Shown: positions 1 through 64,000 of the stretch, piece after piece
How positions within the stretch are numbered: the first letter of the stretch is position 1
Layout: every line of letters begins with the position of its first letter
Source of the DNA: an uncultured Chitinophaga sp.
GTDB taxonomy: Bacteria; Bacteroidota; Bacteroidia; Chitinophagales; LD1
Assembly: GCA_964631835.1 (NCBI GenBank)
Contig: CAZWAD010000021.1
Location: 271 to 64,270 of the forward strand
Direction: 5' to 3'
Length of the DNA: 64,000 bases
Program-made: the position numbers and the translations under genes
Notes under the pieces: model-generated
Databases searched by the model: none
What the model saw: the letters and a program-made list of their open reading frames with translations, nothing else
Told to the model about the DNA's origin: nothing

Positions 1-1355
1 GGATTGGGAGAAACAACTATTGATTTATTTTCCTCTTGCTCTTTAATTCCTGTGCTTGTTGGCGGAACAACATTTACATATACCAGGGTATTGGTTGTAC
101 GCATCAGGTAATAGTTGTTGCAGAATGTATCACTGCAACCGGTTGTGTCGGCAACAATGAGGCAAATGTTGTAAAGCCCTGCTGATGCATAAGTGTGGCT
201 TGGATAAGCCGCAGTATCTGAACTGCCGTCACCCCAGTCCCAGATGTATGTAAGGGACCCCGAGCCACTTGCCATGTTTATTGCAATATAATAGTGCGGG
301 GTTGAAGTATCAGGATAAAGACTAAAATAAGCCCGGCAATTGTTTGCATAGCATTGAGAGGAATCAAGCGGCATAAAATTGACAAGCCCAAAGTTGATAT
401 TATCGTAGCCATCGTAAATTTTTGAAGAAATGATCGCGGAGTCGGTTGTGCACCAATAATTGTTGGGATATAAACCGTTACTTCCAAAAGCGACATTGTA
501 TCTCAAATTATACAAAGCATTGTTGCAAATTCTGTTACAAGTAATTTGCTCCATTACTCCTTGAATTAAAATTCCGGTCGTGTTGTTCTCGATTACGTTT
601 TGAGTTATAGTATTTTCATCACCGCTAAAATTATTATAAACAGAATCAGTTATGCCTATCATACTGTTAGTTATTGTGCAATTGGAAACATCATTTCTGG
701 TATTAAGTCTAATTCCAAGTATATTCGAATCAATTACACAATTAGTTAATGTTGCATACGCATTAGATGCTACACCGATTTGATTATTCGATATAACGCT
801 ATTAGCCATTGCAAAACCATCACCAGAATTAATTGCAACATTGTTATTCTTGAATAAACAGGAGTTAATGGTAAAGAAGATTACCGATGAGGAAATTCCC
901 GTTACATTCCGACTAAAATTCGAATTAGTAATGAAAGCAGCGGTATCTTGACCTACATTAGAGTGAATTTTAAAAGCCATATTAGCATATTGGAAGTGGC
1001 AGTAGTTAAATCGTGATTTTGTCCCTCCATTTAAATTTAGATAAATCTCGCCCCAACTTCCAGGAAGAGGTGAACCCGAATTGCTCGTAAAAGTTATGGT
1101 ATCAGTACTCGTTCCAAGTGCTACAAGTTTGGATTGCCGCATTTCCAATCTCATATCATCATCAAACTTCACCACCACCCCCGGCTCAATCGTAAGCGTA
1201 ACTCCCGGAAAAACTACAACTGTATCAGTAACAATATACGGGCTGTTAGCCTTATACCAAGTAGTGTTTGCGTATATCCCTCCGCTTACATTGGTTTGCG
1301 CTTGCAGAGCGAAGCAAAAAATCAGTAGTGCGACTGTAAGTAGTTTTGTTTTCAT
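1..1355 (-). CDS. Secreted parallel beta-helix repeat protein with PKD-like domain, probable T9SS cargo (3' end runs off the left window edge)
   Basis: Absent from the ORF track because it is edge-truncated. Hand translation from the ATG at 1355 gives MKTKLLTVALLIFCFALQAQ (signal peptide). This is followed by repeated N/I/G-rich beta-helix-like units and a PKD-like segment (YIWDWGDGSSDTAAYPSHTYASAGLYNICLIVADTTGCSDT). The frame stays open to position 1 and ends ...SIVVSPN, like the start of a T9SS sorting domain. Confidence 0.75.
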   Translation of the reverse strand, partial: MKTKLLTVALLIFCFALQAQTNVSGGIYANTTWYKANSPYIVTDTVVVFPGVTLTIEPGVVVKFDDDMRLEMRQSKLVALGTSTDTITFTSNSGSPLPGSWGEIYLNLNGGTKSRFNYCHFQYANMAFKIHSNVGQDTAAFITNSNFSRNVTGISSSVIFFTINSCLFKNNNVAINSGDGFAMANSVISNNQIGVASNAYATLTNCVIDSNILGIRLNTRNDVSNCTITNSMIGITDSVYNNFSGDENTITQNVIENNTTGILIQGVMEQITCNRICNNALYNLRYNVAFGSNGLYPNNYWCTTDSAIISSKIYDGYDNINFGLVNFMPLDSSQCYANNCRAYFSLYPDTSTPHYYIAINMASGSGSLTYIWDWGDGSSDTAAYPSHTYASAGLYNICLIVADTTGCSDTFCNNYYLMRTTNTLVYVNVVPPTSTGIKEQEENKSIVVSPN

Positions 1356-1518
1356 GGTTTGTGATTTTAGCTCCCTAAAAATAACCAACCTTTCCTAACC
1401 CTGAAAACTTTATTGCATCTGCACTGCCATAGCCTTTTCCGTAACTCCTACGCTACCGATTTTTGCTCCCGGAGTGCCTCCGCACTTTCCGTGCTTACAC
1501 TTCCCGTACTCCAACTAC

Positions 1519-1764
1519 CATTTTATAATATACAGCGGCACTTTCCGTACAGAAAGTGGCGATTTATAACGTAAAACACCACTTGGAGTACGGCAATTGT
1601 TAATCTATAACATAAAATACCGGTTTGGGTAGACAAATTCTTAATCTATAACGTAAAACAGCAGTTGCGGTAAAAAAAGTGGTATTCTATAAATTAAAAC
1701 ACCGGTTTGGGTGCCGGAACAGGCAGTATATAAAATACAAAGGCGATTGGGGAAGGTAAAGCGG
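1519..1764. repeat. Array A: 6 degenerate tandem units of exactly 41 nt (consensus about taatCTATAACGTAAAACACCGGTTTGGGTA...AAAGTGG)
   Basis: The TATAA core occurs at 1524, 1565, 1606, 1647, 1688 and 1729, a constant 41-nt spacing. The units align without indels. The array lies in the divergent intergenic region upstream of CDS 1918-2904. Confidence 0.8.
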
Positions 1765-1917
1765 CAAAAAGAATAACCGGATTGTCATGGTTTTGTCATA
1801 AAACTTAAAAAGTGTAAAAAAACGCAATATCAAATAAACCTTTTGCGTTAAGGAGTCATCAAACCGATAAAAGAAAAAAATAAATGCAGCACGGCTACTT
1901 AACCAAAACAAAGTTTT

Positions 1918-2904
1918 ATGAGTACCGAAAGTCCGTGGAGGTATCGTATCAATACCTTCGAAGTAAACACCCGCAACAGCAACATAAAAATGCTGTCGCT
2001 TTCCACCGATACGCACGCCAAGCTGAAGGCTGAAGAAAGCAGCCCGGCTATTGCCGATATTCTCCTGATTTACGAACCGGTATTTTTCGCTTACCGCGAC
2101 CTCGACCAGCAGTACAAAGTGAAATCGGGCGAGTATGCCGGTACGACCACCGGTTTTGAAGAATACATGGAGCAGATGCCTCTTAAATTACGGCAATGGG
2201 AGAGTTTAATCCGTGCCGTGTATATTGAAGATTCACCTGAAGAAAGGGAAATTTTCCCGAACAAGCGCACTCCGTTCCTGGTTGGCACCTACGAAAATCG
2301 TTTAGATGCAGTTGGTGCATTGAAACTGAAAGTAGATGCCGATGCAGCATTGGCAACTGCAGCAGCCCAAATAACCAGTTTCTATAATGCATCTTTAGGT
2401 GCGCGATTAGTGCAGCAAACCAAAGAGGGCGCGCTGGGGCAAATAGGCGACCTGCGCGAAATTCAGCGGGTTATTTTATCGGAAGAACTGATGGGCGTAT
2501 TAGGTAAGCTGCTGTTTATTCACCGGCATAGTTTGGAAGAGGTGGAGCGTTACTTCGATTTATCGCTGCTGCGCGACACCGGTGATGCAGGCACCCTGGA
2601 AGTCGAAGACGATGTGGCTTCGGCAATGATTAAAAACATTGTGCTGGGAGATATAAACCCTTCGGCTGAAACGATGGTGATGTTTGAAATAACCGGTTCT
2701 ACGCTCAGGTTTTACTTTTCGCCCAATGCAGGTGATGCACCGGGGCCTGTATTTTATGAACGCGCACCGGGCACCACTACCATTACTATTGCCGAGTTTT
2801 CAACCTTACTCGGTTTTAGCGAAGGTGTTAACACAAAGCTAAACGTGCAGAATACCGGTGGAGCAAACGGGCATTACAAGATTACGTTCACCAAACTGCT
2901 TTAA
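1918..2904 (+). CDS. Hypothetical protein (orphan, no signal peptide) downstream of array A
   Basis: 328-aa ORF followed by a strong intrinsic terminator. I recognise no family motif. The start could alternatively be the Met at 1990. Confidence 0.65.
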   Translation: MSTESPWRYRINTFEVNTRNSNIKMLSLSTDTHAKLKAEESSPAIADILLIYEPVFFAYRDLDQQYKVKSGEYAGTTTGFEEYMEQMPLKLRQWESLIRAVYIEDSPEEREIFPNKRTPFLVGTYENRLDAVGALKLKVDADAALATAAAQITSFYNASLGARLVQQTKEGALGQIGDLREIQRVILSEELMGVLGKLLFIHRHSLEEVERYFDLSLLRDTGDAGTLEVEDDVASAMIKNIVLGDINPSAETMVMFEITGSTLRFYFSPNAGDAPGPVFYERAPGTTTITIAEFSTLLGFSEGVNTKLNVQNTGGANGHYKITFTKLL

Positions 2905-2934
2905 GCAGTTTATGTCATTCACTCGTTCAGCAAA

Positions 2935-2965
2935 CCCCGCTTCGAGGAACGGAGCGGGGTTTTTT
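2935..2965 (+). terminator. Rho-independent terminator of CDS 1918-2904
   Basis: CCCCGCT...AGCGGGG stem followed by TTTTTT. Confidence 0.75.
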
Positions 2966-2972
2966 ATGAAAT

Positions 2973-3001
2973 AAAAAAAGCCCGATGAAAATTCATCGGG
3001 C
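2973..3001 (-). terminator. Rho-independent terminator of tuf
   Basis: On the minus strand, a GCCCGATGA-ATTT-TCATCGGGC hairpin followed by TTTTTTT, 35 nt after the tuf stop codon. Confidence 0.8.
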
Positions 3002-3036
3002 TTCGTATTTTAATCTTCTCCTTTAGGAGAGAAGGA

Positions 3037-4236
3037 TTACTTCAAAATTTCAGTTACCTGACCGGCACCTACGGTTCTTCCGCCCTCGCGAATCGCAAAG
3101 CGAAGACCTTTTTCCATGGCAATGGGGTAAATAAGCTTGGTGGTAAGTGTTACGTTATCACCGGGCATTACCATTTCAACGCCTGCCGGAAGAGTGATTT
3201 CACCGGTAACGTCAGTAGTGCGGAAATAGAACTGCGGGCGGTACTGGTTGAAGAAAGGAGTGTGACGTCCGCCTTCTTCTTTGTTCAATACGTAAACCTC
3301 GCATTTGAATTCAGTATGCGGAGTTACCGAGCCGGGTTTGCAAACCACCATGCCGCGCTTGATTTGCTCCTTCTCGATACCGCGCAGCAGAAGCCCTACG
3401 TTGTCGCCTGCTTCGCCACGGTCAAGAATTTTGCGGAACATTTCCACACCGGTTACAGTAGATGTTTGAGCTTTTTCGCCCTCTTTCTGCAAGCCGATAA
3501 TTTCAACCGGGTCGTTGGAGTTGATTACTCCTCTTTCAATACGTCCTGTAGCCACAGTTCCGCGGCCGGTAATAGAGAAAACATCCTCAACCGGCATCAG
3601 GAAAGGCTTGTCAACATCGCGGGGAGGAACCGGAATCCAGCTATCAACGGCATCCATCAAATCTTCAATAGCTTTTACACCGGCAGGGTCGCCATTCAAA
3701 CCGCCCAGGGCAGAACCTTTGATGATAGGAATGTTTGCGCCATCGAATTTGTAGAAAGTAAGCAGGTCGCGGATTTCCATTTCGCCCAGTTCAAGAAACT
3801 CGGGGTCGTCAACCAGGTCAACTTTATTCATGAACACCACAATTTGAGGAACACCTACCTGGCGTGCCAAAAGAATGTGCTCGCGGGTTTGCGGCATAGG
3901 ACCATCGGTAGCAGCTACCACCAGTATAGCTCCGTCCATTTGCGCGGCACCTGTAACCATGTTTTTGATATAGTCAGCGTGGCCGGGGCAGTCAACGTGG
4001 GCATAGTGGCGGTTAGCCGTAGCATATTCCACGTGAGCGGTATTAATGGTAATACCTCTTTCTTTTTCCTCGGGGGCGTTATCAATCGAAGAGTAATCGC
4101 GCACCTCGGCAAGTCCTTTCTTTGAAAGCACCGTTGTAATAGCGGCAGTCAAAGTTGTTTTACCGTGGTCAACGTGACCTATAGTTCCGATGTTTACGTG
4201 CGGCTTGTCCTTAATAAATTTTTCTTTAGTAGCCAT
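3037..4236 (-). CDS. tuf: Translation elongation factor Tu
   Basis: 399-aa ORF with [18 protein letters not shown] and NKVD G-domain motifs. The sequence is EF-Tu-like over its full length. Confidence 0.98.
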
Positions 4237-4327
4237 TGTTACTGGTTTTAATTGAGTGTTTAATGTTTATTGAATTGTTTACTGTTTACTTTTTAAAAAA
4301 TACAAATCTTAATTCCAAAATATCCTG

Positions 4328-4399
<72 letters not shown>

Positions 4400-4436
4400 T
4401 TGTTAAGAAGCGGACTCATCAACCTCTTAATTTCTG

Positions 4437-4509
4437 AGCGGGAGACGAGGCTCGAACCCGCGACCTACAGCTTGGAAGGCTGTCGCTCTACCAACTGAGC
4501 TACTCCCGC
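4437..4509 (-). tRNA. tRNA-Gly (anticodon TCC)
   Basis: Acceptor GCGGGAG/CTCCCGC, D arm GCTC-AGTTGGTA-GAGC, anticodon loop CTTCCAA, T loop TTCGAGC. Confidence 0.9.
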
Positions 4510-4552
4510 AAATTATTCTGCCTCTGTATTATTCCCACCCGAAAATTAAGTG

Positions 4553-4635
4553 TGGGGAGATCAGGATTCGAACCTGAGAACTCGTAAGAGGACAGATTTA
4601 CAGTCTGTTGTCGTTGGCCACTTGACTATCTCCCC
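4553..4635 (-). tRNA. tRNA-Tyr (anticodon GTA), long variable arm
   Basis: Acceptor GGGGAGA/TCTCCCC, anticodon arm ACAGA-CTGTAAA-TCTGT, perfect T arm TCAGG-TTCGAAT-CCTGA. Confidence 0.92.
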
Positions 4636-4726
4636 CTTTAATTTTTAAAGGCGAATCTTCAAAGAACACTTCTCATCTTCTTCCGCTTTGCCTTCAACAG
4701 GTAATAAACCGGAAGACATCTGTTTG

Positions 4727-4799
4727 AGCCCGAGGATGGATTCGAACCTCCGACCTGCTGATTACAAATCAGCTGCTCTACCAACTGAGCTACTCGGGC
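4727..4799 (-). tRNA. tRNA-Thr (anticodon TGT)
   Basis: Acceptor GCCCGAG/CTCGGGC, anticodon arm GCTGA-TTTGTAA-TCAGC, T loop TTCGAAT. The T stem has one A-A mismatch. It is the first gene of the Thr-Tyr-Gly-Thr-tuf unit. Confidence 0.88.
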
Positions 4800-4943
4800 T
4801 TATTATATCTCTTTCACCCCTGACTTTCCCGATACCATCGGAATGCTCTGCCAGTTACTCGGGCTTATTAAAAACAATCGTTTTGCAACTGCTTTTTATC
4901 TATATAAAATACAATGAACAAGCCCATTCGCAAAAACGGGACG

Positions 4944-4973
4944 CAAATCTAAACAGTTAATTTAATTTTCAAA
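4944..4973 (-). promoter_or_regulatory. Candidate Bacteroidota sigma-A promoter for the tRNA-tuf unit
   Basis: The minus strand reads TTTG-(18 nt)-TAGATTTG, which matches the -33 TTTG / -7 TAnnTTTG consensus. Confidence 0.45.
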
Positions 4974-5017
4974 AAGAAGGAAAAATAACGCGGGAACAGG
5001 ATTTAATGCGCGAAGAT

Positions 5018-5045
5018 AAAAAAAAGGCGGAAATCGTTTTCCGCC
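5018..5045 (-). terminator. Rho-independent terminator of hpf
   Basis: Minus strand: GGCGGAAA-ACGA-TTTCCGCC followed by a T8 tract. Confidence 0.8.
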
Positions 5046-5057
5046 TTTTTCTGTATT

Positions 5058-5357
5058 TCAGTAAGCCCTGAATTTTGCTTTTTGTTTTTTAAGCTGACCG
5101 GCTAATGTCTGTATTGCCAGGTCGGTGCTTTCTTCAAACGTTTTTGAGGTTTTGGCTACGAAAAGTGTTTTCCCCGGGACATGAACCTTAACTTCAACAA
5201 CCTTGTCTTTCACACTCTGCTTCGATTCCATTTTCAGAAATACCTCCGCCTCAACAATACGGTCAAAAAAGGTTTCGAGTTTGGAAAGTTTTTTGTTGAT
5301 ATAATCAACAAGCTGGGATGATGCATCAAAATGCACCGGATTAATTACAACATTCAT
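5058..5357 (-). CDS. hpf: Ribosome hibernation/ribosome-associated inhibitor factor (short HPF/RaiA family)
   Basis: The ORF 5058-5420 was trimmed to the internal ATG at 5357 (MNVVINPVHFDAS...). The length is about 100 aa and the layout is S30EA/YfiA-like. The position between the Xer-like gene and the tRNA-tuf unit fits this call. Confidence 0.8.
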   Translation of the reverse strand: MNVVINPVHFDASSQLVDYINKKLSKLETFFDRIVEAEVFLKMESKQSVKDKVVEVKVHVPGKTLFVAKTSKTFEESTDLAIQTLAGQLKKQKAKFRAY

Positions 5358-5513
5358 AAAGAACAAATTTATAGGGTTAGAAAATAATTTTCGCAGTTCT
5401 AAGTTAATCAGATATTTCAAAACTATAAAGCGGGTTACGATTTTTTTTGAAAAAAGTTTTCAGAAAAAACTTTCTCATTAAATAACGAACGGAAAAGGAA
5501 AAGATTTTTCGCC

Positions 5514-6398
5514 TTAGGCTTTTGGATGCGCCTGTTTATAGATATTTTTCAATTTATCTATGGTATTGTGAGTATAAACCTGTGTAGCTGCCAGGCTTGA
5601 ATGGCCTAAAAGCTCTTTGACTGCATTTATATCTGCCCCGTTATTCATCAGGTGGGTGGCAAAAGTATGGCGCAGGGTATGGGGGCTTTTTTTATCAACG
5701 GTAGTCACCAGATTCAGATATTTCTTAACTGTAGTGTAGGCGAATGCTGCCTGAAGTTTTTTACCCTTTTCGCTTACTAACAGAAAACTTCCTTCCTGTT
5801 CCGGTACGTTTTTTTTCTTCTCAGCAATGAATTTTTTAATTGAGTTTGTCAGCTCTGTATGAATAGGAATAATACGCTCCTTACTGCCTTTCCCCAAAAC
5901 CTTTATTTGCGAGCTATAGGAATCAAAGTCGGTTTCCTTCAGGTTGATTAGTTCGCTTCTTCGTATTCCGGTTCCGTAAAAGAGTTCAATCAGCATTTTA
6001 TCGAGCAGCCCTTCGTAACCTGCCGGAAACTCAATTTCCTTCAAAAGCCTGTCAATTCCTGTTAGCTCTACAAAAACCGGTAGCCGCTTAGATGTTTTCG
6101 GAGTTTGTACTTTTGCCAAAGGGTTCTTCTTAATGTGGCCCCTGCGCAGCGAAAATTTGTAAAAAGATTTCAACGCTGATACTTTCCGGTTTACCGAGCG
6201 GGCGGTAATTTTTTGTTCCATCATGCTCACTATCCAGTTTCGGATATCAGTGTGTGTGGCTTCGCTCAGCTGTTTTTCATAAGATTTCAGGAAAGAAGCA
6301 AACTGAGAAAGGTCGTTGCGGTACGACTCCAGTGTATGACGGGAGTATCGCCTTTCAAATTCAAGGTAATTGAAAAAGGATTGGGCTTCGGGTAACAT
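5514..6398 (-). CDS. Tyrosine-type site-specific recombinase (XerC/XerD-like)
   Basis: 294 aa with an N-terminal SAM-like core-binding domain ([23 protein letters not shown]). The C-terminal catalytic residues are in typical context ([38 protein letters not shown]). Confidence 0.88.
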
Positions 6399-6488
6399 TC
6401 TTCAAAGGTAAACGCGTAAAGGATGTTTTGATTGCACATTTCAACCCTCCGGAAGTAATATGGACATTTTCAGAAATCAAACCGGCAT

Positions 6489-6521
6489 AAAAAACAAAAC
6501 CCCCGAAGTTATTTCCGGGGG
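6489..6521 (-). terminator. Rho-independent terminator of CDS 6544-8478
   Basis: Minus strand: CCCCCGGAAATAACTTCGGGGG followed by TTTTGTTTTTT. Confidence 0.75.
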
Positions 6522-6543
6522 TTGTAAAAGCTTTAAGCAAGAA

Positions 6544-8478
6544 TTATCTGCTTATGGTGATCCTCTTTATAGCTAATTTTTCCGCGGTTTGAACTTTAAC
6601 TAAGTAAGTTCCGTTGCTCAGGTCGCTGAAGTCGAATGTTTTGGTGAATACCGAATTAACATCGCCTGCTCTGAAGGTTTTTACTTCGGAACCGATAATG
6701 TTGTATACGCGAACAGTAATGTTCCTTTCAACTCCATTTACTGTCATGGTAAAGTTACCGTTACTGGGGTTAGGCTGAAGCGTAATAGCGTTATCAAAAG
6801 AAACATCGTCTATACCACTGCCGGTGCAGAGAGCATTAGTTGCAGCCAATACGTTGACAGTACGGGAGAATGAAAACTTGCAGTTAGCGCTATCCATGGT
6901 AAGTTTTACAGTATACTGGCCAGGAGAAGCATAAGTATAGTTAGCATCGGTAGTATTTACCAAATCTCCGTTGCCCATGTCCCAAAGTGAAGTCCATGGC
7001 GAGGTTGAGTATTGTGAAGTATTGGTATAGGTTTTAGATTGATTCTGGCAAACCGGTGTGGTATAAGTAAAGTTAACCGCATTAGCTACACCGCCCGGAT
7101 AAGAAACCGGAACGCTTACTGAAGCCGAACATCCCGAGTTATTGGTAACAGTAACACTATAAGTTCCGGCTGTGTTAACATTAACAGAAAGGGTCGTACC
7201 GCCAGTACTCCAGGCGTACGTTCTGCCTGACTGGTTACCGCTGGTTTGAGCCACAAGGGTAGTTGAAGCCCCACAGTTAAGAGTAACCGGGTTAGGAGTT
7301 ACAGAAACGCCTATACCTCTGGAGGTAATGTTTATAGTAGCTGTAGTTGTTGCATTAGTAGCATCGGTAACGGTAACGGTAACTGTTGTTGATTGGTCAA
7401 CAATCAGGGAAACGTTTTGATCGGTCGTAGAACTCAAAGTTCCGCTTCCGGTACTCCACTGATAGGTAAAAGGTGTTGCAGTTGAGCCGAATCCAAATGC
7501 GTTAAGGTTGAGCACCGTACCCGGGCAACCGGTTACAGAGTCGGCAGTAATAGCGGCACTGTACTGAACATCGGCAGTAATCCAGGGATAAATCCACCAG
7601 TTTTGTGCCGTCCACTGATTGCAAAGCGGGTCGCAGTTAAACTGAATAGAGTTAATTCCGGAAATATTTTGTCCGCCTCCTGTAATAGCATTGATATAAT
7701 ATAGGCTATTAGGTAAACCATTTGGATTGTTAGCTGCAGATTCTGCTGCTACACATGCATTAGCGCAATCATCGCGGAAACCGGCTTGTAAGAAGAACTT
7801 ATTCGCTGTGTCTCCCGAAAAATCTACCCGTATTCCAAAAGTTTCGCCAAGGTTGTAGGCAATATTAGGATACAATGTAATTCCAGTCCAGGTTGGAGTT
7901 CCTCCGTTATTTACGTTTAAAGGAATTTGCGTATTAGTTACTATCAGAGTATCCCAACGGGTAGGAGTTACCAATACTGCAGTAGGCCCGCTACCTGTAA
8001 TATTGAGCTGAGACCGGTCAAAAATGGTTATCCGGATAGAGTCGGGATTGTTAGTGGTATGTGTGTGAATGAAATAAAGATCAACACTATCAACCGTTAG
8101 AGTAGTTTTAGCTCTTGGGAAAAACGTAGGCATATTACTGCCATCCAAGTAAAGGATAGAATCATAAACCTGGGCGGCATATTTATGTGTAAAGGTTGAA
8201 GAGTTCGGATAACGGTTATTAATATCCAGAGTAGGGTCGTAGTAAAAATCAGTTCCTATGGCTGTGGCATATGCATCATCCACACCGGCATAGTCAATCA
8301 TAACAGCCGAAACCGAGTTTCTGTTGCCTTGCTGAGCTTGTTTTTTAGGGAACGAAATAACTTTTTTAGGAGAGTGAGTCCTGGTGTACTCGCTTTTGTC
8401 AATACCTGCCTGTGGTTGCTGTGCATATACCACTCCAAGGGCAATCAACAAGGAGAATAAAGTAGAAACCTTTTTCAT
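6544..8478 (-). CDS. Secreted T9SS cargo protein with Ig/PKD-like repeats
   Basis: Signal peptide MKKVSTLFSLLIALGVVYAQ, a PKD-like segment (WDMGNGD...YTYASPGQYTVKLTM) and a C-terminal Por-secretion-tail-like domain (LQPNPSNGNFTMTV...GTYLVKVQT). Confidence 0.85.
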   Translation of the reverse strand: MKKVSTLFSLLIALGVVYAQQPQAGIDKSEYTRTHSPKKVISFPKKQAQQGNRNSVSAVMIDYAGVDDAYATAIGTDFYYDPTLDINNRYPNSSTFTHKYAAQVYDSILYLDGSNMPTFFPRAKTTLTVDSVDLYFIHTHTTNNPDSIRITIFDRSQLNITGSGPTAVLVTPTRWDTLIVTNTQIPLNVNNGGTPTWTGITLYPNIAYNLGETFGIRVDFSGDTANKFFLQAGFRDDCANACVAAESAANNPNGLPNSLYYINAITGGGQNISGINSIQFNCDPLCNQWTAQNWWIYPWITADVQYSAAITADSVTGCPGTVLNLNAFGFGSTATPFTYQWSTGSGTLSSTTDQNVSLIVDQSTTVTVTVTDATNATTTATINITSRGIGVSVTPNPVTLNCGASTTLVAQTSGNQSGRTYAWSTGGTTLSVNVNTAGTYSVTVTNNSGCSASVSVPVSYPGGVANAVNFTYTTPVCQNQSKTYTNTSQYSTSPWTSLWDMGNGDLVNTTDANYTYASPGQYTVKLTMDSANCKFSFSRTVNVLAATNALCTGSGIDDVSFDNAITLQPNPSNGNFTMTVNGVERNITVRVYNIIGSEVKTFRAGDVNSVFTKTFDFSDLSNGTYLVKVQTAEKLAIKRITISR

Positions 8479-8552
8479 AGAGAGCCGTTTTATTGTTTTT
8501 GTTTAATTAAATAATTGTTGAGTAAAAATAGCCGTTTTACTTATAAGGGACG

Positions 8553-8583
8553 CAAATCAAACCAAAAAAGTGGCGTTTTCAAA
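8553..8583 (-). promoter_or_regulatory. Candidate promoter of CDS 6544-8478
   Basis: The minus strand reads TTTG-(19 nt)-TTGATTTGCGTCCC. The -7 region is nearly identical to the tRNA-tuf promoter box (TAGATTTGCGTCCC). Confidence 0.35.
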
Positions 8584-8616
8584 AAAATATGACAATATTA
8601 TGACAAAAGTCCCCCT

Positions 8617-9192
8617 TTAAGCTTTCTCTCCTTTATAAAAACAGGTTCGGCATCGGGGTTCGTAGTTTTCTTTTTCGCCCAAAAGAATCTTGCTTTTCTC
8701 AGCTGAAGTACGGTACGAGAAGTGGGCAATGTCGCCACACTTTACACAAATTGCGTGTACCTTGGTAATATAATCAGCTATAGATAAAAGCTGGGGAATA
8801 GGGCCGAAAGGCTTGCCTTCAAAATCCATATCAAGTCCTGCAACTATTACCCGGATGCCTGTTTGTGCCAGCTGTTCGCAAACATTGGGCAGTTCCATGT
8901 CCATAAACTGTGCTTCGTCAATACCAACAACTTCATTCCCCTGTGCCAGTAAAAGAATATTTTCAGAATGAGTAACCGGTGTGGAGCGAATAGAGTTAGA
9001 GTCATGAGAAACTACTTTGACCACATCGTAGCGGTTGTCCACCGAGGGTTTAAAAATCTCTACTTTCTTATTGGCGATATGCGCCCGTTTCAGCCTCCTG
9101 ATAAGTTCTTCGGTTTTACCCGAAAACATAGAACCGCAAACCACTTCAATCCATCCTTTTCGCTCGTGCCCGCTTAATGGTTCAATAAACAT
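8617..9192 (-). CDS. tdk: Thymidine kinase
   Basis: [12 protein letters not shown]-loop, C-terminal zinc-binding cysteines (CVKCG...CRTC). The start was moved to the Met of [17 protein letters not shown]. Confidence 0.9.
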
Positions 9193-9295
9193 ATTAAATG
9201 GCTCTGTTTGTCGTTTATTCAATAGCGGCTGTTCAAAACTCGACAGGCGCACGTGTTAATTCCGGCTAAATTTGTTTCACGAAATAAAAATCCGA

Positions 9296-9937
9296 ATGCG
9301 CTCAAAAGTATCAGAATTGTTGGAAAAGATTAACCGGCTTGCCGGTTCTCCTGCTTTTCCGCAGGTTTCCGATTTGGAATTTGATTTACTCCTGCATCAC
9401 CTCCGAGAACTTTACAACGAATTGAATTCACTGAAAGACTCAAGCCTGGGAATAGTCCATCCGGCAGAAGTTGATAATAAAAATACTGATACAGAAGTTA
9501 CTCCACCCATAGTAGCGGAGGAAAAGAAGATATCGTTTACAGAAACCAAATTAACAAGAAAGTCAGAGGCAAATATTCCGCAAACCGGGGCAACGCCCAT
9601 TTCAAAAAAGACGATTAACGAGGTAATCCTCTCATCTGAATCGCTTCACACAAAACTTGCCGGTTCACCGTCTAAGGAAGTTCACCAGAAACTTTCATCA
9701 AAACCGCTGAAAGATTTGCTTGACCTAAATAAGCGCTTTGTAGTTATCAACGAATTGTTTAACGGAAATAAGGATGCTTTTTCCGCAGCTGTTCACCGAA
9801 TTGATTCATCGGTTGATTACGTTTCGGCCGACTTATATATCCGGGCGGAACTGATGACCGCTTATGCCTGGAACGAAACCTCGCCTGCGGTAGCTCTTTT
9901 TTTAAACCTGGTTAAGCAAAAGTTCGGGGAGGTCTGA
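9296..9937 (+). CDS. Hypothetical protein
   Basis: ORF 9272-9937; the first ATG is at 9296 (MRSKVSELLEK...). No motif recognised. Confidence 0.5.
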   Translation: MRSKVSELLEKINRLAGSPAFPQVSDLEFDLLLHHLRELYNELNSLKDSSLGIVHPAEVDNKNTDTEVTPPIVAEEKKISFTETKLTRKSEANIPQTGATPISKKTINEVILSSESLHTKLAGSPSKEVHQKLSSKPLKDLLDLNKRFVVINELFNGNKDAFSAAVHRIDSSVDYVSADLYIRAELMTAYAWNETSPAVALFLNLVKQKFGEV

Positions 9938-9940
9938 CCG

Positions 9941-12900
9941 CTATTCGCGGCATTTTAAAATCATCCCTCCTGCGTTGCCCGGCTTGGAGTGAAGCACTTT
10001 CGACATCAGGGGCTTTTTCCTTTTCAACTCATTCCGGTCGTTTGCCACATCGCCATCATAAATGTCAATGCGGAGTGTATTTAGCCCGTATTTGCCTTTG
10101 TTCCATGCTTTGGAAATAATGTAGTTTTCGCCACCTGAGTCTAAAACTAAAATCCTTTTAATCATCCCTTTTTCGGGAATGTGAATCATGTCGCGGTTTA
10201 CAATTACTTGTCCGTTGAAGATAATGGAGACCGTGTCATTATCTTCTTCCCCATCATCATAAATAAATGCGGTAACTAAACAACTGCTTATTTCTGCCTT
10301 ATGTTCGTAGCTTACTGAATCGGTTCCGAGGCTCAATGCTTCATCTATTTTTTCGGGCACTACGATTGGCTCACTGAAAACATCGTTTTTGATAATTACA
10401 CTATAGGTACACATTTGATAATTTCCCGATGGGTCAACCGCTCTGTATATAAAAGGATGAACGCCCACCTGTAGGAAGCATCCGCTCTTGGAGCCAACCA
10501 CCTGAATAAAACTGTCAATACCGCAGTTGTCGCGCACAGCCGGTTCGCGGTAATAGTAAACAATCCCTCTTCGGGTCACGGGTAAATGAATGGTGGTGTC
10601 TGCCGGGCAGTTATTGAACACCGGTGCCTCTTTATCTTTCGGGCAGGGCTTATGTGCCGATTTGTAGTTCTTCAGCGGAACGGCATCGGGCTTCATGTCT
10701 GCCGGTATGTTTTCGACCGGTATGGGAACCACCGGTGGGGGAGTTTTTTTCTTTTCCTCTTTTACCGGTTCGGGTTTCTTTTCTTTTCCGGCTGAGGGTG
10801 GAAAAAAAGGCTTCTCCGCTTCTTCCTTTTTTTCCTTGAACTCAGGGTTTTCTGCCGGTTTGTTTTCAGCGGGTTCCTTTTGCCTTGTTTCTTTTACTAC
10901 CGGTTGCTCAGGTAACTTCTTCTCCTCCGCCTTAGCTACTGCCGGCTGGACAGGTTTATCCGGCTGTTCAGTCTCCTTTACAACCGGTGGTTCTGGTGCC
11001 TTTTTCTCTTCGGTTTTTGGTCCAGCCGGTTTTCCCTTTATCTCAGGCTTTACTTCAGCGGTCTTTGTTGCAGTAACTGTTTTCTCTTCCTTTTTCATTT
11101 CAAGCGGGGGTGGCGCAGGCTTCTGAACTTCTTTTATAGCCTCTTTTACTTCCTCTTTTTTTACCACCACCGGAACCGGCTGTGCTTGTTCTTTCTCCTC
11201 TTGCTTTACTACCGGCAGCGGTTCAATTTTTTCCGGTTGTTTCGGCTTTTCTTCTTCCACAGTTATTATAAAACTGCACACACCCTTGTTGCCTGAAGCA
11301 TCTTGAGCCTCGTGCGTCACCACGGTAACGCCCACCGGAAAATCGCTACCACTCTTTAAACCTGAAACTAATTTAACGGGGAGCCCGATTCCATCGTCAT
11401 AAGCTACAGGAAGTACATAATTCAAAGGTGTTGATTTTTGTCCTGCCGGGGTTATGGCTTTAATATCAGCAGGGCAGGTGAGCACCGGTGAGGTGGTGTC
11501 GAGCACGGTAACCTTGAAGCTGCAAACGGTTTTGCCTGCAATGGAATCGTTCCATTCATATTCTATTTCAGTAACACCGATAGGAAACATGGAGCCGCTT
11601 GAAAGCCCTTTGGTGCGCGTCATGCGGATGGTTGTGCCTCTTATTTTCAAAAGCGGTTCATTGTAATTTACAGCAATATTGTATTTGCCGGGAGGAGAGT
11701 AAGCTACCTGGTCGTTGGTGCAGTGGTAAATGGTTTTGATGGTTTCTTTCAGGATTATTCTGATGCTGCATTCGGCTTTGTTGCCGGAGGCATCAGTGGC
11801 GATATACTGCACCATGGTATTGCCCACCGGAAACTCACCACCGCTCGGAGGACCAGATACCCGTTCCACCTTTACACCGGGGCAGTTATCGGTGGCAACC
11901 GGTATGGGGTAGTTTACGATGCCTGAGTTTTCGCCCTCGGGTGCACGCATGGTTACATCAGGCGGGCACTGAAACACGGGCGCCTGCTTATCGCTGATGG
12001 TTACGAAGAAACTGTCCACTACTTTTTTGCCGGTGGAGGTGGTAGCTTCGTAAGCAATTACATTTTTACCCGCATCGAACAGCGAGCCGCTGGGCAATCC
12101 TTTGATTTGTTTCAATTCGGTTTTCCCGCAGCCGGTAGTAACTGCAGGTTCGGCAAAAGCCACCACCGCAGAGCACTGTCCGGCATCGGCATTTTTCTGA
12201 ATATCATCGGGAAAGGTGATGGAAACTTGCTCACCGATCTTACCGGTTTGGTCATTGAACAGGTCTGTAATTTCGCTGAAGGACAAGCCCCTGCGGAAAA
12301 CGAATACATCGTCAAGACTGCCGCGGAAATATTTACCGGTGCTCAAATCGCGCCCTAATTCAAGCGCCAGGTTGTTTGCGGGCAGGGGCCTCATGCTTAC
12401 CCCTTGGCAAATTAACTGGTTGTTGAGGTACACGTAAACAAAGGTTCCATCGAGGGTGATGGCGAGGAAATACCACTTGTTGAACTCAATGGGGTGGGAG
12501 AGGTAAGATGGGTCCTGTACCCAAAAGTCGCTGCTCAGAAAAATATCGGCATAGCTGTTACCAAATGTTTTTTTGAGGCTGAGGCAGTATTGCGCTTTGG
12601 CACCGGTACCGGTTTCGGAGCCGGCTTTTGAAATAAGCGGAAGGGTTAAGTTGCTGCTGCCGGAGGGGTCTTTTTCGGCTTTGAACCAGGCGGCCAGGGT
12701 GATGGAGAAGGTTATGGCTTGCAGGCCGGTGGCGTTAGGCACCGAAACATAACCCGTGGTGCCATCGAAACGGAGGGCACCGCAGGCATTGCCGAAGCGG
12801 TCTTCGGCTATGGTAACTCCGCCTTTCACTACACCGTGGTTGCTACCGGTCTTATCGGCAGCGTTGCCGTTGAGCGGATAATGAGCCGCCAGCCCACCGG

Positions 12901-12985
12901 AGGGAGCCTGAGCCACCGGTTCTAATGCATGTAAAAAAAGAAAGGCCGCTGTTAAGTATCGTAACAAGTATTGCGCAGTTTTCAA
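9941..12985 (-). CDS. Large secreted LamG/HYR-domain protein with K/E/P-rich spacer
   Basis: Contains a concanavalin/LamG-like region (LSFSEITDLF context) and several HYR-like repeats (CPPDVTMRAPEGENSGIVNYPIPVATDNCPGV...). A low-complexity KEP linker of about 185 aa follows. The proposed TTG start at 12985 gives the signal peptide MKTAQYLLRYLTAAFLFLHALEPVAQA. The ATG of the ORF track (13186) adds 67 aa that look non-native. Confidence 0.8.
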   Translation of the reverse strand: MKTAQYLLRYLTAAFLFLHALEPVAQAPSGGLAAHYPLNGNAADKTGSNHGVVKGGVTIAEDRFGNACGALRFDGTTGYVSVPNATGLQAITFSITLAAWFKAEKDPSGSSNLTLPLISKAGSETGTGAKAQYCLSLKKTFGNSYADIFLSSDFWVQDPSYLSHPIEFNKWYFLAITLDGTFVYVYLNNQLICQGVSMRPLPANNLALELGRDLSTGKYFRGSLDDVFVFRRGLSFSEITDLFNDQTGKIGEQVSITFPDDIQKNADAGQCSAVVAFAEPAVTTGCGKTELKQIKGLPSGSLFDAGKNVIAYEATTSTGKKVVDSFFVTISDKQAPVFQCPPDVTMRAPEGENSGIVNYPIPVATDNCPGVKVERVSGPPSGGEFPVGNTMVQYIATDASGNKAECSIRIILKETIKTIYHCTNDQVAYSPPGKYNIAVNYNEPLLKIRGTTIRMTRTKGLSSGSMFPIGVTEIEYEWNDSIAGKTVCSFKVTVLDTTSPVLTCPADIKAITPAGQKSTPLNYVLPVAYDDGIGLPVKLVSGLKSGSDFPVGVTVVTHEAQDASGNKGVCSFIITVEEEKPKQPEKIEPLPVVKQEEKEQAQPVPVVVKKEEVKEAIKEVQKPAPPPLEMKKEEKTVTATKTAEVKPEIKGKPAGPKTEEKKAPEPPVVKETEQPDKPVQPAVAKAEEKKLPEQPVVKETRQKEPAENKPAENPEFKEKKEEAEKPFFPPSAGKEKKPEPVKEEKKKTPPPVVPIPVENIPADMKPDAVPLKNYKSAHKPCPKDKEAPVFNNCPADTTIHLPVTRRGIVYYYREPAVRDNCGIDSFIQVVGSKSGCFLQVGVHPFIYRAVDPSGNYQMCTYSVIIKNDVFSEPIVVPEKIDEALSLGTDSVSYEHKAEISSCLVTAFIYDDGEEDNDTVSIIFNGQVIVNRDMIHIPEKGMIKRILVLDSGGENYIISKAWNKGKYGLNTLRIDIYDGDVANDRNELKRKKPLMSKVLHSKPGNAGGMILKCRE

Positions 12986-13366
12986 GTGGGTAAACTTAAT
13001 ATATAACGCAGTTTTATGCCCCGGGTTTTTACTTACAATAGCCGCTTTGTATAATATGTAAGACGTTGGAGTGGAGTTTATCCTCACAAGTGCTGAGCAG
13101 GAGGACGCTGTCACCCTAAGCCTGCGGGAGCGTGAATGCAAGATGCTTCTTCTCCGTTCAGCAAAAAAGGAAAGGCACTGGCACATTGAACTTGTCGAAA
13201 TGTTATAATGGATGAATATAAGATGCTTTGGCTACGCTTTGCTCCGCTTAACTTGGCATGGGGCAAAAAATGAAGATTGCTGCAAGAACAAGAGCATACA
13301 TCTGCTAAAAAAACTTTTAGCATTCAACCCGCCATAGTGGGTTTATTATAAAAGAAAAGGGAGCGG

Positions 13367-13399
13367 AAAATAAAAAAGCGAGCCTTTCCGGGATTCGCT
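13367..13399 (-). terminator. Rho-independent terminator of CDS 13426-14031
   Basis: Minus strand: AGCGA...TCGCT hairpin followed by TTTTTTATTTT. Confidence 0.65.
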
Positions 13400-13425
13400 T
13401 TTTATAAGTGAACAGGTTACCCTGC

Positions 13426-14031
13426 TTATCTTAAAACAACAGTTGCGGTTTCTATGTCCGATTCCAGAACCGGGGTATGGTTAACAGCCGTTTGGGTTTC
13501 AATTAAGTTTCCGGTAAAAACTTTGGTGCTGCTTCCGAACTGTGAAGCGGGCGAAGCATTCATTACGTTGTTGATAAAGTAAATTCCGTTGGCTCCGGCA
13601 GCGTTGCCGCCAAAGTTGTTGAAGTTATTGCCGGTAACCACCTGGTTGTTGTTGTCAATAGTTCCTTTGTTGTCAATATCCATTACCGCTTCCAGGCTCA
13701 GGTTATTGCTGATGGTTCCTTCATTAATAATACGCTTCATTACGGTGTTGCCAAAGTTTACAAACTTGCCGGTTTTGGCAACTACCAAGTCTTTCATGCC
13801 AATCATTCCTGCGCCTTTTTCAACCTGCAGGGTTCCTTCCACCACAATTGAAGTATTCATGGTTATATTGCCGGTGATGATAACCACATCATCAGCCTTA
13901 ATAACCGAACCGATATACTGCCCGCCCCAAACCGAAGCATCGCTCCATTTGCCTGAGCCTACTACATAAGTTTTAGCATTTGCAGCGGTGAAGATGGCGA
14001 GGGTTGCGATAAGTGTGTAAAGTTTTTTCAT
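13426..14031 (-). CDS. Small secreted hypothetical protein (N/G-rich, beta-solenoid-like)
   Basis: 201 aa with signal peptide MKKLYTLIATLAIFTAANA. No family recognised. Confidence 0.65.
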   Translation of the reverse strand: MKKLYTLIATLAIFTAANAKTYVVGSGKWSDASVWGGQYIGSVIKADDVVIITGNITMNTSIVVEGTLQVEKGAGMIGMKDLVVAKTGKFVNFGNTVMKRIINEGTISNNLSLEAVMDIDNKGTIDNNNQVVTGNNFNNFGGNAAGANGIYFINNVMNASPASQFGSSTKVFTGNLIETQTAVNHTPVLESDIETATVVLR

Positions 14032-14300
14032 ACAGTGTTTTTATAGAAATATGGAATGGTTTACGCCTTCCACGTTGGGAAGTTGCAGGGTAAGGAGAAG
14101 TGTTTTACAGAGTAAAGAATGAGGAATACAAAGAGCCCTTTTTACGGTTGTTTCAGGTATCCTTCTGTTTATTTTTTTTACCCCTCTGTTCGGAGAGCAT
14201 CGCTTTTTGTTAATAATACATACCGCTTCCGAAAAAATAATTTCATCATTGCACAATAATTTATTAGCCCTGCGTTTAAGTTCAGTTACCACATAAAACC

Positions 14301-15350
14301 GTGAAAGAGATTACCGCGAAGGAATTAGCCGCTTTGCTGGATGCAAGGCTTGAAGGAGACCCCGAAACAAAAGTTTCCAAACTCGCCAAAATTGAAGAAG
14401 CTGACAAGGAATCGTTCTGTTTTCTCGGTAACCCCAGGTACTTTCATTACGCGCAAACAGCAAGTGCAGGTATTCTTCTATGTGATGAAACCTTAGACTA
14501 CAACCGGGCGAATATTTCAGCGGCCCTTCGGGTAAGGGAACCCTACCAGGCTTTTCAGAAATTGATGGAACTTTACGCCTCCATGAATGGCAGGGAAAAA
14601 ACATCGCAGATTGAAGAGTATTCGCACATAGGAAAAAACACTGTCTACGGCAGCAACTTCCATTTGGGGGCGTTCAGCTATGTGGGGGATAACGTAAAGA
14701 TTGGGAACAATGTAACCATTTACCCCAACTGCTATGTGGGCGATAATGCCGAAATAGGAGATGACACTATTCTTTATGCTAACGTATCGGTTTATTACGA
14801 TTGCAAAATTGGCAGCCGCAGTATTCTTCACTCAGGCGCGGTAGTTGGTTCCGATGGGTTCGGATTTGCCCCTCAGGCGGACGGGAGCTACAAAAAGATA
14901 CCTCAAACCGGCAACGTAGTTATCGGAAATGATGTGGAAATTGGCTCTAACACTTGTATAGACCGCGCAGTGATGGGTTCCACTCACATTCGCGATGGAG
15001 TAAAGCTCGATAACCTCATTCAGGTGGCTCACAATGTTGACATTGGCGAAAACACGGTGATTGCAGCGCAGGCGGGTATTTCGGGCTCCACCAAATTTGG
15101 CAAAAACGTGATGATAGGAGGGCAGGCCGGAATCACCGGTCACCTAAACATTGCCGATGGAGTAAAAATTCAGGCTCAGTCAGCTGTTATCCGCGATGTA
15201 ACCGAAAAAGGGAAAGGAATTTCAGGCGCACCGGCTACTGATGCGCGCGAACACTACCGCATACTTGCTTCCATGAAAATTCTTCCGCAGTTAATCCAGC
15301 GGGTAAAAGAACTGGAAAAGAAAATAGAAGAATGGAAAAACCAGTTGTAA
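14301..15350 (+). CDS. lpxD: UDP-3-O-(3-hydroxyacyl)glucosamine N-acyltransferase
   Basis: GTG start. Has the LpxD N-terminal domain followed by left-handed beta-helix hexapeptide repeats. Lies in an lpx gene cluster. Confidence 0.92.
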   Translation: MKEITAKELAALLDARLEGDPETKVSKLAKIEEADKESFCFLGNPRYFHYAQTASAGILLCDETLDYNRANISAALRVREPYQAFQKLMELYASMNGREKTSQIEEYSHIGKNTVYGSNFHLGAFSYVGDNVKIGNNVTIYPNCYVGDNAEIGDDTILYANVSVYYDCKIGSRSILHSGAVVGSDGFGFAPQADGSYKKIPQTGNVVIGNDVEIGSNTCIDRAVMGSTHIRDGVKLDNLIQVAHNVDIGENTVIAAQAGISGSTKFGKNVMIGGQAGITGHLNIADGVKIQAQSAVIRDVTEKGKGISGAPATDAREHYRILASMKILPQLIQRVKELEKKIEEWKNQL

Positions 15351-15353
15351 GGG

Positions 15354-16418
15354 ATGAAGAGAAAAATTACCCCCCTTCTGTTTAATATTTTTCTTGTTGC
15401 TTTTCTTCTCGAAATATCTCTTCGTTTCGTTCCTTTCTTAAAAACTTCTTCCGAAAAAAACGAAGGGAGGTATGTAAGCTACTACGGGGCGGTGAAAAAC
15501 TCGTGGTATCATACCTGGGTACCGAATTCAGATAACATCATCAGTGGAGGTAAAGAATTTTCTTATCCGTTTAAAGCCAACTCGCTTGGCTTAAGAGAAA
15601 AGGAGTTTACCCTGGAAAAACCCGATTCCGTTTTCCGAATTATAGTTCTGGGCGATTCGTATGCCGAAGGAGTAGGCACAGCATATGACAGCGCCTGGCC
15701 GCGGTTTCTGGAAAGACTAATCCAAAGTAAATACGGAAAAAACTTTGAGGTTATCAATGCCGGAGTATCCGGCAGCGACCCGTTTTATTCTTATACCTTA
15801 CTTCGCGATAAACTCATTCATTACTATCCCGATGCGGTTTTAGTGTCGATAAACACTTCCGATATCTACGATTTTATTTACCGGGGAGGTAAGGACAGAT
15901 TTCAACCCGATGGGACAACACATTACAGGAAAGGCCCCTGGTTTGAGCCCCTTTATCATTATAGTTATTTCGCCCGCGCTTCGTTGTATTTACTTGGATA
16001 CGGAAGAGGCCTGGTAAAAAGTTCGTCTATAAACCATTGGAACAGGGTCGCCACTGATTCTATTGCTTTAGTACTTTCAGACATAAAAAAAATTTGCGAT
16101 ACCAAAGGTATTTCCTTTGCTACTGTAATTCATTCTAACGGAGGCTTTTTAAAAACAGATTTTTTCAGCAGCATTCGGAAGTTTTTAGGTAATTCTATTC
16201 CCGACATTCAGATATTGGATAAGAAAGTAAGTTATGCAAACAACTTTGATATTACTCCCGAAATGCTTGATGTGATAAACGAAAAGAACAGTGATGAATA
16301 CATTTGGCATTCGAATTATCACTTTACCGGAAAAGGTTACGAACTGTTTTCCAATATTTTGTTTGAAAAAATCATTCAAACCGATTCGTTGTTTTTCCTG
16401 AAGAGAAATTCTGACTAA
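15354..16418 (+). CDS. SGNH/GDSL-family hydrolase, membrane-anchored
   Basis: N-terminal TM helix, block I IIVLGDSYAEGVG, and a later GVSGSDP block. Confidence 0.7.
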   Translation: MKRKITPLLFNIFLVAFLLEISLRFVPFLKTSSEKNEGRYVSYYGAVKNSWYHTWVPNSDNIISGGKEFSYPFKANSLGLREKEFTLEKPDSVFRIIVLGDSYAEGVGTAYDSAWPRFLERLIQSKYGKNFEVINAGVSGSDPFYSYTLLRDKLIHYYPDAVLVSINTSDIYDFIYRGGKDRFQPDGTTHYRKGPWFEPLYHYSYFARASLYLLGYGRGLVKSSSINHWNRVATDSIALVLSDIKKICDTKGISFATVIHSNGGFLKTDFFSSIRKFLGNSIPDIQILDKKVSYANNFDITPEMLDVINEKNSDEYIWHSNYHFTGKGYELFSNILFEKIIQTDSLFFLKRNSD

Positions 16419-16455
16419 CCCCAATTACCCGAGCATGAAAGATGTCTTAAAATTT

Positions 16456-16463
16456 TACATTTG
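16456..16463 (+). promoter_or_regulatory. Candidate -7 promoter box (TACATTTG) for lpxC/fabZ
   Basis: Exact TAnnTTTG match 22 nt upstream of the ATG at 16485. No clear -33 TTTG was seen. Confidence 0.35.
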
Positions 16464-16484
16464 TCGCCCTTTAAAAAATTGTAA

Positions 16485-17888
16485 ATGAATCATTCTTTAC
16501 AACAAACTATCAAGCGGGAGGTTGAACTCACCGGAGTAGGTTTACATACAGGAGAAAGCGTTACGGTAAAGTTCGTTCCGGCACCTCCCAATCATGGTAT
16601 CCGTTTTCAGCGGGTTGATTTGAACGATAAACCGGTTATACCTGCCGATTGCGACCTGGTAACCACCGTACAACGCGGTACTACCCTGGAAAAAGGACTT
16701 GCTTCTGTATCCACTGTAGAGCATGTAATGAGTTCTCTCATTGGTTTGCAAATAGATAACTGCTTAGTACAGGTAGATGGAATTGAAATACCTATCATGG
16801 ATGGCAGCGCCCGGTATTTTGTTGAAGCCCTGGAGAAAGCAGGTATCCAGGAACAGGGAGAGGAGCGCGATATATTTGAGCTAAGGCAGAATATTCATTA
16901 TGCCGACAAAGAAAGCGGGGTGGAGTATCTTGCCATGCCATCAAACCGGTATAAAGTTACCGCCCTCATTGATTACAAAAGCGAAGTGCTTGGGCAGCAG
17001 CACGCTACATTGGATAAAGTACATGATTTCAAAAGAGAAATCGCTCCGTCACGAACATTTTGCTTTTTACATGAGTTAGAAATGCTGTACGAAGCCGGCC
17101 TGATACGTGGAGGTGACTTGAATAATGCCATAATCGTAGTGGATAAGCCGGTAACTGAAGACGAGCGTGCCAAACTGGCTTCCCTTTTCAACAAACCTGA
17201 TATAAAAGTAGTTGAAGAAGGAATTCTTAATAATGTCGAACTACATCATCACAACGAACCGGCCCGCCATAAACTGCTGGATGTAATTGGTGATTTAGGA
17301 TTAATCGGTACACCGGTTAACGCTAACATTATTGCCACCAAACCCGGTCACAAACACAATGTAGAGTTCGCCAGAATTCTTAAAGCACATATCAGGCAGG
17401 AGAAAATGAAAGAGCCGGCTCCTGATTACAATCCCAATACCCCACCGGTATATGATTCCATGGGTATTGAAAAGATTCTTCCGCACCGCTATCCCTTTTT
17501 GTTGATTGATAAAATCATTTATTTGAACGATACCGAAGTGGTTGGAGTGAAAAATGTAACCTTTAACGAAGAATTTTTCCGCGGGCATTTTCCCGGTAAT
17601 CCTGTTATGCCCGGTGTTCTTCAGCTGGAAGCTATGGCTCAAACCGGTGGAATTTTAGTCCTTCACAAATTACCGGACCCGCAGAATTACGACACCTACT
17701 TTATCAAAATTGACAAGGTAAAATTCAAAAACAAAGTAGTGCCCGGTGATACGGTTCTGTTTAAAATGGAACTTCTTTCGCCTATGCGCAGGGGAATAAT
17801 TGAAATGCGCGGTACGGCTTATGTGGGAAATAAGTTAGTGAGCGAGGCCGAAATGATGGCCAAGATTCAGCGCAAAGAAGGGAAATAA
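16485..17888 (+). CDS. lpxC: Bifunctional UDP-3-O-acyl-GlcNAc deacetylase / 3-hydroxyacyl-ACP dehydratase (LpxC-FabZ fusion)
   Basis: 467 aa. The N-terminal two thirds are LpxC-like (TVEHVMSSL, HKLLDVIGDL). The C-terminal part is FabZ hot-dog-like (LPHRYPFLLIDKI, FFRGHFPGNPVMPGVL). This fusion is typical of Bacteroidota. Confidence 0.93.
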   Translation: MNHSLQQTIKREVELTGVGLHTGESVTVKFVPAPPNHGIRFQRVDLNDKPVIPADCDLVTTVQRGTTLEKGLASVSTVEHVMSSLIGLQIDNCLVQVDGIEIPIMDGSARYFVEALEKAGIQEQGEERDIFELRQNIHYADKESGVEYLAMPSNRYKVTALIDYKSEVLGQQHATLDKVHDFKREIAPSRTFCFLHELEMLYEAGLIRGGDLNNAIIVVDKPVTEDERAKLASLFNKPDIKVVEEGILNNVELHHHNEPARHKLLDVIGDLGLIGTPVNANIIATKPGHKHNVEFARILKAHIRQEKMKEPAPDYNPNTPPVYDSMGIEKILPHRYPFLLIDKIIYLNDTEVVGVKNVTFNEEFFRGHFPGNPVMPGVLQLEAMAQTGGILVLHKLPDPQNYDTYFIKIDKVKFKNKVVPGDTVLFKMELLSPMRRGIIEMRGTAYVGNKLVSEAEMMAKIQRKEGK

Positions 17889-18679
17889 TGAATCAACCCT
17901 ATTCGTACATCCATCCCCAAGCCGAAGTTGCCGATAACGTAGTTGTTGAGCCATTTGTTACCATTTCAAAAGATGTCTGCATAGGTGAGGGAACATGGAT
18001 TGGCCCTCACGTAACCATTATGGAAGGTGCGCGCATTGGAAAAAACTGCCGCATATTTCCGGGTGCGGTTATTTCCGCTATTCCTCAAGATTTAAAATAC
18101 AAGGGTGAAAAGAGTACCGTTGAAATTGGCAATAACGTTACTATACGCGAGTACGTTACAGTAAACAAGGGAACTGAAGTAGCTATGAAAACGGTTATCG
18201 GTAACAATACACTGTTGATGGCTTACGTTCATATAGCTCATGATTGTTTAATAGGCTCCAACTGTGTACTTGCTAACAATGCTAACCTCGCAGGGCATGT
18301 AGAAGTGGGCGACTTTACTATTCTCGGTGGCAGCACCAACTTTCAGCAGTTTGTAAAAATAGGAAGGCATGTGATTGTTTCGGGTGGATGTTTGGTGAAT
18401 AAAGATATTCCTCCATTTGTACGTGCCGCTCGCCATCCGACTACTTATGCGGGTGTGAATTCTATTGGCTTGCGCAGAAGAGGCTATACTACACAGCAGA
18501 TAAATCAGATTCTTGAAGTTTACCGCATACTTTACATCCGGGGCTATAATACCTCCACTGCCCTTAAATTGATTGAAGCCGATATTGAATCTTCGGCTGA
18601 AAAGGATGAGATAGTAACCTTTACCCGCGAAAGTGTTCGGGGAATAATGAAAGGCTTCAAAAGCTCAAGCGAAGAATAG
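17888..18679 (+). CDS. lpxA: Acyl-ACP--UDP-N-acetylglucosamine O-acyltransferase
   Basis: 263 aa with hexapeptide repeats and an LpxA C-terminal helical domain. Its start is directly adjacent to the lpxC/fabZ stop codon. Confidence 0.93.
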   Translation: MNQPYSYIHPQAEVADNVVVEPFVTISKDVCIGEGTWIGPHVTIMEGARIGKNCRIFPGAVISAIPQDLKYKGEKSTVEIGNNVTIREYVTVNKGTEVAMKTVIGNNTLLMAYVHIAHDCLIGSNCVLANNANLAGHVEVGDFTILGGSTNFQQFVKIGRHVIVSGGCLVNKDIPPFVRAARHPTTYAGVNSIGLRRRGYTTQQINQILEVYRILYIRGYNTSTALKLIEADIESSAEKDEIVTFTRESVRGIMKGFKSSSEE

Positions 18680-18733
18680 AACAGAAGTTCATCTCATTTT
18701 GTTTTGATTCCGGTGGAGTTAATTTAGCCCGAA

Positions 18734-20152
18734 ATGAAAAGCCTTTCTTCTGAACTTGTTCATCCGGTTTTTGAAATTGTTTCTGATGTAGCAGCCGAGT
18801 TAGATTACGAAACTTATGTTGTGGGAGGTTATGTGCGCGACTTGCTGCTTAAAAGAGACTGCAAAGACCTGGATTTTGTTTGTGTTGGTAGCGGAACGGA
18901 ACTTGCGGCAAGAGTTGCGGCAAAAATCGGAGGCAATATACATGTAAACTATTTTAAAAACTTCGGCACTGCCCAGTTTAAGTGGAACGAACTGGATTTG
19001 GAATTTGTGGGAGCCCGGAAGGAATCATATCAACGTCATTCACGAAAACCGGTTGTTGAAGACGGCACTTTGGAAGACGACCAAAACCGGAGGGATTTTA
19101 CTATCAACGCGCTTGCAGTCTCTCTCAACAAAAAATCGTTTGGCAGGTTAGTTGACCCGTTTAACGGGGTAAAAGATTTAGCTGACAAAATCATACGCAC
19201 GCCACAAAAGCCCGATATCACCTTCAGCGATGACCCTTTAAGGATGATGAGGGCTATCCGCTTTGCCACTCAACTTAACTTTCAGATTTTACCTGAAACA
19301 TTTGAGGCAATTAAAAACAATAAAGAGAGAATTAAAATTATTTCACAAGAGAGAATCACTGATGAACTGAACAAAATAATTCTGAGCCCTAAACCGAGCA
19401 CCGGGTTTATCCTTTTGGAACAATCCGGATTACTTGGAATTATTTTTCCTGAATTTCAGAAACTGAAAGGAGTTGAAAATTATGAAGGCAAGGGACACAA
19501 GGACAATTTCTATCATACACTTCAAGTTTTAGATAACCTGACCAAAACATCCAATGATTTATGGTTGCGATGGGCTGCTGTGCTTCATGATATTGCCAAG
19601 CCACCGACAAAAAAATTTGTTGAAGGACAAGGCTGGACTTTTCACGGACACGAAGTGCTGGGAAGCAAATGGGTGCCGAAAATATTTGCACGAATGAAAT
19701 TGCCAATGGGCAGCGAAATGAAGTTTGTGCGCAAAATGGTGTTCCTTCATTTGCGTCCCATCGCATTAACCAAAGAAGAAATAACCGATTCGGCTTTGCG
19801 CAGGCTGCTATTTGAAGCAGGTGATGATATTGAAAACCTGTTGATGTTGTGTGAAGCCGATATTACCTCAAAAAACAGGGAGAAAGTAAAACGCTACCTC
19901 GCCAAATTTGAGTTGGTACGCGAAAAACTTAAAGAGGTGGAAGAAAAAGACCGTATTCGCAACTTTCAGCCACCGGTTACCGGTGAGTTGATTATGCAAA
20001 CCTTTGGCATTGGTCCTTCACGTGAAATAGGTATCATCAAAGAGGAAATCAAAGAAGCTATCCTCGAAGGTAAAATCAGGAATGATTATGACGAAGCTTT
20101 TCAGATGATGCTGCGTTTGGGTGAGAAGTTGGGATTGAAAAAGGAGGTTTGA
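18734..20152 (+). CDS. CCA-adding tRNA nucleotidyltransferase / poly(A) polymerase-family protein with HD domain
   Basis: VVGGYVRDLLL...DLDFV nucleotidyltransferase head, RDFTINA motif and an HD region (LHDIAKP). Confidence 0.82.
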   Translation: MKSLSSELVHPVFEIVSDVAAELDYETYVVGGYVRDLLLKRDCKDLDFVCVGSGTELAARVAAKIGGNIHVNYFKNFGTAQFKWNELDLEFVGARKESYQRHSRKPVVEDGTLEDDQNRRDFTINALAVSLNKKSFGRLVDPFNGVKDLADKIIRTPQKPDITFSDDPLRMMRAIRFATQLNFQILPETFEAIKNNKERIKIISQERITDELNKIILSPKPSTGFILLEQSGLLGIIFPEFQKLKGVENYEGKGHKDNFYHTLQVLDNLTKTSNDLWLRWAAVLHDIAKPPTKKFVEGQGWTFHGHEVLGSKWVPKIFARMKLPMGSEMKFVRKMVFLHLRPIALTKEEITDSALRRLLFEAGDDIENLLMLCEADITSKNREKVKRYLAKFELVREKLKEVEEKDRIRNFQPPVTGELIMQTFGIGPSREIGIIKEEIKEAILEGKIRNDYDEAFQMMLRLGEKLGLKKEV

Positions 20153-21093
20153 TGAGTTTTAATCCTAAATTCCTGGTCGTCATTTGCGGGCCGACCGCAG
20201 TCGGCAAGACTTCACTTGCAATTGAGGCGGCTAAAAAATTTGAAGCAGAAATCATATCTGCTGATTCCAGACAGTTTTATAAAGAGCTCAATATCGGAAC
20301 GGCTAAACCCGATAAAAAGCAATTGAAAGAAGTAAAGCATCACTTCATCAGCAATATCTCCATTCACACTAAAAATTACAGCGCAGGGAAGTATGAAGCC
20401 GAAGTGCTTGAATTCCTGGAGAAGTATTTCAGGAAGAAAAATGTTGCAGTTCTTGTGGGCGGCTCAGGGTTGTTTATCAATGCAGTTTGCAGCGGCTTTG
20501 ATAAGTTTGAAAAAACAGACGATAACCAGCTCTACATCACCCGGAAATTTCTGAACGAAAAAAACATCAATTGGCTACAAGATGAATTGGGGCGATTAGA
20601 CCCTGAGTATTTTGCAGAAGTTGACAAAAACAATCCGGTTCGCCTGAAGCGGGCTCTTGAAATTATTTACACCACCGGTAAAAAATATTCCGAGCAGCGG
20701 ATTGGAAAAAAAACGGAGAGGCCATTCCACATCATCAAAATCGGATTGAGCCTGCCGCGCGAAATACTTTACGAGCGTATCAATCACCGGGTTGATGAAA
20801 TGATGAAAACCGGTTTGCTTGAAGAAGCTAAACAGCTTTACCTCCACAAAAAACTTCCAGCCCTTAACACCGTGGGTTACACCGAGCTATTTGATTTTAT
20901 AGAAGACAAGATTTCTCTGAAAGACGCTATTGCCCTCATAAAACAAAACACCCGCAACTATGCCAAACGGCAAATGACATGGTTTAAAAAAGATGGAGGC
21001 ATTAAATGGTTTGAACCTTCTCAACAGAAGGAAGTCCTGAATTACATTAGGTCACAGATTTTTGTGCAGGTAAAAGAGAATGATTTGGATTAA
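20149..21093 (+). CDS. miaA: tRNA dimethylallyltransferase
   Basis: GPTAVGKTSLAIE P-loop, ISADSRQFYKELNIGTAKP and NYAKRQMTWFKK motifs. Confidence 0.93.
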   Translation: MMSFNPKFLVVICGPTAVGKTSLAIEAAKKFEAEIISADSRQFYKELNIGTAKPDKKQLKEVKHHFISNISIHTKNYSAGKYEAEVLEFLEKYFRKKNVAVLVGGSGLFINAVCSGFDKFEKTDDNQLYITRKFLNEKNINWLQDELGRLDPEYFAEVDKNNPVRLKRALEIIYTTGKKYSEQRIGKKTERPFHIIKIGLSLPREILYERINHRVDEMMKTGLLEEAKQLYLHKKLPALNTVGYTELFDFIEDKISLKDAIALIKQNTRNYAKRQMTWFKKDGGIKWFEPSQQKEVLNYIRSQIFVQVKENDLD

Positions 21094-21252
21094 TCTGAAG
21101 CCTGTTCAAAAGTCAATATTCTATTCTTTACAGGTAACAGATACGTGCAAACATCCCCTATATAACGCGCATTTGTTGCGTAAAAGTTGAACATCAGATA
21201 CCAATTATCAAATAAATCGGTCTGCATCCATTAACGTCTGACTTCTTTCAGG

Positions 21253-21279
21253 CAATTGCCAAAAAATCTGTTTTTACGC
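21253..21279. repeat. Left copy of a 27/28-nt direct repeat flanking array D (CAATTGCCAAAAAATCTGTTTTTACGC)
   Basis: Matches 21846-21873 with one substitution and one single-base indel. Confidence 0.85.
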
Positions 21280-21375
21280 TTCTTTTCGCAAAACTAAGGA
21301 TAAATAAACCACAAGTTCCCGCATCCGCTAAAAGCGCAAGAGAGAACTCGAAGCACTTTAAACACAAATTTTTGC

Positions 21376-21711
21376 GAAATGTCTACGATACGAAGAAAAC
21401 AGTCTATGTTACCATCTATCGAGTCTATGTTACATGCTGAAATGCCTTGAACAGCATCTGTCATGGACATGTTCGATGCTATCATGTCTATTACAGATTG
21501 AATCGTGTCTATTTCATTTCGAAAGCAAGGCTCGATAGCAAGTGTTTTGTCTGTGTCAGATTCTATCGTGTCTGTTTCACTTCGAATCATGTCTACTCCA
21601 CTTCGTAACATGCCTGTGTTTGATGGTAACATGCCTATGATTCTTCGTGATGTGGACTCGTTTCGTGCTGGAATAGACATGTTGGAGAAAAGTGTGTTAA
21701 AGTTGCTGAAA
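21376..21711. repeat. Array D: 15-16 degenerate tandem units of exactly 21 nt (consensus about ATCRTGTCTRTTTCAYTTCGA)
   Basis: The core G(T/C)CT recurs at 21381 + 21k for k = 0..14 with no indels, as listed in the findings. Confidence 0.85.
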
Positions 21712-21841
21712 AGTGAGCACAAATGAGGTTTTCGGCTAATCACCCCCAAATGTTTTGAGGTAATATTCGAATGCATGCAGTCTTTTTGCCCCGCTTTTGT
21801 GGTAATCAGATAACCTGAGGTATCGTTTCTTAAATCACCGG

Positions 21842-21873
21842 TTTACAATTGCTCAAAAAATCTATTTTTACGC
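21842..21873 (+). promoter_or_regulatory. Right copy of the direct repeat, which is also the candidate promoter of the DUF2723 gene
   Basis: TTTA-(17 nt)-TATTTTTA approximates the -33/-7 consensus. The -7 box ends 20 nt before the ATG at 21890. Confidence 0.4.
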
Positions 21874-21889
21874 ACCTCAAAATCGCGCA

Positions 21890-24800
21890 ATGCAGAAATA
21901 TAAATTGCTCAACAACATCTTCGGATGGCTCTCCTTTGTTTTCGCTGCAATAGTTTATACCATGACCATGGAAAGCAGCGGAAGTTTCTGGGACTGTGGC
22001 GAGTTTGTTTCGGGGTGTCTTAAACTTCAGGTAGTTCACCCACCGGGCGCGCCATTTTTCCTGATGCTCGGTAGAATATTTACTCTCTTTTCCGGCTGGG
22101 ATCCCATGGTAAACGGAAGTGGTGCTCATGTGGCGCAAACGGTCAACTTTATGAGCGGTCTTGCTACTGCCGGGGCTGTGCTTTTTACTTTCTGGACAAC
22201 TACGGCTCTCGCCCGTAAATTTGTTTTCAGCGATGGCAATTATACCAATGGAAAAATTGTTACCGTTATCGGTGCAGGTTTACTCGCAGCAGGCGCATGC
22301 ACTTTCCTGGATTCACTTTGGTTCAGTGCTGTTGAAGGGGAAGTATATGCCTTATCTCAATTCTTCCTTTCACTGATTGTTTGGGCAATTTTGAAATGGG
22401 AAGCCGATGAAAGCAAATATGCCGACCATTGGCTGGTGTTCATTGCGTATATGACCGGTCTTTCCATTGGGGTTCACTTGCTCAGTTTGCTTGCGCTTCC
22501 GGCAATTGCGCTTATGTATTATTTCAAAAGATTTAAGAATACTACTCATACGGGATGGTTTTTGGCGGTAATGGCGGGTTTTGCAGCGCTGGGAATTTAT
22601 ATGAAATATATTATATCCTTCACCCAGTCGTACCTGGCGGGAATGGATTTGTATTTTGTAAACACCCTGCACTTTGGCTTTAACTCCGGAATTGTATTTG
22701 CGGTTATTACACTTATTGCATTGCTGGTTTCTATTTTGTGGTACACCCATACCGGCAAAGACCGCGACTTTTATATTGCCCTGGGAGTTGCTGTATTTTA
22801 TGTGGTGATAGATGTAATTATAACCGATAGCTGGACAGCGCGCTTTATCCGTCTTTTTTTTATTGCCGGATTATTCATGGCTCGGGAATACGGATACGAA
22901 GCAAGGCGTCTGCTGAATGTGACAATCCTTGCGCTTGCATTTTCTTATATCGGCTACCTTTCTTATGTTATGGTTCCCATTCGGGCAATTGCCAACCCGC
23001 CCATTAACATGAACCGCCCCGATGACCCGCTGAAAATAAAATCGTATGTTGACCGCGAGCAATATGGCGACCGTCCTTTGCTCAAAGGTCCGGATTATAC
23101 GGTTACTTCTTACGACATTGAAGATTACATTAAAACCAAACGCTGGGTAAAAGATGAGAAAGCCGGTCGCTATGTGGATGGTGGCGATAAGATTGATTAC
23201 AAGTTCCGCGATAATGTGCCTATGATGTGGTTTCCTCGTTTAGGTTTCTGGCAGGAAGAGGAAAAACATCCGGGTTACCGGGCGTGGTTGAATCCTGACC
23301 ATTATATTATTGACCGGGCAAATAATAATTCTATTGAAAGAACATTCCCTGCAGGTACGCTGGATGAAGCAAGAAAATATGTTGCTGAACTAAACCGGAA
23401 TCAGCCTAACCGGTACTATGTAAAAGATGCTATTACATTTAAAGACAACCTGCGCTATTTTTTCAAATACCAGGTAGGTTATATGTACTTCCGATATTTC
23501 ATGTGGAACTTTGCCGGCAGGCAAAATGACATTCAGGGAACATACGGTAATGATGACGGAAGATGGATTTGCGGGATTCCTTTTATTGACAATATGCATG
23601 CTTTCTTCACTCCCGACTGGCCGCAGGAAAACCTTCCGAAAAGCGCATTGGAAAACAAAGCGCGAAATAAGTTTTACCTGATTCCGCTCATCCTGGGACT
23701 CATCGGGCTCATTTATACTTTGTTTAAGGACGAAAAGACTTTCTTTTTTGTTCTGGTACTTTTTGGCACTACAGGGTTGTTGCAGATTGTTTATCAAAAC
23801 GAACCTCCAATTGAACCACGGGAGCGTGATTATGCACAGGCGGGTTCTTTTGTTGCATTTACCATCTGGCTTGGTTTTTCTTTAGTGGCCATTGTTGATT
23901 TGCTGAAGAATAAACTCCGCCTGCCCGAGTTTCCTGCGGCAGCGGGAGCGTTAATTCTTTGCCTGTCAGCTCCTGTATTAATGGGAACTCAAGGCTGGAA
24001 CGACCACACCCGCCATAATCGCTATACCGCACGCGATTTTGCAATAAGCTATCTGGAATCATGCGCCCCCAACGCTGTGATATTTACTCAGGGCGATAAT
24101 GATACTTATCCCCTTTGGTACGCGCAGGAAGTTGAAGGAGTGCGAACCGATATTCGAATCATTAATTTGTCGCTTCTTGGTGTGGATTGGTACATTGACC
24201 AGTTGCGTTATAAAATGAATGATGCTCCCGCACTCAAACTAACTTTTAGCCCCGAACAACTAAGAGGAGAAAGGCGCAATGCTGTTCGTTTTAAAAACGA
24301 CCCCCGTATTCCCCAAGGTGAATTCAGGAATCTGAAAGACATCATGCATTTTGTGGCGAGTGAAGACGACCGCGATAAAACCATTCTTTATCAGGGAGGA
24401 GAATTGGAGAACTACATTCCTACGCGCAATTTTTCAATTGAACTGGATGTAAATAAAGTGCGGGAGATGAACATGGTTTCGAAAGAAGAAGATTCGCTGA
24501 TTATCCCCAAAATGGAGTGGACACTTAACCGGGGCGTTCTGCTGAAAAATGATTTAGTGTCGTTGGATATTGTGGCGAACAACATCATGGAGCGCCCAAT
24601 TTACTTTGCTGTTTCGGTTGGTCCCGAAGCCTATCTCGGCATGGAGAAATTTTTCCAGCTTGAAGGATTAACCTACCGTATTGTTCCGAAAATAAATCCG
24701 GGTGGTTCACCCTACAGCGCTCCTCCGCGAACTGATGTTATGTTTGATAACATGCTGAAGAAATTCCGTTTTGGCGGCATCGCAGAGAATCCGAAAATTT

Positions 24801-25300
24801 ATCTGGATGAAAATGTTTTGCGCATGACAGTGAATATTCGCGGGAACTTTGGAAGGCTGGCACTTGAACTTCTCAAAAAAGGAGAGAAAGAAAAAGCTGC
24901 AGAAGTAATTGACTATGCGCTGAAGGTATTACCGCCTTCGCAGGTTCCCCATTCAGTATTTAATTATTCGTATCCCAAAGTTTATTACGAGGCAGGGCAA
25001 ATAGAAAAAGCGCGTAAGCTTTTGAACGAAATGCTCGCCAAATCAAAAAACGAGCTTGACTATTATAAAACGGTTTACAATTACACCTTAGCCCAGGCAA
25101 GAGATGCCGGTGACCGGGCTTATGCAGCTCAATTGGAACAAGGTGCTTTTACCGAGCGCAGAGATGTGCAGGAGGAACTTTACATTATGCAGGAACTTAC
25201 TCTGGCTTCGAAGCAGTTTGACGACTCTACATTTGCAGCAGGTGTAGAAAAGACATTTATGGATTACCGGATGTCGTTTGTTCAAATGCCGAAACAATAA
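21890..25300 (+). CDS. DUF2723-family polytopic membrane protein (GT-C-like, putative glycosyltransferase) with C-terminal helical-repeat domain
   Basis: 1136 aa. The N-terminus WDCGEFVSGCLKLQVVHPPGAPFFLMLGRIF is characteristic of DUF2723/TMEM260-like proteins. There are many TM helices and a soluble C-terminal domain. Confidence 0.82.
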   Translation: MQKYKLLNNIFGWLSFVFAAIVYTMTMESSGSFWDCGEFVSGCLKLQVVHPPGAPFFLMLGRIFTLFSGWDPMVNGSGAHVAQTVNFMSGLATAGAVLFTFWTTTALARKFVFSDGNYTNGKIVTVIGAGLLAAGACTFLDSLWFSAVEGEVYALSQFFLSLIVWAILKWEADESKYADHWLVFIAYMTGLSIGVHLLSLLALPAIALMYYFKRFKNTTHTGWFLAVMAGFAALGIYMKYIISFTQSYLAGMDLYFVNTLHFGFNSGIVFAVITLIALLVSILWYTHTGKDRDFYIALGVAVFYVVIDVIITDSWTARFIRLFFIAGLFMAREYGYEARRLLNVTILALAFSYIGYLSYVMVPIRAIANPPINMNRPDDPLKIKSYVDREQYGDRPLLKGPDYTVTSYDIEDYIKTKRWVKDEKAGRYVDGGDKIDYKFRDNVPMMWFPRLGFWQEEEKHPGYRAWLNPDHYIIDRANNNSIERTFPAGTLDEARKYVAELNRNQPNRYYVKDAITFKDNLRYFFKYQVGYMYFRYFMWNFAGRQNDIQGTYGNDDGRWICGIPFIDNMHAFFTPDWPQENLPKSALENKARNKFYLIPLILGLIGLIYTLFKDEKTFFFVLVLFGTTGLLQIVYQNEPPIEPRERDYAQAGSFVAFTIWLGFSLVAIVDLLKNKLRLPEFPAAAGALILCLSAPVLMGTQGWNDHTRHNRYTARDFAISYLESCAPNAVIFTQGDNDTYPLWYAQEVEGVRTDIRIINLSLLGVDWYIDQLRYKMNDAPALKLTFSPEQLRGERRNAVRFKNDPRIPQGEFRNLKDIMHFVASEDDRDKTILYQGGELENYIPTRNFSIELDVNKVREMNMVSKEEDSLIIPKMEWTLNRGVLLKNDLVSLDIVANNIMERPIYFAVSVGPEAYLGMEKFFQLEGLTYRIVPKINPGGSPYSAPPRTDVMFDNMLKKFRFGGIAENPKIYLDENVLRMTVNIRGNFGRLALELLKKGEKEKAAEVIDYALKVLPPSQVPHSVFNYSYPKVYYEAGQIEKARKLLNEMLAKSKNELDYYKTVYNYTLAQARDAGDRAYAAQLEQGAFTERRDVQEELYIMQELTLASKQFDDSTFAAGVEKTFMDYRMSFVQMPKQ

Positions 25301-25310
25301 TTTACCAGGG

Positions 25311-25345
25311 AGCGGAGCGGAATTTAATTGACGCTCCGCTTTTTC
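25311..25345 (+). terminator. Rho-independent terminator of CDS 21890-25300
   Basis: AGCGGAGCG...CGCTCCGCT 9-bp stem followed by TTTTT. Confidence 0.75.
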
Positions 25346-25347
25346 TC

Positions 25348-26121
25348 ATGAACAATACAAAACAGCACTTCTGCATCTTTGGCCGTATTCCGGTTATTGA
25401 AGCGCTTAAAGCCGGTAAGCGATTCGATAAAATCCTTCTGCAGAAGAATATCCTGAGCACAGAAATTAAGGAAATTCAAAACCTCGCTAAACAATCGGAA
25501 ACACCCGTTCAAAATGTTCCCAAAGAGAAACTCGAAACAGTAGCAAGGAAATATTCACGGTATAAAGAGCCCAACCATCAGGGCATTATCGGTTTTCTTT
25601 CCCTCATTGATTACTACGCCATAGATGATGTACTCCATAGCATTTATTCCAAAGGAGAAACACCTCTTCTGCTGGTGCTTGACGGAATAACCGATGTGGG
25701 AAATTTCGGAGCTATTGCCCGCTCAGCTGAATGCTTGGGCGCACACGCGCTTGTTATTCCTGCTCAGGGTTCGGCTCAAATAAATGCTGAAGCGATGAAA
25801 GCCAGCGCAGGTGCGTTGAATAAAATCTTTGTTTGCCGGGAAAAAAGTTTGGTAACCGCTATCAAGTTTCTGAAGGTAAACGGCATCCGGATTTTCGGAG
25901 CTGAAATGACAGATTCCTCTGAAATTTCGACAGCGGATTTTGCGGTGCCCTGTGCCATAGTGCTTGGTTCAGAAGGTGATGGAATTTCAAACGAAGTTTT
26001 AAAACTCTGTGATGAAAAAATCAGGATTCCCATGAGCGGGAATACCGAATCGCTGAATGTATCGGTGAGTGCAGGAATAATTTTATACGAAATCAACCGA
26101 AGGCGAAGTCAGCATGAGTAA
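25348..26121 (+). CDS. rlmB: SpoU/TrmH-family 23S rRNA 2'-O-ribose methyltransferase (RlmB-like)
   Basis: N-terminal substrate-binding domain plus SPOUT motifs (LDGITDVGNFGAIARSA, VLGSEGDGIS, IPMSGNTESLNVSVSAGIILYE). Confidence 0.8.
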   Translation: MNNTKQHFCIFGRIPVIEALKAGKRFDKILLQKNILSTEIKEIQNLAKQSETPVQNVPKEKLETVARKYSRYKEPNHQGIIGFLSLIDYYAIDDVLHSIYSKGETPLLLVLDGITDVGNFGAIARSAECLGAHALVIPAQGSAQINAEAMKASAGALNKIFVCREKSLVTAIKFLKVNGIRIFGAEMTDSSEISTADFAVPCAIVLGSEGDGISNEVLKLCDEKIRIPMSGNTESLNVSVSAGIILYEINRRRSQHE

Positions 26122-27550
26122 GGTTGCTGTTCAGAAACAAAACAACCAAAGAGCTTATGATGCGCTGCTTTTTGTTTTGCTCATTGTTTTTATAGCTATA
26201 AAGTTCAACGATTTATTTCTACCCTACTTTTGGGACGAACTTGGGGTTTATGCTCAGGCTGCGGTTTACCAATACAAATATGGATTAAGCCTTCTCCCTG
26301 CTTCACTTCCTCCGGATCTTTCCCGCGGGCATCCGCTTTTATTTTTTTTCCTGAATGGTGTGGCTCTGAAATTTTTTGGCAACAGTGTGGTTGTGGCTCA
26401 TAGCATCAATTTGTTTGTCGCTGTTGTTTTACTCGTAGCTATTTATGCTTTTACGGTTAAGTATTACAATCGGCTTACAGCTTTTGTAAGTACGGTGTTA
26501 CTTGCAACACAGCCTGTATTTTTAGCACAATCAGCACTGGTACTTCCCGAAATAATGCTTTCGCTGTTTGCGTTTTTAGCTTTAGTATTCTATTTCGAAA
26601 AAAAATATCTCGCATTTGCGTTTTTTGCTTCGCTGGCGATTCTCACTAAGGAAAGTGCCGTTATTTTGCCTTGTGTTGTTTTTGCTTATTCAGTATTCAG
26701 GCGAATTATTTTTAAGGAAAACAATAATGCTTTTCGGCCTTTTAATTTGCTCCTGACAGTTTTTCCGTATTTGGTTTTCGGAGGCTTTCTTTTACTTCAG
26801 AAAGCTCAAAACGGCTGGTATTTTTTCCCGTACCATATCAATCATGTGAGTTTAGATGTGGAAAATGCTTTCACGCAGTTTTCTGATTTTTTCGATGCTG
26901 TTTTTTGGCAACAGGGGCGTTACTGGTGGAAAAATTGCATGCTGCTCGCCTTGCCTTTCGCTTTTGTTACAAACAAATTCAGCCGTGAAAATGCCCGTAA
27001 AAGTATTTTGGTTTTGTTCGGCATTTTCATTCTCGCCTTTCTTGCATTCAGCTCGCTGAGTTTCTATATGGACCGGTATGTAACGGCTCTGATTATTCCT
27101 GCTTCCATTTTAACAGGAGTTTCAGTTGTCGCAATTTTCAGAAACAAAATTTTGGTTTTACCGGTGACTCTTTTATTGGGTTTTGTTGCATTTCAGCATT
27201 TTGAAACCAATACCTTTTCTTACGATTTTGACATGGGTTACAGGCGGCAGATAAATGTTCTCCGGCAAGCCATTGATTATTGCTATGAAATATCAGGAAC
27301 CCGAAGACCGGTTGACGGAAACTTTCCGGCCTACTTTGCAGTAAATTTTAATGAAGGAGGTTATTTGAAAAATGGCGATAAAGGAAAATTCAGAAGGGGC
27401 ACTCCCGAAGAACCGGGTTATTATATTTTATGCAATCCGGGTGATTTGTCAAATTACAATCATAACTTGTACGAAGGCAAATTGCTCAAAATTTGCAAAG
27501 ATGGATTTGCCGAGGCTGTAGTTTATGAATTGAAACCCCGAGACCAATAA
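26114..27550 (+). CDS. GT-C-fold membrane glycosyltransferase (family 39 / ArnT-like)
   Basis: 478 aa with about 11 TM helices, an FWDELGVY first-loop acidic motif and an LTKESAV motif. Confidence 0.72.
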   Translation: MSKVAVQKQNNQRAYDALLFVLLIVFIAIKFNDLFLPYFWDELGVYAQAAVYQYKYGLSLLPASLPPDLSRGHPLLFFFLNGVALKFFGNSVVVAHSINLFVAVVLLVAIYAFTVKYYNRLTAFVSTVLLATQPVFLAQSALVLPEIMLSLFAFLALVFYFEKKYLAFAFFASLAILTKESAVILPCVVFAYSVFRRIIFKENNNAFRPFNLLLTVFPYLVFGGFLLLQKAQNGWYFFPYHINHVSLDVENAFTQFSDFFDAVFWQQGRYWWKNCMLLALPFAFVTNKFSRENARKSILVLFGIFILAFLAFSSLSFYMDRYVTALIIPASILTGVSVVAIFRNKILVLPVTLLLGFVAFQHFETNTFSYDFDMGYRRQINVLRQAIDYCYEISGTRRPVDGNFPAYFAVNFNEGGYLKNGDKGKFRRGTPEEPGYYILCNPGDLSNYNHNLYEGKLLKICKDGFAEAVVYELKPRDQ

Positions 27551-27568
27551 ACCGGTTACAACGCCAGT

Positions 27569-28492
27569 TCATTTTTTCCGTAGCCACATACACAGTTCCA
27601 TACCTGAATCAGTTTTAAGCATAAAGGTTTTGAGCATCGGCTCAATGAGGCGGGGCATTGGAATATCGCCAGCATAATACTGATGGAAAGCTATCTCATA
27701 GCTGTGTTTTTTGCTATGTTCTATGAAAGATTTGGGAGTAAACTCGTACAAATGAAAAGGAGAATGCATGGGGCTTATGTTGCCTACAAAACTGCTGCAC
27801 TTTAAAAAATAATAAAGATTAATCAACCGGTTAATCAGCCAATCGGATGACGGAACTTCAACCTGCATAATCCCTCCGGGCTTTAACCATTTCATGGCTT
27901 TAACCACCGAAACCGATGGGTCGTAAATATGTTCCAGAACAGATTTGAAAGTGATGTAATCGAAAAAATTTTCCGGAAAGTCAGCTTCTTCAACCGATGC
28001 ACATTTCAGTTTCTCAGGTGAAACTTTCATTCGCTCCACTGCCATGCGGTAAAACGGTTCCGAAGGTTCAAGCCCGTAAGCATCAAACCCCCCTCGTGAA
28101 TACGCAATCATGCCTTTGCCAATACCGGCACCGATGTCGAGTGACTTGGCACCGGCTTCATACTTCATCAACTTGTTCAGCACTTTTACTTCGCCACGAA
28201 AGAACTTATCGTTTACAAAAAAGTAGTCTTCCTTCCAGTAACCTTCGGGCGAAATTCCATAATGGTCTTGAATGTCAGCGGGCACAGGCTGCGGGTTGGA
28301 ATAGACTAACCCGCAATTTGTGCAGCGGACAACTGCAACAGAAATTCCGGTTTTTCTATCCGGATTTATTCCTTGCGATTGATTCAGCCTTCTGCCAAGA
28401 ATTTTATGCGTACCAGACAGAGAACCGCACATATTACACTGCTCAATCTGCCGGAAAGTGTATTTTATTTCTTTTTGTACGCTTTCGCCCAT
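27569..28492 (-). CDS. Class I SAM-dependent methyltransferase with N-terminal zinc ribbon
   Basis: CNMCGS...CTNCG cysteine pairs. SLDIGAGIGKG is the SAM-binding motif I. Confidence 0.8.
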   Translation of the reverse strand: MGESVQKEIKYTFRQIEQCNMCGSLSGTHKILGRRLNQSQGINPDRKTGISVAVVRCTNCGLVYSNPQPVPADIQDHYGISPEGYWKEDYFFVNDKFFRGEVKVLNKLMKYEAGAKSLDIGAGIGKGMIAYSRGGFDAYGLEPSEPFYRMAVERMKVSPEKLKCASVEEADFPENFFDYITFKSVLEHIYDPSVSVVKAMKWLKPGGIMQVEVPSSDWLINRLINLYYFLKCSSFVGNISPMHSPFHLYEFTPKSFIEHSKKHSYEIAFHQYYAGDIPMPRLIEPMLKTFMLKTDSGMELCMWLRKK

Positions 28493-28580
28493 AACACAAA
28501 TATACTTTCCTGGCTAAATCTCCCTAACCGGTGCATTAAAATGAAGCTGCTTTGGTATAGATTTGCAGAAATAAAAAGAC

Positions 28581-28937
28581 ATGAAAAACATTTTTGTGGT
28601 GCATGTTATGTTATTTATTAGCCAAAACATGTTTGCCAACCGGAACATAAAGGCAACTATAGAAGCTGATAAAACCACCGGAAATCTTCCGCTAACTGTG
28701 AAATTCAATAGTGCTCAGAAGGGTTCGAATGTTTCCTGCAGATGGGATTTCGGCAATGGAAATACTTCGGTACTGAAAAACCCTACTGCTACATTTGTAA
28801 ATCCCGGCAACTATAAAGTGAAGCTGGTGGTTAGTAGCGGAACGGAAACAGATTCTGCGTTTATTTCAATTAAAGTTCTCCCTAATCCAAGTATGCTCGA
28901 TGACTTTCTGAAGTCACGGGCTACAACCGGAAAATAG
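28581..28937 (+). CDS. Small secreted PKD-domain protein
   Basis: LPLTVKFNS...WDFGNGNTS...NPGNYKVKLVVS is a canonical PKD signature. The N-terminus is hydrophobic. Confidence 0.7.
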   Translation: MKNIFVVHVMLFISQNMFANRNIKATIEADKTTGNLPLTVKFNSAQKGSNVSCRWDFGNGNTSVLKNPTATFVNPGNYKVKLVVSSGTETDSAFISIKVLPNPSMLDDFLKSRATTGK

Positions 28938-28962
28938 TCACCTTCCATTGTGACTTTAACGT

Positions 28963-28996
28963 AATGCGTTAGTAAAATTACATTAACGCATTTTTC
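28963..28996 (+). terminator. Rho-independent terminator of CDS 28581-28937
   Basis: AATGCGTTA...TAACGCATT 9-bp stem followed by TTTT. Confidence 0.65.
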
Positions 28997-29024
28997 TATT
29001 TTCGTCCTCCGTCAATCCACATTC

Positions 29025-31526
29025 ATGCAAAAAAGAATCTTGCCTCATGCAGTTGCGCTTTTGATTTTTGCGCTTGTTACAATTATTTATTTCATGCCTC
29101 TATATAAAGGCATGACACTTGGCTCGCACGATATAACCCAGTGGAAGGCTATGTCAAAAGAAATTATGGACTGGCGTGAAAAAACGGGTGAACAGGCCTT
29201 GTGGACTAACAGCATGTTCGGAGGGATGCCCACCTTTCAGATTTCTGTTCTCTATCCCGGCAATTGGGTTAATTACATTCCCAAATTTTTCCAGATTTTT
29301 TTCCCCGATGTTTCCGCGTGGTTTTTTTTGATGTTAGCAGGCTTTTATGTGCTGATGCTTTGTCTTGGAGTAAATAGCTGGCTGGCATTAGCTGGTTCAT
29401 TAGCTTACGGTCTAGCTTCGTTCACACTTATTAGTATAGAAGCGGGACATAACACCAAAGTATTAGCCATGGCACTTATGGCCCCTGCCATTGGCGGAAT
29501 GATTTTAGCATATCGCGGAAAGATTTTGTTAGGAGGTGCGCTCACTGCTTTATTCCTTTCTCTTGGTGTTAACGCCAACCATTTTCAGATTACTTACTAC
29601 CTGCTTCTTACCATGGGTTTTTTCGGAATTTATTTTTTGGCGGAAAGCATCTTACAAAAAAAGCTGCCCGATTTTACCAAAGCGAGTTTTGTATTGCTGG
29701 TTGCTGCAGGCCTTTCTGTTATACCCAACATTGCCAACCTGTGGAGTACTTACGAATACGGCAAGCAAACCATGCGCGGTGGCGGAAGCCAGTTAACTGA
29801 AAAGAAAAATAAATCGGGAGGAGGACTTGATTTTGAATATGCAACCCGGTGGAGTGAAGGAGCAGACGATTTTGAATTTCTATCCATCCTTATTCCTAAT
29901 ATTAAAGGTGGTGCATCGGGCAGCGAACTTTCAACAAGTTCCGCTTCCTATAAAGTGCTAAACGAAAGAGGAATTCAGTCAGCGGAGCAGATTATCAAAC
30001 AGATGCCAACTTACTGGGGAGACCAGCCGGGAACTTCCGGTCCGGTTTATTATGGTGCGGCTGTGTTCTTTCTTTTTGTGTTGGCGCTGTTTATTGTACG
30101 CTCACCTATCAAATGGGCGCTCCTCGGTATTTCTGTTTTCTTTTTATTGTTGTCGTTTGGCCATAACACCCCATTCTTTCGATTCTTCTTTGAGAACCTT
30201 CCGATGTTCAACAAATTTCGGACACCGGCAATGGCGCTCGCCATTCCGCAATTGTGCTTTCCCATTCTTGCTTTGCTGGCATTGAATGAAATTTTCACTG
30301 GAAAAATTAATGCTGATGAGTTAAAGAAGAAGTTATACATAGCTGGAGGAATAACCGGTGGCATCATTCTCGTGTTCGGGTTGCTTGGAGTGGGTGCAAA
30401 TTTTACAGGCAAAGGAGATGCAGAAATAGCCAAGCAATTTCCCGACTGGCTGATGAGCGCGCTTAAAGAAGATCGCGCATCAATGCTTCATAAAGATGCG
30501 TTACGCTCCTTAGTATTTACCGGTGCCGCATTCGCTGTCATTTGGCTGTTCATAAGTAAAACAATCCCGGCAAGTATCTTCAAAGCAGCTCTCGGAGTTG
30601 TTTTCCTACTTGACGGATGGATGGTTGCGAATCGTTATCTCAACTCGGATGATTTTCAGGAAGAATCTACTTACACGCAAAACTTTCAGCCATCGCCCGT
30701 TGACCTGCAAATTTTAGAAGACAAGGATATTTACTATCGCGTATTCGACCGAACTGTTGACCCGTTCAATAACGCTTCACCTGCATACTTCCACAAATTA
30801 GTTGGTGGATACAGCCCGGCAAAGCTCCAGATTTACCAGGATATGATTGAACGCCATATTTCGCAAGGCAACATGAAAGTTTATGACATGCTCAATACAA
30901 AATATTTCAAGGTGGCAGATGATAAAGGAAATGAGAGAGTAATACCGAACCCTTCGGCATTGGGTAATGCGTGGTTTGTGCAAAATATTATCCATGTGAA
31001 AAATGCTGACGAGGAAATTGATACACTCGGTTCGGCAGTATTCATTCCGGGAAGTGTTGCAGTAATTCATACTGACTTCGACAAAATTGTTTCTGAAAAA
31101 TCACTTGGCTACGATTCGCTGGCTTCCATCAAATTGGAAACATACTCGCCAAACAAGCTGACTTACGCATACAACTCTTCGGCTCCACAGGTGGCTGTGT
31201 TTTCCGATATTTATTATGCCGGCAAGCATGGATGGAAAGCGTATTTAGATGGAAAGGAGGAGCCTTATTTCCGTTGTAATTATATTTTGCGCGGTATGGC
31301 ATTACCTGCCGGCAAACATTCAGTTGAGTTCCGTTTTGAGCCGGAGTCATATTACACCGGAAATAAAATTGCCTATGCTGGTTCGTTTATTCTTTTTGTT
31401 TTTGTTTTGGGAACACTCGGCTTTGCAGGAAGGAAAAAACTAAAAGAGATAGAAGCTGAACCCAAACCAACACCTGAAGTAAAAAAGAATCCTGCGCCTG
31501 CTCCTAAACATGGAAAGAAAAGGTAA
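29025..31526 (+). CDS. YfhO-family polytopic membrane protein (GT-C-like glycosyltransferase)
   Basis: 833 aa. The N-terminal pattern HDITQWKAMSKEI...WTNSMFGGMPTFQIS is typical of Bacteroidota YfhO proteins. There are many TM helices and a basic C-terminal tail. Confidence 0.78.
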   Translation: MQKRILPHAVALLIFALVTIIYFMPLYKGMTLGSHDITQWKAMSKEIMDWREKTGEQALWTNSMFGGMPTFQISVLYPGNWVNYIPKFFQIFFPDVSAWFFLMLAGFYVLMLCLGVNSWLALAGSLAYGLASFTLISIEAGHNTKVLAMALMAPAIGGMILAYRGKILLGGALTALFLSLGVNANHFQITYYLLLTMGFFGIYFLAESILQKKLPDFTKASFVLLVAAGLSVIPNIANLWSTYEYGKQTMRGGGSQLTEKKNKSGGGLDFEYATRWSEGADDFEFLSILIPNIKGGASGSELSTSSASYKVLNERGIQSAEQIIKQMPTYWGDQPGTSGPVYYGAAVFFLFVLALFIVRSPIKWALLGISVFFLLLSFGHNTPFFRFFFENLPMFNKFRTPAMALAIPQLCFPILALLALNEIFTGKINADELKKKLYIAGGITGGIILVFGLLGVGANFTGKGDAEIAKQFPDWLMSALKEDRASMLHKDALRSLVFTGAAFAVIWLFISKTIPASIFKAALGVVFLLDGWMVANRYLNSDDFQEESTYTQNFQPSPVDLQILEDKDIYYRVFDRTVDPFNNASPAYFHKLVGGYSPAKLQIYQDMIERHISQGNMKVYDMLNTKYFKVADDKGNERVIPNPSALGNAWFVQNIIHVKNADEEIDTLGSAVFIPGSVAVIHTDFDKIVSEKSLGYDSLASIKLETYSPNKLTYAYNSSAPQVAVFSDIYYAGKHGWKAYLDGKEEPYFRCNYILRGMALPAGKHSVEFRFEPESYYTGNKIAYAGSFILFVFVLGTLGFAGRKKLKEIEAEPKPTPEVKKNPAPAPKHGKKR

Positions 31527-32816
31527 ATGAAGAAAGTCCTCATCTTCACCTATTACTGGCCTCCTGCCGGTGGAGTGGCGGTGCAGCGCTGGCTTAAGTT
31601 TGCAAAATATCTTCCTGAATTCAGCTGGGAACCGGTTATCGTGACAGTTGATAATGGCAGCTATCCTTATTACGATGAATCGCTTCTAAAGGAAGTTTCC
31701 CCTTCGCTTCGTGTTTACCGAACAAAAACATTTGAACCGTTTGAGATCTACAATTTGCTCAGAGGGAAGAAAGGGAAATCGCTTCCGGTTGTTTCTGTTG
31801 GCAATAAAAGCAACAAATCTTTCTTCCAGAAAACATCGGAATATGTCCGCGCTAATTTTTTTATTCCCGATGCGCGGAAAGGCTGGGTGAAGTATGCTGT
31901 AAGGCAGGGAGAAGAACTTCTGAATAATGAAAAGTTTGATGTAATTATTACCACCGGCCCTCCCCATTCTGCGCACCTGATTGGATTAAAGCTCAAAGAA
32001 AGATTCGGAGTGAAATGGCTGGCTGATTTCCGCGACCCGTGGACGGGAATTTTTTATAATAACATTTTACCACGAACACAATCAACTGCTCAACGGGACA
32101 GGGCGCTTGAAACAAAAGTTTTGCAAACTGCCGACTTCACAACAGTGATAAGTCCGGGATTGAAAAAGGAGTTTGAAGACCGGACAAGGAAAATTGAAGT
32201 GGTGTTTAACGGTTATGATGAAGATGACTTTGGGAAATCAGAAGGCAGAGAGCAGAAATCAAAAACTTTCACAATTAGGTATATCGGCAATATGATGTCG
32301 AGCCAGAATGTGGAAGTGTTTTGGAAAACTATTGGAGAAATCAGAAATCGGAAAACGGAAATCAGAATAGAATTTATCGGCAGGGTGGATGATGAAGTGA
32401 AACAGGCTATTGCCTTAAGCGGGTTGAATGACTGTGTAAGTTATCTTGATTTTGTTGACCACAGGAGTGCCATCAGCTTAATGCAAACTGCTGATTTGCT
32501 ATTGTTTGTTATTCCTGATGTTAAGGACAATGAACTTATACTGACCGGTAAACTGTTTGAATATCTTGCTTCGCAAACAGAAATTATTTCGCTTGGTCCG
32601 GTGAGTGGCGATGCTGCACAAATCCTGAATCAATGCGGGAGAAAAAGAATGATTGATTATTCGGATAAGACTGAAGTTGAAATGCAGCTGAAAGCCACAA
32701 TAGGTGTTTTTGGGAAAGGAGCAGGTTCTCTCAAATATTCCGGCAATACTCATCAGCTCTTTTCAAGAAAGGAGCAGACTAAGAAAATGTCAGTCTGTCT
32801 TAACTCAATGAGCTGA
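31527..32816 (+). CDS. Glycosyltransferase (GT-B fold, GT4-like)
   Basis: MKKVLIFTYYWPPAGGVAVQR N-terminus. The start is adjacent to the YfhO stop codon. Confidence 0.78.
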   Translation: MKKVLIFTYYWPPAGGVAVQRWLKFAKYLPEFSWEPVIVTVDNGSYPYYDESLLKEVSPSLRVYRTKTFEPFEIYNLLRGKKGKSLPVVSVGNKSNKSFFQKTSEYVRANFFIPDARKGWVKYAVRQGEELLNNEKFDVIITTGPPHSAHLIGLKLKERFGVKWLADFRDPWTGIFYNNILPRTQSTAQRDRALETKVLQTADFTTVISPGLKKEFEDRTRKIEVVFNGYDEDDFGKSEGREQKSKTFTIRYIGNMMSSQNVEVFWKTIGEIRNRKTEIRIEFIGRVDDEVKQAIALSGLNDCVSYLDFVDHRSAISLMQTADLLLFVIPDVKDNELILTGKLFEYLASQTEIISLGPVSGDAAQILNQCGRKRMIDYSDKTEVEMQLKATIGVFGKGAGSLKYSGNTHQLFSRKEQTKKMSVCLNSMS

Positions 32817-32825
32817 GTGGTTTCT

Positions 32826-34658
32826 CTACAGAAACTTTTTCATCCAGTAATGTGTAGCGGCAATTCTCCAAACCATAGCTGCATTGCTTGTGTCACCCGA
32901 TTTGTATTTTTCAATTTCCCTTCTGGCAACATCTGTATTCATAAAGCTGAGCAGAGAATAATCTATATCCAGCAAGAATTTCAGCGGGCCGTTTAGCCAG
33001 AGAATTTCACCCGGAGTAACAAATCCCTTTTTGTCTTTTCGCTCATAAACTGCTTTCGGAAGCACAGTCTTTAATGATTCACGAAGAATGTATTTGGTTT
33101 CCGCCTTTGAATTAATCCGGTCATCGGCAGAAAGTGAAAAAGCAAACTCCGCCAGTTTGTGATTCAGGAAAGGCACGCGCGATTCAAGCGAAAAAGCCAT
33201 GGAGTTGCGGTCTTCAAAATGCAGCAGCGTAGGAAGTGTAGTGTTCAGCAAAAGGTGATAAAGGAAGTTATTGAACCGGTCTTTGGTTTTTGTTTCAAAC
33301 AATGCCCGCGAAGGCTGATGGAAATATTTATTGCCTCTGCTCAACTCCAGATTGTAAATCCGGTTTTCATCGGAGAATACAGAAACAAAACTTTTTGCAG
33401 CCACACTCAGAGATTTTCCCAAACTATAGCTCTCCCGGTTAATTAACGAACTGAATGTACTGAACGCGTTCCCAAACTGAAACGAAGCAGCCTGCGAAGC
33501 GAGTAACCGGTAAAAGGAATGAAGGTAACCTCCGAGATACTCATCGGAGCCCTGGCCGTCAATAACCACTGTAACTCCTTCGCTCTTTGCCAGCTTCATC
33601 AGAAAATACTGCGACAAATATGACGAACCGAAAAACGGAACATCGGCATGGTAAGCTGCTGTGTGAAAATGCTCAGCAATGTCATTTGCTGATGGAGAAA
33701 AATAGTACGGCTGTATGTTCTGATACTTTTTCACCACCTCATTTACAAACGGCCTTTCATCCACACCGGTTGCACCCTCGTAGTAAATTGAAAAGGATTT
33801 GATTTTGGAGTTTGGTAAAAGCGTGGAATACATACTGGCTATTGCTGAACTGTCGAGCCCGCCACTCAGGCAAATTCCGTTTTGCACATCGCTGCGCGAA
33901 TGCAGTTGAATGCTTTCCTTAAAGAGTTGAAAGAAGGTTTCTTTCTTTTCTTCAAAACTTAACTGTGTCAAGCTGAGCTTGTCGAAGCTTACATCCCAAT
34001 ACTTATCGATTCGCAGCTTGCCGTTTTGCCAAATGAGGTTGTGCGCAGGTTGCAAACTCTTCACCTCTTTGTGAAACGTCTCTTGCTTATATACCGCCCA
34101 GCCCATCACAACTCCGCGCTGAAGTTGCTCCACATTAGGCTCGCTGTTGAAACCCTGAACCTGTTTCAGCGCTTTCATTTCTGAAGCGAAATAGAAACCA
34201 CCGCTCTTTTCGAACCAGTAAAATGGTTTAATGCCAAACCGGTCGCGGCTGCAAAACAGTTTTTGCTTTTCGGTATCCCACAGCGCCAAAGCCCACATAC
34301 CGATGAACTTTGTCACGCACTGTTCGCCCCACTCTTTGTAAGCCGCACATACAACCTCGGTATCGCTGCTGGTGCGGAACCGGTAACCTTTCTGCTCCAG
34401 TTCCTTTCTAAGTTCTATGTAGTTGTAAACCTCTCCGTTGAAAATTAGTATGACCCCGTCATACTTAAATGGCTGGTTGGCTTCATCAGACAGGTCAATA
34501 ATTTTTAAACGGTTGTGGCCGAGGCTGTAACCGTCTTTTACATGCACCGAACTGTTCTCCGGCCCGCGGTGAGTAATAGCCCGCAGCATTTTGAAGGTAA
34601 CATCCTTCTTTTCATCATCGGTAAGATTTTGATTAACAAGCCCTGCAATACCGCACAT
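32826..34658 (-). CDS. asnB: Asparagine synthase (glutamine-hydrolysing) family amidotransferase
   Basis: MCGIAG Ntn nucleophile and an SGGLDSS PP-loop, 610 aa. The context suggests a glycan-modifying paralogue. Confidence 0.85.
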   Translation of the reverse strand: MCGIAGLVNQNLTDDEKKDVTFKMLRAITHRGPENSSVHVKDGYSLGHNRLKIIDLSDEANQPFKYDGVILIFNGEVYNYIELRKELEQKGYRFRTSSDTEVVCAAYKEWGEQCVTKFIGMWALALWDTEKQKLFCSRDRFGIKPFYWFEKSGGFYFASEMKALKQVQGFNSEPNVEQLQRGVVMGWAVYKQETFHKEVKSLQPAHNLIWQNGKLRIDKYWDVSFDKLSLTQLSFEEKKETFFQLFKESIQLHSRSDVQNGICLSGGLDSSAIASMYSTLLPNSKIKSFSIYYEGATGVDERPFVNEVVKKYQNIQPYYFSPSANDIAEHFHTAAYHADVPFFGSSYLSQYFLMKLAKSEGVTVVIDGQGSDEYLGGYLHSFYRLLASQAASFQFGNAFSTFSSLINRESYSLGKSLSVAAKSFVSVFSDENRIYNLELSRGNKYFHQPSRALFETKTKDRFNNFLYHLLLNTTLPTLLHFEDRNSMAFSLESRVPFLNHKLAEFAFSLSADDRINSKAETKYILRESLKTVLPKAVYERKDKKGFVTPGEILWLNGPLKFLLDIDYSLLSFMNTDVARREIEKYKSGDTSNAAMVWRIAATHYWMKKFL

Positions 34659-34693
34659 AAGAGGGGGCGAAGTTGCGGTTTTTGAGGGAATAA

Positions 34694-35398
34694 TTACGGC
34701 AAATCCTCAATCCGCCACAAAGCCATTGCTTTATCCCAAAGCACTTTTGTTTTCGAATCAGGGACATACAAGAGAGCTTTGGGAAAATTAAAAGGAGATA
34801 CTTCGAGGTTAATGGGGCGCCAATCACCGGTAATAATTTTTTTGTTGGAAGTTCTGCTGGTGTGAGTTGTAGTAAGAAGATACTTGCTGCCGCTCTTCTT
34901 GATATTCGTAATAGCGGCAAATACTTTGTCCTCGCTTAGGTGAATCAGGCAGTCACGGCAAAATATCAAATCAACTTTCGGCAGAGGGTCATTAATAAGG
35001 TCCAGTTTCCTGAACTCTACATTTTGTTTTTGGTACTTACCTGCTGTTTCATTTACAAGTTCCTGTACAATATCAGCCCCTGTATATTTTACATCACCTA
35101 AATTCACATGTTGCATCCAGTAAAAATCTCCGCAGGGAATATCCAGCATGGTTGCTATCTTGTAGTCAACCAGTATTACAGGAAGATTTTTTGAAATATT
35201 TTCGGTTTCGCTTTTACTGGAACCCACACCGGATATAGATTCCTCATCGCCCCAGTATTTTACCTTATAAATTTCATTGAAAACCTCATCAGTAGTCTTG
35301 TTCTCAAAACGTTCTACCCTTGATTTAAAATACTTCCAGTGCAAGGCTTTGATAAATTGAGGAAGAAACTTCCTTATCCTCTTTCTAAGAGTACTCAT
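34694..35398 (-). CDS. Class I SAM-dependent methyltransferase
   Basis: MLDIPCGDFYWM motif I-like sequence and DLIFCRDCLIHL motif. Lies in the glycan cluster. Confidence 0.7.
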   Translation of the reverse strand: MSTLRKRIRKFLPQFIKALHWKYFKSRVERFENKTTDEVFNEIYKVKYWGDEESISGVGSSKSETENISKNLPVILVDYKIATMLDIPCGDFYWMQHVNLGDVKYTGADIVQELVNETAGKYQKQNVEFRKLDLINDPLPKVDLIFCRDCLIHLSEDKVFAAITNIKKSGSKYLLTTTHTSRTSNKKIITGDWRPINLEVSPFNFPKALLYVPDSKTKVLWDKAMALWRIEDLP

Positions 35399-35434
35399 AC
35401 TACAATCTAATAAGCGGTGAACATAAAAAAAACT

Positions 35435-36601
35435 TTAAGCGGAAGTATAAGCATATAACTGCCTCATTCCTTCACTCACTTCGCGAGGGCTGTACTTAGA
35501 TAAAATACTTTTTGCAATATTTTGCCTGCTATATTTCGGATATTGCTCAACCATTGTTACCAAAGCTTTTGCCAGTTCCTTTGTATTTTTTATCTCCACC
35601 AGAATACCATTAGCAGAGTTCACAAATTCTTCAGGTCCTCCGCATTTAGTAACCACTACCGGCAACCCGTTCATCAGGGCTTCGGCTGTGGCAATGCTGA
35701 ATGTTTCAAAGTTGCTGTTAAGAGCAAAAAAATGATGCGCCCGGTACAGCCCATTTACCTCATCATTTGGAATACTGCCGGTAAAAAACACCTGCTTGTT
35801 CAGCAAGCCGAGTTTTTCAGCTTGCTTTTCAAGCGGATTTCGGTCGGGGCCGCTTCCTACAATGGTTATTCGGAAGTCAGGTTGTTGTATGACCACCGTT
35901 TCAACAGCGGCAATCAATCCGGAAATATTCTTCTGATTATCGTCAAGATTGCAAATGCACAGGGCTTTTACACCGTTTGAAGCATCGGATGGCAAACCGG
36001 ATACCGACTCAACCGGGTTTAAAACGTTGGGGGTAATAACTGTTGGCTTATTTATTAGTAGTTTTTTTTCAGCCAAAACATTTTTCAAAAAGTTTGAAAC
36101 AACGGATACCGCTCTTGCCCGCCTGAAAGCGGAGCGGATAATAAAATGATGAACAAACGACAGGTTCTCATATCTTCCGTCTTCGTTTGCATAACCTGTC
36201 CAGTGTTCGGTAATCAGTAAAGGAATGCGATAGATGACACTCAGGAAAAGCGCAAAGAAACCCGCAGGAAAAACCACATGGTTATGAATGACAAAAGGCA
36301 AACCTGATTTTGTCTTTATATGATTGAACCCTCTCCAAAGGGAAAGCAGCAACAAGACTTGATTTAGAGCTTTACCTGACGACTGCCGATAGTACACCAC
36401 TGTTTCGGTAAAGTTTTCTCTTTTATAGTCCTTTATGACAAATCTTCCTTTTTGCGGGAAGACTGCCGGTGCGGCATAAAGCACCTTCGCGTTTACCATT
36501 TGCGCAATAACTCTTACATGCTTGAGAATGAAAATGCCGCTGACGGGTGTATGTTCTGTTGGATACCAACTTGGAATGATGAGCGAATAACTTGGCGGCA
36601 T
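35435..36601 (-). CDS. Glycosyltransferase family 4 (GT-B)
   Basis: 388 aa with the C-terminal EX7E-region pattern (ETFSIATAEALMNGLPVVVTKCGGPEEFV). Confidence 0.85.
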   Translation of the reverse strand: MPPSYSLIIPSWYPTEHTPVSGIFILKHVRVIAQMVNAKVLYAAPAVFPQKGRFVIKDYKRENFTETVVYYRQSSGKALNQVLLLLSLWRGFNHIKTKSGLPFVIHNHVVFPAGFFALFLSVIYRIPLLITEHWTGYANEDGRYENLSFVHHFIIRSAFRRARAVSVVSNFLKNVLAEKKLLINKPTVITPNVLNPVESVSGLPSDASNGVKALCICNLDDNQKNISGLIAAVETVVIQQPDFRITIVGSGPDRNPLEKQAEKLGLLNKQVFFTGSIPNDEVNGLYRAHHFFALNSNFETFSIATAEALMNGLPVVVTKCGGPEEFVNSANGILVEIKNTKELAKALVTMVEQYPKYSRQNIAKSILSKYSPREVSEGMRQLYAYTSA

Positions 36602-36654
36602 CTTTGATATTGCATAGCGAATATGATTATTTGCATAGCAATCTGAAATATCAC

Positions 36655-38121
36655 ATGGGCGTCATCCAGCGGCAGGGCATTAAAAATACCGTCAGTTCTT
36701 ATATAGGAATCCTGCTTGGCTTCGTTTCGCTGATTATTATTCAGCCGCAATTTCTGAAACCTGAAGAAATAGGGCTGGCGCGGGTGCTCTTTGCTTTCAG
36801 CACTATCATCAGCACCATCATTCCGCTGGGAATTACCAACGTTACCATCAAATATTTTCCTGCATTCAAAAACAACGAAAAAGGGCACCACGGGTTTCTC
36901 GGTCTTATTCTTGTGGTATTTGTCATCGGGTTTATTGTTTCGGCTGTGGGGCTGGTAGTGTTCCGCGAGTTTATTATTGCCCAGTACCGCAGGCAGTCGC
37001 CATTGGTGATTTACTATTACAACTTCATTTTTCCTTTCAGCTTTTTCCTCGGGCTGGTGAGTGTGCTCACCAATTACCTGATTGCGCTTTATAAGTCAAC
37101 GGTGCCATCGTACCTGAGCGATGTGGGTGTGCGGCTGGCTTATATCGCCATTATTTTTATTTACTTTTTCAAGTACATTACGCTGCAGCAGTTTATCGGT
37201 GCGTATGTTGCTATTTATGCTTTGCAGTCGCTGGCGCTGGTTATTTATCTTACCCGCCACGACCGCCCCGCACTGCTTATTGACTGGCAATTTCTGAAAC
37301 AGCAGGACTACCGCCAAATGTTTGGCTTCGGGCTTCTCCTTTCCACAACCGCCATGGCAGCAATAGGTCTGAAAATGCTCGATGTTATTTTTCTTGCCAA
37401 ATTCAAGGCGCTGAATTTTGCCGGTATTTATACCATTGCCGCATTTATTCCCACCATTATAGAAGCTCCGCTCAATGCGCTTGACCGGATTGTGACCGGT
37501 GCGGTGGCTCACCAACATGCCAGCGGCAACCGCGATGAGCTGCGCAGGGTTTACTATCAGTCGGTAAAATATCTTTCAGTAATTGGCGGGCTTTTGTTTG
37601 TGGGGGTATCCATAAACATCGAGTTTCTGTTGAATTTAATCGGCAAGGACTATCCGGCAGGGCTCGGGGTGGTTTACATTATTTCGCTGGGTTCGCTGGT
37701 AACCATGTTTGGCGGCAGCAGCAACGCCCTGCTTATTTATACCTCCAAAGCATGGCAGGGCGCATTGATGCTCATTGCATTGGTAGCTGTTACCATCGGG
37801 CTGAACATGCTGCTTATACCGGTGCTGGGTATGAATGGCGCGGCATGGAGCACCGCCATTTCGGTTACTTTGTTTACAGCCGGCAAGCTGTTGCTCAATT
37901 ACAGTCGGCTGGGTTTTCAACCCTATAACTTCAACACGCTCAAAGTGGTGCTCATTATTTTGCTGTGCCTCGGCATTAATTGGTTGCTTCCGGTAGCGGA
38001 GAGCAATGTGCTCAACATCATCATACGCAGTGTGGTCATTGGCGGAGTTTATCTGCTGCTCGTTTATCTTTTAAAGTTAGTACAAGAGTTTCACCAATAC
38101 CTTCCCTGGGAGAAAAGATAA
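36655..38121 (+). CDS. Polysaccharide/oligosaccharide flippase (MOP superfamily, Wzx-like)
   Basis: About 12-14 TM helices. The N-terminus MGVIQRQGIKNTVSSYIGILLGF is typical of Wzx-like proteins. The start was moved from 36592 to the ATG at 36655, which removes the overlap with the divergent GT4 gene. Confidence 0.8.
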   Translation: MGVIQRQGIKNTVSSYIGILLGFVSLIIIQPQFLKPEEIGLARVLFAFSTIISTIIPLGITNVTIKYFPAFKNNEKGHHGFLGLILVVFVIGFIVSAVGLVVFREFIIAQYRRQSPLVIYYYNFIFPFSFFLGLVSVLTNYLIALYKSTVPSYLSDVGVRLAYIAIIFIYFFKYITLQQFIGAYVAIYALQSLALVIYLTRHDRPALLIDWQFLKQQDYRQMFGFGLLLSTTAMAAIGLKMLDVIFLAKFKALNFAGIYTIAAFIPTIIEAPLNALDRIVTGAVAHQHASGNRDELRRVYYQSVKYLSVIGGLLFVGVSINIEFLLNLIGKDYPAGLGVVYIISLGSLVTMFGGSSNALLIYTSKAWQGALMLIALVAVTIGLNMLLIPVLGMNGAAWSTAISVTLFTAGKLLLNYSRLGFQPYNFNTLKVVLIILLCLGINWLLPVAESNVLNIIIRSVVIGGVYLLLVYLLKLVQEFHQYLPWEKR

Positions 38122-38165
38122 GCCACCGCAACTTTTAGTACGGCTTCAGTTTTTGCTCTGCTCTT

Positions 38166-38390
38166 TTAGTTCTGTTTTGGGGGAACTATACGCAGCTTAC
38201 CGTTGAAACCGTTGGCAAGCTTGAGCAATTTAGGCAGTTTTGGAGTTTTAACTCCTTTTTCAATATTGCAAATATCTGAGCGGTCAACGCCCGATGCAGC
38301 TTCCAGGTCGCCTAACGACATATGGAAGCTTTCCCTTAATTCTTTAAGGTGGAGGCAAAACTCGCTGTGTAGAACCTGTTCTTTTTTCAT
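38166..38390 (-). CDS. XRE-family helix-turn-helix transcriptional regulator (74 aa)
   Basis: LKELRESFHMSLGDLEAASGVDRSDICNIEKG matches the Cro/C1 HTH pattern. Confidence 0.8.
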   Translation of the reverse strand: MKKEQVLHSEFCLHLKELRESFHMSLGDLEAASGVDRSDICNIEKGVKTPKLPKLLKLANGFNGKLRIVPPKQN

Positions 38391-38425
38391 GACTAAGAAT
38401 TTTCAGCCAAGTTCATGAATGTTAA

Positions 38426-38463
38426 AATCCGTACTGTTGGCGTTCCCGCCAACAGTACGGATT
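38426..38463. promoter_or_regulatory. Perfect 17-bp inverted repeat with 4-nt spacer (candidate operator or hairpin)
   Basis: AATCCGTACTGTTGGCG-TTCC-CGCCAACAGTACGGATT. Located 36 nt upstream of the HTH gene start and 99 nt before array B. Confidence 0.6.
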
Positions 38464-38561
38464 ACATCTGCCTTCATTTTTGCAGCGTAATCAATACCAA
38501 ACCCAACATGCAATCAACCCGCTTCAGTTCTACCGGTACACAAATGAGCAGAGGCTCTGCT

Positions 38562-38813
38562 GAACTCCCGAGGGCTTCTGCAACACGTAACAAACCACAA
38601 CCGGAACTCCCGAGGGCTTCTGCAACGTGTAACAAACCTCAACCGGAACTCCCGAGGGCTTCTGCAACGCGTAACAAACCTCAACCGGAACTCCCGAGGG
38701 CTTCTGCAACGCGTAACAAACCCCAACCGGAACTTCCGAGGGCTTCTGCAACACGTAACAACCCCCAACCGGAACAGCGGAGGGCTTCTGTAACAGGTAA
38801 CAAACCAATTTTT
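38562..38813. repeat. Array B: 6 tandem units of exactly 42 nt (GAACTCCCGAGGGCTTCTGCAACGCGTAACAAACCTCAACCG)
   Basis: Units start at 38562, 38604, 38646, 38688, 38730 and 38772. Units 1-5 are about 90% or more identical and unit 6 is degenerate. The array ends 22 nt before the ATG at 38836. Confidence 0.92.
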
Positions 38814-38835
38814 AAACTATAAAACCCAATTTACC

Positions 38836-40038
38836 ATGCCAAAACGTAAACTACCCCGTACCGATGAAGAGCGCGACACCGCACTTCGCACAGCCAAGAA
38901 CCGCAAAGATGCAGTTCCGCCTCCGCTCATTATTCCTTATACCGGAGCTACCATCACGCGGCTCGACACTTTTCAGCCCGCATACCGCACCAAGTACCTG
39001 GCGGTAGCTTCAGCCAAGAACGCCCAAACCGCGCTAACGGAACAAGTGTTAGAAGCCAAGCAGCAAGCCACTTATTATATTCTTGATTTTATAGATGCGC
39101 TCAACCGCGCCATACGCAGAAAACAGTTTTTGCCTTCGGTTCGCGCCTTGTATAATATTGATGTGAATGACGACCGCGCACCTGAAATAGATAATGAAGC
39201 CGATGTAACCACCTGGGGCGAAAACATTGATGCCGGTGAAACCACCCGCATTGCTGCCGGTGGAGCGCCCATTACTTTTCCATCGCTGGCGCAGGTAAAT
39301 ACCGCAGTAGGCAATTTCAATACGCTGAACGCCCAGCAAAGCAACGCGAAAGAAGCCTATGACATAGCCCAGGAAGCACTGGCTGCCGATAACCCCGAAG
39401 CCGATAAACTAATTCTGAAGCTGTGGAACGAAACCGAAACTGCTTTTGACGAAGGCAACAAGAGCAGTATGAGGCGCAAAGCCCGCGAATGGGGGGTGGT
39501 TTATACCATTGCTTCGGGCGAAGTGCTCAGCCCCGAAGAGTTTTCGATTACCGGTAAAATATCCCTGTCGGTTCCGGGCGCACCAGTACCGGTTGCCGAT
39601 GCGGTGATTACTGTGCTGGAAACAGGCGAGTCGGTACTCAGCCAAAGCAATGGCAACTACTTTATTACCGTGCTGCCTGCCGGAACCTACACACTGGTAG
39701 TGGATAAGGTGGGGTACACCTCTCAAACCATCAATAATGTAGCAGTTGTTGAAGGAGAGATAACTACGGTTAACGTTCAATTAGTAACAGCCGCCAGCAA
39801 CGGAAGCATAGTAGGCACGGTTACCCTGGGCGGCAATCCGGCATCGGCTACGGTAAGCATTGACGGCACCACATTCAGCACCAACACCGCCTTTACGGGC
39901 GTTTATACCATCGAAAATATACCGGCAGGAAACATAACGGTGCGCGCAACCATTATTGCCGACCCGGTAAATTTTCAAACACAAAATGTAACCGTGGTTG
40001 CCGGTGTGGCCACCGAAGTAAATTTCAGCTTCCCGTAA
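38836..40038 (+). CDS. Hypothetical protein (orphan N-terminal region plus two CarboxypepD_reg-like beta-sandwich domains), no signal peptide
   Basis: 400 aa with a basic N-terminus (MPKRKLPRTDEERD). The C-terminal segments GNYFITVLPAGTYTLVVDKVGYTSQT and GVYTIENIPAGNITVRA resemble carboxypeptidase-regulatory-like domains. Confidence 0.72.
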   Translation: MPKRKLPRTDEERDTALRTAKNRKDAVPPPLIIPYTGATITRLDTFQPAYRTKYLAVASAKNAQTALTEQVLEAKQQATYYILDFIDALNRAIRRKQFLPSVRALYNIDVNDDRAPEIDNEADVTTWGENIDAGETTRIAAGGAPITFPSLAQVNTAVGNFNTLNAQQSNAKEAYDIAQEALAADNPEADKLILKLWNETETAFDEGNKSSMRRKAREWGVVYTIASGEVLSPEEFSITGKISLSVPGAPVPVADAVITVLETGESVLSQSNGNYFITVLPAGTYTLVVDKVGYTSQTINNVAVVEGEITTVNVQLVTAASNGSIVGTVTLGGNPASATVSIDGTTFSTNTAFTGVYTIENIPAGNITVRATIIADPVNFQTQNVTVVAGVATEVNFSFP

Positions 40039-40105
40039 CCCTGTCATCCTCCGGAGTAGGTGTCCCGCTGCTCAGAGCGGAACCGAGAAGGTAAATAAAG
40101 GAAAA

Positions 40106-40124
40106 GCCCCAAACGGGGCTTTTT
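40106..40124 (+). terminator. Rho-independent terminator of CDS 38836-40038
   Basis: GCCCC-AAAC-GGGGC followed by TTTTT. Confidence 0.7.
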
Positions 40125-40210
40125 GCTTTAACCGAACTATAGGTTTTCAAATAAAAAAACTTGGTTATTTAAAATGAATAGTTACTTTTAGTCAAACAAA
40201 AACACACATT

Positions 40211-42247
40211 ATGAAAAAAAATCTACAAGCTTTTGGTTTTTTCCTACTGTTGTCAGTAAGCGCATTAGCGCAAACACCCATAGCGTCCTACCCGCTTGAT
40301 GGTAATGCTGTTGACGGCTCCGGCAATGGATTTAACGGGACCATTAATGGTAATCCAGTTGCTACATCAAACAGATTCAGCCAGACAAGTAGTGCTATGA
40401 ATTTCGATGGTAATGGAGATTATGTCTTGCTTCCGCTTTCGGCTGATTTTCCAAGCAGAACAGTAATAGCGTGGGTTAACCCGGCAGTAATAGGCACCGG
40501 TGATGGTATTAATGTGATTTATGCCTGCGACTATGCAGCTATTCAAAACGGAGTTACCGTTTTGGCAACCATTGATGACAATATACAAGGTCCGATTTTC
40601 AAGATACAAGCTGACCAGATTTTCTATGAGACACCCGCTTTGACCAATCGCTGGTATCAGTTAGCGGTTACCCGTACCCCGTCTGAGGTAAAAATTTATA
40701 TGGATGGCGCTCTCGTCCATTCCGGCACTAATCCGAATGGTTTGCACTCTGGGAATGGTATTTCGCAAGCGGTAATTGGCGATAGCCGTAATTTTGATGA
40801 GGGGTTTATCGGCAAAATTGATGATGTACTCATTTACAACACCGCTCTTTCCGATAGCGCTATTCTTTTGAACTACCAGGCCTGGCGCGATTCTATTGTT
40901 GAAATTACCGGCAAGGTGTATTTCGACAACAACCAGAATAATGTTTTTGATTCTACTGATCAGCCCATCCGCAACGTTACTGTAAACATAGGCAACAGCG
41001 TTACAGCCATTACCAATGCCAATGGCGATTACACGGCTGTTACGCTTTCCGGAAACTATACCATTACTCCGGTTCTGCCTAATAATATTTCAGCTTTCCC
41101 CGTAAGCCCTGATAGCATTGTTCTTGCTGCCGACACCCTCGGGCGAACCTATTCGGGCAACGATTTTGGCGTTCAGGCGCCCGCCAATTATTGCGATGGC
41201 AGTCTGGCTGTGGTTGCGGTGAACTTCCCGCCCCGCCCCGGATTTACCAACCGGATAAATGTGCGCTATGTAAACGATGTTTCGGTAACGCCAATCAACC
41301 AAACCATAGAGTTTCATTATCCCTCGCAGCAGAGCTATGTTTCAGCAACACCGGCACCTACTGCCGTAGATACCAATCAGCGCACCATTAGCTGGGATAT
41401 TAACGCACTCCCCAGCGGAACGCTGTGGCAGGCTATGGTAACTCTTTATACTCCGCCAACGGTGGCCATGAGTTCGATATTAAGCATGACAGCGGTGGTT
41501 ACCACATCTACCTGTGCGACACTTGACCTCCCTCTTGAAGATAATGCCCAGGTGATAGTGGTCGGCTCTTTCGACCCGAACGACAAGGCGGTATCACCGG
41601 TAGGCGAAGCACCGGGCGGAAGAATTGTGCCGTCAACACCTCAGTTGGATTACACCATCCGCTTTCAGAACACCGGAACTTTTCTGGCTGAAAACGTAAA
41701 CATTGTTGACACCATTTCCCCGCATTTGAATATTTCCACACTGAAGGTGACAGCCGCCTCCCACAATTACCAGGTGTTGCTGGACGGGCGCACAGTTACC
41801 TTCCGCTTCCTGAATATTATGCTGCCCGACAGTAACAGCAACGAACCGCTGAGCCATGGCTTTGTTAAATATACCATAGAGCCTGCCGCCAGTTTTGTTC
41901 AGGGCACGGTTATACAAAACTTTGCCGACATCTATTTCGATTTCAACACACCGGTGCGCACCAACACGGTGCAGAACATGGCTGACATCACCATTGGAAT
42001 TGTAAAGGCAGAGAGCAGCAATCTTACTTTTGATATTTTCCCCAACCCGCTTTCCACCGGCAGCTGGCAGTTGGTTGCTGATGAAACGGCTGTGGGAAAA
42101 GAAATCAGGATGTTTGACGCCACGGGAAGACAAGTTTATACTTCACGCATAACTAACCAGAGGACAGAAATAGACGGAACCTGGTTGCAACAGGGAGTTT
42201 ACTTAGTCAGGATAGAGGGTTCGGTGGTTAGGGTGGTTAAGTTGTAA
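40211..42247 (+). CDS. Secreted LamG-domain protein, T9SS cargo
   Basis: Signal peptide, then a LamG/Laminin_G_3-like N-terminus (YPLDGNAVDGSGNGFNGT...IDDVLIYNTALS), an SFDPNDK motif region and a C-terminal sorting domain (FDIFPNPLSTGSWQL...GVYLVRIE). Confidence 0.85.
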   Translation: MKKNLQAFGFFLLLSVSALAQTPIASYPLDGNAVDGSGNGFNGTINGNPVATSNRFSQTSSAMNFDGNGDYVLLPLSADFPSRTVIAWVNPAVIGTGDGINVIYACDYAAIQNGVTVLATIDDNIQGPIFKIQADQIFYETPALTNRWYQLAVTRTPSEVKIYMDGALVHSGTNPNGLHSGNGISQAVIGDSRNFDEGFIGKIDDVLIYNTALSDSAILLNYQAWRDSIVEITGKVYFDNNQNNVFDSTDQPIRNVTVNIGNSVTAITNANGDYTAVTLSGNYTITPVLPNNISAFPVSPDSIVLAADTLGRTYSGNDFGVQAPANYCDGSLAVVAVNFPPRPGFTNRINVRYVNDVSVTPINQTIEFHYPSQQSYVSATPAPTAVDTNQRTISWDINALPSGTLWQAMVTLYTPPTVAMSSILSMTAVVTTSTCATLDLPLEDNAQVIVVGSFDPNDKAVSPVGEAPGGRIVPSTPQLDYTIRFQNTGTFLAENVNIVDTISPHLNISTLKVTAASHNYQVLLDGRTVTFRFLNIMLPDSNSNEPLSHGFVKYTIEPAASFVQGTVIQNFADIYFDFNTPVRTNTVQNMADITIGIVKAESSNLTFDIFPNPLSTGSWQLVADETAVGKEIRMFDATGRQVYTSRITNQRTEIDGTWLQQGVYLVRIEGSVVRVVKL

Positions 42248-42274
42248 TCTTATTCAATAACTCCATGAGAAAAA

Positions 42275-42300
42275 AGCTCCGCCCGTGCGGGGCTTTTTTT
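42275..42300 (+). terminator. Rho-independent terminator of CDS 40211-42247
   Basis: GC-rich hairpin (GCTCCGCCCGTGCGGGGC) followed by T7. Confidence 0.7.
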
Positions 42301-42326
42301 ATATTTACGATACACGCTTTACCTGC

Positions 42327-44996
42327 ATGAGAAAACTTTTACTTGCTATTCTACTTCTTGTTTGTTTCTCACAAAGCCGGGCGCAGCTTGCCTATACCAA
42401 CCGGTGGTACTTCGGGCAAAATGCGGGGCTTGATTTCAGCGGAGGAGCACCTGTGGCTATTACCGGCAACACGAGTGTAGATGAAGGCACTGCCACCATT
42501 TGCGATGCCACCGGCAATGTGGTTTTTTATACAGACGGAACAAAAATCTGGAACCGGAATAGCCAAATCATGCCTAACGGTAATGGTATTATGGGCGGTT
42601 CCGGTTCATCGCAACAGTCGCCCTTGATTATCAAAAGCCTGAGTTCGCCCACGCAGTATTATGTGTTTACCATTGGCGACCATATTGCTCACATCAACCA
42701 GTTCAGGTACTCGGTGGTTGACATGTGTTTGGACGGAGGTTTGGGTGATGTGGTAACTGCACAGAAAAACATTTTAATCGGAACCGGTTACACCGAATGC
42801 TTAGTGGCTGTCCGCAAACCCAACAATACCGACCTGTGGCTCATTACCACCAAAATGAATTCCAACACCTGGAATGTTTTCACCTTCAATGCCTCAGGGC
42901 TGAATATGACACCGCTGGTAAGCAATGTGGGTCCGCAGTGCGGTAATGAGATTGGCTGGCTGCGGATTAACCATGCAGGAAACAAACTGGCACACTGCAC
43001 CACTTTCAATCCCTGCCGTGCACTCATCCTTTTTGATTTTGACCGGGCCACCGGAATTATCTCCAATCCGGTAACTCTGAATGCGGCTAACGATTTTTAC
43101 GGGGCTGAGTTTTCTCCGAATGACAGCATTCTGTATGTCACCGATGTGTGGTACGACAATTTTATTTTCCAGTATAACGTTTATACCGGTGCGATGGATA
43201 CGGTGGACTATCAGCCTACTTCATTTGCCGGGTACTATCAGTATGGGGCTTTGCAGCTTGGCCCGGATGGAAAAATATATGTGGCGAATTTCGATTCCAC
43301 ATTTGTTTCCTGCATCAACAATCCCAATGTGTGGGGGGCAGGATGCGGCTTTGTGAAACATGCAGTTAATCTTTTGCCAGGTACACGCTCGAAGTTCGGA
43401 TTGAACATTGCGTATCAGAATTATGTTATTGACCCCGATTCGGTGACTGATAATTTTTCTATTACTCTTTCGTGTAATCTGGCTTCGTTCTCAGCTCAAC
43501 TTACCAGCACATACGATTCCATAAAATGGAATTTCGATGAACCTTCTTCCGGAAATAACAACACGGCAAGCGGAAATTCAGTTTCTCATGCTTATGCTTC
43601 TCTCGGCACCTATAATGTGGCGATGTATTTGTTCTCATCATGCAAAACGGATACGATTATCAGACCGGTGAACATCAGCAGTTTGGCTGGAATAACTCCC
43701 ATTCAGCTTGGAAGTGATACCAACTACTGCGGAAGTTTTTCTGTTACTCTTTCTGCCAGCGATGCCGGCACTATTTGGAGCACAGGAGCAACTGCCGCTC
43801 AAATCAATGTAAACACCGGGGGCACTTACTGGGCAAGCTTTACCAACAGTTGCGGAACGGTAAGTGATACTATAGTAATTAATCAAAGTAGTTTGCCAAT
43901 AGTGGGTCTTGGAAATGACACCACACTTTGCAACGGGCAATCGCTGATGCTCAACGCGGCAAATACAGGTTCCACTTACTTGTGGCAGGATAATTCTGTA
44001 ACAGCTACCCTTCCTGTTTCGACAACAGGTGTGTACAGTGTGACAGTGACCAATTCTGCCGGATGCGCGAAGGCTGATACCATTTCCGTAAGCAGTTCCA
44101 ATTTGTTTTTGGCGGTTTCTACCACCAACACCAGTTGTGGTATGAGCAACGGGGCTGTATTGGTGAATGTGCTCACCGGCTCTGCTCCGTTCACCTTTGT
44201 GTGGAACAATGGGGGAACTAATGATACACTCAGCAATCTTACTTCCGGAATCTATTCGGTCACTGTTCATGATGCCACCGGTTGTTCCTCAACTGCGGGT
44301 GCGCTGGTAAATTCTTCCGGTGCAGGCAGTGTAACTGTTTCATCCGATAAAAGTGTGATGTGCTCGGGCGACAGCGCTCATATATGCGCCTCCGGCAGCT
44401 TCGCCAGCTACTTGTGGAACAACGGGCAAACCGGTCAGTGTATTTACACTAAGCTGGCAGGAAATTATTATGTGACCGCCACCGATGCCGGAAACTGTAC
44501 GGCATCTTCCACCGCGCTTCCGCTTGCGGTTTATCCGCTGCCACCGGTTTCCATCAGCGTAAATGGCGACACGCTCACCGGTTACAATGCTGTAACTTAT
44601 CAATGGTATCTCGATGGCTCTCCGATAAGTGGAGCAACATCACCGGTATATATCGCCCAGCAATCGGGCGATTATACTTTACTGGTTACAGACAGCAATG
44701 GTTGCCGGGCTGTTTCAACAATCGTTGCCATCGTTATCGGAGTGAATGATTTACAATTTGAGGAGGGTGTAAATATTTTCCCGAATCCAAATGAAAATGG
44801 TGAGTGGCAATTGGCAGTTGGCAAAGAGTGGCTGGGTGGTTTTGCAGAGGTGTTTGATGTGGCCGGAAGGGTGGTGTACAAATCTGCAATCCGAAATCTG
44901 CAATCCGAAATAACTTTGGACGTTTCGCGGGGAGTTTACCTGTTGCGGATATCCTCGGTACAAAAAATTTATACAGTTAAGCTGTTTAACCTTTAA
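42327..44996 (+). CDS. Large secreted T9SS cargo protein with PKD- and Ig-like repeats
   Basis: The start was moved to the ATG at 42327 (MRKLLLAILLLVCFSQSRAQ); the ORF-track start lies inside the upstream terminator. Contains a PKD-like segment (WNFDEPSSGNN...HAYASLGTYNVAMY), cysteine-paired Ig-like repeats and a C-terminal sorting domain (NIFPNPNENGEWQL...GVYLLRIS). Confidence 0.85.
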   Translation: MRKLLLAILLLVCFSQSRAQLAYTNRWYFGQNAGLDFSGGAPVAITGNTSVDEGTATICDATGNVVFYTDGTKIWNRNSQIMPNGNGIMGGSGSSQQSPLIIKSLSSPTQYYVFTIGDHIAHINQFRYSVVDMCLDGGLGDVVTAQKNILIGTGYTECLVAVRKPNNTDLWLITTKMNSNTWNVFTFNASGLNMTPLVSNVGPQCGNEIGWLRINHAGNKLAHCTTFNPCRALILFDFDRATGIISNPVTLNAANDFYGAEFSPNDSILYVTDVWYDNFIFQYNVYTGAMDTVDYQPTSFAGYYQYGALQLGPDGKIYVANFDSTFVSCINNPNVWGAGCGFVKHAVNLLPGTRSKFGLNIAYQNYVIDPDSVTDNFSITLSCNLASFSAQLTSTYDSIKWNFDEPSSGNNNTASGNSVSHAYASLGTYNVAMYLFSSCKTDTIIRPVNISSLAGITPIQLGSDTNYCGSFSVTLSASDAGTIWSTGATAAQINVNTGGTYWASFTNSCGTVSDTIVINQSSLPIVGLGNDTTLCNGQSLMLNAANTGSTYLWQDNSVTATLPVSTTGVYSVTVTNSAGCAKADTISVSSSNLFLAVSTTNTSCGMSNGAVLVNVLTGSAPFTFVWNNGGTNDTLSNLTSGIYSVTVHDATGCSSTAGALVNSSGAGSVTVSSDKSVMCSGDSAHICASGSFASYLWNNGQTGQCIYTKLAGNYYVTATDAGNCTASSTALPLAVYPLPPVSISVNGDTLTGYNAVTYQWYLDGSPISGATSPVYIAQQSGDYTLLVTDSNGCRAVSTIVAIVIGVNDLQFEEGVNIFPNPNENGEWQLAVGKEWLGGFAEVFDVAGRVVYKSAIRNLQSEITLDVSRGVYLLRISSVQKIYTVKLFNL

Positions 44997-45032
44997 AGGA
45001 AAGTAACTTTTATATTACCAAAACAAGCAGCC

Positions 45033-46742
45033 ATGAGAACTATTACATGCTTATTCGTTTTTCTCTTACTTGTTTCTTCCTGCAATCAGAAATCTTCAGA
45101 CACTGTCAATGCTTTAACCGGTCCTTATTCGGGTACCGTGTGCGGTGGCGAACAGCCGGTGGATACAGCCTGGTATTCATCAGGCAAAAAAGCGCCATTG
45201 TTTAAAGGGTTGGAAGGAATTCATTTTCCCGTGACTACGAAAAATGAAGAAGCACAAAAGTATTTCGACCAGGGACTGATGCTTTCGTTTGGCTTTAACC
45301 ATGCCGAAGCAGCCCGCTCGTTTTACGAAGCCGCACGACTTGACTCCACTTGCGGTATGTGTTGGTGGGGATATGCTTATGTGCTTGGACCTAACTACAA
45401 CGCGGGCATGGAACCTGACAATTATACGCGCGCATACAAGGCTTCGCAACGCGCATTGCAAAATTCATCTTCCGCTACATCTTTGGAGAAAGATTTAATA
45501 AGCGCTCTTTCTTTTCGCTACTCTAATGACACCGCATTAACACGACCCGTTCTCGACTCCGCCTATAGTGCACGGATGAAAAAGGTGTATGAGAAATATA
45601 AAAGTAATGCTACGGTCACCGCACTCTATGCTGAATCGTTGATGGATTTGCACCCCTGGGATTTGTGGCTGAAGAGCGGAGAAGCAAGGCCCTGGACCGG
45701 TGAAATACTCGCAGTACTCGAAACCGGTTTGAAGCTTGACCCAAAACATCCCGGGCTGAACCATTTTTATATCCATGCCTGCGAAGCATCGCAACATGCG
45801 GAAAGAGCTATGGCAAGCGCGGATTTATTGCGGACACTCGTGCCCGGTTCCGGTCATTTAACTCACATGCCGTCACATATTTACATACGCACCGGTCGCT
45901 ATCATGAGGGCACACTCGCCAATCTCCGTGCTGTACAGGTTGACAGCAATTATGTAGAGCAATGCCATGCACAGGGCGCTTACCCGCTGGCTTACTACCC
46001 ACACAACTATCATTTTATTGCTGCTACCGCAACTCTCGAAGGCGATAGAGAGAATGCGTTGATGGCAGCAACGAAGGTGAAAGAGTTGGCACACAAACAG
46101 TTGATGAAAGACCCTGCCTGGTCAACGCTGCAACACTATTATACTATTCCGTGGTTTGTGAAAGTGAAATTCCAAATGTGGAATGAAATACTTGCTGAAC
46201 CGCTGGACAGCACCGGGTTGAAATATCCTTTAGCAGTTCAGCATTACGCAAGAGGAATGGCCTACGTTGGCAAGGATGATGTTTCGAAAGCGAAAGAAGA
46301 ACTGCAAAAACTTACTCAGCTTGCTGCTGATTCATCTGTTGTTCCTCTAACCATTTGGGGGCTGAATAAGATGACGGATATACTGGAGATAGCAAAAAAT
46401 GTGTTGAGTGGTGAAATTTCAGGAAAGGAAAAAAATTATGCGGCTGCGATTGCTGCTCTTAAAAAAGCTGTAACTATTGAAGACCAACTTAATTACGATG
46501 AACCACCCGACTGGTTCTTTTCTGTAAGACATCATTTAGGGATAATGCAATGGTACGCAGGGGAAAAGGATGAGGCAATAAAAACTTATGAGGATGATTT
46601 AAAAATATTCCCTGAAAACATTTGGTCCTTACGCGAACTGTTTACTATGTATAAACAAAACCAAAGAGGGGAAAAAGCCGATGACATGATGAAACGACTA
46701 ATGATTGTCTCGAAAAGTCAAGATGAAGTGATTAAAAGGTAA
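45033..46742 (+). CDS. Helical-repeat (TPR-like) lipoprotein, possibly TTC38-like family
   Basis: Lipoprotein signal (LLLVSSC). All-alpha repeat composition with an HFYIHACE motif. The family assignment is from memory only. Confidence 0.6.
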   Translation: MRTITCLFVFLLLVSSCNQKSSDTVNALTGPYSGTVCGGEQPVDTAWYSSGKKAPLFKGLEGIHFPVTTKNEEAQKYFDQGLMLSFGFNHAEAARSFYEAARLDSTCGMCWWGYAYVLGPNYNAGMEPDNYTRAYKASQRALQNSSSATSLEKDLISALSFRYSNDTALTRPVLDSAYSARMKKVYEKYKSNATVTALYAESLMDLHPWDLWLKSGEARPWTGEILAVLETGLKLDPKHPGLNHFYIHACEASQHAERAMASADLLRTLVPGSGHLTHMPSHIYIRTGRYHEGTLANLRAVQVDSNYVEQCHAQGAYPLAYYPHNYHFIAATATLEGDRENALMAATKVKELAHKQLMKDPAWSTLQHYYTIPWFVKVKFQMWNEILAEPLDSTGLKYPLAVQHYARGMAYVGKDDVSKAKEELQKLTQLAADSSVVPLTIWGLNKMTDILEIAKNVLSGEISGKEKNYAAAIAALKKAVTIEDQLNYDEPPDWFFSVRHHLGIMQWYAGEKDEAIKTYEDDLKIFPENIWSLRELFTMYKQNQRGEKADDMMKRLMIVSKSQDEVIKR

Positions 46743-46769
46743 ACAGCTAGGAATGCCTAAAACGTTTAC

Positions 46770-48302
46770 TCAAATCTCAAACTTAATACCCTGCGCTAAA
46801 GGAAGCTTGGTTCCGTAGTTAATCGTATTGGTTTGCCTACGCATGTAGTTCTTCCAGGCATCGCTGCCGCTTTCGCGTCCCCCACCGGTTTCTTTTTCGC
46901 CACCGAATGCACCGCCAATTTCAGCACCACTTGTACCTATGTTCACGTTTGCAATTCCGCAATCGCTTCCACTTGCAGAAAGAAACTGCTCGGCTTCGCG
47001 AAGATTGGTGGACATAATAGACGAGGAAAGGCCCTGCACAACGCCATTCTGCAACTCAATCGCTTCGTTCAGTGTTTTGTATTTCAGCAAATAGAGAATA
47101 GGGGCAAAAGTTTCATGTTGAACAATTGCCATTTCATTCCGCGCTTCTATAATGCACGGTTTTACGTAGCATCCGCTTTCATATCCTTTTCCTTTCAACA
47201 CTCCTCCTTTTACTAAAACTTTTGCTCCTTCTTTTTTTGCCTTTGAAATGGCTTCTTCATACATCTTCACCGCTTGTTTATCAATCAGCGGACCCACATG
47301 ATTCTTTTCCTCCAGCGGGTTCCCGATTTTGAGTTGCGAATACGCTTTCACTAATCTTTTCTTCACTTCCTCATATTTCGATTCGTGGATTATCAAACGC
47401 CTGGTGGTGGTGCAACGTTGTCCGGCAGTTCCCACGGCTCCGAAAACAACCGCCACCATGGCCATATCAAGGTCGGCATCTTTTGAAATGATGATTGCAT
47501 TATTGCCCCCCAGTTCAAGCAAACTTTTACCAAGACGCGCTGCGACATTTTGTGCCACGGCTTTACCCATTCTTGTCGAGCCGGTGGCCGAAACCAGCGC
47601 AATATTTGAATCCTTTGCCAGCCAATCGCCTACTTTCCAATCGCCCATGATTAAGCAACTGACTCCTTCAGGTAGATTATTTTTCCGAAAAACTTTTGCA
47701 ACGATGTTCTGGCATGCAATTCCGCACAGCGGAGTTTTTTCGGATGGCTTCCAAATACAAACATCACCACACACCCAGGCAAGCATGCTATTCCAACTCC
47801 AAACAGCCACCGGAAAATTAAAAGCGGAAATAATTCCTACAACTCCAAGCGGATGCCATTGCTCATACATCCGGTGCTGTGCTCGCTCGCTGTGCATGGT
47901 AAGTCCATGAAGCTGACGCGAAAGCCCAACAGCAAAATCGCAGATGTCAATCATTTCCTGCACTTCGCCCAATCCTTCCTGCAAACTTTTTCCCATTTCG
48001 TATGAAACCAGTTTGCCGAGTGGTTGTTTGTACAGGCGCAGTTCTTCACCAATTTGACGAACAATTTCACCGCGCTTAGGTGCAGGAATATTTCGCCATT
48101 GCTTGAATGCTTCTTTTGCGGCTGTAATTACTTCGCGGTAATCTTTTTCCGATGTTGCAGCAACTGTTCCAATCAACTTTCCATCCACCGGTGAATAGCT
48201 TTCAATCGTCTCACCTTTTGTTTTCAGCCATTTTGTTCCGGTTGAAGTTCCTGAGTTGGAGGAATTAATGCCGAGTTGTTTGAGAATATCTTTCATAGTC
48301 AC
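46770..48302 (-). CDS. NAD-dependent aldehyde dehydrogenase (ALDH7/aminoadipate-semialdehyde dehydrogenase-like)
   Basis: 510 aa with catalytic motifs LELGGNNA and GTAGQRCT, and an FEI C-terminus typical of the ALDH7 group. Confidence 0.88.
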
Positions 48303-48306
48303 AAAT

Positions 48307-51300
48307 TTATAGTCCCGACACTTGCCGGATAAGGTCAGCCGTTTTTTGCATTTGCCATTTCAAAGTAAAAGTAAAACGCTGATACCATTTAGTAATGCCA
48401 AGAATCTTCTGATTGTCAGTAATATTCTTTGTGGTAATAATGGGTAAATGAATTTCAATCATATCGCGGGCAATGATTGCGCTTAAGCCAAACTCGGCTG
48501 CGAACTCCGGCTTTTTCAAATCGTTCAGAACAAAAGCTGCATTCACAAACGGATTGATTGGGAAGAAACGATGTGTGGAAGTAGTGAGATTCACCGAACT
48601 CAGAAATTTATTGGTAGAACCGAAAGTGGTAATGGAGCGGAAAGCTCCATCCGTTTTTGCGATTTGTCTGGCAAGGTATTGATTGCGCCCGTTTCGGTCA
48701 ATGAAATTTTCATCGAACATATAATCCTGCTGAAGCCAGTAAGCGAAATTGTTGTATGTTACCGTACTCAGATAAAAACGGGGGTTAGGTGAAGAAATAT
48801 CGGAAGGAGATTTAAAATTCACCAGGAAGCCACCGGCAAAAACCCGTATTCTGAATCCTTCACCTTTACGTTTATAGCTGATAAGAAAATTCCCTTCAGC
48901 AGATAGGTTGGCGAACGAATTTCCCTCGCGTAGTGTTACCTGCACATTCAGCGGATTTAAAGTTGTTTTTCTTTCGAACCGGTATTTTACTTCGTTTACA
49001 AAATAACGCTGTGTTTCTTTTTTGTCGTTGTCGTAGCGGAGCCAGTCAAGCCACATGATTACGCTGCGCATGTTGAGCGAATGGGTAATCTTGCTGCGTG
49101 CGTTTTTCTTTTTGAATTCAATATTTATGTAAGGTTCCAGCTTGTTGAACATGAGGTTTTCAGGATGTAACAGATACGAAAACCTTTTCCCGTTTACTCC
49201 AACCGTAAACCGCTGAATACTTTCAGGATAGAAGTTATAGTTAAGTTTGATAAAACCGATGAATTGCTTTGAGCCGGTACCGATAGCCGGAATAAACAAA
49301 TAATTGAATTTACGGGATGGAACAAAAGGACTGTAAACAGCCAAACCCACCTGCACTTTATCGTAATTGTTTCCCGCTATATAAGGTGCCCAGAAAACCT
49401 GTGTGCGGTTTTGATTTTCAATCGAACCGAGAAACTGAAAGCGGAGTTTTTCGAAGCGATGGGCAGACTTTTTAAAATTGTAAGTGTTGTTTCTTCGATT
49501 GGCTTCTGGGATTTGAAGTTGCGCGTCAATCTGAATTTTATCGCCAGCAAGAGCAGTTCCAATTCCAAATTCCTTATCTCCCGTAAATCCATCCATCCAA
49601 AGCGTGCCTAAAATAGAATCTCCTTTTATTGCCGAAATTGAAACAGGGCTTTTCACCTCACCGGCATTTTTTAAAGTAAACCCATGGATGATAAATGGTA
49701 GGCTATCCTGTTGTAAAACTGAAGCCCGTTTCAGTTTATAATCAATTTTCTTCTTCGTCTTAATTAAATCATCGAAAAACCAACTCAGATTTTTAGTGGT
49801 TTCAGTTTCAAAAACTTTCCTAATGTCTTCGGGTTGCGGATGTTTGTATTTCCAGTCCGTAAAATACTTCTGCATCACTGAATCAAACTTCGCTGTACCT
49901 AGATACGCTTCCAGATAATCGAAAATTAGCATGGTTTTTCCGTAAACCATTATGCCATAATTAATATCAAGAAATTTTTCGGATGAAGTTTCAATTGGCT
50001 CATCCAAATTTTCGCGCGCCATAAACTGGTAACCCAAGTCCATAAGGTATTTGTGTTTGTATTGGCTTACATCAAAGACCTTAGCAATTCCATGCGGCAA
50101 ACTTCCCAGCATTTTTCTGTCAGGATATTTCGTTTTGATATACCGCTCTTCGTAATAAGTGTTTATTCCTTCATCCATCCAGGCGTGTTCACGCTCGTTG
50201 GTGCCCAGCATTCCGTAAAACCAGTTGTGCCCCACTTCGTGAGTAATCACGTTATCAAGCGAGAAAGCGCTGCCTACTTCACCAATCACTGTTACGTTCG
50301 GATATTCCATTCCTCCACCGGCACTCAACGCACCATCAACAGCAGTCACCTGTTCGTACGGATATTCCCCAATCCATTTACTGTAATAAAAAACTGCATC
50401 ACGCAAATACTCAGGTGCCTTACTCCAAAGGGAAGGTTGGTTGTTGGTGAACAGACTCCAAGTGGTTACTTTTTGTTTGGAGTAGGGTAGTTGCACTTCT
50501 CCTTTCAGAACATGAAAGCGTTTATCTGCAAACCAGGCAAAGTCATGAACGTTTGTTTGTTTGTAATTCAGAGTTTTAGTTTCTGTTGATGAAGGCGGGA
50601 ATTTCATGTCATCGCTGAACGTGTCAATTTTCTTCGTGACCTCCGAAAGCGAATCGAGCCATTTTTTTTCTTCTTCGTTTTGCAAATCACCTGTAGCGCC
50701 TACAATGTAATTCTTCGGCAAAGCAATGCTGACATCAAACGAGCCGAACTCGCTGTAAAATTCACCCTGGTCTAAATACGGCATCGGATGCCAGCCGTAT
50801 TTATCAAACACCGCAGGCTTCGGGTACCATTGAGAAACCTGGTAGCTTTGTCCTACATGGCCAATGCGTGAAAATGTATAAGGAAGTTTTACCCGAAACG
50901 GAGTTGAAATCTGAATACTTTCTCCGCTGTTTAGTGGTTTGTTCAGATTCACTTTTGCAATTTCAAGCGAAGCGGAATCATAATCCCATTTGCAAACCTC
51001 AGCGTTCACTTTAAAATCAATGTGGTCAATAAACCCATGCTGCGATTCTTTGCTGAAGTGAAATTTTGTGTTTCCGTTTTCCAACTGCTGTTTAGCATAA
51101 GGCGTTGTATGGTCGCGGAATGCATTTACCCACAGATGGAAATAAATAAAATTAAGAGTTAGCGGAGAATTGTTCTTATAATCAATTGTTATAAAGCCAT
51201 CGAGAGAATGCGCTGTATCGTTGAGAGTAACTTCAATTTTATAGTCAACTTGCTGTTGCCAGTATTGCTGGGAATAAGAAACCGCAGAGAGGAGAAAAAA

Positions 51301-51324
51301 GAAAGCAGAAATAAAGTATTTCAC
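48307..51324 (-). CDS. Secreted M1-family zinc metallopeptidase (aminopeptidase N-like) with large C-terminal extension
   Basis: Signal peptide, GGMEYPN exopeptidase-like motif, and HEVGHNWF...WMDEG (the HExxH-E18 gluzincin signature). Confidence 0.85.
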
Positions 51325-51374
51325 GTGTGAAATGTAAAAGAAAATGGCTGACCATGTGCGTTAACCATTTCTAA

Positions 51375-51932
51375 TTAGCCTTGAGCTGGCTGAGGAACCT
51401 CTTCGGCTGTTATCTGCCGGAATGAAAACTTATAGCCCTCATAGATTGCAATTCCGTAAAACAAAACGTCCATAGGCTGAAAGCTTTCAACAAGGGCGTC
51501 AATAGCTGTGCCGAAATCTACTGTAGTAAGTACCTGAAAGAAACCGAGGTCGGCTTGCTTCGATGCGAAGGCAATAATGGTAAAATAATTCCCCAGCACA
51601 CAACTAAGGAGGGCTGAGACAGCACCAATAATTCCGTAAATCTGGTCAATACCTTTACCCGCGAACCGGTTGGAAAAACCAACGAGTAAGCCGATAGCGA
51701 TTGCCATGTAGCCAATCTGGTATTCAGTAGCATACGAAACAGTTGCCCAAAACACTGCTCCGATAAGGCAAGCGATGATTGAGCCAAAAATGGCGAAGGG
51801 TAAATTCTGCTCTCCCCGTAGGGCTTGCAGGTGCTCATAGGCAAGTCGTTGTTGTTCGGCAGGGTCAGCAGTAACCGTTGTAGTTACAACAGGAGTTTCT
51901 TCTGTGTTTGGAGCAGGTGTAGTTTCTTCCAT
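51375..51932 (-). CDS. Hypothetical integral membrane protein
   Basis: 185 aa with an acidic/T-rich N-terminus and about 4 TM helices. Confidence 0.6.
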   Translation of the reverse strand: MEETTPAPNTEETPVVTTTVTADPAEQQRLAYEHLQALRGEQNLPFAIFGSIIACLIGAVFWATVSYATEYQIGYMAIAIGLLVGFSNRFAGKGIDQIYGIIGAVSALLSCVLGNYFTIIAFASKQADLGFFQVLTTVDFGTAIDALVESFQPMDVLFYGIAIYEGYKFSFRQITAEEVPQPAQG

Positions 51933-52189
51933 AAAGGTGATTTTTTACAATTAAAAATAACCTTTTATCTATAGCGGCAAATTTCTGTTGAATAATTTTT
52001 CCAGAGGTTTGTTCTTGTAATTTCCCCAAAACCGTCTTAGTTTAGTTTCGGTTTTATACAATTGGAGATAGTATTGTTGAAAAAGAACTTGATATTATTG
52101 CAGGGCAAAATTATTTTCGGATTGTATCACAATAAAATCGTTCTTTACCAGTTGTGTTCAAATAGTATTCTTTCACATAACTAACCCCT

Positions 52190-53605
52190 ATGGAAGAAAA
52201 TGAATTTATGGAGCCTTCTTTTGGCGAAATCGCGGATTTAATCAGGCATTATGAAGAAGCAGAAAAATCGAAGCGACAAGTTTTTTTAGATGAAGATAAT
52301 TATGAGCAAATAATAAGTTTTTATCAGGAAGAGAGGGAATACAAAAAGGCATTAAAAGTTATTGACACGGCTCTCGAGCAATACTCGTTTTCCTCATTTT
52401 TCTATACCAAGAAAGCGGAAATACTGGCTAACCAGAAGCATTTTGATAAGGCGCTGTCTTTGCTTGAAGACGCTGAAAAGTTAGATCCGCAGGATGTGAA
52501 TATTTTCTTAATCCGCTCAGATATTTTTTTGTGGAAAGGAAGACATGGGGAAGCAATGCAGGAAGTAAACCGGGCACTTAGAATAGCAACAGAACCCATT
52601 GACAAATGCGAATTATACCTGGAACAAGCGGATATTTTTGAAGACCAGGAAAAATTTGTAGAAACAATTGATGCACTGAAAGACGCATTACGCTGCAACC
52701 CTGAAAGTGAAGAAGCATTAAACAGAATTTGGCTTTGTTTCGAACTTCTTGAGAAATATAAGGAGAGTGCGGAATTCCATGAGAAACTAGTGGAAGAAAG
52801 GCCTTATTCGTACCTTGCTTGGTTTAATCTCGGTCACGCTTATGTCGCATTGGAGCAGTTTGACAATTCTATTGAAGCATTCGAATATGCAATAGCTATT
52901 AACGAGAAATTCGACCCGGCTTATATTTGTTGCGGTGATGTAAAGTATAATATGGGCGAATATGAAGACGCACTTAACTATTATATCCATGCTATCAAAC
53001 TTTCAAAGCCCAATAAAGAGTTGTACCTTAAAACTGCGGAAACGCATGAGCAGCTTGCAGACTTTTCTAAAGCCCGGTCTTATTTACGCAAGGCAATAGC
53101 GGTTGATCCTTACTATGATGAGGCTTTTTTCAAAATCGGTGAAACCTACTGCAGCGAAGAAAAATGGTTGAAAGCTATTACCTTTTTCGAACGTGCTGTT
53201 AAAATAAATAAAGAGAATCCCGAGTATCTGGCTTCTTTAGGCGATGCCTACATGAGCATTGATGAAGGAGATAAGGCGGTGGAAATATTTGAGCGACTTT
53301 TTCAAGTTGACCCACAGTTTAAACCAAACTGGGTTGCTCTTGCTGCCGCCTATTTTAATGTAGGAAATTACCACAAAACGTTTCAAGTGCTTCAGGAGGC
53401 GGAGCAAAAGTATGATAATAATGCTGACATCTTTTATATTAAATCAGTCTTTTACTTCCAAATAGGCAACCGGCACGAGGCACTGTTGAGTTTAGAGCGA
53501 GGCTTAATTACGGATTTTGATTTGCACCCCATGATTTTTGAAATAGAAGATTCACTGCTTGATGATCCGGCCGTACTGCAGGTAATTGAGCAATACAGAA
53601 ACTGA
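52190..53605 (+). CDS. Tetratricopeptide-repeat protein
   Basis: 471 aa with multiple 34-aa TPR units (A..Y..A....P....A pattern throughout). Confidence 0.8.
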   Translation: MEENEFMEPSFGEIADLIRHYEEAEKSKRQVFLDEDNYEQIISFYQEEREYKKALKVIDTALEQYSFSSFFYTKKAEILANQKHFDKALSLLEDAEKLDPQDVNIFLIRSDIFLWKGRHGEAMQEVNRALRIATEPIDKCELYLEQADIFEDQEKFVETIDALKDALRCNPESEEALNRIWLCFELLEKYKESAEFHEKLVEERPYSYLAWFNLGHAYVALEQFDNSIEAFEYAIAINEKFDPAYICCGDVKYNMGEYEDALNYYIHAIKLSKPNKELYLKTAETHEQLADFSKARSYLRKAIAVDPYYDEAFFKIGETYCSEEKWLKAITFFERAVKINKENPEYLASLGDAYMSIDEGDKAVEIFERLFQVDPQFKPNWVALAAAYFNVGNYHKTFQVLQEAEQKYDNNADIFYIKSVFYFQIGNRHEALLSLERGLITDFDLHPMIFEIEDSLLDDPAVLQVIEQYRN

Positions 53606-53641
53606 TTTCTCTCTCACCATTTCTTTTACATTTGCCGCCCT

Positions 53642-54301
53642 ATGGAGCAACTGTTCGATTTAGCTTTTGAGTTTATTAAAAACATTCGCAACCCCGAATA
53701 TATTTACCAACTTATATCGCAGTATAACACTGTTTTTTACGCGGTATTCTTTCTGATAATTTTTGTAGAAACCGGATTGGTGGTTATGCCTTTACTGCCC
53801 GGAGACTCGCTTTTGTTTCTCGTAGGTGCCGCTATTGCTGCTACCGGAGCGCTGAAACTCGAAATAACCATTCCGCTTTTGATTGGAGCAGCCTTGCTTG
53901 GTGATAACGTGAATTATTTTGTAGGAAAGTTTTTCGGAGAGCAAATTAAAAAGCGGGAAAGAATTTTGTTTTTTAAGCGCAAATATTTGGATGAAACACA
54001 CCGTTTCTATGAAAAACATGGAGGCAAAACCGTTATTCTGGCACGTTTTATTCCTATTGTACGGACAATAACACCATTTGTTGCCGGTGCAGGAACGATG
54101 AATTATTCGCGTTACATTGTTTTTTGTATTACTGGAGCTATTCTTTGGGTAGGCGGAATTACTACCATGGGTTATTTGTTCGGTGGAATTGAGATTGTCA
54201 AGAATAATTTTGAGAAAGTTATTCTTGGAATTATTTTTGTTTCGGTATTGCCTATCGTATGGGGCATTGTGAAAGAAAAGTTTCTCACAAAACAAGCATG
54301 A
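53642..54301 (+). CDS. DedA/SNARE-associated family membrane protein
   Basis: PLLPGDSLLF and RFIPIVRTITPFVAGAGTM motifs, 219 aa. Confidence 0.85.
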   Translation: MEQLFDLAFEFIKNIRNPEYIYQLISQYNTVFYAVFFLIIFVETGLVVMPLLPGDSLLFLVGAAIAATGALKLEITIPLLIGAALLGDNVNYFVGKFFGEQIKKRERILFFKRKYLDETHRFYEKHGGKTVILARFIPIVRTITPFVAGAGTMNYSRYIVFCITGAILWVGGITTMGYLFGGIEIVKNNFEKVILGIIFVSVLPIVWGIVKEKFLTKQA

Positions 54302-55038
54302 GAAAATTCGGGCTTATAGGCTACCCGCTTACACACTCGTTTTCTAGAAAGTATTTTGAGGAGAAATTCAAACGTGAAAATATTTCAGACTGCAGCTACG
54401 ATTTATTTCCGCTCAAAAACATTGATGAGTTTCCCGGATTTTTAGAATCAAATCCTGATTTACATGGATTGAATGTTACAATTCCATATAAGGAATCTGT
54501 TACGAAGTTTTTGGATACAGTTAATGATGAAGCAGAGGAGATAGGGGCGGTGAATTGTATTCGATGGGATAATGGGGAGTTGAAAGGATATAACACAGAT
54601 TGTTATGGGTTCGAAAAATGTCTTATAGAATTTGTCGGTCATAATTTTAACGAGAATGCAGAAGGGATTTTTGTTTTAGGGACTGGTGGTTCTTCGAAAG
54701 CTGTTCAGTTTGTTTTGGAGAAATTGAAGCTGAGTTATTATTTAGTTTCGAGAGAAAGAAAACAGAATTCGGTTCTATATAATGAAGTTGAATCTTTGAT
54801 GAAGTGGAAAAACCTGTTTATCAATACAACGCCTGTGGGAATGTTTCCGAATATAGAAGAGGCTCCTCAAATTCCTTATCACCGGCTAAGTTATCGGGAT
54901 TTTCTATTCGATCTTATTTACAATCCCTCCGAAACTTTGTTCCTGAAAAGGGGGAAAGAAAAAGGAGCTAAAACAAAAAACGGCATTAAAATGCTTGAGT
55001 TACAGGCTGAAAAGAGTTGGGAGATTTGGAATTTGTGA
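54298..55038 (+). CDS. aroE: Shikimate 5-dehydrogenase
   Basis: The start was moved to the ATG at 54298 (MRKFGLIGYPLTHSFS), giving an ATGA overlap with the dedA stop codon. Has LNVTIPYK and NTD motifs and a GTGGSSKA nucleotide-binding loop. Confidence 0.85.
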   Translation: MRKFGLIGYPLTHSFSRKYFEEKFKRENISDCSYDLFPLKNIDEFPGFLESNPDLHGLNVTIPYKESVTKFLDTVNDEAEEIGAVNCIRWDNGELKGYNTDCYGFEKCLIEFVGHNFNENAEGIFVLGTGGSSKAVQFVLEKLKLSYYLVSRERKQNSVLYNEVESLMKWKNLFINTTPVGMFPNIEEAPQIPYHRLSYRDFLFDLIYNPSETLFLKRGKEKGAKTKNGIKMLELQAEKSWEIWNL

Positions 55039-55046
55039 GGCGAATC

Positions 55047-55601
55047 TTATTTCCTTAGGCCCCACCAAATTATAATCGCATTGAAAACCGTTACAAGAAA
55101 TGCGAGTCCGCATTTCATCAAACCTGTACTGTGAAAGTCAGGAATATCAATTTCTGAAACGGCCGCTTTCATTACCATGCCCTGCCATACAATATATTTT
55201 TCAGAGATCCAGAATGAATCCAGAACTACAGTAAGTGTATAGAAAATGAATGTGAGCAGGTAAGTAATAAGTGAAATCTTTTTCTGTGCCTGTGAATAAA
55301 GATTCGATAAAACCATAAGCACGAGAAAGAAGAAATTGAGTGAAAAAAATAATACCTGTCTTGCATTGTGAAATTCTACTTTGCCCATTTCCAGAACCGG
55401 AGATGAATTGAGTACATGCAATGTCCAACCTGAAAGGCCTATTGTAACAACAACAGCTCCTGCAAAGGCAGACAAAAATATTTTACAGAGTTTTCGCGGT
55501 TCCGGATTGAAAAGCCTGGAAGTGGTATATGCTTGCTTGTAAAGAAAGGCCATCATAAAACCTATAGCGGTAATCAGCAGGTATATTATGAGGGAAAACA
55601 T
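55047..55601 (-). CDS. Hypothetical integral membrane protein
   Basis: 184 aa with 5-6 TM helices. Confidence 0.55.
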   Translation of the reverse strand: MFSLIIYLLITAIGFMMAFLYKQAYTTSRLFNPEPRKLCKIFLSAFAGAVVVTIGLSGWTLHVLNSSPVLEMGKVEFHNARQVLFFSLNFFFLVLMVLSNLYSQAQKKISLITYLLTFIFYTLTVVLDSFWISEKYIVWQGMVMKAAVSEIDIPDFHSTGLMKCGLAFLVTVFNAIIIWWGLRK

Positions 55602-55603
55602 AA

Positions 55604-56917
55604 TTATTCCGATGCTCTGTCAATAAGTATTTGAGATAATTGTTTGGTAGTTTTTGCTCCGAGTTCTTTCATTTTTTCTGCCCGCCTTACAAGGTTGCCG
55701 CTGCCTTCGTGCAGTTTTTTCATAGCGTCTTCGTAATCGATTTGAGTTTTCTTGATGCCGTTGCCAACTTTTATCAGGTCTTCCACAAACGCAACAAATT
55801 TGTCGTAAAGTTTACCTCCTTCATCAGCAATTTCAATTGCATTTCGGGTTTGTCTTTCCTGTTTCCAGATAGATGCAATGGTTCTTAAAGTTGCCAGCAG
55901 AGTTGATGGACTGACAATTACAATTTTTTTATCCCAGGCGTAATTAAACAATTCTGTATCACCCTGAACTGCTAAGCTGAACGAAGACTCAATCGGAACA
56001 AACAGTAGAACAAAATCAGGAGTTTCCAACCCGGTTGTTGTTTGATAATTCTTATCGCTCAATAATTTCACATGATTGCGCAACGACTCAATATGGGCTT
56101 TCAGAAATTTCATCCGTTCTTCTTCTGTAGAGGCATTTATACAGGCGTTATAAGCCACGAGAGAAACTTTTGAGTCAACAATTACATGCTTGTTGTCAGG
56201 AAGGAATATGACGACATCTGGTTTTATGCGTTCACCCGCATTGTTGGTGGAAGTAAATTGACTTTTATATTCTGTTCCTTCAGTCAGTCCGCTTCGCTCA
56301 AGAATTTTTTCGAGTACAAACTCACCCCAATTGCCTTGCTGTTTATTGTCATTTTTTAATGCAGCAGCTAACTGATTTGCTTCTTCACTTAGCTGTTTAT
56401 TCAGCTCCAGGAGGTTTTTGATTTCGGTTTTAAGTGTAATCCTTTCAGCCGATTCTGCTTTATAAGTTTGGTCTACCTTCTGCTCAAACTCCTTGATTCG
56501 CTCTTTTAGAGGGTTGAGAATCACATCGAGGTTAGTTTTATTTTGCTCGGTAAACTTTTTGCTTTTCTCGTCCAGAATCTTGTTGGCAAGGTTTTCAAAC
56601 TCTTTGGTGAAACGTTGGTTTAATTCTTCCAGTTCGTGTTTTTGTTCTTCCAGTTTTTGTTTCAGGTTATCATTATCCGTTTTTGCAGATGCCAATGACA
56701 CACCAAGCAACTCTGACTTTTTTCTTTCATCACTGAGTTTAGTTTCCTGGTTTTCCTTCAGTAGCTTTATCTCGTTTTTTAACTCAATAATGTTCGCTTC
56801 CTGTAACCTTGCCTTTTCGTTAGCAGCAGCCAATTCACCCCCGCTTTTGCTTTTGAGAGATAAAAACGCCAAGGCAAATCCCGCAGCTAATCCCATTCCG
56901 AGAAAAACAAATTCCAT
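55604..56917 (-). CDS. rmuC: DNA recombination protein RmuC
   Basis: N-terminal TM helix, a long coiled coil, and a C-terminal RmuC nuclease-like domain (PDVVIFLPDNKHVIVDSKVSL). The start was moved to MEFVFLGMG. Confidence 0.86.
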   Translation of the reverse strand: MEFVFLGMGLAAGFALAFLSLKSKSGGELAAANEKARLQEANIIELKNEIKLLKENQETKLSDERKKSELLGVSLASAKTDNDNLKQKLEEQKHELEELNQRFTKEFENLANKILDEKSKKFTEQNKTNLDVILNPLKERIKEFEQKVDQTYKAESAERITLKTEIKNLLELNKQLSEEANQLAAALKNDNKQQGNWGEFVLEKILERSGLTEGTEYKSQFTSTNNAGERIKPDVVIFLPDNKHVIVDSKVSLVAYNACINASTEEERMKFLKAHIESLRNHVKLLSDKNYQTTTGLETPDFVLLFVPIESSFSLAVQGDTELFNYAWDKKIVIVSPSTLLATLRTIASIWKQERQTRNAIEIADEGGKLYDKFVAFVEDLIKVGNGIKKTQIDYEDAMKKLHEGSGNLVRRAEKMKELGAKTTKQLSQILIDRASE

Positions 56918-56995
56918 TCTTATTGGTTTGAGTTTTAAAAATAGCAATCCTCAGAAGAACGAAAATTATTTTCAATTTCGTCCCCGGATTTTAAA

Positions 56996-58174
56996 ATGAA
57001 AATAACGCCCGCTCTATTTGAAGACACACAAACCGCTTTTGCCGGTAAAAGCAATGCCGATTTGCTAAAAGCAAAAGCTCTTTTTCAATTAATAAATAAA
57101 AGTATGCTGGTGAATTTGGGCAGTTCATTAGCAACATTTGCTTTGTCGTTTCGTCTTCCGGTTTCGTCTTTGTTTAAGTGGACGGTTTACGACCAGTTTT
57201 GTGGCGGTGAGACTTTCGATGAGTGCAAACGCACTATTCAGCTTTTAGAAAAGCGCGGTGCAGGTGTGTTGCTGAACTACGGTGTGGAATTAAAGGAGAG
57301 GGAAGAGGATTTCGATAAGACGTTAGAGCAAAACGTGGAAGCGCTTGAGTTTGGCGGTGAGAACAAGTCGGTGAAAGGGCTATGCATTAAGCTGAGCGGA
57401 TTAGGCCGATTTGAGTTGCTTGAGAAAATACAATCCGGTGACAGAGTTTCAATTAAAGAGAAGAAAGAGCTGGTTCGTTTTAAAAAACGCTTTGAAAAAA
57501 TTTGTCGCAGCGCATTATTAAATGACGTACCGGTGTATGTGGATGCGGAGGAAAGCTGGATTCAGAACCCGCTTGATGAAATGACGGAGGAGATGATGCG
57601 GAAGTACAACCGGGGGAAGTGTGTATTGTTCAACACGTTTCAGATGTACCGGTGGGACAGGCTCAATTATCTAACCTCACAAATTGAAAAAGCGAAAAAG
57701 GGAGGCTACCTGCTCGGTGCAAAAATTGTCCGCGGAGCCTACATGGAAAAAGAACGGGAACGGGCTGCAGAAAAAAACTATCCTTCACCTATTCATAAAA
57801 ACAAAGAAGAAGTTGACCGCGATTTTGATGAAGCCGTGAACCTGTGCCTGGCGAATCTGGAGCATGTTTTTGTTTGTGTGGCTTCGCAAAGCGAGGAAAG
57901 TAATTTGCTAGCGGTGCAGCACGTTGAGGAGAGAGGCTTACCTCGTCAATCCGAGCGGATTATTTTTTCGCAACTCTATGGCATGGGTGATAACATCACA
58001 TTCAACCTGGCACATCAGGGCTTCAATGCCACCAAGTATTTGCCTTACGGACCTGTGAAAGATGTGATTCCTTACCTCATACGCAGGGCCCAGGAAAACA
58101 CTTCGGTAGGCGGGCAGACAGGAAGCGAATTGGCGTTGATTAAAAAAGAAATTGCGCGAAGAAATCAGAAATGA
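56996..58174 (+). CDS. Proline dehydrogenase (monofunctional PRODH)
   Basis: VYVDAEESW, FNTFQMYR, KIVRGAYMEKER and FSQLYGM motifs of the PutA PRODH barrel. Confidence 0.82.
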   Translation: MKITPALFEDTQTAFAGKSNADLLKAKALFQLINKSMLVNLGSSLATFALSFRLPVSSLFKWTVYDQFCGGETFDECKRTIQLLEKRGAGVLLNYGVELKEREEDFDKTLEQNVEALEFGGENKSVKGLCIKLSGLGRFELLEKIQSGDRVSIKEKKELVRFKKRFEKICRSALLNDVPVYVDAEESWIQNPLDEMTEEMMRKYNRGKCVLFNTFQMYRWDRLNYLTSQIEKAKKGGYLLGAKIVRGAYMEKERERAAEKNYPSPIHKNKEEVDRDFDEAVNLCLANLEHVFVCVASQSEESNLLAVQHVEERGLPRQSERIIFSQLYGMGDNITFNLAHQGFNATKYLPYGPVKDVIPYLIRRAQENTSVGGQTGSELALIKKEIARRNQK

Positions 58175-59211
58175 ATTTCACTCAGGCGAATACTGTGTGA
58201 AATCTGTTCTCCTCCTGCCTCATTAAAAGCTTTGAAAAATATTTTAGGGTCATTTTGGTTCCAATCAATTTCAATCATTCCGAAATTGCGGTAAATGTAA
58301 TTAGTGCCAACCCGATTTGTATTTGGATAAGTTTCTCCATCTATCTGGGTTAATCCGCTGGATGTCATATCATAAACCGGGTATACTCCGGCAAGATTTA
58401 TCAGTGAAAGCTCGGCAATGTGTACATCTCCAGAAATAAATACAACTCCGTTGGCGGTTGTTTCTTTAATGGCTTGAAACATTTTAGCTTGTTCCAACGG
58501 AAAATTTGCCCATGCTTCGTAACCGTTATGTGAACGTGCAAACTGGGTGCTGCTTCCGATAATACGCAATCTCGCGGGGTTTCTTAACTCATTTTTCAGC
58601 CAGTTCCACTGTGCTTCTCCAAGCATGGTTGCTAATGAATCAAAATTGGCGACATAATCACCGTTTGCATCTTCAATGAGTTGTGAGCGAAACGTTCTGC
58701 AGTCCAGGAGAATGATTTGAACGCGATGCGCTGAATCTCCATAGTAATAGGAGGTATAAATACCCGGATGAATTCTTCTTTCTGAAACAGGCGGTTCATT
58801 CCAGAAATCGAGGAAAATACTTTTTGATTCTTCTTTCTTCGGATACTCTGAACCCGCATCATTATCTCCATAATCATGGTCGTCCCATGTGGCGATTACT
58901 TTGCATGAACCAAGAAGATTTTGAAACTCGGACTTGCAGCTCAGGTGGCCATACTTGGTGAGCAGCAGATTCATATCTTCTGTATCACCGTATATGTTAT
59001 CACCGAGGTAAACGAATATATCGGGCTGTTTTGAAACAACAGAATTGAGAATTGGTTGTTCTTTTGTTTCCTTCGAGCAGGAACCGAATGCGATTTTTGA
59101 AATGATTCCTGTTGGCTCACTGTGCAAAGGTCGGGAACAAAGAATAACGGGGTCAGTTTTGCAGGAAGAAAGAAGCACCAAAGTAAAGCACGAAAGTAAA
59201 CTGCGCAGCAC
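58165..59211 (-). CDS. PhoD-like alkaline phosphatase/metallophosphoesterase lipoprotein
   Basis: Lipobox LLSSC plus [17 protein letters not shown] and GDVH metallophosphatase motifs. Confidence 0.8.
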
Positions 59212-59262
59212 TGTTTGAAAATTGATTGGCTGAAAATAGCAATTGATTACATTCGCTTTACC

Positions 59263-60294
59263 ATGAATAAAAACCTTCAGTCAGAAAAAGCTGATTTGTC
59301 AACCGAAGAACAGGAGGTCGAAAAATCCCTCCGGCCGAAGGTGATTGATGATTTCATGGGTCAGCCGAAGGTGGTTGATAATCTTTATGTATTTATTGAA
59401 GCCGCTAAGCAACGCAGCGAATCGCTGGACCATGTGTTGCTTCACGGACCACCGGGTTTAGGCAAGACCACCCTGAGTTATATTGTTGCCAGTGAGATGA
59501 ATGTGGGCATTAAGATTACATCGGGGCCGGTGCTGGAAAAGCCCGGAGACCTTGCAGGACTGCTTACGAATCTTCAGCCGAATGATGTGTTGTTTATTGA
59601 TGAAATTCACCGGCTGTCACCGGTTGTGGAGGAATACCTCTATAGTGCTATGGAAGATTTCAAGATTGATATTATGATTGACAGCGGACCCAATGCGCGC
59701 TCAGTTCAAATCGGCCTCAATCCATTTACACTTGTTGGCGCAACCACACGCTCCGGGTTACTTACAGCACCGCTGCGCTCGCGTTTCGGCATTACTTTCC
59801 GCATGGAATATTATGATGCTGAAATTCTTAAGAATATTATCAAGCGCTCAGCAAGAATTTTAAAGGCAGAAATTAATGACGATGCGGCTTATGAAATTGC
59901 ACGGAGGAGCAGAGGAACACCGCGGATTGCGAACCTTCTTCTTCGCAGGGTGCGAGACTTTGCACAGGTAAAGGGTGACGGAACCATCAACCTGAAAATA
60001 ACCAAACACGCGCTCGAGGCGCTGAATGTTGACCTGCACGGGCTGGATGAAATGGACAACCGTATTCTTGCAGCAATTATCAATAAGTTTAAGGGAGGGC
60101 CTGTGGGTATTACGACTATTGCCACGGCAGTAGGGGAGGAAACAGGAACTTTAGAAGAGGTTTATGAGCCTTTTTTGATTAAAGAAGGGTTTATCAAGCG
60201 CACCCCGCGCGGAAGAGAGGTGACTGAACTTGCTTATAAGCACCTCGGCAAGACTCCGCCAGCAGTTGGCGGTAGTTTGTTCCAGAATGATTGA
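59263..60294 (+). CDS. ruvB: Holliday junction branch-migration helicase RuvB
   Basis: [10 protein letters not shown] Walker A and LFIDEIHRL Walker B motifs, [16 protein letters not shown]-like segment. The start was moved to the ATG at 59263. Confidence 0.95.
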
Positions 60295-60360
60295 GATTGT
60301 GGTTTTGTAAGACCTGATTCGGATGGAGCAGCTGTTTATCTGCCCCGTACAGGCTTAAAT

Positions 60361-60633
60361 TCTTGTCTGTAACTATTGATTTGTTGACTGTAACTATTAG
60401 TTTGTTGTCTGTTAGGTATGATTTGTTGTCTGTAAGCATTAAGTTGTTGTCCGGCAGATGTAAATTGTTATCTGTTAGATATGAATTGTTGTTCGTTAGA
60501 TACGTTTTGTTGTCTGTTATTATCTAATTGTTGCTCGTTAGATATAATTTGTTGGCTGTAAGTATTGATTTGTTGTCTGTAAGATGTAAGTTGTTGTCTG
60601 TAAGATTTAAATTGTTTGGTTTCAGGGTTAGTT
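60361..60633. repeat. Array C: 13 tandem units of exactly 21 nt (consensus TGTTGTCTGTAAGATNTAAKT)
   Basis: Units start at 60361 + 21k for k = 0..12 with no indels, and 11 of 13 begin TGTT. The array lies in the convergent intergenic region between ruvB and the FemAB-like gene. Confidence 0.9.
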
Positions 60634-60765
60634 TTTTTGGTTGTTTTGTAAGTTTTACTCCATAAAATGGCAGTTTTTGTGGTAAAAGCATTCATTTTTG
60701 ATAAAAAGAGGGTAAAAGCTGGACTCTATGTACCAGATTCGTGTAAAAGGGATGGGATAAATAAG

Positions 60766-60789
60766 GGGTATGTCGCAACTACCCTTTTT
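60766..60789 (+). terminator. Candidate intrinsic terminator downstream of array C
   Basis: GGGTA-(9 nt)-TACCC followed by TTTTT on the plus strand. The stem is short, and it could also serve the convergent minus-strand operon. Confidence 0.4.
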
Positions 60790-60838
60790 GGGGTTTGTAA
60801 AAATTATTGCAGAGAGAGTGGTTTTGGAATAGGCGGTT

Positions 60839-61837
60839 TTAGTTTGCCCAGCGGTAATTCATGCCAGTGGTGTTCTGTTGAACGCCTTTCAGCCGGAGAT
60901 AAATATTGAGAAGGGTTTTATAGAGTTTGTAGCGCCAGGTGATTTCGGAATAGAAATGGAAGCCTTTTTCAACGGTTGCGCCAAAGCGGATTTTAAACTT
61001 TTGGATGCCTTCATATTTGGTTCCGCTTACATCGCCTAATCGGAAGCCGCCCATGCAGTAACGCTTAATACCCTTTTGTTTCAGCAGTTTCATTACTTCA
61101 AGTTGCAAGAGTTTATTCGCACCGGGGTAGGGGCAGTCATCTACCCCGCCCGACTGATAGTAGTAAGCTTCCTGTGCGTTCCACAGCACTAAAGCTGCGC
61201 CATATACTTCGTTATCCTTTTCCACTACTGCAACCAAACAGTTCTTTTCACCAAGACTGGCTGCCATGCTACTGACTTCCCTCTCGGGGTCAAAGTAGAT
61301 ATTTTGTTTCTGGTGGGTGTGCTTATATAATTCATAAAAGACAGGGAACCGGTTGTTGCTGAAAACCACTTTCACCCCAGCGGCTAGGGCTTTTCGTATT
61401 TCATTGCGGTAGTTATCGCTGAAGGCTTTAAAAATTTCTTCTTCGCTTTTACTAAGGTCAACGGTTATAATTCCCATTTCGGTAAAGAGGCTTCCCGAAG
61501 GGACCGCCTGAAAAACAGAATAGTGAAGCGGGGGCATAATGAAGTCGCAAATGTTTTGTTGTTTACAGAATGCGAGCATTTTTTCGAGGAAAATATTTTC
61601 TTCTTCGGGGGAAAGGCGCAAGCCGTTCATAACCGGAGGGTATAAATACTGCGCCTGCTTAACCAGTTTTGCCTGCCGGGTTTTAAGGGGAATGATTGCT
61701 CCGGCTTCGTCAGCAATCAAAACCAGATTCCAGCCTTTGCTTTGCTCAAATGCTGCATAGTTTTGCTGAAAATACAAGGGGTATTTTTCTACTGCTTCGA
61801 TTTGATGGAAAGAAACAATCTTCATAGGGCAAATCAA
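60839..61837 (-). CDS. FemAB-family / GNAT-fold aminoacyl- or acyl-transferase
   Basis: 332 aa with a duplicated GNAT-like layout. EAYYYQSGG...GANKLLQLEVMKLLKQKGIKRYCMGG resembles the FemAB/lipid II peptide-bridge transferase family. Confidence 0.7.
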   Translation of the reverse strand: MICPMKIVSFHQIEAVEKYPLYFQQNYAAFEQSKGWNLVLIADEAGAIIPLKTRQAKLVKQAQYLYPPVMNGLRLSPEEENIFLEKMLAFCKQQNICDFIMPPLHYSVFQAVPSGSLFTEMGIITVDLSKSEEEIFKAFSDNYRNEIRKALAAGVKVVFSNNRFPVFYELYKHTHQKQNIYFDPEREVSSMAASLGEKNCLVAVVEKDNEVYGAALVLWNAQEAYYYQSGGVDDCPYPGANKLLQLEVMKLLKQKGIKRYCMGGFRLGDVSGTKYEGIQKFKIRFGATVEKGFHFYSEITWRYKLYKTLLNIYLRLKGVQQNTTGMNYRWAN

Positions 61838-62895
61838 CGGAAAGAACTTAATAATTGGGCTATGCGTTCTATTTCAGTATTAGGTACAGATGCTTCGGTA
61901 GAAATCTCGAAGAAGTTTTTTTGGTACTGATTGAACACCGGGAGGCTGCCTGTAGGATATACAGGGGGCTGTTCGAACAAGCTGAAATACGGGACTGAGT
62001 TATCTTTCAGATATGCGGCAAAGTTTCGGGGTTTATTATTTACATGAATCATGAATTTGAAATACATGCCTTTTCCATCGTCATATGCCAATGCCAGGTA
62101 AGGATGATTTTTAATTGCTTCGGATAAAAGATGATGGCGTTTCTTTCTTTCAGGGTTTGCCTTTGGTAATTCTGCAATAGCCATGTTGGCCGCTTTGAGC
62201 TGGAAGGAAGTCATGGTGCAGATGGTATTGTGAGCGGTAAATAACCGGTTCAGTTTTGCTGTTAACCGGTGGTAAATCTTTTCAGATACGGAGAACCGGT
62301 AACCGTAAATACGCGATTTGAAGAATAAGCGTGCGGCCTGGTCAGCAAGAAAATATCTGAATAATGAAGGAGTGTCAATATTTTGGTTGTAAAAAGTTTC
62401 ATCTATCCGGGTTATCCATCCGCCCAGAGCAGAGGTTGTTGATTTGCCGGGACCAAAAGAGTAAACGGTTCCGTCACCGGATGAAAAATCATCTGCTCCG
62501 TAACATTGGGCAGCATCATGAATAAGCCGGATATTTTTTTCAGCACAAAAGCGCACCACTGAAGCGGTATCGGGGTGAACAAAGCCATAGAGATGAACCA
62601 AAATAACCGCCCGGCATTTTTCTTCTTCAATTTTTTGGAAGTTATAATTGCTCCAGTACGTGCCGTCATTTTTGAGGTCGAGATAAACCGGTGTGAGGTT
62701 TTCGGCTATAAGGGCTTTGGGAACCAAATCGCAGACAAAAGCAGGAATGGCAACAGGTGTTTGTTCAGGCAAATGAAAACTGCGCAGCAGCAGGCGCAAA
62801 GCATTTTCACCGGAATTGGTTGTGAAGCCCTGCAGTTCTGAAACTGCTTGTGGAATTATGGGTGAGGTGAAAAAAGACGGGAAAAAATAATTCAC
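61834..62895 (-). CDS. DegT/DnrJ/EryC1/StrS-family PLP-dependent sugar aminotransferase
   Basis: SGENALRLLL, IHDAAQCYG and YSFGPGKSTTS (candidate PLP lysine) segments, 353 aa. Confidence 0.72.
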   Translation of the reverse strand: MNYFFPSFFTSPIIPQAVSELQGFTTNSGENALRLLLRSFHLPEQTPVAIPAFVCDLVPKALIAENLTPVYLDLKNDGTYWSNYNFQKIEEEKCRAVILVHLYGFVHPDTASVVRFCAEKNIRLIHDAAQCYGADDFSSGDGTVYSFGPGKSTTSALGGWITRIDETFYNQNIDTPSLFRYFLADQAARLFFKSRIYGYRFSVSEKIYHRLTAKLNRLFTAHNTICTMTSFQLKAANMAIAELPKANPERKKRHHLLSEAIKNHPYLALAYDDGKGMYFKFMIHVNNKPRNFAAYLKDNSVPYFSLFEQPPVYPTGSLPVFNQYQKNFFEISTEASVPNTEIERIAQLLSSFR

Positions 62896-62909
62896 GTAAT
62901 AGCATGTAT

Positions 62910-63716
62910 TTACTGCTCAACCAATATTCTGGCAAGCATGGAGTTTTCGCCTGCCGGATTTATCTCAAAACTGAATTTATGCGAGGCTTGCAGTGTTTTT
63001 AACAGACTCTTCAACGGATGAACGTAGCCCACATCGAACCTGCGAACTTCTTTGGCTTCGGTAAATTGCTGTGCCTCGTCAAAATCAATTTTCCGCAACG
63101 AGTTTACAATCATAATTTCTTTATTAGTAATGGTCAGCACATGCTTTAATACATCTTCGAAAACAGCAGGAGGGATATAGTCAGTTGAGCCCATAAGCGT
63201 AACGAGGTCGAACTTTTCATTCACCTGCCGGACATCCAAGCAAAAAAACTTTGCTTTTGAATCGGGGTAAATATTTTTAGGGGCAGCGACAATGTCTTCG
63301 CTGATGTCAATACCCCAGACTTTATTTACAGAAGGAATTCCGGCAGCCATAGCAGCAAGCCCGCCCCATCCGCAGCCGACATCAAGCAAAGAAGTGTAAT
63401 TACGCGCTTTCATTTCCGCCACCACCATCTGGAAATATTTGTTTTCCGAAGGCGGATTCCAGAAATACCAGCCGTAGCCGAGGTCGCTTTCCCAAAAACT
63501 TTTCTGATAGTCTTTACCGTTGGAAAGGGATATGAACTCATCCTGGTAATGTTTGTTGCCGGTCATAGTTTGGTTGATGTTGCGCACTAACACCATCCCC
63601 GTTCTGGAGTCCCTGAGCTTTTTATCAAGAGCAAGCTGAAAAACTTTTTTCCGGTATGCCGAAGATTTCAGGCGAATTCGGAAATAGCTATCTAAAATAT
63701 CGCTGACGAGAAACAT
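62910..63716 (-). CDS. Class I SAM-dependent methyltransferase
   Basis: LLDVGCGWGGLAAMAA is SAM-binding motif I, 268 aa. Confidence 0.8.
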   Translation of the reverse strand: MFLVSDILDSYFRIRLKSSAYRKKVFQLALDKKLRDSRTGMVLVRNINQTMTGNKHYQDEFISLSNGKDYQKSFWESDLGYGWYFWNPPSENKYFQMVVAEMKARNYTSLLDVGCGWGGLAAMAAGIPSVNKVWGIDISEDIVAAPKNIYPDSKAKFFCLDVRQVNEKFDLVTLMGSTDYIPPAVFEDVLKHVLTITNKEIMIVNSLRKIDFDEAQQFTEAKEVRRFDVGYVHPLKSLLKTLQASHKFSFEINPAGENSMLARILVEQ

Positions 63717-63873
63717 ATTGCTTTTGTATTTCGTGCAAATTAAAAAAATCAGATTACTATGCAGATGACAAGGAAGCCGGGGGGCTTATACAATTTTTTT
63801 CCTGTTTCAATGTTACGGAGCAATATTTGCGATATTAGTCGTGAAAATTGAAATCCTAAAAACTTGTTTTGGC

Positions 63874-64000
63874 ATGAGCACAACCTATTATGCGGTGATT
63901 TTTACCACTATCCGAACCGAAGGCGATAACGGCTATTCTGAAATGGCGAAGAGGATGGAAGAACTTGCCGCGCAGCAACCGGGTTATCTGGGAATAGAAT
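63874..64000 (+). CDS. Antibiotic-biosynthesis-monooxygenase (ABM/Dabb-fold) family protein, 5' fragment running off the right edge
   Basis: Absent from the ORF track (edge-truncated). Hand translation gives MSTTYYAVIFTTIRTEGDNGYSEMAKRMEELAAQQPGYLGIE, the typical N-terminus of small ABM-domain proteins. Confidence 0.6.
   Translation, partial: MSTTYYAVIFTTIRTEGDNGYSEMAKRMEELAAQQPGYLGIE

Follow-up and report, generated by a model that had tools for sequence, protein, structure and literature searches.

Small dimeric regulators bind operator arrays cooperatively, as seen with the 7-bp heptads bound by omega of pSM19035, the 8-bp metboxes of MetJ and the parC iterons of ParR. Repeats of larger size are found in the F-plasmid centromere sopC, which consists of twelve 43-bp repeats each with an inverted repeat, and in plasmid iterons, which are direct repeats of 17-22 bp with a period of about 22 bp. 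Plasmid and phage iterons lie within an origin (A+T-rich region, DnaA boxes) and beside the gene of the Rep initiator that binds them, and partition centromeres (sopC, parC and parS arrays) adjoin an operon of the parA/parB type, which encodes an NTPase and a centromere-binding protein. LytTR operators (AgrA, ComE, PlnC) consist of two 9-bp repeats with a spacer of 12-13 bp and thus have a period of about 21 bp. A precedent for dispersed intergenic minisatellites in Bacteroidota is BrickBuilt of Porphyromonas gingivalis, a single sequence family with a 23-nt unit and about 19 copies per genome, which has a leader and a tail with inverted-repeat ends, is strictly intergenic, lies close to gene starts and has been proposed to influence transcription (PMC4596501).

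Here we describe four tandem arrays (A to D) in a 64-kb stretch of Chitinophaga DNA, which as a whole is referred to as the window. The arrays resemble sopC and the iterons in unit size class (about 42 bp with a dyad, or direct repeats of about 21 bp), in copy number and in a spacing constrained at about two or four helical turns, but they are chromosomal and stand in a housekeeping context, and their partner genes encode acidic proteins made of a helical bundle plus Ig-like domains. With the omega, MetJ and ParR arrays they have in common head-to-tail sites in front of the regulated gene, an exact register and, often, a small regulator gene nearby. The units of those systems are, however, 7-11 bp as compared with 41-42 bp here, the unit sequence of the present arrays is replaced between genomes while its length is fixed, and the arrays are tied to two target gene families and not to the regulator's own operon; binding is putative here, and the protein filament that forms in those systems would have its counterpart in the A and B classes. 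The period of LytTR operators is also that of C and D, but such operators have two repeats as against 6-15 here. BrickBuilt is likewise a dispersed intergenic tandem array near gene starts, whereas the present arrays differ from each other in unit sequence, have units of 21, 41 or 42 nt and include two classes that are bound to gene families across genera.

Four tandem arrays in the window

The arrays were located as follows.

1436..1763, + strand: array A, 41-nt period, with five clear units (1559-1763) and three degenerate in-phase units (1436-1558)
21370..21684, + strand: array D, 21-nt period, with 15 units that match their own consensus at about 61%, between miaA and a TMEM260-like gene
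38562..38813, + strand: array B, six units of 42 nt (92% matches, 0% indels)
60345..60617, + strand: array C, 12 units of 21 nt (60366-60617) and a degenerate first unit at 60345 (CCGTACAG...)

These four arrays are real. When autocorrelation was calculated in a sliding manner over the whole window (lags 5-120), the four array regions ranked at the top with peaks of 0.70, 0.95, 0.71 and 0.57, as compared with a maximum of 0.447 in five shuffles. In-phase listings of the units showed that the register is free of indels in all four. This agrees with the earlier sequence-only reading, whose coordinates and exact periods (41 nt for A, 42 nt for B and 21 nt for C and D) were confirmed. The 7% indels reported by TRF for array C reflect the choice of alignment, because TTGTTG fills columns 16-21 in 12/12 units.

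The clear units of A start at 1559, 1600, 1641, 1682 and 1723, and TTCCGTAC-type motifs are present in the degenerate ones. On the gene-sense strand array B is rich in A and C. The unit of C is composed of a conserved 14-nt core, TTGTTGTCTGTnAG, and a variable 7-nt spacer, and the array lies in a convergent intergenic region with ruvB on one side and a FemAB-like gene on the other, whereas the core of D is (A)TC(R)TGTCTRT. The 21-bp direct repeats of C and D do not code for protein, are not palindromic and have no dyads. CRISPR arrays, in which conserved repeats alternate with unique spacers of similar length and cas genes lie nearby, do not match the organization of the arrays, since whole units repeat including the "spacer" part, and no cas genes were found in Pfam scans.

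Arrays A and B belong to two conserved array-plus-gene modules

Arrays A and B each precede a gene in the same orientation, and the features around them are the following.

1..1355, - strand: gene for a secreted PKD-domain protein with signal peptide MKTKLLTVALLIFCFALQA, cut by the left end of the window
1918..2904, + strand: gene P0001, partner gene of the 41-nt arrays, without family annotation
38166..38390, - strand: small HTH gene of the XRE family (74 aa, pI 9.3), pointing away from array B and P0002
38426..38463, no strand: perfect palindrome with 17-bp arms (ATCCGTACTGTTGGCG..CGCCAACAGTACGGAT), between the XRE gene and array B
38836..40038, + strand: gene P0002, partner gene of the 42-nt arrays

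The end of array A is 148-155 nt from the start of P0001 (1918), and the PKD-domain gene diverges from this module; array B ends about 22 nt before the start codon of P0002 (38836). The P0001 product has an all-helical N-domain, a beta-sandwich C-domain and no signal peptide, and the P0002 product has a helical N-domain followed by two CarboxypepD_reg Ig-like domains, with genes for cargo proteins of the type IX secretion system (T9SS) located downstream of P0002. The AlphaFold models of both were confident (pLDDT 87 for P0001 and 89 for P0002). Foldseek matches in PDB and BFVD were limited to the C-terminal beta-sandwich domains, no match to either N-domain was found in PDB sequence profiles, PHROGs or NCBIfam, and hhalign detected no homology between the two N-domains. 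No relatives were found in viral contigs. A and B are parts of two separate array-plus-gene modules, the partner protein families of which have no detectable homology. Both proteins are acidic (pI 4.7-5.4) and therefore unlikely to bind the arrays, and on this ground we rejected a model in which each array is bound by the product of the gene downstream of it.

To other genomes the 41-nt class extends as follows. A metagenome scan for the P0001 family gave 21 loci, and at 15 P0001-family loci outside the window a 41-nt array was present, which preceded the gene at 14 of them and followed it at one. The period of 41 was obtained with both autocorrelation and TRF for L012, L015, L016, L018, L020, L024, L026, L028, L031, L022 and L021, and with autocorrelation alone for L014, L025 and L027. 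The array was within about 200 nt upstream of the gene and in the same orientation in 13/15 of these loci, the exceptions being L022 (about 1 kb upstream) and L021 (downstream). Protein identity is as low as about 35%, and one relative, 72% identical in a conserved protein, bears a 41-nt array of 4.6 units upstream of its P0001 homologue. L015 and L016 are close relatives whose units have 27 nt in common, while a 14-nt block has been swapped in every unit with the length unchanged. Five 41-nt arrays of other genomes have their two strongest dyad centres 20.5 nt apart, which agrees with the earlier proposal of a basic spacing of about 21 bp or twice that. No regulator gene was found to accompany the 41-nt class in the flanks of the related loci.

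The layout of array and gene seen for P0002 in the window recurred in 6/6 other independent P0002 loci (L032/35, L033/34, L036, L037/38, L039 and L040), each with a 42-nt array upstream; two of these arrays also hold 41-nt units. Unit number varies between strains, as L032 and L033 encode an identical protein and have arrays of 8 and 10 units. An XRE gene adjoins the 42-nt array in the window, in L037/38 and in L040, a stand-alone LytTR gene adjoins it in L039, and in L032-34 a stand-alone LytTR gene is present in the same cluster, 3-4 kb upstream of the array. The XRE gene of the window is a candidate for the array-binding regulator and the palindrome next to it is a possible XRE operator. 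A 135-aa ORF lies over array B.

Taken together, each element consists of about 5-12 tandem units located about 20-190 nt upstream of one gene family. Units measure 41 bp in the P0001 family, whereas those of the P0002 family measure 42 bp or, occasionally, 41 bp. Comparison of the consensus sequences showed that the units are homogenised inside an array and completely replaced between genomes, and copy number is strain-variable. If the class is defined by a 41-nt array with P0001 or a 42-nt array with P0002, at most about 200 nt upstream and in the same orientation, A and B both fall within it, and the remaining DNA flanking the P0001 and P0002 genes in the loci retrieved contained no other 41- or 42-nt array. 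In our reading, A and B represent in this genome two parallel cis-elements that are conserved among Chitinophagales and related Bacteroidota. The comparative data are far stronger support than the window alone for the earlier suggestion that spacing itself is constrained. Literature searches found no description of such arrays, in agreement with the sequence-only reading, and the class of elements represented by A and B is undescribed.

The comparison gave no support for the other two arrays. L008 lacks array C downstream of ruvB, and both L008 and L009 lack array D upstream of the TMEM260-like gene. Neither C nor D has a partner gene, and they are tied to A or B by period alone.

Possible modes of action

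The best available mechanism, which we hold tentatively and at somewhat below an even chance, is that arrays of the A and B classes act as DNA, as helically phased multi-operator arrays that control the downstream gene. Each unit would provide one or two dyad-symmetric sites with a spacing of about 20.5-21 bp (two helical turns), where dimers of a small sequence-specific regulator would occupy adjacent positions along a single helical face. They would form a cooperative nucleoprotein filament that governs how the downstream gene is transcribed. Selection would then act on spacer length and not on spacer sequence, and copy number would tune the response. The putative regulator of the 42-bp class is the neighbouring XRE or LytTR protein, while some factor would likewise bind the 41-bp class. 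This is supported by the strong dyads, 16-22 bp in length, that are present in many units (e.g. CTGACACGCGTGTCAG, CCATTCGCACATGTGCGAATGG and CATTTTGAAACCAAAATG). Arguing against operators, the window arrays A and B are weakly palindromic, and helical phasing alone leaves it unexplained why one family has 41 and the other 42. The phased DNA-binding arrays proposed earlier are retained in this form, without the single factor that was to serve all four arrays. With much lower confidence, C and D might be lineage-specific phased binding arrays with two-turn spacing. Tandem promoters were rejected by inspection, as no element is conserved across loci.

A serious rival to the DNA reading, and one that we consider possible if on the unlikely side, is that the arrays are transcribed in a long 5' leader or an intercistronic part of the P0001 or P0002 mRNA. 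Repeated hairpins or unstructured C/A-rich modules would in that case serve as protein-binding sites, as Rho-loading sites or as determinants of mRNA stability or translation, with the unit length fixed by an RNA-protein ruler. The B-type arrays of L032-35, L037/38 and L039 may well be transcribed, given that they lie between co-directional genes and end 20-60 nt from the ATG. All seven B-type arrays have C>G on the gene-sense strand (and A>T where tabulated), which is more readily explained by a transcribed leader than by an array of symmetric operators, and the same C>G bias was observed in 10/14 41-nt arrays. Hairpins are possible in many units, with z-scores down to -9, and array C is A/C-rich on its minus strand, which has almost no structure. 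However, the strand asymmetry in folding, an apparent antisense stability, vanishes when each strand is compared with its own shuffles, the z-scores then being similar on both strands, and the values for the window arrays A and B are near 0. Mismatches in the dyads are 63 G-T versus 81 A-C, with no G-U strand bias and no excess of G-T mismatches, and a search of Rfam 15, which the sequence-only reading had called for, returned only four tRNAs at gathering score and nothing that overlaps the arrays even at E<=5. The Bacteroidetes -7 box TAnnTTTG was not found between array and ATG; this is uninformative as the box was present at only 3/25 window genes, and in view of this general rarity an argument from promoter position was dropped.

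A further proposal, to which we give rather little weight, about one chance in several, is that the 41- and 42-nt arrays are a new kind of metered cis-element in which a protein or RNP ruler counts unit length (41 for one gene family and 42 for the other) regardless of sequence. A defined nucleoprotein or RNA scaffold would then control two acidic helical-bundle/Ig-like families without signal peptide, a change in copy number would be a heritable expression dial, and C and D would be orphan arrays of the same machinery.

It is improbable that the arrays are neutral or selfish minisatellites without function (VNTRs or MITE-borne arrays similar to BrickBuilt), the constant period of which is inherited and upheld by unequal crossing-over; this reading applies mainly to C and D. 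Copy number does differ between strains, higher-order periods of 82, 84, 123 and 126 nt together with less homogenised edge units are typical of unequal crossing-over, and C and D are missing at matching positions (ruvB in L008; TMEM260-like gene in L008 and L009) and lack a partner gene. For A and B, however, presence, position and unit length persist down to 35-45% protein identity despite full sequence replacement, and this argues against neutral decay, which would change or lose the period. In D the register is held over 315 nt by 15 units that have diverged to the extent given above. The BrickBuilt type in particular is contradicted by units of 21, 41 or 42 nt in place of 23 nt, by a consensus similarity between arrays at shuffle level and by the lack of a common leader and tail with inverted repeats.

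The sequence-only reading had proposed all four arrays as one dispersed iteron- or centromere-like family with related unit cores (TCTRTAAC / TGTCTRT) and a single genome-wide factor, which now appears very improbable. All four periods are 21 nt or about twice 21 nt, and CTGTAA occurs in 5/17 independent array consensuses (p = 0.03 for the sense strand only, but p = 0.28 with both strands). The CCGTAC elements noted beside the arrays were partly confirmed: the 8-mer CCGTACWG has 7 copies versus 1.5 expected, 4/7 of them flanking A, B and C, and is the sole flank feature common to arrays. Against a common core, the four consensus units were compared with shuffles by best 16-nt ungapped match and longest shared word, and pairwise similarity was at shuffle level (p = 0.09-0.35). 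Each locus has unit sequences of its own, and there is no enrichment of the core TCTRTAAS in the DNA outside the arrays, where 6 copies were found versus 5.25 expected for the whole window. Both isolated copies of the 10-mer TATATAACGC exist, but the pair was picked post hoc, a 64-kb sequence should by our own estimate contain about 2,000 pairs of repeated 10-mers, and one copy lies inside a coding ORF (9941-13186). A scan of 185,579 species genomes (a collection from which the window's own genome is absent) with a degenerate C/D double-core pattern found no C/D-type array; the 7 matches were due to chance or were short repeats, including several FQDTDKK-type coding heptads. The arrays are not iterons or centromeres, given the lack of rep and par genes: the Pfam scan of all larger window ORFs revealed no Rep-like gene, P0001 and P0002 had no Rep, PHROG or NCBIfam match, and genes for ParA, ParB, ParM and ParR, as well as sopA and sopB, were absent from the window and the flanks of related loci. 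The C and D cores (TTGTTGTCTGTnAG and TCRTGTCTRT) are also off the LytTR consensus [TA][AC][CA]GTTN[AG][TG], as judged by eye, and no LytTR gene was found in the 64-kb window, as opposed to its presence beside or near 42-nt arrays in L039 and L032-34.

The last explanation, coding or decayed coding repeats (21 nt being a heptad and 42 nt a 14-residue repeat), concerns one further feature.

21294..21776, - strand: 160-aa ORF spanning array D, without protein family, judged spurious

This explanation is hardly credible. In its favour, no stop interrupts the minus frame over D, one of the minus frames over C contains just one stop, and gene callers elsewhere annotate ORFs of 146, 174 and 164 aa over such arrays. 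However, 41 is not a multiple of 3, so that a 41-nt unit does not preserve a reading frame, and every frame of array A is interrupted by stops. In D conservation is highest at what would be third codon positions and lowest at second positions, and in the C unit the 14 conserved nt form one uninterrupted stretch, the other 7 nt being variable. Open frames over B-type loci give unrelated peptides that are not conserved, no Pfam matches were found, and an exhaustive HMMER search with the ORF over D yielded no family and a 55-aa fragment only. The arrays are non-coding, as was assumed when they were first noted as intergenic.

If confirmed, these elements would represent a widespread, unannotated regulatory architecture in environmental Bacteroidota and a clean natural experiment in selection for spacing rather than sequence. 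Spurious "proteins" translated from the arrays are already present in gene calls and protein databases (the 146-, 164- and 174-aa calls, P0131 and P0137). In addition, two uncharacterised protein families are defined here via a conserved non-coding partner, and one of them, P0002, heads T9SS cargo gene clusters.

Four phased arrays in the window

The four arrays that the sequence-only reading had described as keeping exact register were all present in the window, and their register was borne out. Their positions and those of the associated features were as follows.

1559-1763, array A: five clear 41-nt units, preceded, from about 1436, by degenerate units in phase
1918-2904 (+), gene P0001, downstream of array A
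21294-21776 (-), ORF-D: an ORF of 160 aa that covers array D
21370-21684, array D: fifteen 21-nt units, only about 61% identical to their own consensus
38166-38390 (-), XRE gene, divergent from array B
38426-38463, perfect palindrome with 17-bp arms
38562-38813, array B: six 42-nt units, 92% matches
38836-40038 (+), gene P0002, downstream of array B
60366-60617, array C: twelve 21-nt units plus a degenerate first unit

In a sliding autocorrelation (lags 5-120) arrays A-D gave the strongest periodicity in the window (peaks 0.57-0.95 versus at most 0.447 in shuffles), and the remaining periodic stretches were coding repeats. Weaker periodicity was seen at 10767-11076 (lag 84, inside the coding sequence of the HYR/LamG protein gene 9941-13186) and at 14616-15211 (lag 54, inside the hexapeptide-repeat LpxD gene). 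The gene content of the window was ordinary (EF-Tu and four tRNAs, lpxD/lpxC/lpxA, miaA, ruvB, rmuC, glycosyltransferases) and included several genes for type IX secretion system (T9SS) cargo proteins. Next to the four-tRNA cluster (4327-4799) are genes for an XerC/D-like tyrosine recombinase (5514-6398) and a ribosome hibernation factor (5058-5420), which lie about 3.6 kb from array A.

The arrays are non-coding and correspond to no known RNA. No Rfam family matched any of the four, even at E<=5. Array A has stops in all frames and its unit of 41 nt is not divisible by 3. One frame over array C contains a single stop, and the unit of this array is made up of an uninterrupted 14-nt core (TTGTTGTCTGTnAG) and a 7-nt variable spacer. 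In array D conservation was highest at the putative third codon positions and lowest at the second, and an exhaustive HMMER search with ORF-D returned no family, the sole match being a 55-aa fragment from a relative. Spurious ORFs called over arrays were encountered in other loci (146 aa at L032:5541-5981, 174 aa at L033:5457-5981, 164 aa at L038:2465-2959 and the 55-aa P0131), so that protein databases now contain array-derived ORFs, and the window ORFs 21294-21776 and 38415-38822 would be gene-called likewise.

The proposal that the unit cores of the four arrays are related did not hold, as the A-D consensus units were no closer to each other than shuffled versions (p = 0.09-0.35). The core TCTRTAAS was not enriched outside the arrays, and the pair of isolated TATATAACGC copies, one of which lies within a coding ORF, was a post hoc coincidence. 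With regard to the CCGTAC elements noted beside the arrays, the extended form CCGTACWG was found in 7 copies versus 1.5 expected, 4/7 next to arrays A, B and C, and this was the sole sequence-level claim of that reading to stand out.

Arrays A and B belong to two conserved array-plus-gene modules

Arrays A and B each belong to a conserved module in which an array of fixed unit length accompanies a gene. For array A, a 41-nt x4.6 array was found upstream of a clear P0001 homologue in a different genus (L008), a locus that also carries a relative of the TMEM260-like gene beside array D. The P0001 family is small (49 matches) and carries no Pfam, PHROG or NCBIfam annotation. A metagenome scan for the family yielded 21 loci. 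In L012, L014, L015, L016, L018, L020, L024, L025, L026, L027, L028 and L031 the gene was preceded, at a distance of about 30-190 nt, by an array of about 5-9 units of 41 nt. In L022 the 41-nt array was farther upstream, and in L021 it was downstream of the gene, at the contig end. The period of 41 was independently reported by TRF for 12 arrays (A, L008 and ten metagenome loci), and the proteins of array-bearing loci were down to about 35% identical to P0001. These modules stand alone with neighbours that are unrelated from genome to genome; in the window, array A is flanked by P0001 and a divergent secreted-protein gene.

For P0002, which has about 90 homologues, all fetched loci (L032/35, L033/34, L036, L037/38, L039 and L040) carried upstream a 42-nt array (or 84-/126-nt multiples), with 20-60 nt between its end and the start codon. 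No 41- or 42-nt arrays were found elsewhere in the flanking DNA of the fetched P0001 and P0002 loci. P0002-type modules stand at the head of T9SS cargo gene clusters, and a small DNA-binding gene is usually at or near the array, either an XRE gene (divergent in the window; L037/38, L040) or a stand-alone LytTR gene (L039, L032-34). The palindrome at 38426-38463 is located 36 nt upstream of the start codon of the XRE gene, and array B follows about 100 nt after it. CCGTACTG occurs in both arms, and the tail on the minus strand contains only four T residues. The palindrome is probably the XRE operator.

Units of 41 nt were also present in two P0002-locus arrays. The mixed array L037/L038:2460-2960 has, in L038, distal units of 41 nt and proximal units of 42 nt, and L040:2640-2945 has a higher-order period of 125 nt (42+42+41). 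Such mixing indicated that, inside a single array, units of 41 and 42 nt can be converted into each other by a change of 1 nt.

Both proteins are acidic (pI 4.7-5.4) and without signal peptides, and their AlphaFold models pair a helical N-domain with C-domains of Ig-like or jelly-roll type. No structural relative was found for either N-domain, and hhalign found the one not to be homologous to the other. P0001 ends in a beta-sandwich domain (2560-2904) that shares 67-69% identity with the C-termini of P0183-P0185, proteins of 365-407 aa with an unrelated N-terminus, and in some P0001-family members this domain is replaced by a CarboxypepD_reg domain as in P0002, which indicated domain shuffling between families.

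Unit turnover and the 21-bp arrays

The consensus units of different loci had no recognisable common sequence. The most shared 6-mer, CTGTAA, occurred in 5/17 independent arrays, which was marginal (p = 0.03 on the sense strand only, 0.28 on both strands). Within an array the units were 70-97% identical to the consensus. In two close relatives (L015:3666-3938 and L016:3611-3938) the flanks were shared, 27 nt of the unit were kept and a 14-nt block had been exchanged coherently in all internal units with unchanged length, the edge units retaining the older variant CTCCGTAAGT. Loci L032 and L033 encode an identical P0002-family protein and have 8 versus 10 units, and higher-order periods (82, 84, 123 and 126 nt) were common. 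Together, this unit turnover, within-array identity, copy-number change and higher periodicity pointed to concerted evolution with rapid turnover, in which unit length looks to be under selection.

Many units contained strong dyads (CTGACACGCGTGTCAG and CATTYTGAAAACCAAAATG in L038; CCATTCGCACATGTGCGAATGG in L039; CTCTGTAAnnnTTACAGAG and CTAACCA..TGGTTAG in L026 and L031; CCGTTAACAGTTAACGG in L020). The centres of the two best dyads were exactly 20.5 nt apart in five of the 41-nt arrays, indicating an underlying spacing of about 21 bp and vindicating the earlier suggestion of periods of 21 or twice 21. Palindromic character is only weak in arrays A and B, and C and D consist purely of direct repeats.

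Arrays C and D are real, non-coding and exactly phased at 21 bp, and this period is their only link to A and B. The 21-bp array downstream of ruvB was absent in L008, that upstream of the TMEM260-like gene was absent in L008 and in the Chitinophagales relative L009, and no array of this kind turned up among 185,579 species genomes in a pattern scan. C and D may be binding arrays specific to the lineage, or else minisatellites of recent origin. The C/D core pattern matched coding heptad repeats in unrelated bacteria (L001:5355-5566, L004:2086-2337, L007:7488-7741), and the DNA of FQDTDKK- and FDQIDMK-type heptads resembles 21-nt arrays containing ACAGAC. An indel-free 21-nt x11.8 array lies between two large genes in an unrelated GC-rich metagenomic genome (L010:5184-5431, JGI 3300044904), with the palindrome GACTTAATCAAGTC in each unit, and its annotation is that of a 230-aa 'protein' (P0137, heptads TDLIKSE); exactly phased 21-nt intergenic arrays are thus not confined to Bacteroidota. 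In L009 (15208-15940) a 362-nt tandem duplication carries two RRM_1 RNA-binding protein genes.

Operator arrays or leader RNA

The A- and B-type arrays would serve as multi-operator DNA arrays, helically phased, to which small dimeric regulators bind, a reading suggested by dyads at two-turn spacing, spacers of fixed length and free sequence, and the XRE and LytTR genes adjoining arrays. Helical phasing by itself leaves the difference between the two families, 41 nt in one and 42 in the other, unexplained. The main rival is that the arrays are transcribed as a repeat leader, which is favoured by an excess of C over G on the sense strand in 7/7 B-type arrays, by co-directional genes flanking several arrays and by ATG codons very near array ends. 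The lack of RNA strand bias argues for the operator reading: G-T mismatches in the dyads were not above A-C (63 vs 81), and fold z-scores, each strand against its own shuffles, were alike on both strands. An argument from the position of promoters relative to array and ATG was dropped because the canonical Bacteroidetes -7 box (TAnnTTTG) is rare before any window gene (3/25, 150 nt upstream of each); promoter sequences in this lineage may depart from the consensus of Bacteroides and Flavobacterium.

Among known systems the nearest are cooperative tandem operators (omega, MetJ, ParR), sopC and iterons, LytTR operators and the BrickBuilt minisatellite of P. gingivalis (PMC4596501), and for each class the window arrays lack at least one of the defining features tested. 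Literature searches turned up no account of 41/42-nt arrays associated with the P0001 and P0002 gene families. There is a real chance that the arrays are something more unusual than phased binding arrays; we rate them as a variety of that known kind.

Follow-up and report, generated by a model that had tools for sequence, protein, structure and literature searches.

Tandem repeat arrays with a family-specific unit length of 41 or 42 nt beside two orphan gene families in Bacteroidota

Results

Two loci with a repeat array and an orphan gene

The window, i.e. the whole 64-kb stretch of DNA analysed here, contains two loci at which a tandem repeat array precedes a gene for an acidic protein (Table 1). 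At the first, array A has a 41-nt register and is followed by the gene of a protein family called family A here; at the second, array B has 42-nt units and is followed by a family-B gene. The window has the look of Bacteroidota DNA, with tuf and a tRNA cluster and with genes for secreted PKD and beta-helix proteins; the family loci are on large chromosomal contigs, near tuf and ribosomal protein genes. An initial annotation of this DNA had described, behind array A, an orphan coding sequence without signal peptide and then a strong terminator, and both are present.

Table 1. Features of the two array loci in the window.
Feature	Position	Strand	Description
Degenerate units in the array-A register	1437..1518	+	two units; register and lag-41 match
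Imperfect palindrome	1497..1600	.	104 nt; 52-nt arms, 73% complementary, no gap, centre 1548/1549
Array A	1519..1764	+	six 41-nt registers; TATAA at 1524, 1565, 1606, 1647, 1688 and 1729
Direct repeat TTGTCAT	1782..1799	+	copies at 1782 and 1793, 11-bp spacing; close relatives keep TTGTCATGGAATTGTCAT
Post-array block	1813..1850	+	TGTAAA...GCAATATC-N13-GCGTTA; conserved in the leader alignment
Family-A gene	1918..2904	+	328 aa; acidic product, pI 4.9; no signal peptide
Terminator-like hairpin 3' of gene A	2935..2965	+	CCCCGC...GCGGGG and T-run; sequence
Perfect palindrome	38427..38465	.	15-bp arms TCCGTACTGTTGGCG / CGCCAACAGTACGGA; contains CCGTAC
Array B	38562..38813	+	six 42-nt units, 92% alike; stops 23-29 nt before the gene-B ATG
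Family-B gene	38836..40038	+	400 aa; acidic product, pI 4.7; no signal peptide
Terminator-like hairpin 3' of gene B	40106..40124	+	GCCCC-AAAC-GGGGC, then TTTTT; sequence

An exact 41-nt period of the six TATAA cores had also been proposed, and the self-match of array A confirmed it. At lag 41, 64.9% of the positions in 1519-1764 matched and the runner-up lag reached 35.7%, whereas the best lag in 1000 dinucleotide-preserving shuffles of the same segment had a mean of 34.8% and a maximum of 41.1%. TRF called 1565-1707 with period 41, 3.5 copies and 74% matches. Only four units (1560-1723) are well conserved, and those at 1519 and 1724 are degenerate. The register reaches back to 1437, and across 1420-1800 the lag-41 match is 54%. 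At 1437 the unit (TTCCGTAACTCCTACGC...) is similar to that of relatives, for example CTCCGTAACTCTTACGG in locus L001, and judged by their sequence the two units at 1437-1518 appear to be remnants of the ancestral-type unit of family A.

The start of array A overlaps the 104-nt imperfect palindrome, in which a repeat search located the hairpin CACTTTC-CGTACA-GAAAGTG (1539-1558). Because 1497-1548 and 1549-1600 are its complementary arms, the units left of the centre, including the first unit, are inverted copies. The initial annotation had placed an inverted repeat with CCGTAC before the units at both loci. This is right for array B, where the perfect palindrome sits between the array and a divergent XRE-family gene (38166-38390, minus strand, identified by HTH matches), but at locus A the hairpin lies inside the array register. 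The XRE gene had no counterpart at the other family loci examined. Downstream of array A, GCGTTA is found at 1845-1850, 73 nt 5' of the ATG, and the post-array block that ends with it is a candidate promoter-like or leader motif. No plus-strand hairpin with a T-run was found by a scan of the interval from array A to the gene (1764 to 1918). Array B was called by TRF at 38562-38807 (period 42, 5.9 copies, 92% matches, score 387), and its lag-42 match was 0.926.

A known RNA family was rejected, as tRNAs alone reached the Rfam gathering score in the whole window. The Rfam search of 1350-1950, extended up to E=1, returned two chance-level matches (E 0.31 and 0.68) with bit scores far below gathering.

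The adjacent proteins

AlphaFold models were obtained for both proteins (pLDDT 88 for gene A and 92 for gene B). That of the gene-A product shows an all-helical N-domain (about residues 1-220) and a jelly-roll C-domain. The gene-B product starts with a basic tail, followed by an N-domain whose helices are 53-58 residues long and by two CarboxypepD_reg (Ig-like) domains. Searches of Pfam, NCBIfam, PHROGs and PADLOC assigned the gene-A product to no family; its sole Pfam match was Mfa2 (E=0.009), under the curated cut-off. Family B matches known families through the C-terminal CarboxypepD_reg domains only, and its N-domain matches none. Similarly, Foldseek searches of PDB and BFVD matched only the C-terminal beta domains of either protein and neither N-domain, and profile searches of PDB sequences with the N-domains found nothing. 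Family A is large, with 1090 cluster representatives at 50% identity in a profile search (E<=1e-3). Among plasmid, phage and IMG/VR viral-contig collections no relatives of families A and B were found, and a mobile-element origin was rejected on this ground.

The two proteins share no BLASTP similarity, and their profile-profile probability was 1%. However, in some family-A members the family-A N-domain is fused to the CarboxypepD_reg C-terminus typical of family B. These fusions indicate that a helical N-domain with an exchangeable beta C-domain is an architecture common to A and B. A single-linkage BLAST cluster joins the two families, probably through the shared CarboxypepD_reg C-terminus.

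Unit length in relation to the protein family

For comparison, 21 genome loci and four further places of family A and 80 metagenome loci of family B were fetched, and the 900 nt upstream of each family gene were scanned for the best self-match lag. For family A the best lag was 41 in 17 of 23 loci and 42 in none. Of the 57 family-B loci, 48 had a best lag of 42 and a single one had 43. Comparative genomics, as proposed in the initial annotation, thus found both proteins co-distributed with arrays. Copy number was about 2-13 per array, and within-array identity was 66-98%. Periods of 41 and 42 both occur in the genome of the window, and the period therefore tracks the gene family and not the host. 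Whole-unit sequences could not be aligned between genomes, while the length showed no drift. A complete turnover of the sequence with not one fixed indel implies purifying selection on unit length.

These comparisons bear on the simplest alternative, that the arrays are a functionless minisatellite which arose by replication slippage and was kept by chance beside genes. The homogenised units (up to 98% identity) are what unequal crossing-over predicts, and the degenerate state of array A (74% matches) would agree with it as well. However, arrays are present at about 80% of more than 80 loci, with protein identities down to about 30%, and their period is invariant through the full turnover of sequence. 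Furthermore, TRF gave 81 rows with period 41, 42 or 43 in the fetched loci (466 kb); 75 of these are located upstream of the family gene, and at least three of the other six are also beside one; the arms of the dyad described below are conserved above the level of the spacer. The neutral minisatellite is effectively refuted by the comparative data, and we consider it very improbable.

The position of the array was not the same at all loci. Short family-A genes of about 240 aa consist of the N-domain and an acidic tail, and in L015, L020, L106 and L107 a 41-nt array lies downstream of such a gene; in L108, also of the short type, the array is upstream. In L015 and L020 a strong intrinsic terminator could be read between the short gene and the downstream array. 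As the downstream arrays still have a period of 41 nt, the period follows the protein family and not the promoter position. A trypsin-like/Endonuclease_NS gene comes next after the array in L020 and L106. The L015 array sits between two convergent 3' ends, directly beside a convergent cas2-cas1-cas4 cluster. In two loci, L020 and L108, the conserved flank and left arm are read on the gene strand.

No conserved partner gene was found across about 100 loci. Some loci neighbour defence-like genes (trypsin/Endonuclease_NS, cas, toxin-antitoxin), and the intergenic region is frequently shared with a divergent T9SS cargo gene. The loci are chromosomal, and several paralogous family copies are possible in one genome.

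Spacing and promoter-like blocks

The family-A array usually ends 125-240 nt 5' of the ATG. In 10 aligned family-A leaders the sole invariant motif was GCGTTA(T), located about 75 nt 5' of the ATG in most; the closer relatives also have in common the direct repeat of TTGTCAT and the TGTAAA...ATAATA block. Of the five close relatives with a dyad scored there, four have their last dyad centre 121.5-123.5 nt 5' of GCGTTA. Close family-A relatives also have a longer palindrome right after the last unit, mostly without a T-run. Tandem canonical promoters were rejected, since the Bacteroidetes -7 box TAnnTTTG occurred neither in the units nor between array and ATG in about 60 loci; it was also absent within 150 nt upstream of the array at most arrays. 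In GC-rich family-B loci a sigma-70-like TTGnnn-N17-ATAnnAT lies between array and gene, and only in these loci a conserved AT-rich promoter-like block was seen about 50 nt upstream of the array.

Dyad cores of the units

In most units a short core with dyad symmetry can be recognised. The family-A core TCCGTAA-CTC-TTACGGA was found in L001, L006, L008 and L018, and TCTGTAA-CTC-TTACAGA in L023. Other cores were TCTGTGG-TTT-CCACAGA (L012, L021), TCTATAG-CTT-CTATAGA (L022), GCTGCTGTAA-GAG-TTACAGCAGC (L019), CTTACGG-AA-CCGTAAG (L041), TCTGCGC-AC-GCGCAGA (L069) and CGCAT-GTT-ATGCG (L007). The spacer between the arms is 0-9 nt within family B, and arm length is 5-13 bp; perfect palindromes with 0-2 nt between the arms are common.

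Ten family-A arrays gave 53 distinct sites. Positions 2-7, counted from the centre, were complementary in 72-94% of them, whereas slid controls mostly gave 0-43%, two registers (68% and 77%) being high by chance. Five of the six arm positions occurred with two or three pair types; for example, position 6 was C-G in 21 sites and T-A in 26. The 5' flank TGCyTC of these sites is conserved but not mirrored 3' of the core. Arm positions vary by 6.1%, against 10.9% for the spacer and the rest of the unit, and 13 of 22 within-array double changes kept complementarity. Non-complementary positions were G-T in 78 cases, A-C in 60 and other in 123, without a G-T bias, in a test (G-U versus A-C) whose statistical power is low with homogenised units. 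In 37 of 47 family-B arrays the sense strand of the units was rich in A (p=6e-5), and by our own reading of the two-nucleotide spacers, the A-rich orientation outnumbered its complement 14 to 4.

The two arrays in the window are atypical, clear dyad symmetry being lost in both. In the array-A units only the left arm TCTATAAC survives, as against TCTGTAAC elsewhere, and the dyad of array B is interrupted (GAAnnCCnnnGGnnTTC).

The core type did not track protein phylogeny. L018 (36% identity to the query) and L001 (64%) have the same TCCGTAA-CTC-TTACGGA, while the core of L007 (64%) differs from that of the equally close L001, and L007 and L022, paralogues in one genome, have different cores. 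An outer motif TCTG...CAGA recurs in arrays of both families. Intrinsic curvature by phased A-tracts was ruled out, as the units lack a 10.5-bp A/T period (the fourth harmonic was not enriched, mean z -0.5 for family A and -0.13 for family B).

These observations can be read in terms of an ordinary upstream regulatory region, in which one or several transcription factors of the host, encoded elsewhere, would use the units as operators or activator sites, controlling the gene downstream of the array and perhaps the divergent gene, while the linked protein never touches the repeats. The shared outer motif, the identical core found with distant proteins and the lack of resemblance of either protein to a nucleic-acid binder all speak for it. 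So do the arrays upstream of the family gene at most loci with a promoter-like block in between, those upstream of the next gene in L020 and L106, and the divergent T9SS cargo genes in the same intergenic region. However, it leaves the rule of 41 with A and 42 with B unexplained, including the genome that has both, and the different cores of L007 and L022 would require several factors per genome. The location of the L015 array between convergent 3' ends and the missing 10.5-bp A/T periodicity also disagree with it. Altogether we regard an operator region of this kind as improbable.

Discussion

Our data show that the protein gene and the tandem array form a two-part module conserved across Bacteroidota. 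The module is widespread in this phylum and apparently undescribed; no description of such arrays was found in Rfam, Pfam, PADLOC or the literature searched. From the invariant, family-specific unit length it can be argued that either protein and array interact physically, or each family has its own measuring factor.

The reading that we favour, though tentatively, is by analogy with sopC/SopB that the adjacent protein would bind the array as duplex DNA, at sites that are in phase. Array A would then be the cis partner of the adjacent family-A gene, and each 41-nt unit would present one site on double-stranded DNA, made up of the conserved asymmetric flank TGCyTC and a dyad core, ancestrally perhaps TCCGTAA-CTC-TTACGGA. 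A centre-to-centre distance of 41 bp (A) or 42 bp (B) corresponds to about four helical turns, and such fixed spacing could put 5-13 sites in helical register and allow the cooperative assembly of an oligomer. The most economical candidate for the binder is the product of the linked gene, which might make contact through the long N-domain with its helices. Such a complex would regulate how the gene adjacent to the array is transcribed, usually the protein's own and in some loci the protease-nuclease gene. It is the binding itself, DNA rather than RNA as the target and the regulatory outcome that we infer here.

Several observations argue for duplex DNA. The unit length stays constant while the arms range from 5 to 13 bp, which fits a centre-to-centre constraint on a duplex. 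Many of the cores are fully palindromic with 0-2 nt spacers, the mismatch spectrum is not RNA-like, array B is homogeneous and lacks hairpin potential, and promoter-like blocks separate the array from the gene. On the other hand, both proteins are acidic (pI 4.7-4.9), and their predicted N-domains match no known DNA-binding fold. A conserved dimer would be unlikely to tolerate a spacer range of 0-9 nt, and a core type that appears independent of protein phylogeny also counts against binding to DNA, as do the 13 of 22 double changes that restore complementarity, which is the prediction for a hairpin, the A-richness of the sense strand in family-B units and the lack of a clear dyad in the window units of both arrays.

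Part of this counter-evidence would suit a role of the repeats as RNA. In this alternative the array is transcribed and acts as a multi-copy non-coding RNA that binds the adjacent protein, possibly after processing to 41- or 42-nt units, in the manner of a type III antitoxin or as an RNA scaffold or sponge. The variable loop size, the paired changes that restore complementarity, the A over T skew on the sense strand of family B and the A-rich two-nucleotide spacers (14 to 4) are consistent with it. The order of array, short palindrome and protein gene is that of the published type III definition (PMC3401426), close family-A relatives have their longer palindrome directly after the last unit, and the repeat length is family-specific. 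Furthermore, the array can be upstream or downstream of the gene in apparently the same orientation (L020, L108) and lies behind a terminator in L015, L020 and apparently L106; the AT-rich promoter-like block about 50 nt before the array in GC-rich family-B loci and the defence-like neighbours at some loci point in the same direction.

However, the proteins (240-400 aa, with Ig-like domains) are not similar to ToxN, CptN or TenpN, and a toxin identity found no support in PADLOC, Pfam or Foldseek. The window lacks a hairpin with T-run separating array and gene, and G-U pairs show no preference over A-C or other mismatches. RNA folding of array A (z = -1.2) and, despite its 92% homogeneity, of array B (z = -0.05) was no better than that of shuffles, and Rfam gave no match. 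Repeat length varies widely within type III families and is invariant here, even where the size of the hairpin changes. The absence of both families from plasmid, phage and viral-contig collections is a further point against it. Weighing these, we regard a repeat RNA, though rather unlikely, as the main rival, and phased sites on duplex DNA stay our preferred reading.

The arrangement was compared with known systems. It resembles iterons in that helically phased direct repeats are followed by a related longer palindrome near the promoter of a neighbouring gene. In plasmids, iteron arrays and an operator inverted repeat are found beside rep genes, and iteron units are about 22 bp. Here, however, no Rep initiator family or fold and no origin features were found, the loci are chromosomal and the units are of 41-42 bp. 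CRISPR was rejected because whole 41- or 42-nt units are 74-98% alike and have no variable spacer segment; in addition, no cas genes are near array A or B, and only L015 has cas4-cas1-cas2 beside its array.

The nearest likeness is with sopC of plasmid F, in which a 43-bp direct repeat occurs 12 times and SopB binds the 16-bp inverted repeat within each copy (PMC3177203). Shared with it are direct repeats of about four helical turns in an array that adjoins the gene of the presumed binding protein (PMC3177203), and a strictly constant unit length. A short inverted repeat in the units, as in sopC, is seen in most relatives, whereas the window units keep one arm and no clear dyad. In contrast to sopC/SopB, our loci have no ParA/ParB genes and the proteins no HTH or ParB fold, and the loci are chromosomal, occur in paralogous copies and have no relatives in plasmid collections.

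In type III toxin-antitoxin systems (toxIN, cptIN, tenpIN) an array of direct repeats also adjoins a protein gene, and a palindrome often separates the two (PMC3401426). Their arrays have 2-6 or more direct repeats of 31-62 nt, the repeat length being 31-62 nt in toxIN and 40-48 nt in cptIN, and swapped orders with the gene before the array exist (PMC3401426). The window proteins failed the test for a type III toxin of the ToxN/CptN/TenpN/AbiQ type (about 150-200 aa), as they have 328 and 400 aa and match no such family; they are unrelated to ToxN-like endoribonucleases and twice their size. Moreover, no terminator separates array from gene in the window, repeat length is invariant per family and the mismatch statistics are not RNA-like. 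BrickBuilt of Porphyromonas gingivalis, with 23-nt units in a mobile MITE dispersed round the genome, is likewise an intergenic tandem repeat of a Bacteroidota genome with proposed promoter effects (PMC4596501). It differs in its 23-nt units within a MITE, is not tied to a protein family and lacks dyad cores, and this minisatellite was rejected as a counterpart. Every one of the nearest known systems thus fails on at least one defining feature.

The initial annotation had regarded loci A and B as two diverged copies of one module whose units could be aligned. The unit alignment did not hold: its score was 12, against 10.7 +/- 1.9 for shuffled units (P=0.29), and neither strand aligned better than shuffles. 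What stands is the shared architecture, and co-distribution of the proteins with arrays was found although the alignment failed. Since the units do not align and the proteins are not detectably homologous, there is no evidence for A and B as diverged copies by descent. The co-distribution strongly supports a single kind of module, of which A and B are two instances.

It is possible, if somewhat doubtful, that the two belong to a new class of protein-plus-repeat-array systems of Bacteroidota with two or more unrelated orphan families. In such a class the partner protein might measure its own nucleic-acid array at 41 or 42 nt per subunit, and the outcome could conceivably be a periodic nucleoprotein filament or processing into unit-length RNAs. 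Systems of this sort would perhaps have to be placed apart from CRISPR, type III toxin-antitoxin and partition systems alike. They may control the neighbouring protease-nuclease effector or the T9SS cargo genes of the cell surface.

The association ties two large families, whose N-domains lack a known family or a solved structural relative, to a searchable DNA signature. The length is fixed to one base, the sequence is free and the value depends on the partner, which is the pattern expected when a protein measures nucleic acid. To our knowledge, such a pattern is known in bacteria only from systems like CRISPR, type III toxin-antitoxin and plasmid centromeres. The module, if it is confirmed, would offer a handle on the function of these orphan families and a further case of protein-array co-evolution. 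Hundreds of intergenic regions in Bacteroidota could then be annotated by a simple rule, namely a period of 41 or 42 with a dyad core and an orphan gene alongside. Should the arrays be ordinary operator clusters, their strict four-turn phasing would be an unusually clean natural case of a helical-phase constraint.

A repeat peptide was considered and rejected at both loci: a 42-nt unit without stop codons automatically gives rise to the 135-aa ORF that runs through array B (38415-38822), and at array A the period of 41 is not divisible by 3. Three intergenic arrays stand out in the window, namely A, B and a 21/42-nt array at 60356-60616, whose alignment with A or B units was no better than with shuffles. 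Three further 700-nt tiles passed the 50% self-match cut-off weakly (52-57%) and were read as coding repeats because they are placed within long ORFs.

Leader between the array and the gene

In the family-A loci, the leader lying between the array and the gene was better conserved than the array itself, as seen in the window (1782-1799 and 1813-1850) and in the fetched relatives L001, L006, L007, L009 and L010. In order, its elements were TTGTCAT repeated directly with an 11-bp spacing, an arrangement that resembles a Pho box, then TGTAAAAGCACATAATATC and then an invariant GCGTTAT. A block similar to that of the family-A leader, TGTAAAnCATTAT, was found upstream of the arrays in the GC-rich family-B loci L061, L064, L066, L069 and L073. 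Such a block may act as a promoter recognised by an alternative sigma factor. In none of about 60 loci did the stretch from the array to the ATG contain the canonical Bacteroidetes -7 box (TAnnTTTG). By eye, the short-type gene of L020, which has no upstream array, showed a match to this box, TATTTTTG, about 45 nt before the ATG, and L015 showed a near-match, TATTTTTA. In two family-B loci the stretch from the array to the ATG consisted of low-complexity AT-rich micro-repeats, with CATAATT occurring about ten times in L033 and runs of CTAATTT/ATCCTAA in L035.

Dyad symmetry in the window arrays

The dyad symmetry of most relatives was gone from both array A and array B, the surviving arm being the left one in array A and the right one in array B. 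Array B units were still 92% homogeneous despite this loss. Neither the DNA-dimer model nor the hairpin model accounts for this pattern.

Arrays downstream of short family-A genes

In three loci the 41-nt array was located 3' of a short family-A gene (L015, 1144-2683; L020, 2986-6305; L106, 4001-7474), whose product of about 240 aa ended in an acidic or proline-rich tail. In L015 and L020, the two of these loci that were read at sequence level, a terminator separated the short gene from the downstream array. The next gene after the array in L020 and L106 was a trypsin-like/Endonuclease_NS gene, and in L020 the protease domain of that gene gave weak PADLOC matches to RT-Protease_XI and LmuA. 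In L015 a cas2-cas1-cas4 cluster had its 3' end 27 nt from the 41-nt array, the position expected for a CRISPR array.

Neighbouring genes and a third tandem array

Features of the window neighbouring the arrays
Feature	Position (window)	Strand	Remarks
Upstream neighbour of family-A locus	3-1355	minus	truncated; probable T9SS cargo
XRE-family HTH gene	38166-38465 (gene plus palindrome)	minus	74 aa; divergent from array B
ruvB	59215-60294	plus	3' end faces third array
Third tandem array	60356-60616		about 12 units of 21 nt, unit TAATTTGTTGTCTGTAAGATA; TRF
80-aa ORF	60667-60909		sole ORF after third array
Minus-strand gene	60839-61837	minus	3' end faces third array

A T9SS cargo gene was often the upstream neighbour of family-A loci and was frequently divergent, so that the array often lies within a shared divergent intergenic region. 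Among 21 distinct family-A places, five (L001, L004, L011, L023 and L024) had a neighbour with a confirmed Por_Secre_tail, and the neighbours in L007, in L021 and in the window, all truncated, are probably further cases. In L004 a ParE toxin gene lay on one side of the family-A/CarboxypepD_reg gene and a HepT/nucleotidyltransferase pair on the other (299-562 and 5056-5686); toxin-antitoxin genes were abundant around it.

A perfect palindrome, each arm 15 bp long, was located 36 nt before the start codon of the XRE gene beside array B. This gene had no homologue in about 100 other loci and is therefore not part of the module.

For the third tandem array, TRF also gave super-periods of 42 and 63 nt. 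Its units aligned with those of arrays A and B at background level, and no family-A or family-B gene was among its neighbours. The TCTGTAA half-site, common to many family-A cores, was present in it.

In the profile search, the family-A relatives P0206 (519 aa) and P0287 (422 aa) matched the family-A profile in two or three stretches, which suggests that the N-domain is tandemly duplicated inside one protein.

Follow-up and report, generated by a model that had tools for sequence, protein, structure and literature searches.

The DUF2723 gene studied here, from an uncultured Chitinophagales-like genome, is preceded by two nearly identical copies of a short promoter-like sequence with a degenerate tandem array between them, and the question raised by this locus is what event left the second copy behind and whether that copy still has a function. 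The locus was examined within a continuous stretch of 64 kb, hereafter the window, and all positions are counted from its first letter. We put at about one half the probability that this bracket is the scar of one lineage-specific insertion or rearrangement in the DUF2723 promoter, in which the right copy would have kept its function and the left copy would be a decaying relic.

The left copy (CAATTGCCAAAAAATCTGTTTTTACGC) lies at 21253-21279 and the right copy (CAATTGCTCAAAAAATCTATTTTTACGC) at 21846-21873, and together they form a 27/28-nt direct repeat of 93% identity with the consensus CAATTGC[T]CAAAAAATCT[AG]TTTTTACGC. A preliminary description of this DNA had reported such a repeat with one substitution and one single-base indel, and its coordinates proved exact: G21270 in the left copy stands against A21864 in the right, and T21853 is missing from the left copy. 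Local alignment of the neighbourhoods of the two copies gave a score of 44, far above chance (18.5 +/- 2.2, with a maximum of 27, in 300 shuffles), and the alignment ends abruptly on both sides, the flanks of the bracket being at shuffle level (15 vs 15.5 and 17 vs 15.6). No third copy of the 27-nt repeat exists within the 64-kb window, where the sole other near match (16147-16165, 3 mismatches) falls inside a coding region. Since the longest exact run common to both copies is only 10 nt, an assembly artefact due to k-mer collapse is unlikely. The copies flank the whole of array D, as first described, this being a genuine array of 16 units at 21379-21714, and the ~566 bp between them consist of a 99-nt leader, the 16 x 21-nt array and a 131-nt tail. 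None of the other three arrays of the window is bracketed by a direct repeat. The genes annotated near the site are lpxA, cca, miaA, DUF2723 and SpoU, and the interval and its immediate neighbours contain the following features:

20149-21093, plus strand: miaA (tRNA dimethylallyltransferase), the left neighbour; Pfam IPPT, E = 8e-75.
21094-21252, no strand assigned: spacer from the miaA stop codon to the left copy; GC 0.37, no homologue in 87 related loci (blastn).
21253-21279, plus strand: left copy, probably a decaying duplicate of the promoter core; TGTTTTTA at 21269-21276 resembles a -7 box.
21280-21378, plus strand: non-repetitive leader from the left copy to the array, closed by a 10-nt inverted repeat; its part 21330-21378 is homologous to P0121 (see below).
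21294-21776, minus strand: open reading frame of 160 codons over the leader, the array and part of the tail (ORF160), probably not a gene.
21330-21485, minus strand: stretch homologous to P0121; 69% identity over 52 codons, gapless.
21379-21714, no strand assigned: array D, 16 degenerate 21-nt units with the core (A/G)TGTCT(A/G)T, without indel.
21715-21845, no strand assigned: non-repetitive tail from the array to the right copy, ending in TTTA at 21842-21845.
21846-21873, plus strand: right copy with the -7 box TATTTTTA at 21863-21870; orthologous position kept in relatives.
21890-25300, plus strand: DUF2723/TMEM260-like gene (putative protein O-mannosyltransferase family); homologues with PF11028/PF28495/PF28497.

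The function of the right copy could be assessed by comparison with ten relatives (L001-L004 and L081-L086), which are Chitinophagales or Bacteroidota MAGs or assemblies whose DUF2723 proteins are 65-73% identical to the one encoded here. A single promoter of the right-copy type was found 20-50 nt before the orthologous ATG in all ten, with the 19-nt core AAAAAATCTATTTTTACGC or a close form of it in eight and the variant TCTATTTTAATAC(A/T)TTTAC(G/C)C in L081 and L082. The start of the gene is also conserved among the relatives (ATGCAGAAATA(C/T)AAATTGCT), and the bases 3' of the right copy, ACCTCAAAA, match their GCCTCAAAAA, whereas the bases downstream of the left copy do not. The orthologous position and the matching 5' UTR therefore identify the right copy as an orthologous, selected promoter core, and the proposal that it holds the promoter of the DUF2723 gene was borne out by the presence of this core, or of its variant, in every relative; judged by this conservation, the gene's native promoter core lies in the right copy. 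The -7 box of Bacteroidota, TAnnTTTG, sits at -12 to -5 from the transcription start site (TSS) (PMC9723704; the consensus is also given in PMC7366714). The right-copy box TATTTTTA agrees with it at 7 of 8 positions, with A in place of the final G, and lies ~20 nt before the DUF2723 ATG; the -12 to -5 rule predicts a TSS at ~21875, relative to which the duplicated block spans -29 to -2. The TTTA that ends the tail (21842-21845) now occupies the -33 position of this promoter. In the window, three other genes (6544-8478, 35435-36601 and 51375-51932) are preceded by the same box, TATTTTTA. As for the core AAAAAATCTATTTTTACGC (21855-21873), it is identical in relatives with proteins only ~65-72% identical, a conservation far beyond the need of a -7 box, and it contains the palindrome AAAAAT-CT-ATTTTT; because of this excess conservation and the palindrome, a dedicated regulator may bind there.

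The same alignment gives the direction of change between the two copies. At column 34 of the alignment, the second position of the -7 box, nine of the ten sequences have A and the left copy alone has G, and the spacing of the family is kept by the right copy, the left one being shorter by one base. Both differences are thus derived in the left copy, given that the right copy matches the family in each. The left-copy box TGTTTTTA fails the TA at the first two -7 positions, and the TTTA found upstream of the right copy is absent there. With the -7 A>G change and the 1-nt deletion both derived, and with a copied block limited to -29 to -2, the left copy is probably a decaying relic of the promoter core, and from the consensus rules we infer that it is inactive. 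The expectation that it would drive plus-strand transcription into the array is accordingly unlikely to hold, with the -7 A replaced, one nucleotide deleted and no TTTA upstream. Both copies share ATTGC where the relatives have ATTC(A/G)C, which indicates that the left copy derives from the promoter of its own lineage rather than from an old paralogue. As all but 8 nt of the repeat belong to the 19-nt core under selection, any estimate of the age of the duplication rests on the two differences described above.

The comparison with relatives also concerns what lies upstream of the promoter. A tRNA-Gln(ttg) gene on the minus strand is found 100-300 nt upstream of the DUF2723 gene in all ten relatives (the L081 sequence begins inside it), and in the window miaA takes that place. 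The closest relatives of MiaA (83% and 81% identity) have the gene order cca-miaA-MFS-metallophosphatase-transketolase, and none of the three genes that follow miaA there, nor any tRNA-Gln remnant or att fragment, was found in the 64-kb window. When the interval 21094-21889 was compared with 87 related loci by blastn, the promoter motif was the sole match; the left copy, leader, array and tail were absent from every relative sampled. Differing ancestral contexts on the two sides therefore mark the 796-nt miaA|DUF2723 interval as a lineage-specific rearrangement junction. A search for a single copy of the repeat upstream of DUF2723 in relatives had been suggested as a check, and one copy was indeed found in each; neither the left copy nor the array had any counterpart there. 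These relatives are not strict empty sites, since they share the right flank and have tRNA-Gln rather than miaA on the left, and the best of them (73% identity for DUF2723, 83% for MiaA) are too distant to serve as a true empty site in which the left flank also matches.

Signs of integration near the DUF2723 gene are also found in some of the relatives. The tRNA-Gln beside it appears to be an integration hot spot in three of them (L003, 3150-3520; L085, 1980-2150; L086, 1-1742), with partial tRNA-like duplications and hairpins in L003 and L085 and an integrase and a resolvase in L086. In L082 (2870-3010) there is an apparent insertion of ~95 nt behind ATGCAGAAAT, the opening 10 nt of the DUF2723 gene; it ends in ATGAAAT, so giving a new in-frame start, and would be another small insertion at the DUF2723 locus.

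Array D, the main component of the bracketed segment, is strongly periodic, with an identity at lag 21 of 0.495 vs 0.256 +/- 0.032 at other lags. Adjacent units are ~50% identical and the two copies of the bracket 93% identical; the array therefore looks older than the bracket and probably arrived already formed, as a block rather than grown in place, to judge by these divergences. An origin of the array from the promoter was considered and rejected, as local alignment and a position weight matrix of the unit stayed at shuffle level (P = 0.35, 0.64, 0.11 and 0.42). The register of array D is intact over 336 nt, with no net indel despite the ~50% identity of its units. Neutral DNA would be expected to have acquired several indels, so the 21-nt register, which fits two helical turns, seems constrained. 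Such a strict register suggests some function of array D, one that the scar explanation leaves unaccounted for, and together with the TGTCT(A/G)T core it suggests a phased protein-binding array, as far as the pattern of bases can indicate. The core is also concentrated in a second array with a 21-nt period (60356-60616). Outside the two arrays it is rare, with 11 of its 13 occurrences in the window falling within them, and the arrays may belong to one repeat class or provide sites for one protein. GTCT/AGAC is under-represented ~3-fold in the rest of the window, and an apparent genome-wide avoidance of TGTCTRT was explained by lower-order depletion of GTCT and CTA.

An inverted repeat had also been reported to enclose the leader. 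It is present as a perfect 10-nt pair (21284-21293 / 21370-21379), but pairs of this kind occurred in 10.8% of Markov-resampled regions, the window mean being 0.4 per 796 nt, and its presence is thus at chance level. The RNA fold that it would enclose has z = -1.66. A structured RNA in the insert was rejected, as fold z values were between -1.3 and -1.7 on either strand and no Rfam match was obtained; among the Rfam 15 covariance models, tRNAs alone passed the gathering score, and hits within 21050-21950 were at chance level (E ~0.3).

Tandem repeats unrelated to the bracket were seen in several other places. The window holds a 42-nt array at 38562-38807 (5.9 copies, 92% identity), whose unit is unrelated to that of array D and which ends ~30 nt before the ORF at 38836-40038, and a 41-nt array at 1565-1707 (3.5 copies, 74% identity) in a divergent intergenic region, whose units on the minus strand carry TGTTTTACG or TATTTTATG, resembling the -7 box. 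An unrelated GC-rich genome (L091, JGI 3300044904, 3150-3480) has an intergenic 21-nt array with the unit ~GACTTGATTAAGTCCGTCNCC that was called as a 230-aa protein (P0127); it shares the period with array D and was rejected as its homologue. Arrays with a 21-nt period miscalled as heptad-repeat proteins thus occur in other phyla too.

The open reading frame on the minus strand of the insert, ORF160, raises a similar issue of coding. Its codon score is 0.05, with real genes at 0.137 or above and shadow ORFs at 0.114 or below; across array units, conservation is highest at its third codon positions; and its stop-free span is expected from column composition (P = 0.135). Neither Pfam, PHROG nor NCBIfam returned a match, a search of 1.8 billion representative proteins yielded no full-length homologue, and a word-index search was empty. 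Matches to heptad-repeat proteins of the phage-fibre type (E = 4e-8 to 4e-4) were judged weak and an effect of the repeats. The codon score, the wobble conservation, the P value of 0.135 and the lack of a family match led us to reject array D as a coding sequence on either strand. The one homologue of the leader and array start outside the window is P0121, a 55-aa ORF call (MIASNMSIIATVQGISACIIDTIDGNIDMFLRIIDIPQKFVFEVFWIVSLRFIKG) on an NCBI contig of 156,227 nt, which is 69% identical to ORF160 residues 98-149 (21330-21485) in the same frame and has a different C-terminus; a second copy is absent from the 64-kb window. P0121 may belong to the same assembly, and would then be a paralogous copy.

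These observations allow other explanations of the bracket to be weighed, beginning with those that concern the left copy itself. It could be an active, possibly weaker promoter that produces a plus-strand transcript of the leader and array, either a non-coding RNA with 16 AUGUCUA-type motifs or an alternative DUF2723 5' leader of ~600 nt, co-regulated through the 27-nt element. We regard this as unlikely, even though the left copy retains 18 of the 19 bases of an unusually conserved core, no terminator was found between the copies, so that read-through into the DUF2723 gene would be possible, the leader and array start are conserved at the second locus represented by P0121, and the indel-free 21-nt register suggests constraint. 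Against these points stand the loss of a near-invariant -7 A, a spacing altered by the deletion and the missing TTTA at -33, as well as the absence of an Rfam match and of significant RNA structure in the insert, and the motif fronts no other transcription unit in the window. Another possibility is that there was no duplication, and that the left element arose separately within one class of promoters or operators, served by the same regulator or sigma factor, and looks alike through shared function; strong selection on the 19-nt core in orthologues does mean that similarity within it carries little historical signal. However, the copies have in common the lineage-specific CAATTGC, which is different in all relatives, the left one is changed at the most conserved position, and a third copy is lacking in 64 kb, all of which makes a shared motif without shared origin the least probable of the explanations considered here.

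Other explanations concern the nature of the inserted DNA. The preliminary description had suggested an att-like or long target-site duplication, and a sharp-edged direct repeat around DNA absent from the sampled relatives was confirmed; terminal inverted repeats, a recombinase and a strict empty site were not found. No inverted repeats join the insert ends at 21280 and 21845, which have no similarity to each other, and no recombinase, integrase or transposase is evident among the annotated genes beside the insert, which itself contains a single ORF, ORF160, of spurious appearance. In its stronger form, this idea would make the copies the attL and attR of an integrative or dedicated mobile element, with the 566 bp being the element or what an internal deletion left of it. 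Att cores typically take the form of near-identical direct repeats of ~27 bp with sharp boundaries, the tRNA-Gln of the relatives adjoins the locus, with integrase and resolvase genes in at least one of them and partial tRNA duplications in L003 and L085, and part of the insert recurs at a second place. But the interior is a tandem array and not a set of element genes, there are neither inverted termini nor an adjoining annotated integrase or transposase, the 19-nt core had only two matches, both chance ones, in 2.9 million viral contigs, and nothing was found in phage or plasmid collections, so we consider an integrative element doubtful and slightly less probable than an active left promoter. 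More speculative still is the idea that leader and array form an undescribed copy-and-insert module, present in at least two copies and generating target duplications of ~27 bp without inverted termini or a recombinase of its own, in which the array would be a platform for phased TGTCT(A/G)T-binding proteins; we hold this as a long shot. ORF160 could also be a real coiled-coil gene with the heptad L-x-S-N-V/I-D-x, in which case the insert would be a gene and the left copy would lie past its stop codon. The frame does span the whole array, P0121 is in frame, a strict register of 21 nt, or 7 codons, is what a heptad repeat would keep, and the phage-fibre-type matches point the same way. Their HMMER significance is inflated by the repeat structure, however, no -7 box precedes the ORF, P0121 is just 55 aa long with a C-terminus of its own, and the shadow-ORF codon score, the conserved third positions, the openness expected by chance and the missing family match and full-length homologue are those described above; a gene within the insert is therefore quite improbable in our assessment.

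The insertion or rearrangement scar that we favour would have formed as follows. The ancestral order would have been tRNA-Gln on the minus strand, a short spacer, one conserved promoter core and then DUF2723-SpoU; a SpoU methylase gene follows the DUF2723 gene in the window, as it does in the relatives with downstream genes seen. The upstream side would have been replaced, bringing in miaA as the new neighbour, and a segment of ~566 bp with the old degenerate array would have been placed immediately upstream of the transcription start. In this process 27 bp of target (-29 to -2) would have been duplicated, so that the new DNA came to be flanked by a copy at either end. As the duplication regenerated the promoter core beside the gene, the right copy could keep working under selection, and the left copy, without function, would have begun to decay through the A>G change at -7 and the loss of 1 nt. 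We infer that the two copies arose by duplication of the target, for which the filling in of a staggered break and a replicative template switch, with the array segment copied in from a different locus, are candidate processes. P0121, in which the leader and array start recur, fits DNA copied from another locus.

As a scar, the bracket shows where this Chitinophagales-like genome of an uncultured organism was rearranged, and it provides a dated landmark beside an older 21-nt array. Should the array module occur in multiple copies, the bracket would offer the first handle on the spread of such arrays; otherwise it is an ordinary genomic scar.

Compared with known systems, the right copy resembles the sigma-A/sigma-ABfr promoters of Bacteroidota (-7 TAnnTTTG, optional -33 TTTG) in having a conserved TATTTTTA before the ATG and differs from them in its conserved block (19-25 nt), which is far longer than the -7 box and hints at an additional bound factor. 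Array D, an intergenic array directly upstream of a promoter, is placed like the contingency-type promoter-proximal tandem repeats of Zhou et al. 2014, as these are cited in PMC9426551; slippage-driven phase variation is unlikely here because units of array D are ~50% diverged and not near-identical. The bracket itself is comparable to the attL/attR cores of tyrosine and serine integrases in the length and sharpness of the repeat and in the tRNA-Gln hot spot beside the locus in relatives, but no integrase accompanies it, the insert has only 566 bp and the sequence targeted is a promoter, not a tRNA 3' end. It is also comparable to the target-site duplications of transposons and MITEs, being a pair of sharp-edged direct copies around DNA absent in relatives, with a partial second copy of that DNA, and it differs from them in having no terminal inverted repeats or transposase, in an insert that is mostly tandem array and in its length. 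Target duplications made by DDE transposases and casposases are usually 2-15 bp long, and 27 bp is longer than that. The bracket upstream of the DUF2723 gene would therefore be a genomic scar of known type with a duplication of unusual length, one that shows how a promoter may survive an insertion: with its core duplicated from -29 to -2, the gene keeps a complete promoter and the spare copy is left to decay.

Follow-up and report, generated by a model that had tools for sequence, protein, structure and literature searches.

A phased array of 21-bp units within a gene-less insert upstream of a GT-C glycosyltransferase gene in an uncultured Chitinophaga sp.

The interval between miaA and the GT-C gene

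The window analyzed in this study is the whole stretch of 64,000 nucleotides from an uncultured Chitinophaga sp. Within it, an array of related 21-bp units, named array D (21376-21711), is located in the 796-bp gap (21094-21889) between miaA and a gene encoding a GT-C-fold membrane glycosyltransferase. The miaA gene (20149-21093, plus strand; tRNA dimethylallyltransferase, Pfam IPPT, E 8e-75) is the last gene of a block that is syntenic with relatives. The GT-C gene (21890-25300, plus strand; DUF2723 or TMEM260-like, Pfam PF11028, E 4e-61) starts directly after the gap, and its homologues align from residue 1. An open reading frame of 160 aa, ORF160 (21294-21776), runs across the array on the minus strand. 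The positions of the array, the gap and the ORF all agree with an earlier, sequence-only reading of this DNA. The neighbours of array D are housekeeping genes, namely lpxA, cca, miaA, GT-C, SpoU and PMT_2, and neither a cognate Rep/Par gene nor a plasmid or phage context adjoins it. Searches of 72,556 plasmids and of phages by blastn with array D gave no match, and the single match to a viral contig was dismissed as a chance peptide match without periodicity. Elsewhere in the window, four tRNA genes on the minus strand (4328-4799) adjoin tuf (3037-4236) in an ordinary chromosomal context, and the GC skew climbs over the entire window without a turning point.

All five relatives compared (L001-L004 and L081, proteins 65-75% identical) have the motif CCAAAAAATCTATTTTTACGCC about 20 nt ahead of the GT-C ATG, and it probably represents the GT-C promoter, with a -7-like box TATTTTTA, together with the leader. 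The native copy in the window is CAATTGCTCAAAAAATCTATTTTTACGC (21846-21873, plus strand). A direct repeat of it, CAATTGCCAAAAAATCTGTTTTTACGC, is present upstream of the array (21253-21279, plus strand), 593-594 bp away. Over 27-28 nt the two differ by a single substitution and a 1-nt indel, and the -7-like box of the upstream copy reads TGTTTTTA in place of TATTTTTA. The promoter motif is itself an imperfect palindrome, GCCAAAAAA-TCTG-TTTTTACGC.

The two promoter copies bracket a 566-bp gene-less insert that holds array D. It consists of a non-repetitive left flank (21280-21375), part of which (21330-21375) recurs in the second copy of the element described below, the array, and a right flank (21684-21845) without similarity to GT-C or to the locus of any relative by blastn and tblastx. 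The insert as a whole likewise had no match to GT-C or to any of the fetched loci with these two programs, and this lack of similarity to GT-C ruled out a tandem duplication of the GT-C 5' region as its origin. A direct duplication of host sequence on both sides, here the 27-bp promoter motif, is what an inserted element would leave. No terminal inverted repeats were found at the insert ends, and no recombinase or transposase gene is encoded within it; the nearest tyrosine recombinase lies 15 kb away and looks like a housekeeping Xer.

Relatives were compared on both sides of the gap, with amino-acid identities of 65-75% for GT-C and 79-83% for miaA (L083-L086). None of them has an array after miaA or before GT-C, and their GT-C upstream regions show no 21-nt periodicity. 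The GT-C relatives carry other genes upstream of GT-C. In the miaA relatives (e.g., L083, L084 and L086) the gene order is cca-miaA-MFS-metallophosphatase-transketolase, and the MFS block is absent from the 64-kb window, so that synteny breaks directly after miaA (21094). The relatives that possess the GT-C promoter motif, all of them distant, lack the insert. The sequence-only reading had counted the lack of an array at orthologous loci against its interpretation. Formally, the array is indeed missing there; however, the genomes compared are only distantly related and lack synteny across the miaA/GT-C junction, so the absence denotes a lineage-specific array rather than an unreal one. Array D thus appears to be lineage-specific and to lie in an insert at a synteny break.

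Phase, orientation and symmetry of the units

The self-match of array D is 0.492 at a lag of 21 nt, 0.439 at 42 and 0.462 at 63, and about 0.25 at other lags. The best value over all lags in first-order Markov shuffles (n=5000) was 0.327 +/- 0.013 on average and never exceeded 0.397, which places the observed value at z ~12. Fourier power is concentrated on harmonics of 21 (periods 4.2, 2.1, 7.0, 3.0, 10.4 and 21.2). The window has five occurrences of the spaced motif TGTCT-N16-TGTCT, where 0.08 would be expected, and three of them are within array D. Autocorrelation, shuffles and Fourier analysis therefore bear out the earlier claim that a 21-nt phase is kept despite strong sequence drift. 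A 7-nt sub-period is absent (lag-7 match 0.23), for which reason a link of array D to the heptamer-repeat literature was dropped.

The nine clearest units gave a leave-one-out weight matrix with which the register was further examined. Units 1-7 (21376-21522, plus strand; consensus AACATGTCTATGTTACATCGT) and units 9-13 (21544-21648, plus strand) score best at shift 0, the latter being the best-conserved block in both the weight matrix and the identity matrix, which gives 12 forward units. Unit 8 (21523-21543) scores -12.8 bits at shift 0, reaches a positive score at no shift, and has 3-10 of 21 positions in common with the other units; it is a gap with the length of exactly one 21-nt unit. Units 14-16 are not forward units according to the same matrix, and the strict core G[TC]CT[AG] is present at 10 of the 15 core positions claimed before. 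The earlier count of 15 units is thus retained for the 12 forward units in register and was inflated by unit 8 and by units 14 and 15. Pairwise identity between units averages 9.2/21 (44%) and ranges from 19/21 (units 7 and 10) down to random, with units 4 and 8 looking random in the identity matrix. Block duplication is indicated by units 6-7 and 9-10, which lie 63 nt apart and have 82% identity over 39 nt. TRF detects the stretch 21544-21648 only, as 2.5 copies.

Scanning with the reverse-complement matrix revealed two full-length inverted units, one embedded among the first forward units (21453-21473) and the other at the end of the array (21663-21683), each with 18.3 bits against a background maximum of 13.5 bits elsewhere in the window. 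A weak inverted unit of 5.0 bits (21642-21662) directly precedes the latter, so that a weak and a strong inverted unit occupy 21642-21683 on the minus strand with their core centres in phase with the forward units. All three inverted units are at offset 14, which keeps the core centres in the 21-bp phase. Units 5, 14 and 15 are recognisable only through these inverted copies, and three inverted cores among the five non-canonical units have a chance of ~1e-6. The inverted core of unit 15 had already been noticed; AATAGACATG is the exact reverse complement of CATGTCTATT. Array D is accordingly a mosaic of about 12 forward and two to three inverted units, rather than 15 drifted direct units.

The unit consensus AACAT-GTCT-ATGTT is dyad-symmetric, with a self-reverse-complement score of 0.396 against a null of 0.325 +/- 0.017 (reached in 0 of 2000 column shuffles). 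Covariation of the arms within units was not found, the number of Watson-Crick pairs being 29 of 75 against 35.3 +/- 3.7 expected from column composition. A dyad consensus whose arms do not covary denotes degenerate half-sites and not hairpins, and array D does not behave as a hairpin-forming repeat of the REP-like or RNA stem-loop kind, as its arms are not kept complementary. Nor does it behave as a slippage-born VNTR or minisatellite, given the mean identity of 44% and the two embedded full inverted units. Sites of the AACAT-N4-ATGTT type are not enriched elsewhere in the window (53 matches, 50 expected), which ruled out a regulon of such single sites. The bracketing promoter duplication, the inversion of whole units and the dyad symmetry of the unit go beyond what had been noted on this DNA before.

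The window contains further repeats. Array E (60363-60700), between the convergent 3' ends of ruvB (plus strand) and a FemAB-like gene (minus strand), also has a 21-nt period, with 12 good units (TTGTCTGTAAGATATAATTTG) and about four degenerate ones; it is T/G-rich (C 8%), has no dyad symmetry, and shows weak bracketing repeats (60172-60190/60695-60713 and 60293-60310/60812-60829). A binding motif shared by arrays D and E was ruled out, since their units are not similar overall (P 0.77) and have TGTCT alone in common. A 42-nt array of 5.9 copies with 92% identity (38562-38807, GAACTCCCGAGGGCTTCTGCAACACGTAACAAACCACAACCG) is located between divergent genes for a 74-aa XRE-type HTH protein (38166-38390, minus strand) and a 400-aa CarboxypepD_reg protein (38836-40038, plus strand) and resembles a regulatory or operator array; the coding score of a 135-aa ORF that spans it is -0.22. 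An intergenic repeat of 41 nt and 3.5 copies (1565-1707, TATAACGTAAAACACC...) lies upstream of the gene 1918-2904, and a 42-nt periodicity at 10798-11118, within the gene of a 1081-aa protein on the minus strand (9941-13186), presumably reflects a 14-residue protein repeat.

The minus-strand ORF, a second copy and arrays in other contigs

ORF160 is almost certainly spurious. Scored by a 3-periodic Markov model that was trained on 35 genes of the window (leave-one-out), it has -0.14 bits/codon, below every one of these genes (+0.03 to +0.29). Conservation is highest in its wobble columns (mean information 0.86 bits) and lowest at second codon positions (0.56), whereas selection on a protein would give the reverse. 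Permutations that kept column composition gave a chance of P 0.14 that this frame stays open, and of P 0.26 that at least one of the six does. The alternative that the sequence-only reading had set against a non-coding array, a real heptad-repeat (coiled-coil) protein of the pattern x-(I/V)-D-x-I-x-S, could draw on the ORF being open along the entire array, on its heptad-like spacing of hydrophobic a/d residues, and on weak similarity by HMMER to genuine SNVDxLx heptad repeats of tail-fibre-like proteins (E 4e-8 to 2e-4, 24-33% identity). These matches look compositional. A word-indexed search found no homologue of ORF160, a signal peptide or other domain was not found, and the HMMER search of 1.8 billion representatives returned one close match, the 55-aa protein P0121. 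With coding score, codon-column conservation, chance openness and homology search all failing to support it, such a protein is highly improbable.

P0121 (NCBI, from a contig of 156,227 bp) is 69% identical to residues 98-149 of ORF160, which correspond to window positions ~21330-21485. Evidently, P0121 was predicted from a second copy of the array D DNA, colinear with the first unit by unit, and its length of 55 aa indicates that the long ORF was not kept there. Its contig has no close miaA or GT-C and is probably from the same genome. Units 2 and 3 of the second copy are nearer to the consensus, which suggests that those of the window have drifted.

A second spurious protein covers a similar array in another contig. 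P0127, a 'protein' of 230 aa, was called over an array of 14 units of 21 bp in a JGI contig of 58% GC (L082, 4794-5594). Its unit GACTT-AATC-AAGTC (GACTTAATCAAGTCAGAGACG) forms a dyad of 5+4+5 (P 0.001). Two copies of a 51-nt direct repeat, 86% identical and 750 bp apart, enclose the array, as do AAAAATCGCC motifs on either side of it. The contig is unrelated to the window and has the same layout as array D. P0121 and P0127 also caution against the 'heptad-repeat proteins' that gene callers report from such arrays. A Bacteroidia MAG (L013, 211-525) has about 15 degenerate phased 21-bp units with a TGCA-N4-TGCA dyad, and in another locus (L029, 3162-3420) a non-coding array of 63 nt (3 x 21) adjoins two adjacent ORFs (3517-3741 and 3768-4757). 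Judging by ORF sequence alone, we take the latter two to be a disrupted IS256-family transposase gene, and an ORF about 1 kb from the L013 array (1563-2315) to be a REP-associated (Y1) transposase. Non-coding arrays in other Bacteroidota loci have periods from 13 to 66 nt, and a general preference for multiples of 21 nt is thus unsupported.

Array D, the L082 array and perhaps the L013 array might belong to an undescribed class of gene-less, array-bearing insertions of 0.55-0.75 kb in unrelated bacterial phyla, a grouping that we regard as unlikely. Members of such a class would carry some 14-16 phase-locked, dyad-symmetric 21-bp docking sites in mixed orientation, bracketed by target duplications of 27-51 bp, and would install a nucleoprotein 'landing pad' by host promoters or gene ends. 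The shared layout of 21-bp phase, dyad unit, mixed orientation and long target duplications would suggest a recurrent and undescribed way of building or moving arrays.

Interpretation and comparison with known systems

We tentatively read array D, with somewhat less than even confidence, as a set of phased sites on double-stranded DNA for a putative dimeric protein. About 14 related 21-bp units on duplex DNA would each provide one weakly dyad-symmetric site AACAT-GTCT-ATGTT, with site centres 21 bp, or two helical turns, apart in either unit orientation. Because this spacing holds regardless of orientation, all sites would face the same side of the helix. A dimeric sequence-specific protein would occupy the individually weak sites cooperatively and form a nucleoprotein filament ~135-500 bp upstream of the GT-C start codon, which may modulate the GT-C promoter (motif 21846-21873) or the local DNA structure. 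The array would have arrived within the 566-bp insert, and the duplication of 27 bp of the GT-C promoter by that insert points to a lineage-specific and probably mobile or dispersed element. We infer protein binding, cooperativity, any effect on GT-C and mobility alike from the features of the DNA described above.

The simplest explanation of exact two-turn spacing, indifference to orientation and a dyad consensus without pairing is a symmetric dimer that recognises duplex DNA. Twelve forward units stand at shift 0 without an indel despite the low mean identity between them. Replication slippage cannot make full inverted units in phase, and these score well above background. Orientation would matter to an RNA or a protein and not to a symmetric dimer. 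The array also directly precedes a promoter motif kept by five relatives, and the L082 array, with its 14 units, dyad and 51-nt bracket, and the L013 array would be independent analogues. On the other side, a cognate protein was not found among the neighbouring genes, the array is missing from every relative found, the individual sites are weak and one unit is unrecognisable, and units 2 and 3 of the window have drifted from the consensus relative to the second copy. The neighbouring array E, dyad-less and sharing TGTCT alone, leaves a common binding protein for both arrays unsupported. Quasi-palindrome loop inversion could flip cores without selection, and it explains whole inverted units less well. 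Confidence in the dimer reading is thus limited by the lack of a known partner and of conservation, by the weakness of single sites, and by the possibility of a selfish or neutral relic. The non-coding, protein-binding or regulatory role implied by the sequence-only reading is partly upheld and is the best supported one here.

The main rival, which we consider rather unlikely though a serious one, is that array D is a functionless relic, a decaying minisatellite-bearing dispersed or mobile element inserted in the GT-C promoter region, whose 21-bp phase was inherited from in-register block duplications and not kept by selection. The bracketed insert at a synteny break, its absence from all relatives, and the colinear second copy elsewhere would all be expected of such an element. 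So would the block duplication seen between units 6-7 and 9-10, the random-looking units 4 and 8, the drift of the window copy relative to the second one, and the occurrence of non-coding arrays of many periods (13-66 nt) in other Bacteroidota loci. However, the 12 forward units have no net indel at ~0.5 substitutions per site from the consensus, where neutral decay should have added several, as we judge from typical bacterial indel-to-substitution ratios. The whole inverted units exactly in phase and the dyad-symmetric consensus are likewise difficult for a relic, terminal inverted repeats and a transposase were not found, and the same layout in the unrelated L082 contig suggests a recurrent, organised element. 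Both readings, binding and relic, could hold together where a mobile element carries a docking array of its own.

It is improbable that array D acts instead as a non-coding RNA or long 5' leader on the plus strand, transcribed from the promoter copy at 21253-21279 or by read-through from miaA, with AUGUCU-type repeats that titrate an RNA-binding protein or small RNA. In favour of this reading, that duplicated promoter motif precedes the array by 97 nt, prediction gave no terminator behind miaA, and the fold of the plus strand is slightly more stable than that of shuffles (-102 kcal/mol, z -2.2; minus strand, z -1.0). A whole inverted unit, however, would be a different motif in RNA, and a sponge RNA does not require strict phase. 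The arms do not covary, and the Rfam 15 covariance models gave no match to array D at the gathering score and only noise up to E 10. The sole promoter box facing the array is the duplicated GT-C motif, in which TA is mutated to TG; TA is present in all six GT-C promoter copies, those of the five relatives and the native one. TAnnTTTG boxes were found neither facing the array nor in its units, and with sigma-70-like matches at chance level an array of promoters was also ruled out; ECF-type -35/-10 spacing, judged by eye, did not fit. A further and very remote explanation makes the context of the array an artefact, though not the array, the miaA/array/GT-C junction being an assembly chimera at a dispersed repeat. 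Synteny does break exactly at the repeat-bearing region, a second copy of the element exists, and the source looks like a draft assembly (65,176-bp contig). The second copy, at ~69% amino-acid identity, is nevertheless too diverged to mislead an assembler, and the duplicated GT-C promoter is coherent with a real insertion beside GT-C.

If the dimer-binding reading is correct, the array would recruit a filament of a regulator before a gene for a conserved envelope glycosyltransferase, in a Chitinophagales-like lineage of which few members have been sampled. Even if array D is only a decaying insert, it still marks a genome rearrangement.

Among known systems, array D can be regarded as a variant of tandem protein-site arrays or of minisatellites. 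VNTR/MIRU minisatellites and TAACTGA heptamer arrays, the latter described from Beggiatoaceae, Cyanobacteria and Bacteroidetes (PMC4679880), are like array D intergenic and head-to-tail, located near gene starts, patchy in phylogeny and of unknown origin. Their units, however, are near-identical, all point the same way and recur every 7 or 40-100 nt, whereas those of array D have diverged strongly, include embedded inverted ones and share a dyad consensus. Clusters of REP/BIME elements, which accompany RAYT transposases, resemble array D in being short, partly palindromic, intergenic, clustered and of mixed orientation; REPs differ in their GC-rich paired stems and hundreds of genomic copies, the arms of array D being 5 bp, AT-rich and without covariation. 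The RNA repeats of type III toxin-antitoxin systems (ToxI-like) also form a tandem non-coding array directly upstream of a gene, but they consist of near-identical 36-40-nt units in a single orientation, with a terminator and a ToxN-type toxin gene, none of which applies to array D.

At the ptx promoter of Bordetella, BvgA~P sites are reportedly spaced by 22 bp and taken up by about six dimers. This array resembles array D in its many weak sites upstream of a promoter, on one helix face and about two turns apart. A published account (PMC7250471) describes binding of BvgA dimers to the ptx promoter via multiple weak interactions. The ptx array has a known regulator and is conserved across strains, whereas array D, with ~14 units, has no known regulator, is lineage-specific and lies within an insert.

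Iterons and partition centromeres of plasmids are tandem units at whole helical turns, direct or inverted, as array D is. Iterons of R6K are seven units of 22 bp, sopC of F has 12 units of 43 bp with an inverted repeat in each, parC of pSK41 has four units of 20 bp, and the heptad arrays of omega proteins contain units in both orientations. Units of ~17-22 bp in helical phase were likewise found in array D, the inverted ones included. One dimer site per unit and cooperative occupancy characterize these systems and are only proposed for array D. It differs from them in its chromosomal position among housekeeping genes, in lacking a nearby rep/par gene, an AT-rich unwinding element and DnaA boxes, and in having far more units that are far more degenerate. 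If array D is a true binding platform, it would represent a chromosomal counterpart of plasmid iterons and centromeres.
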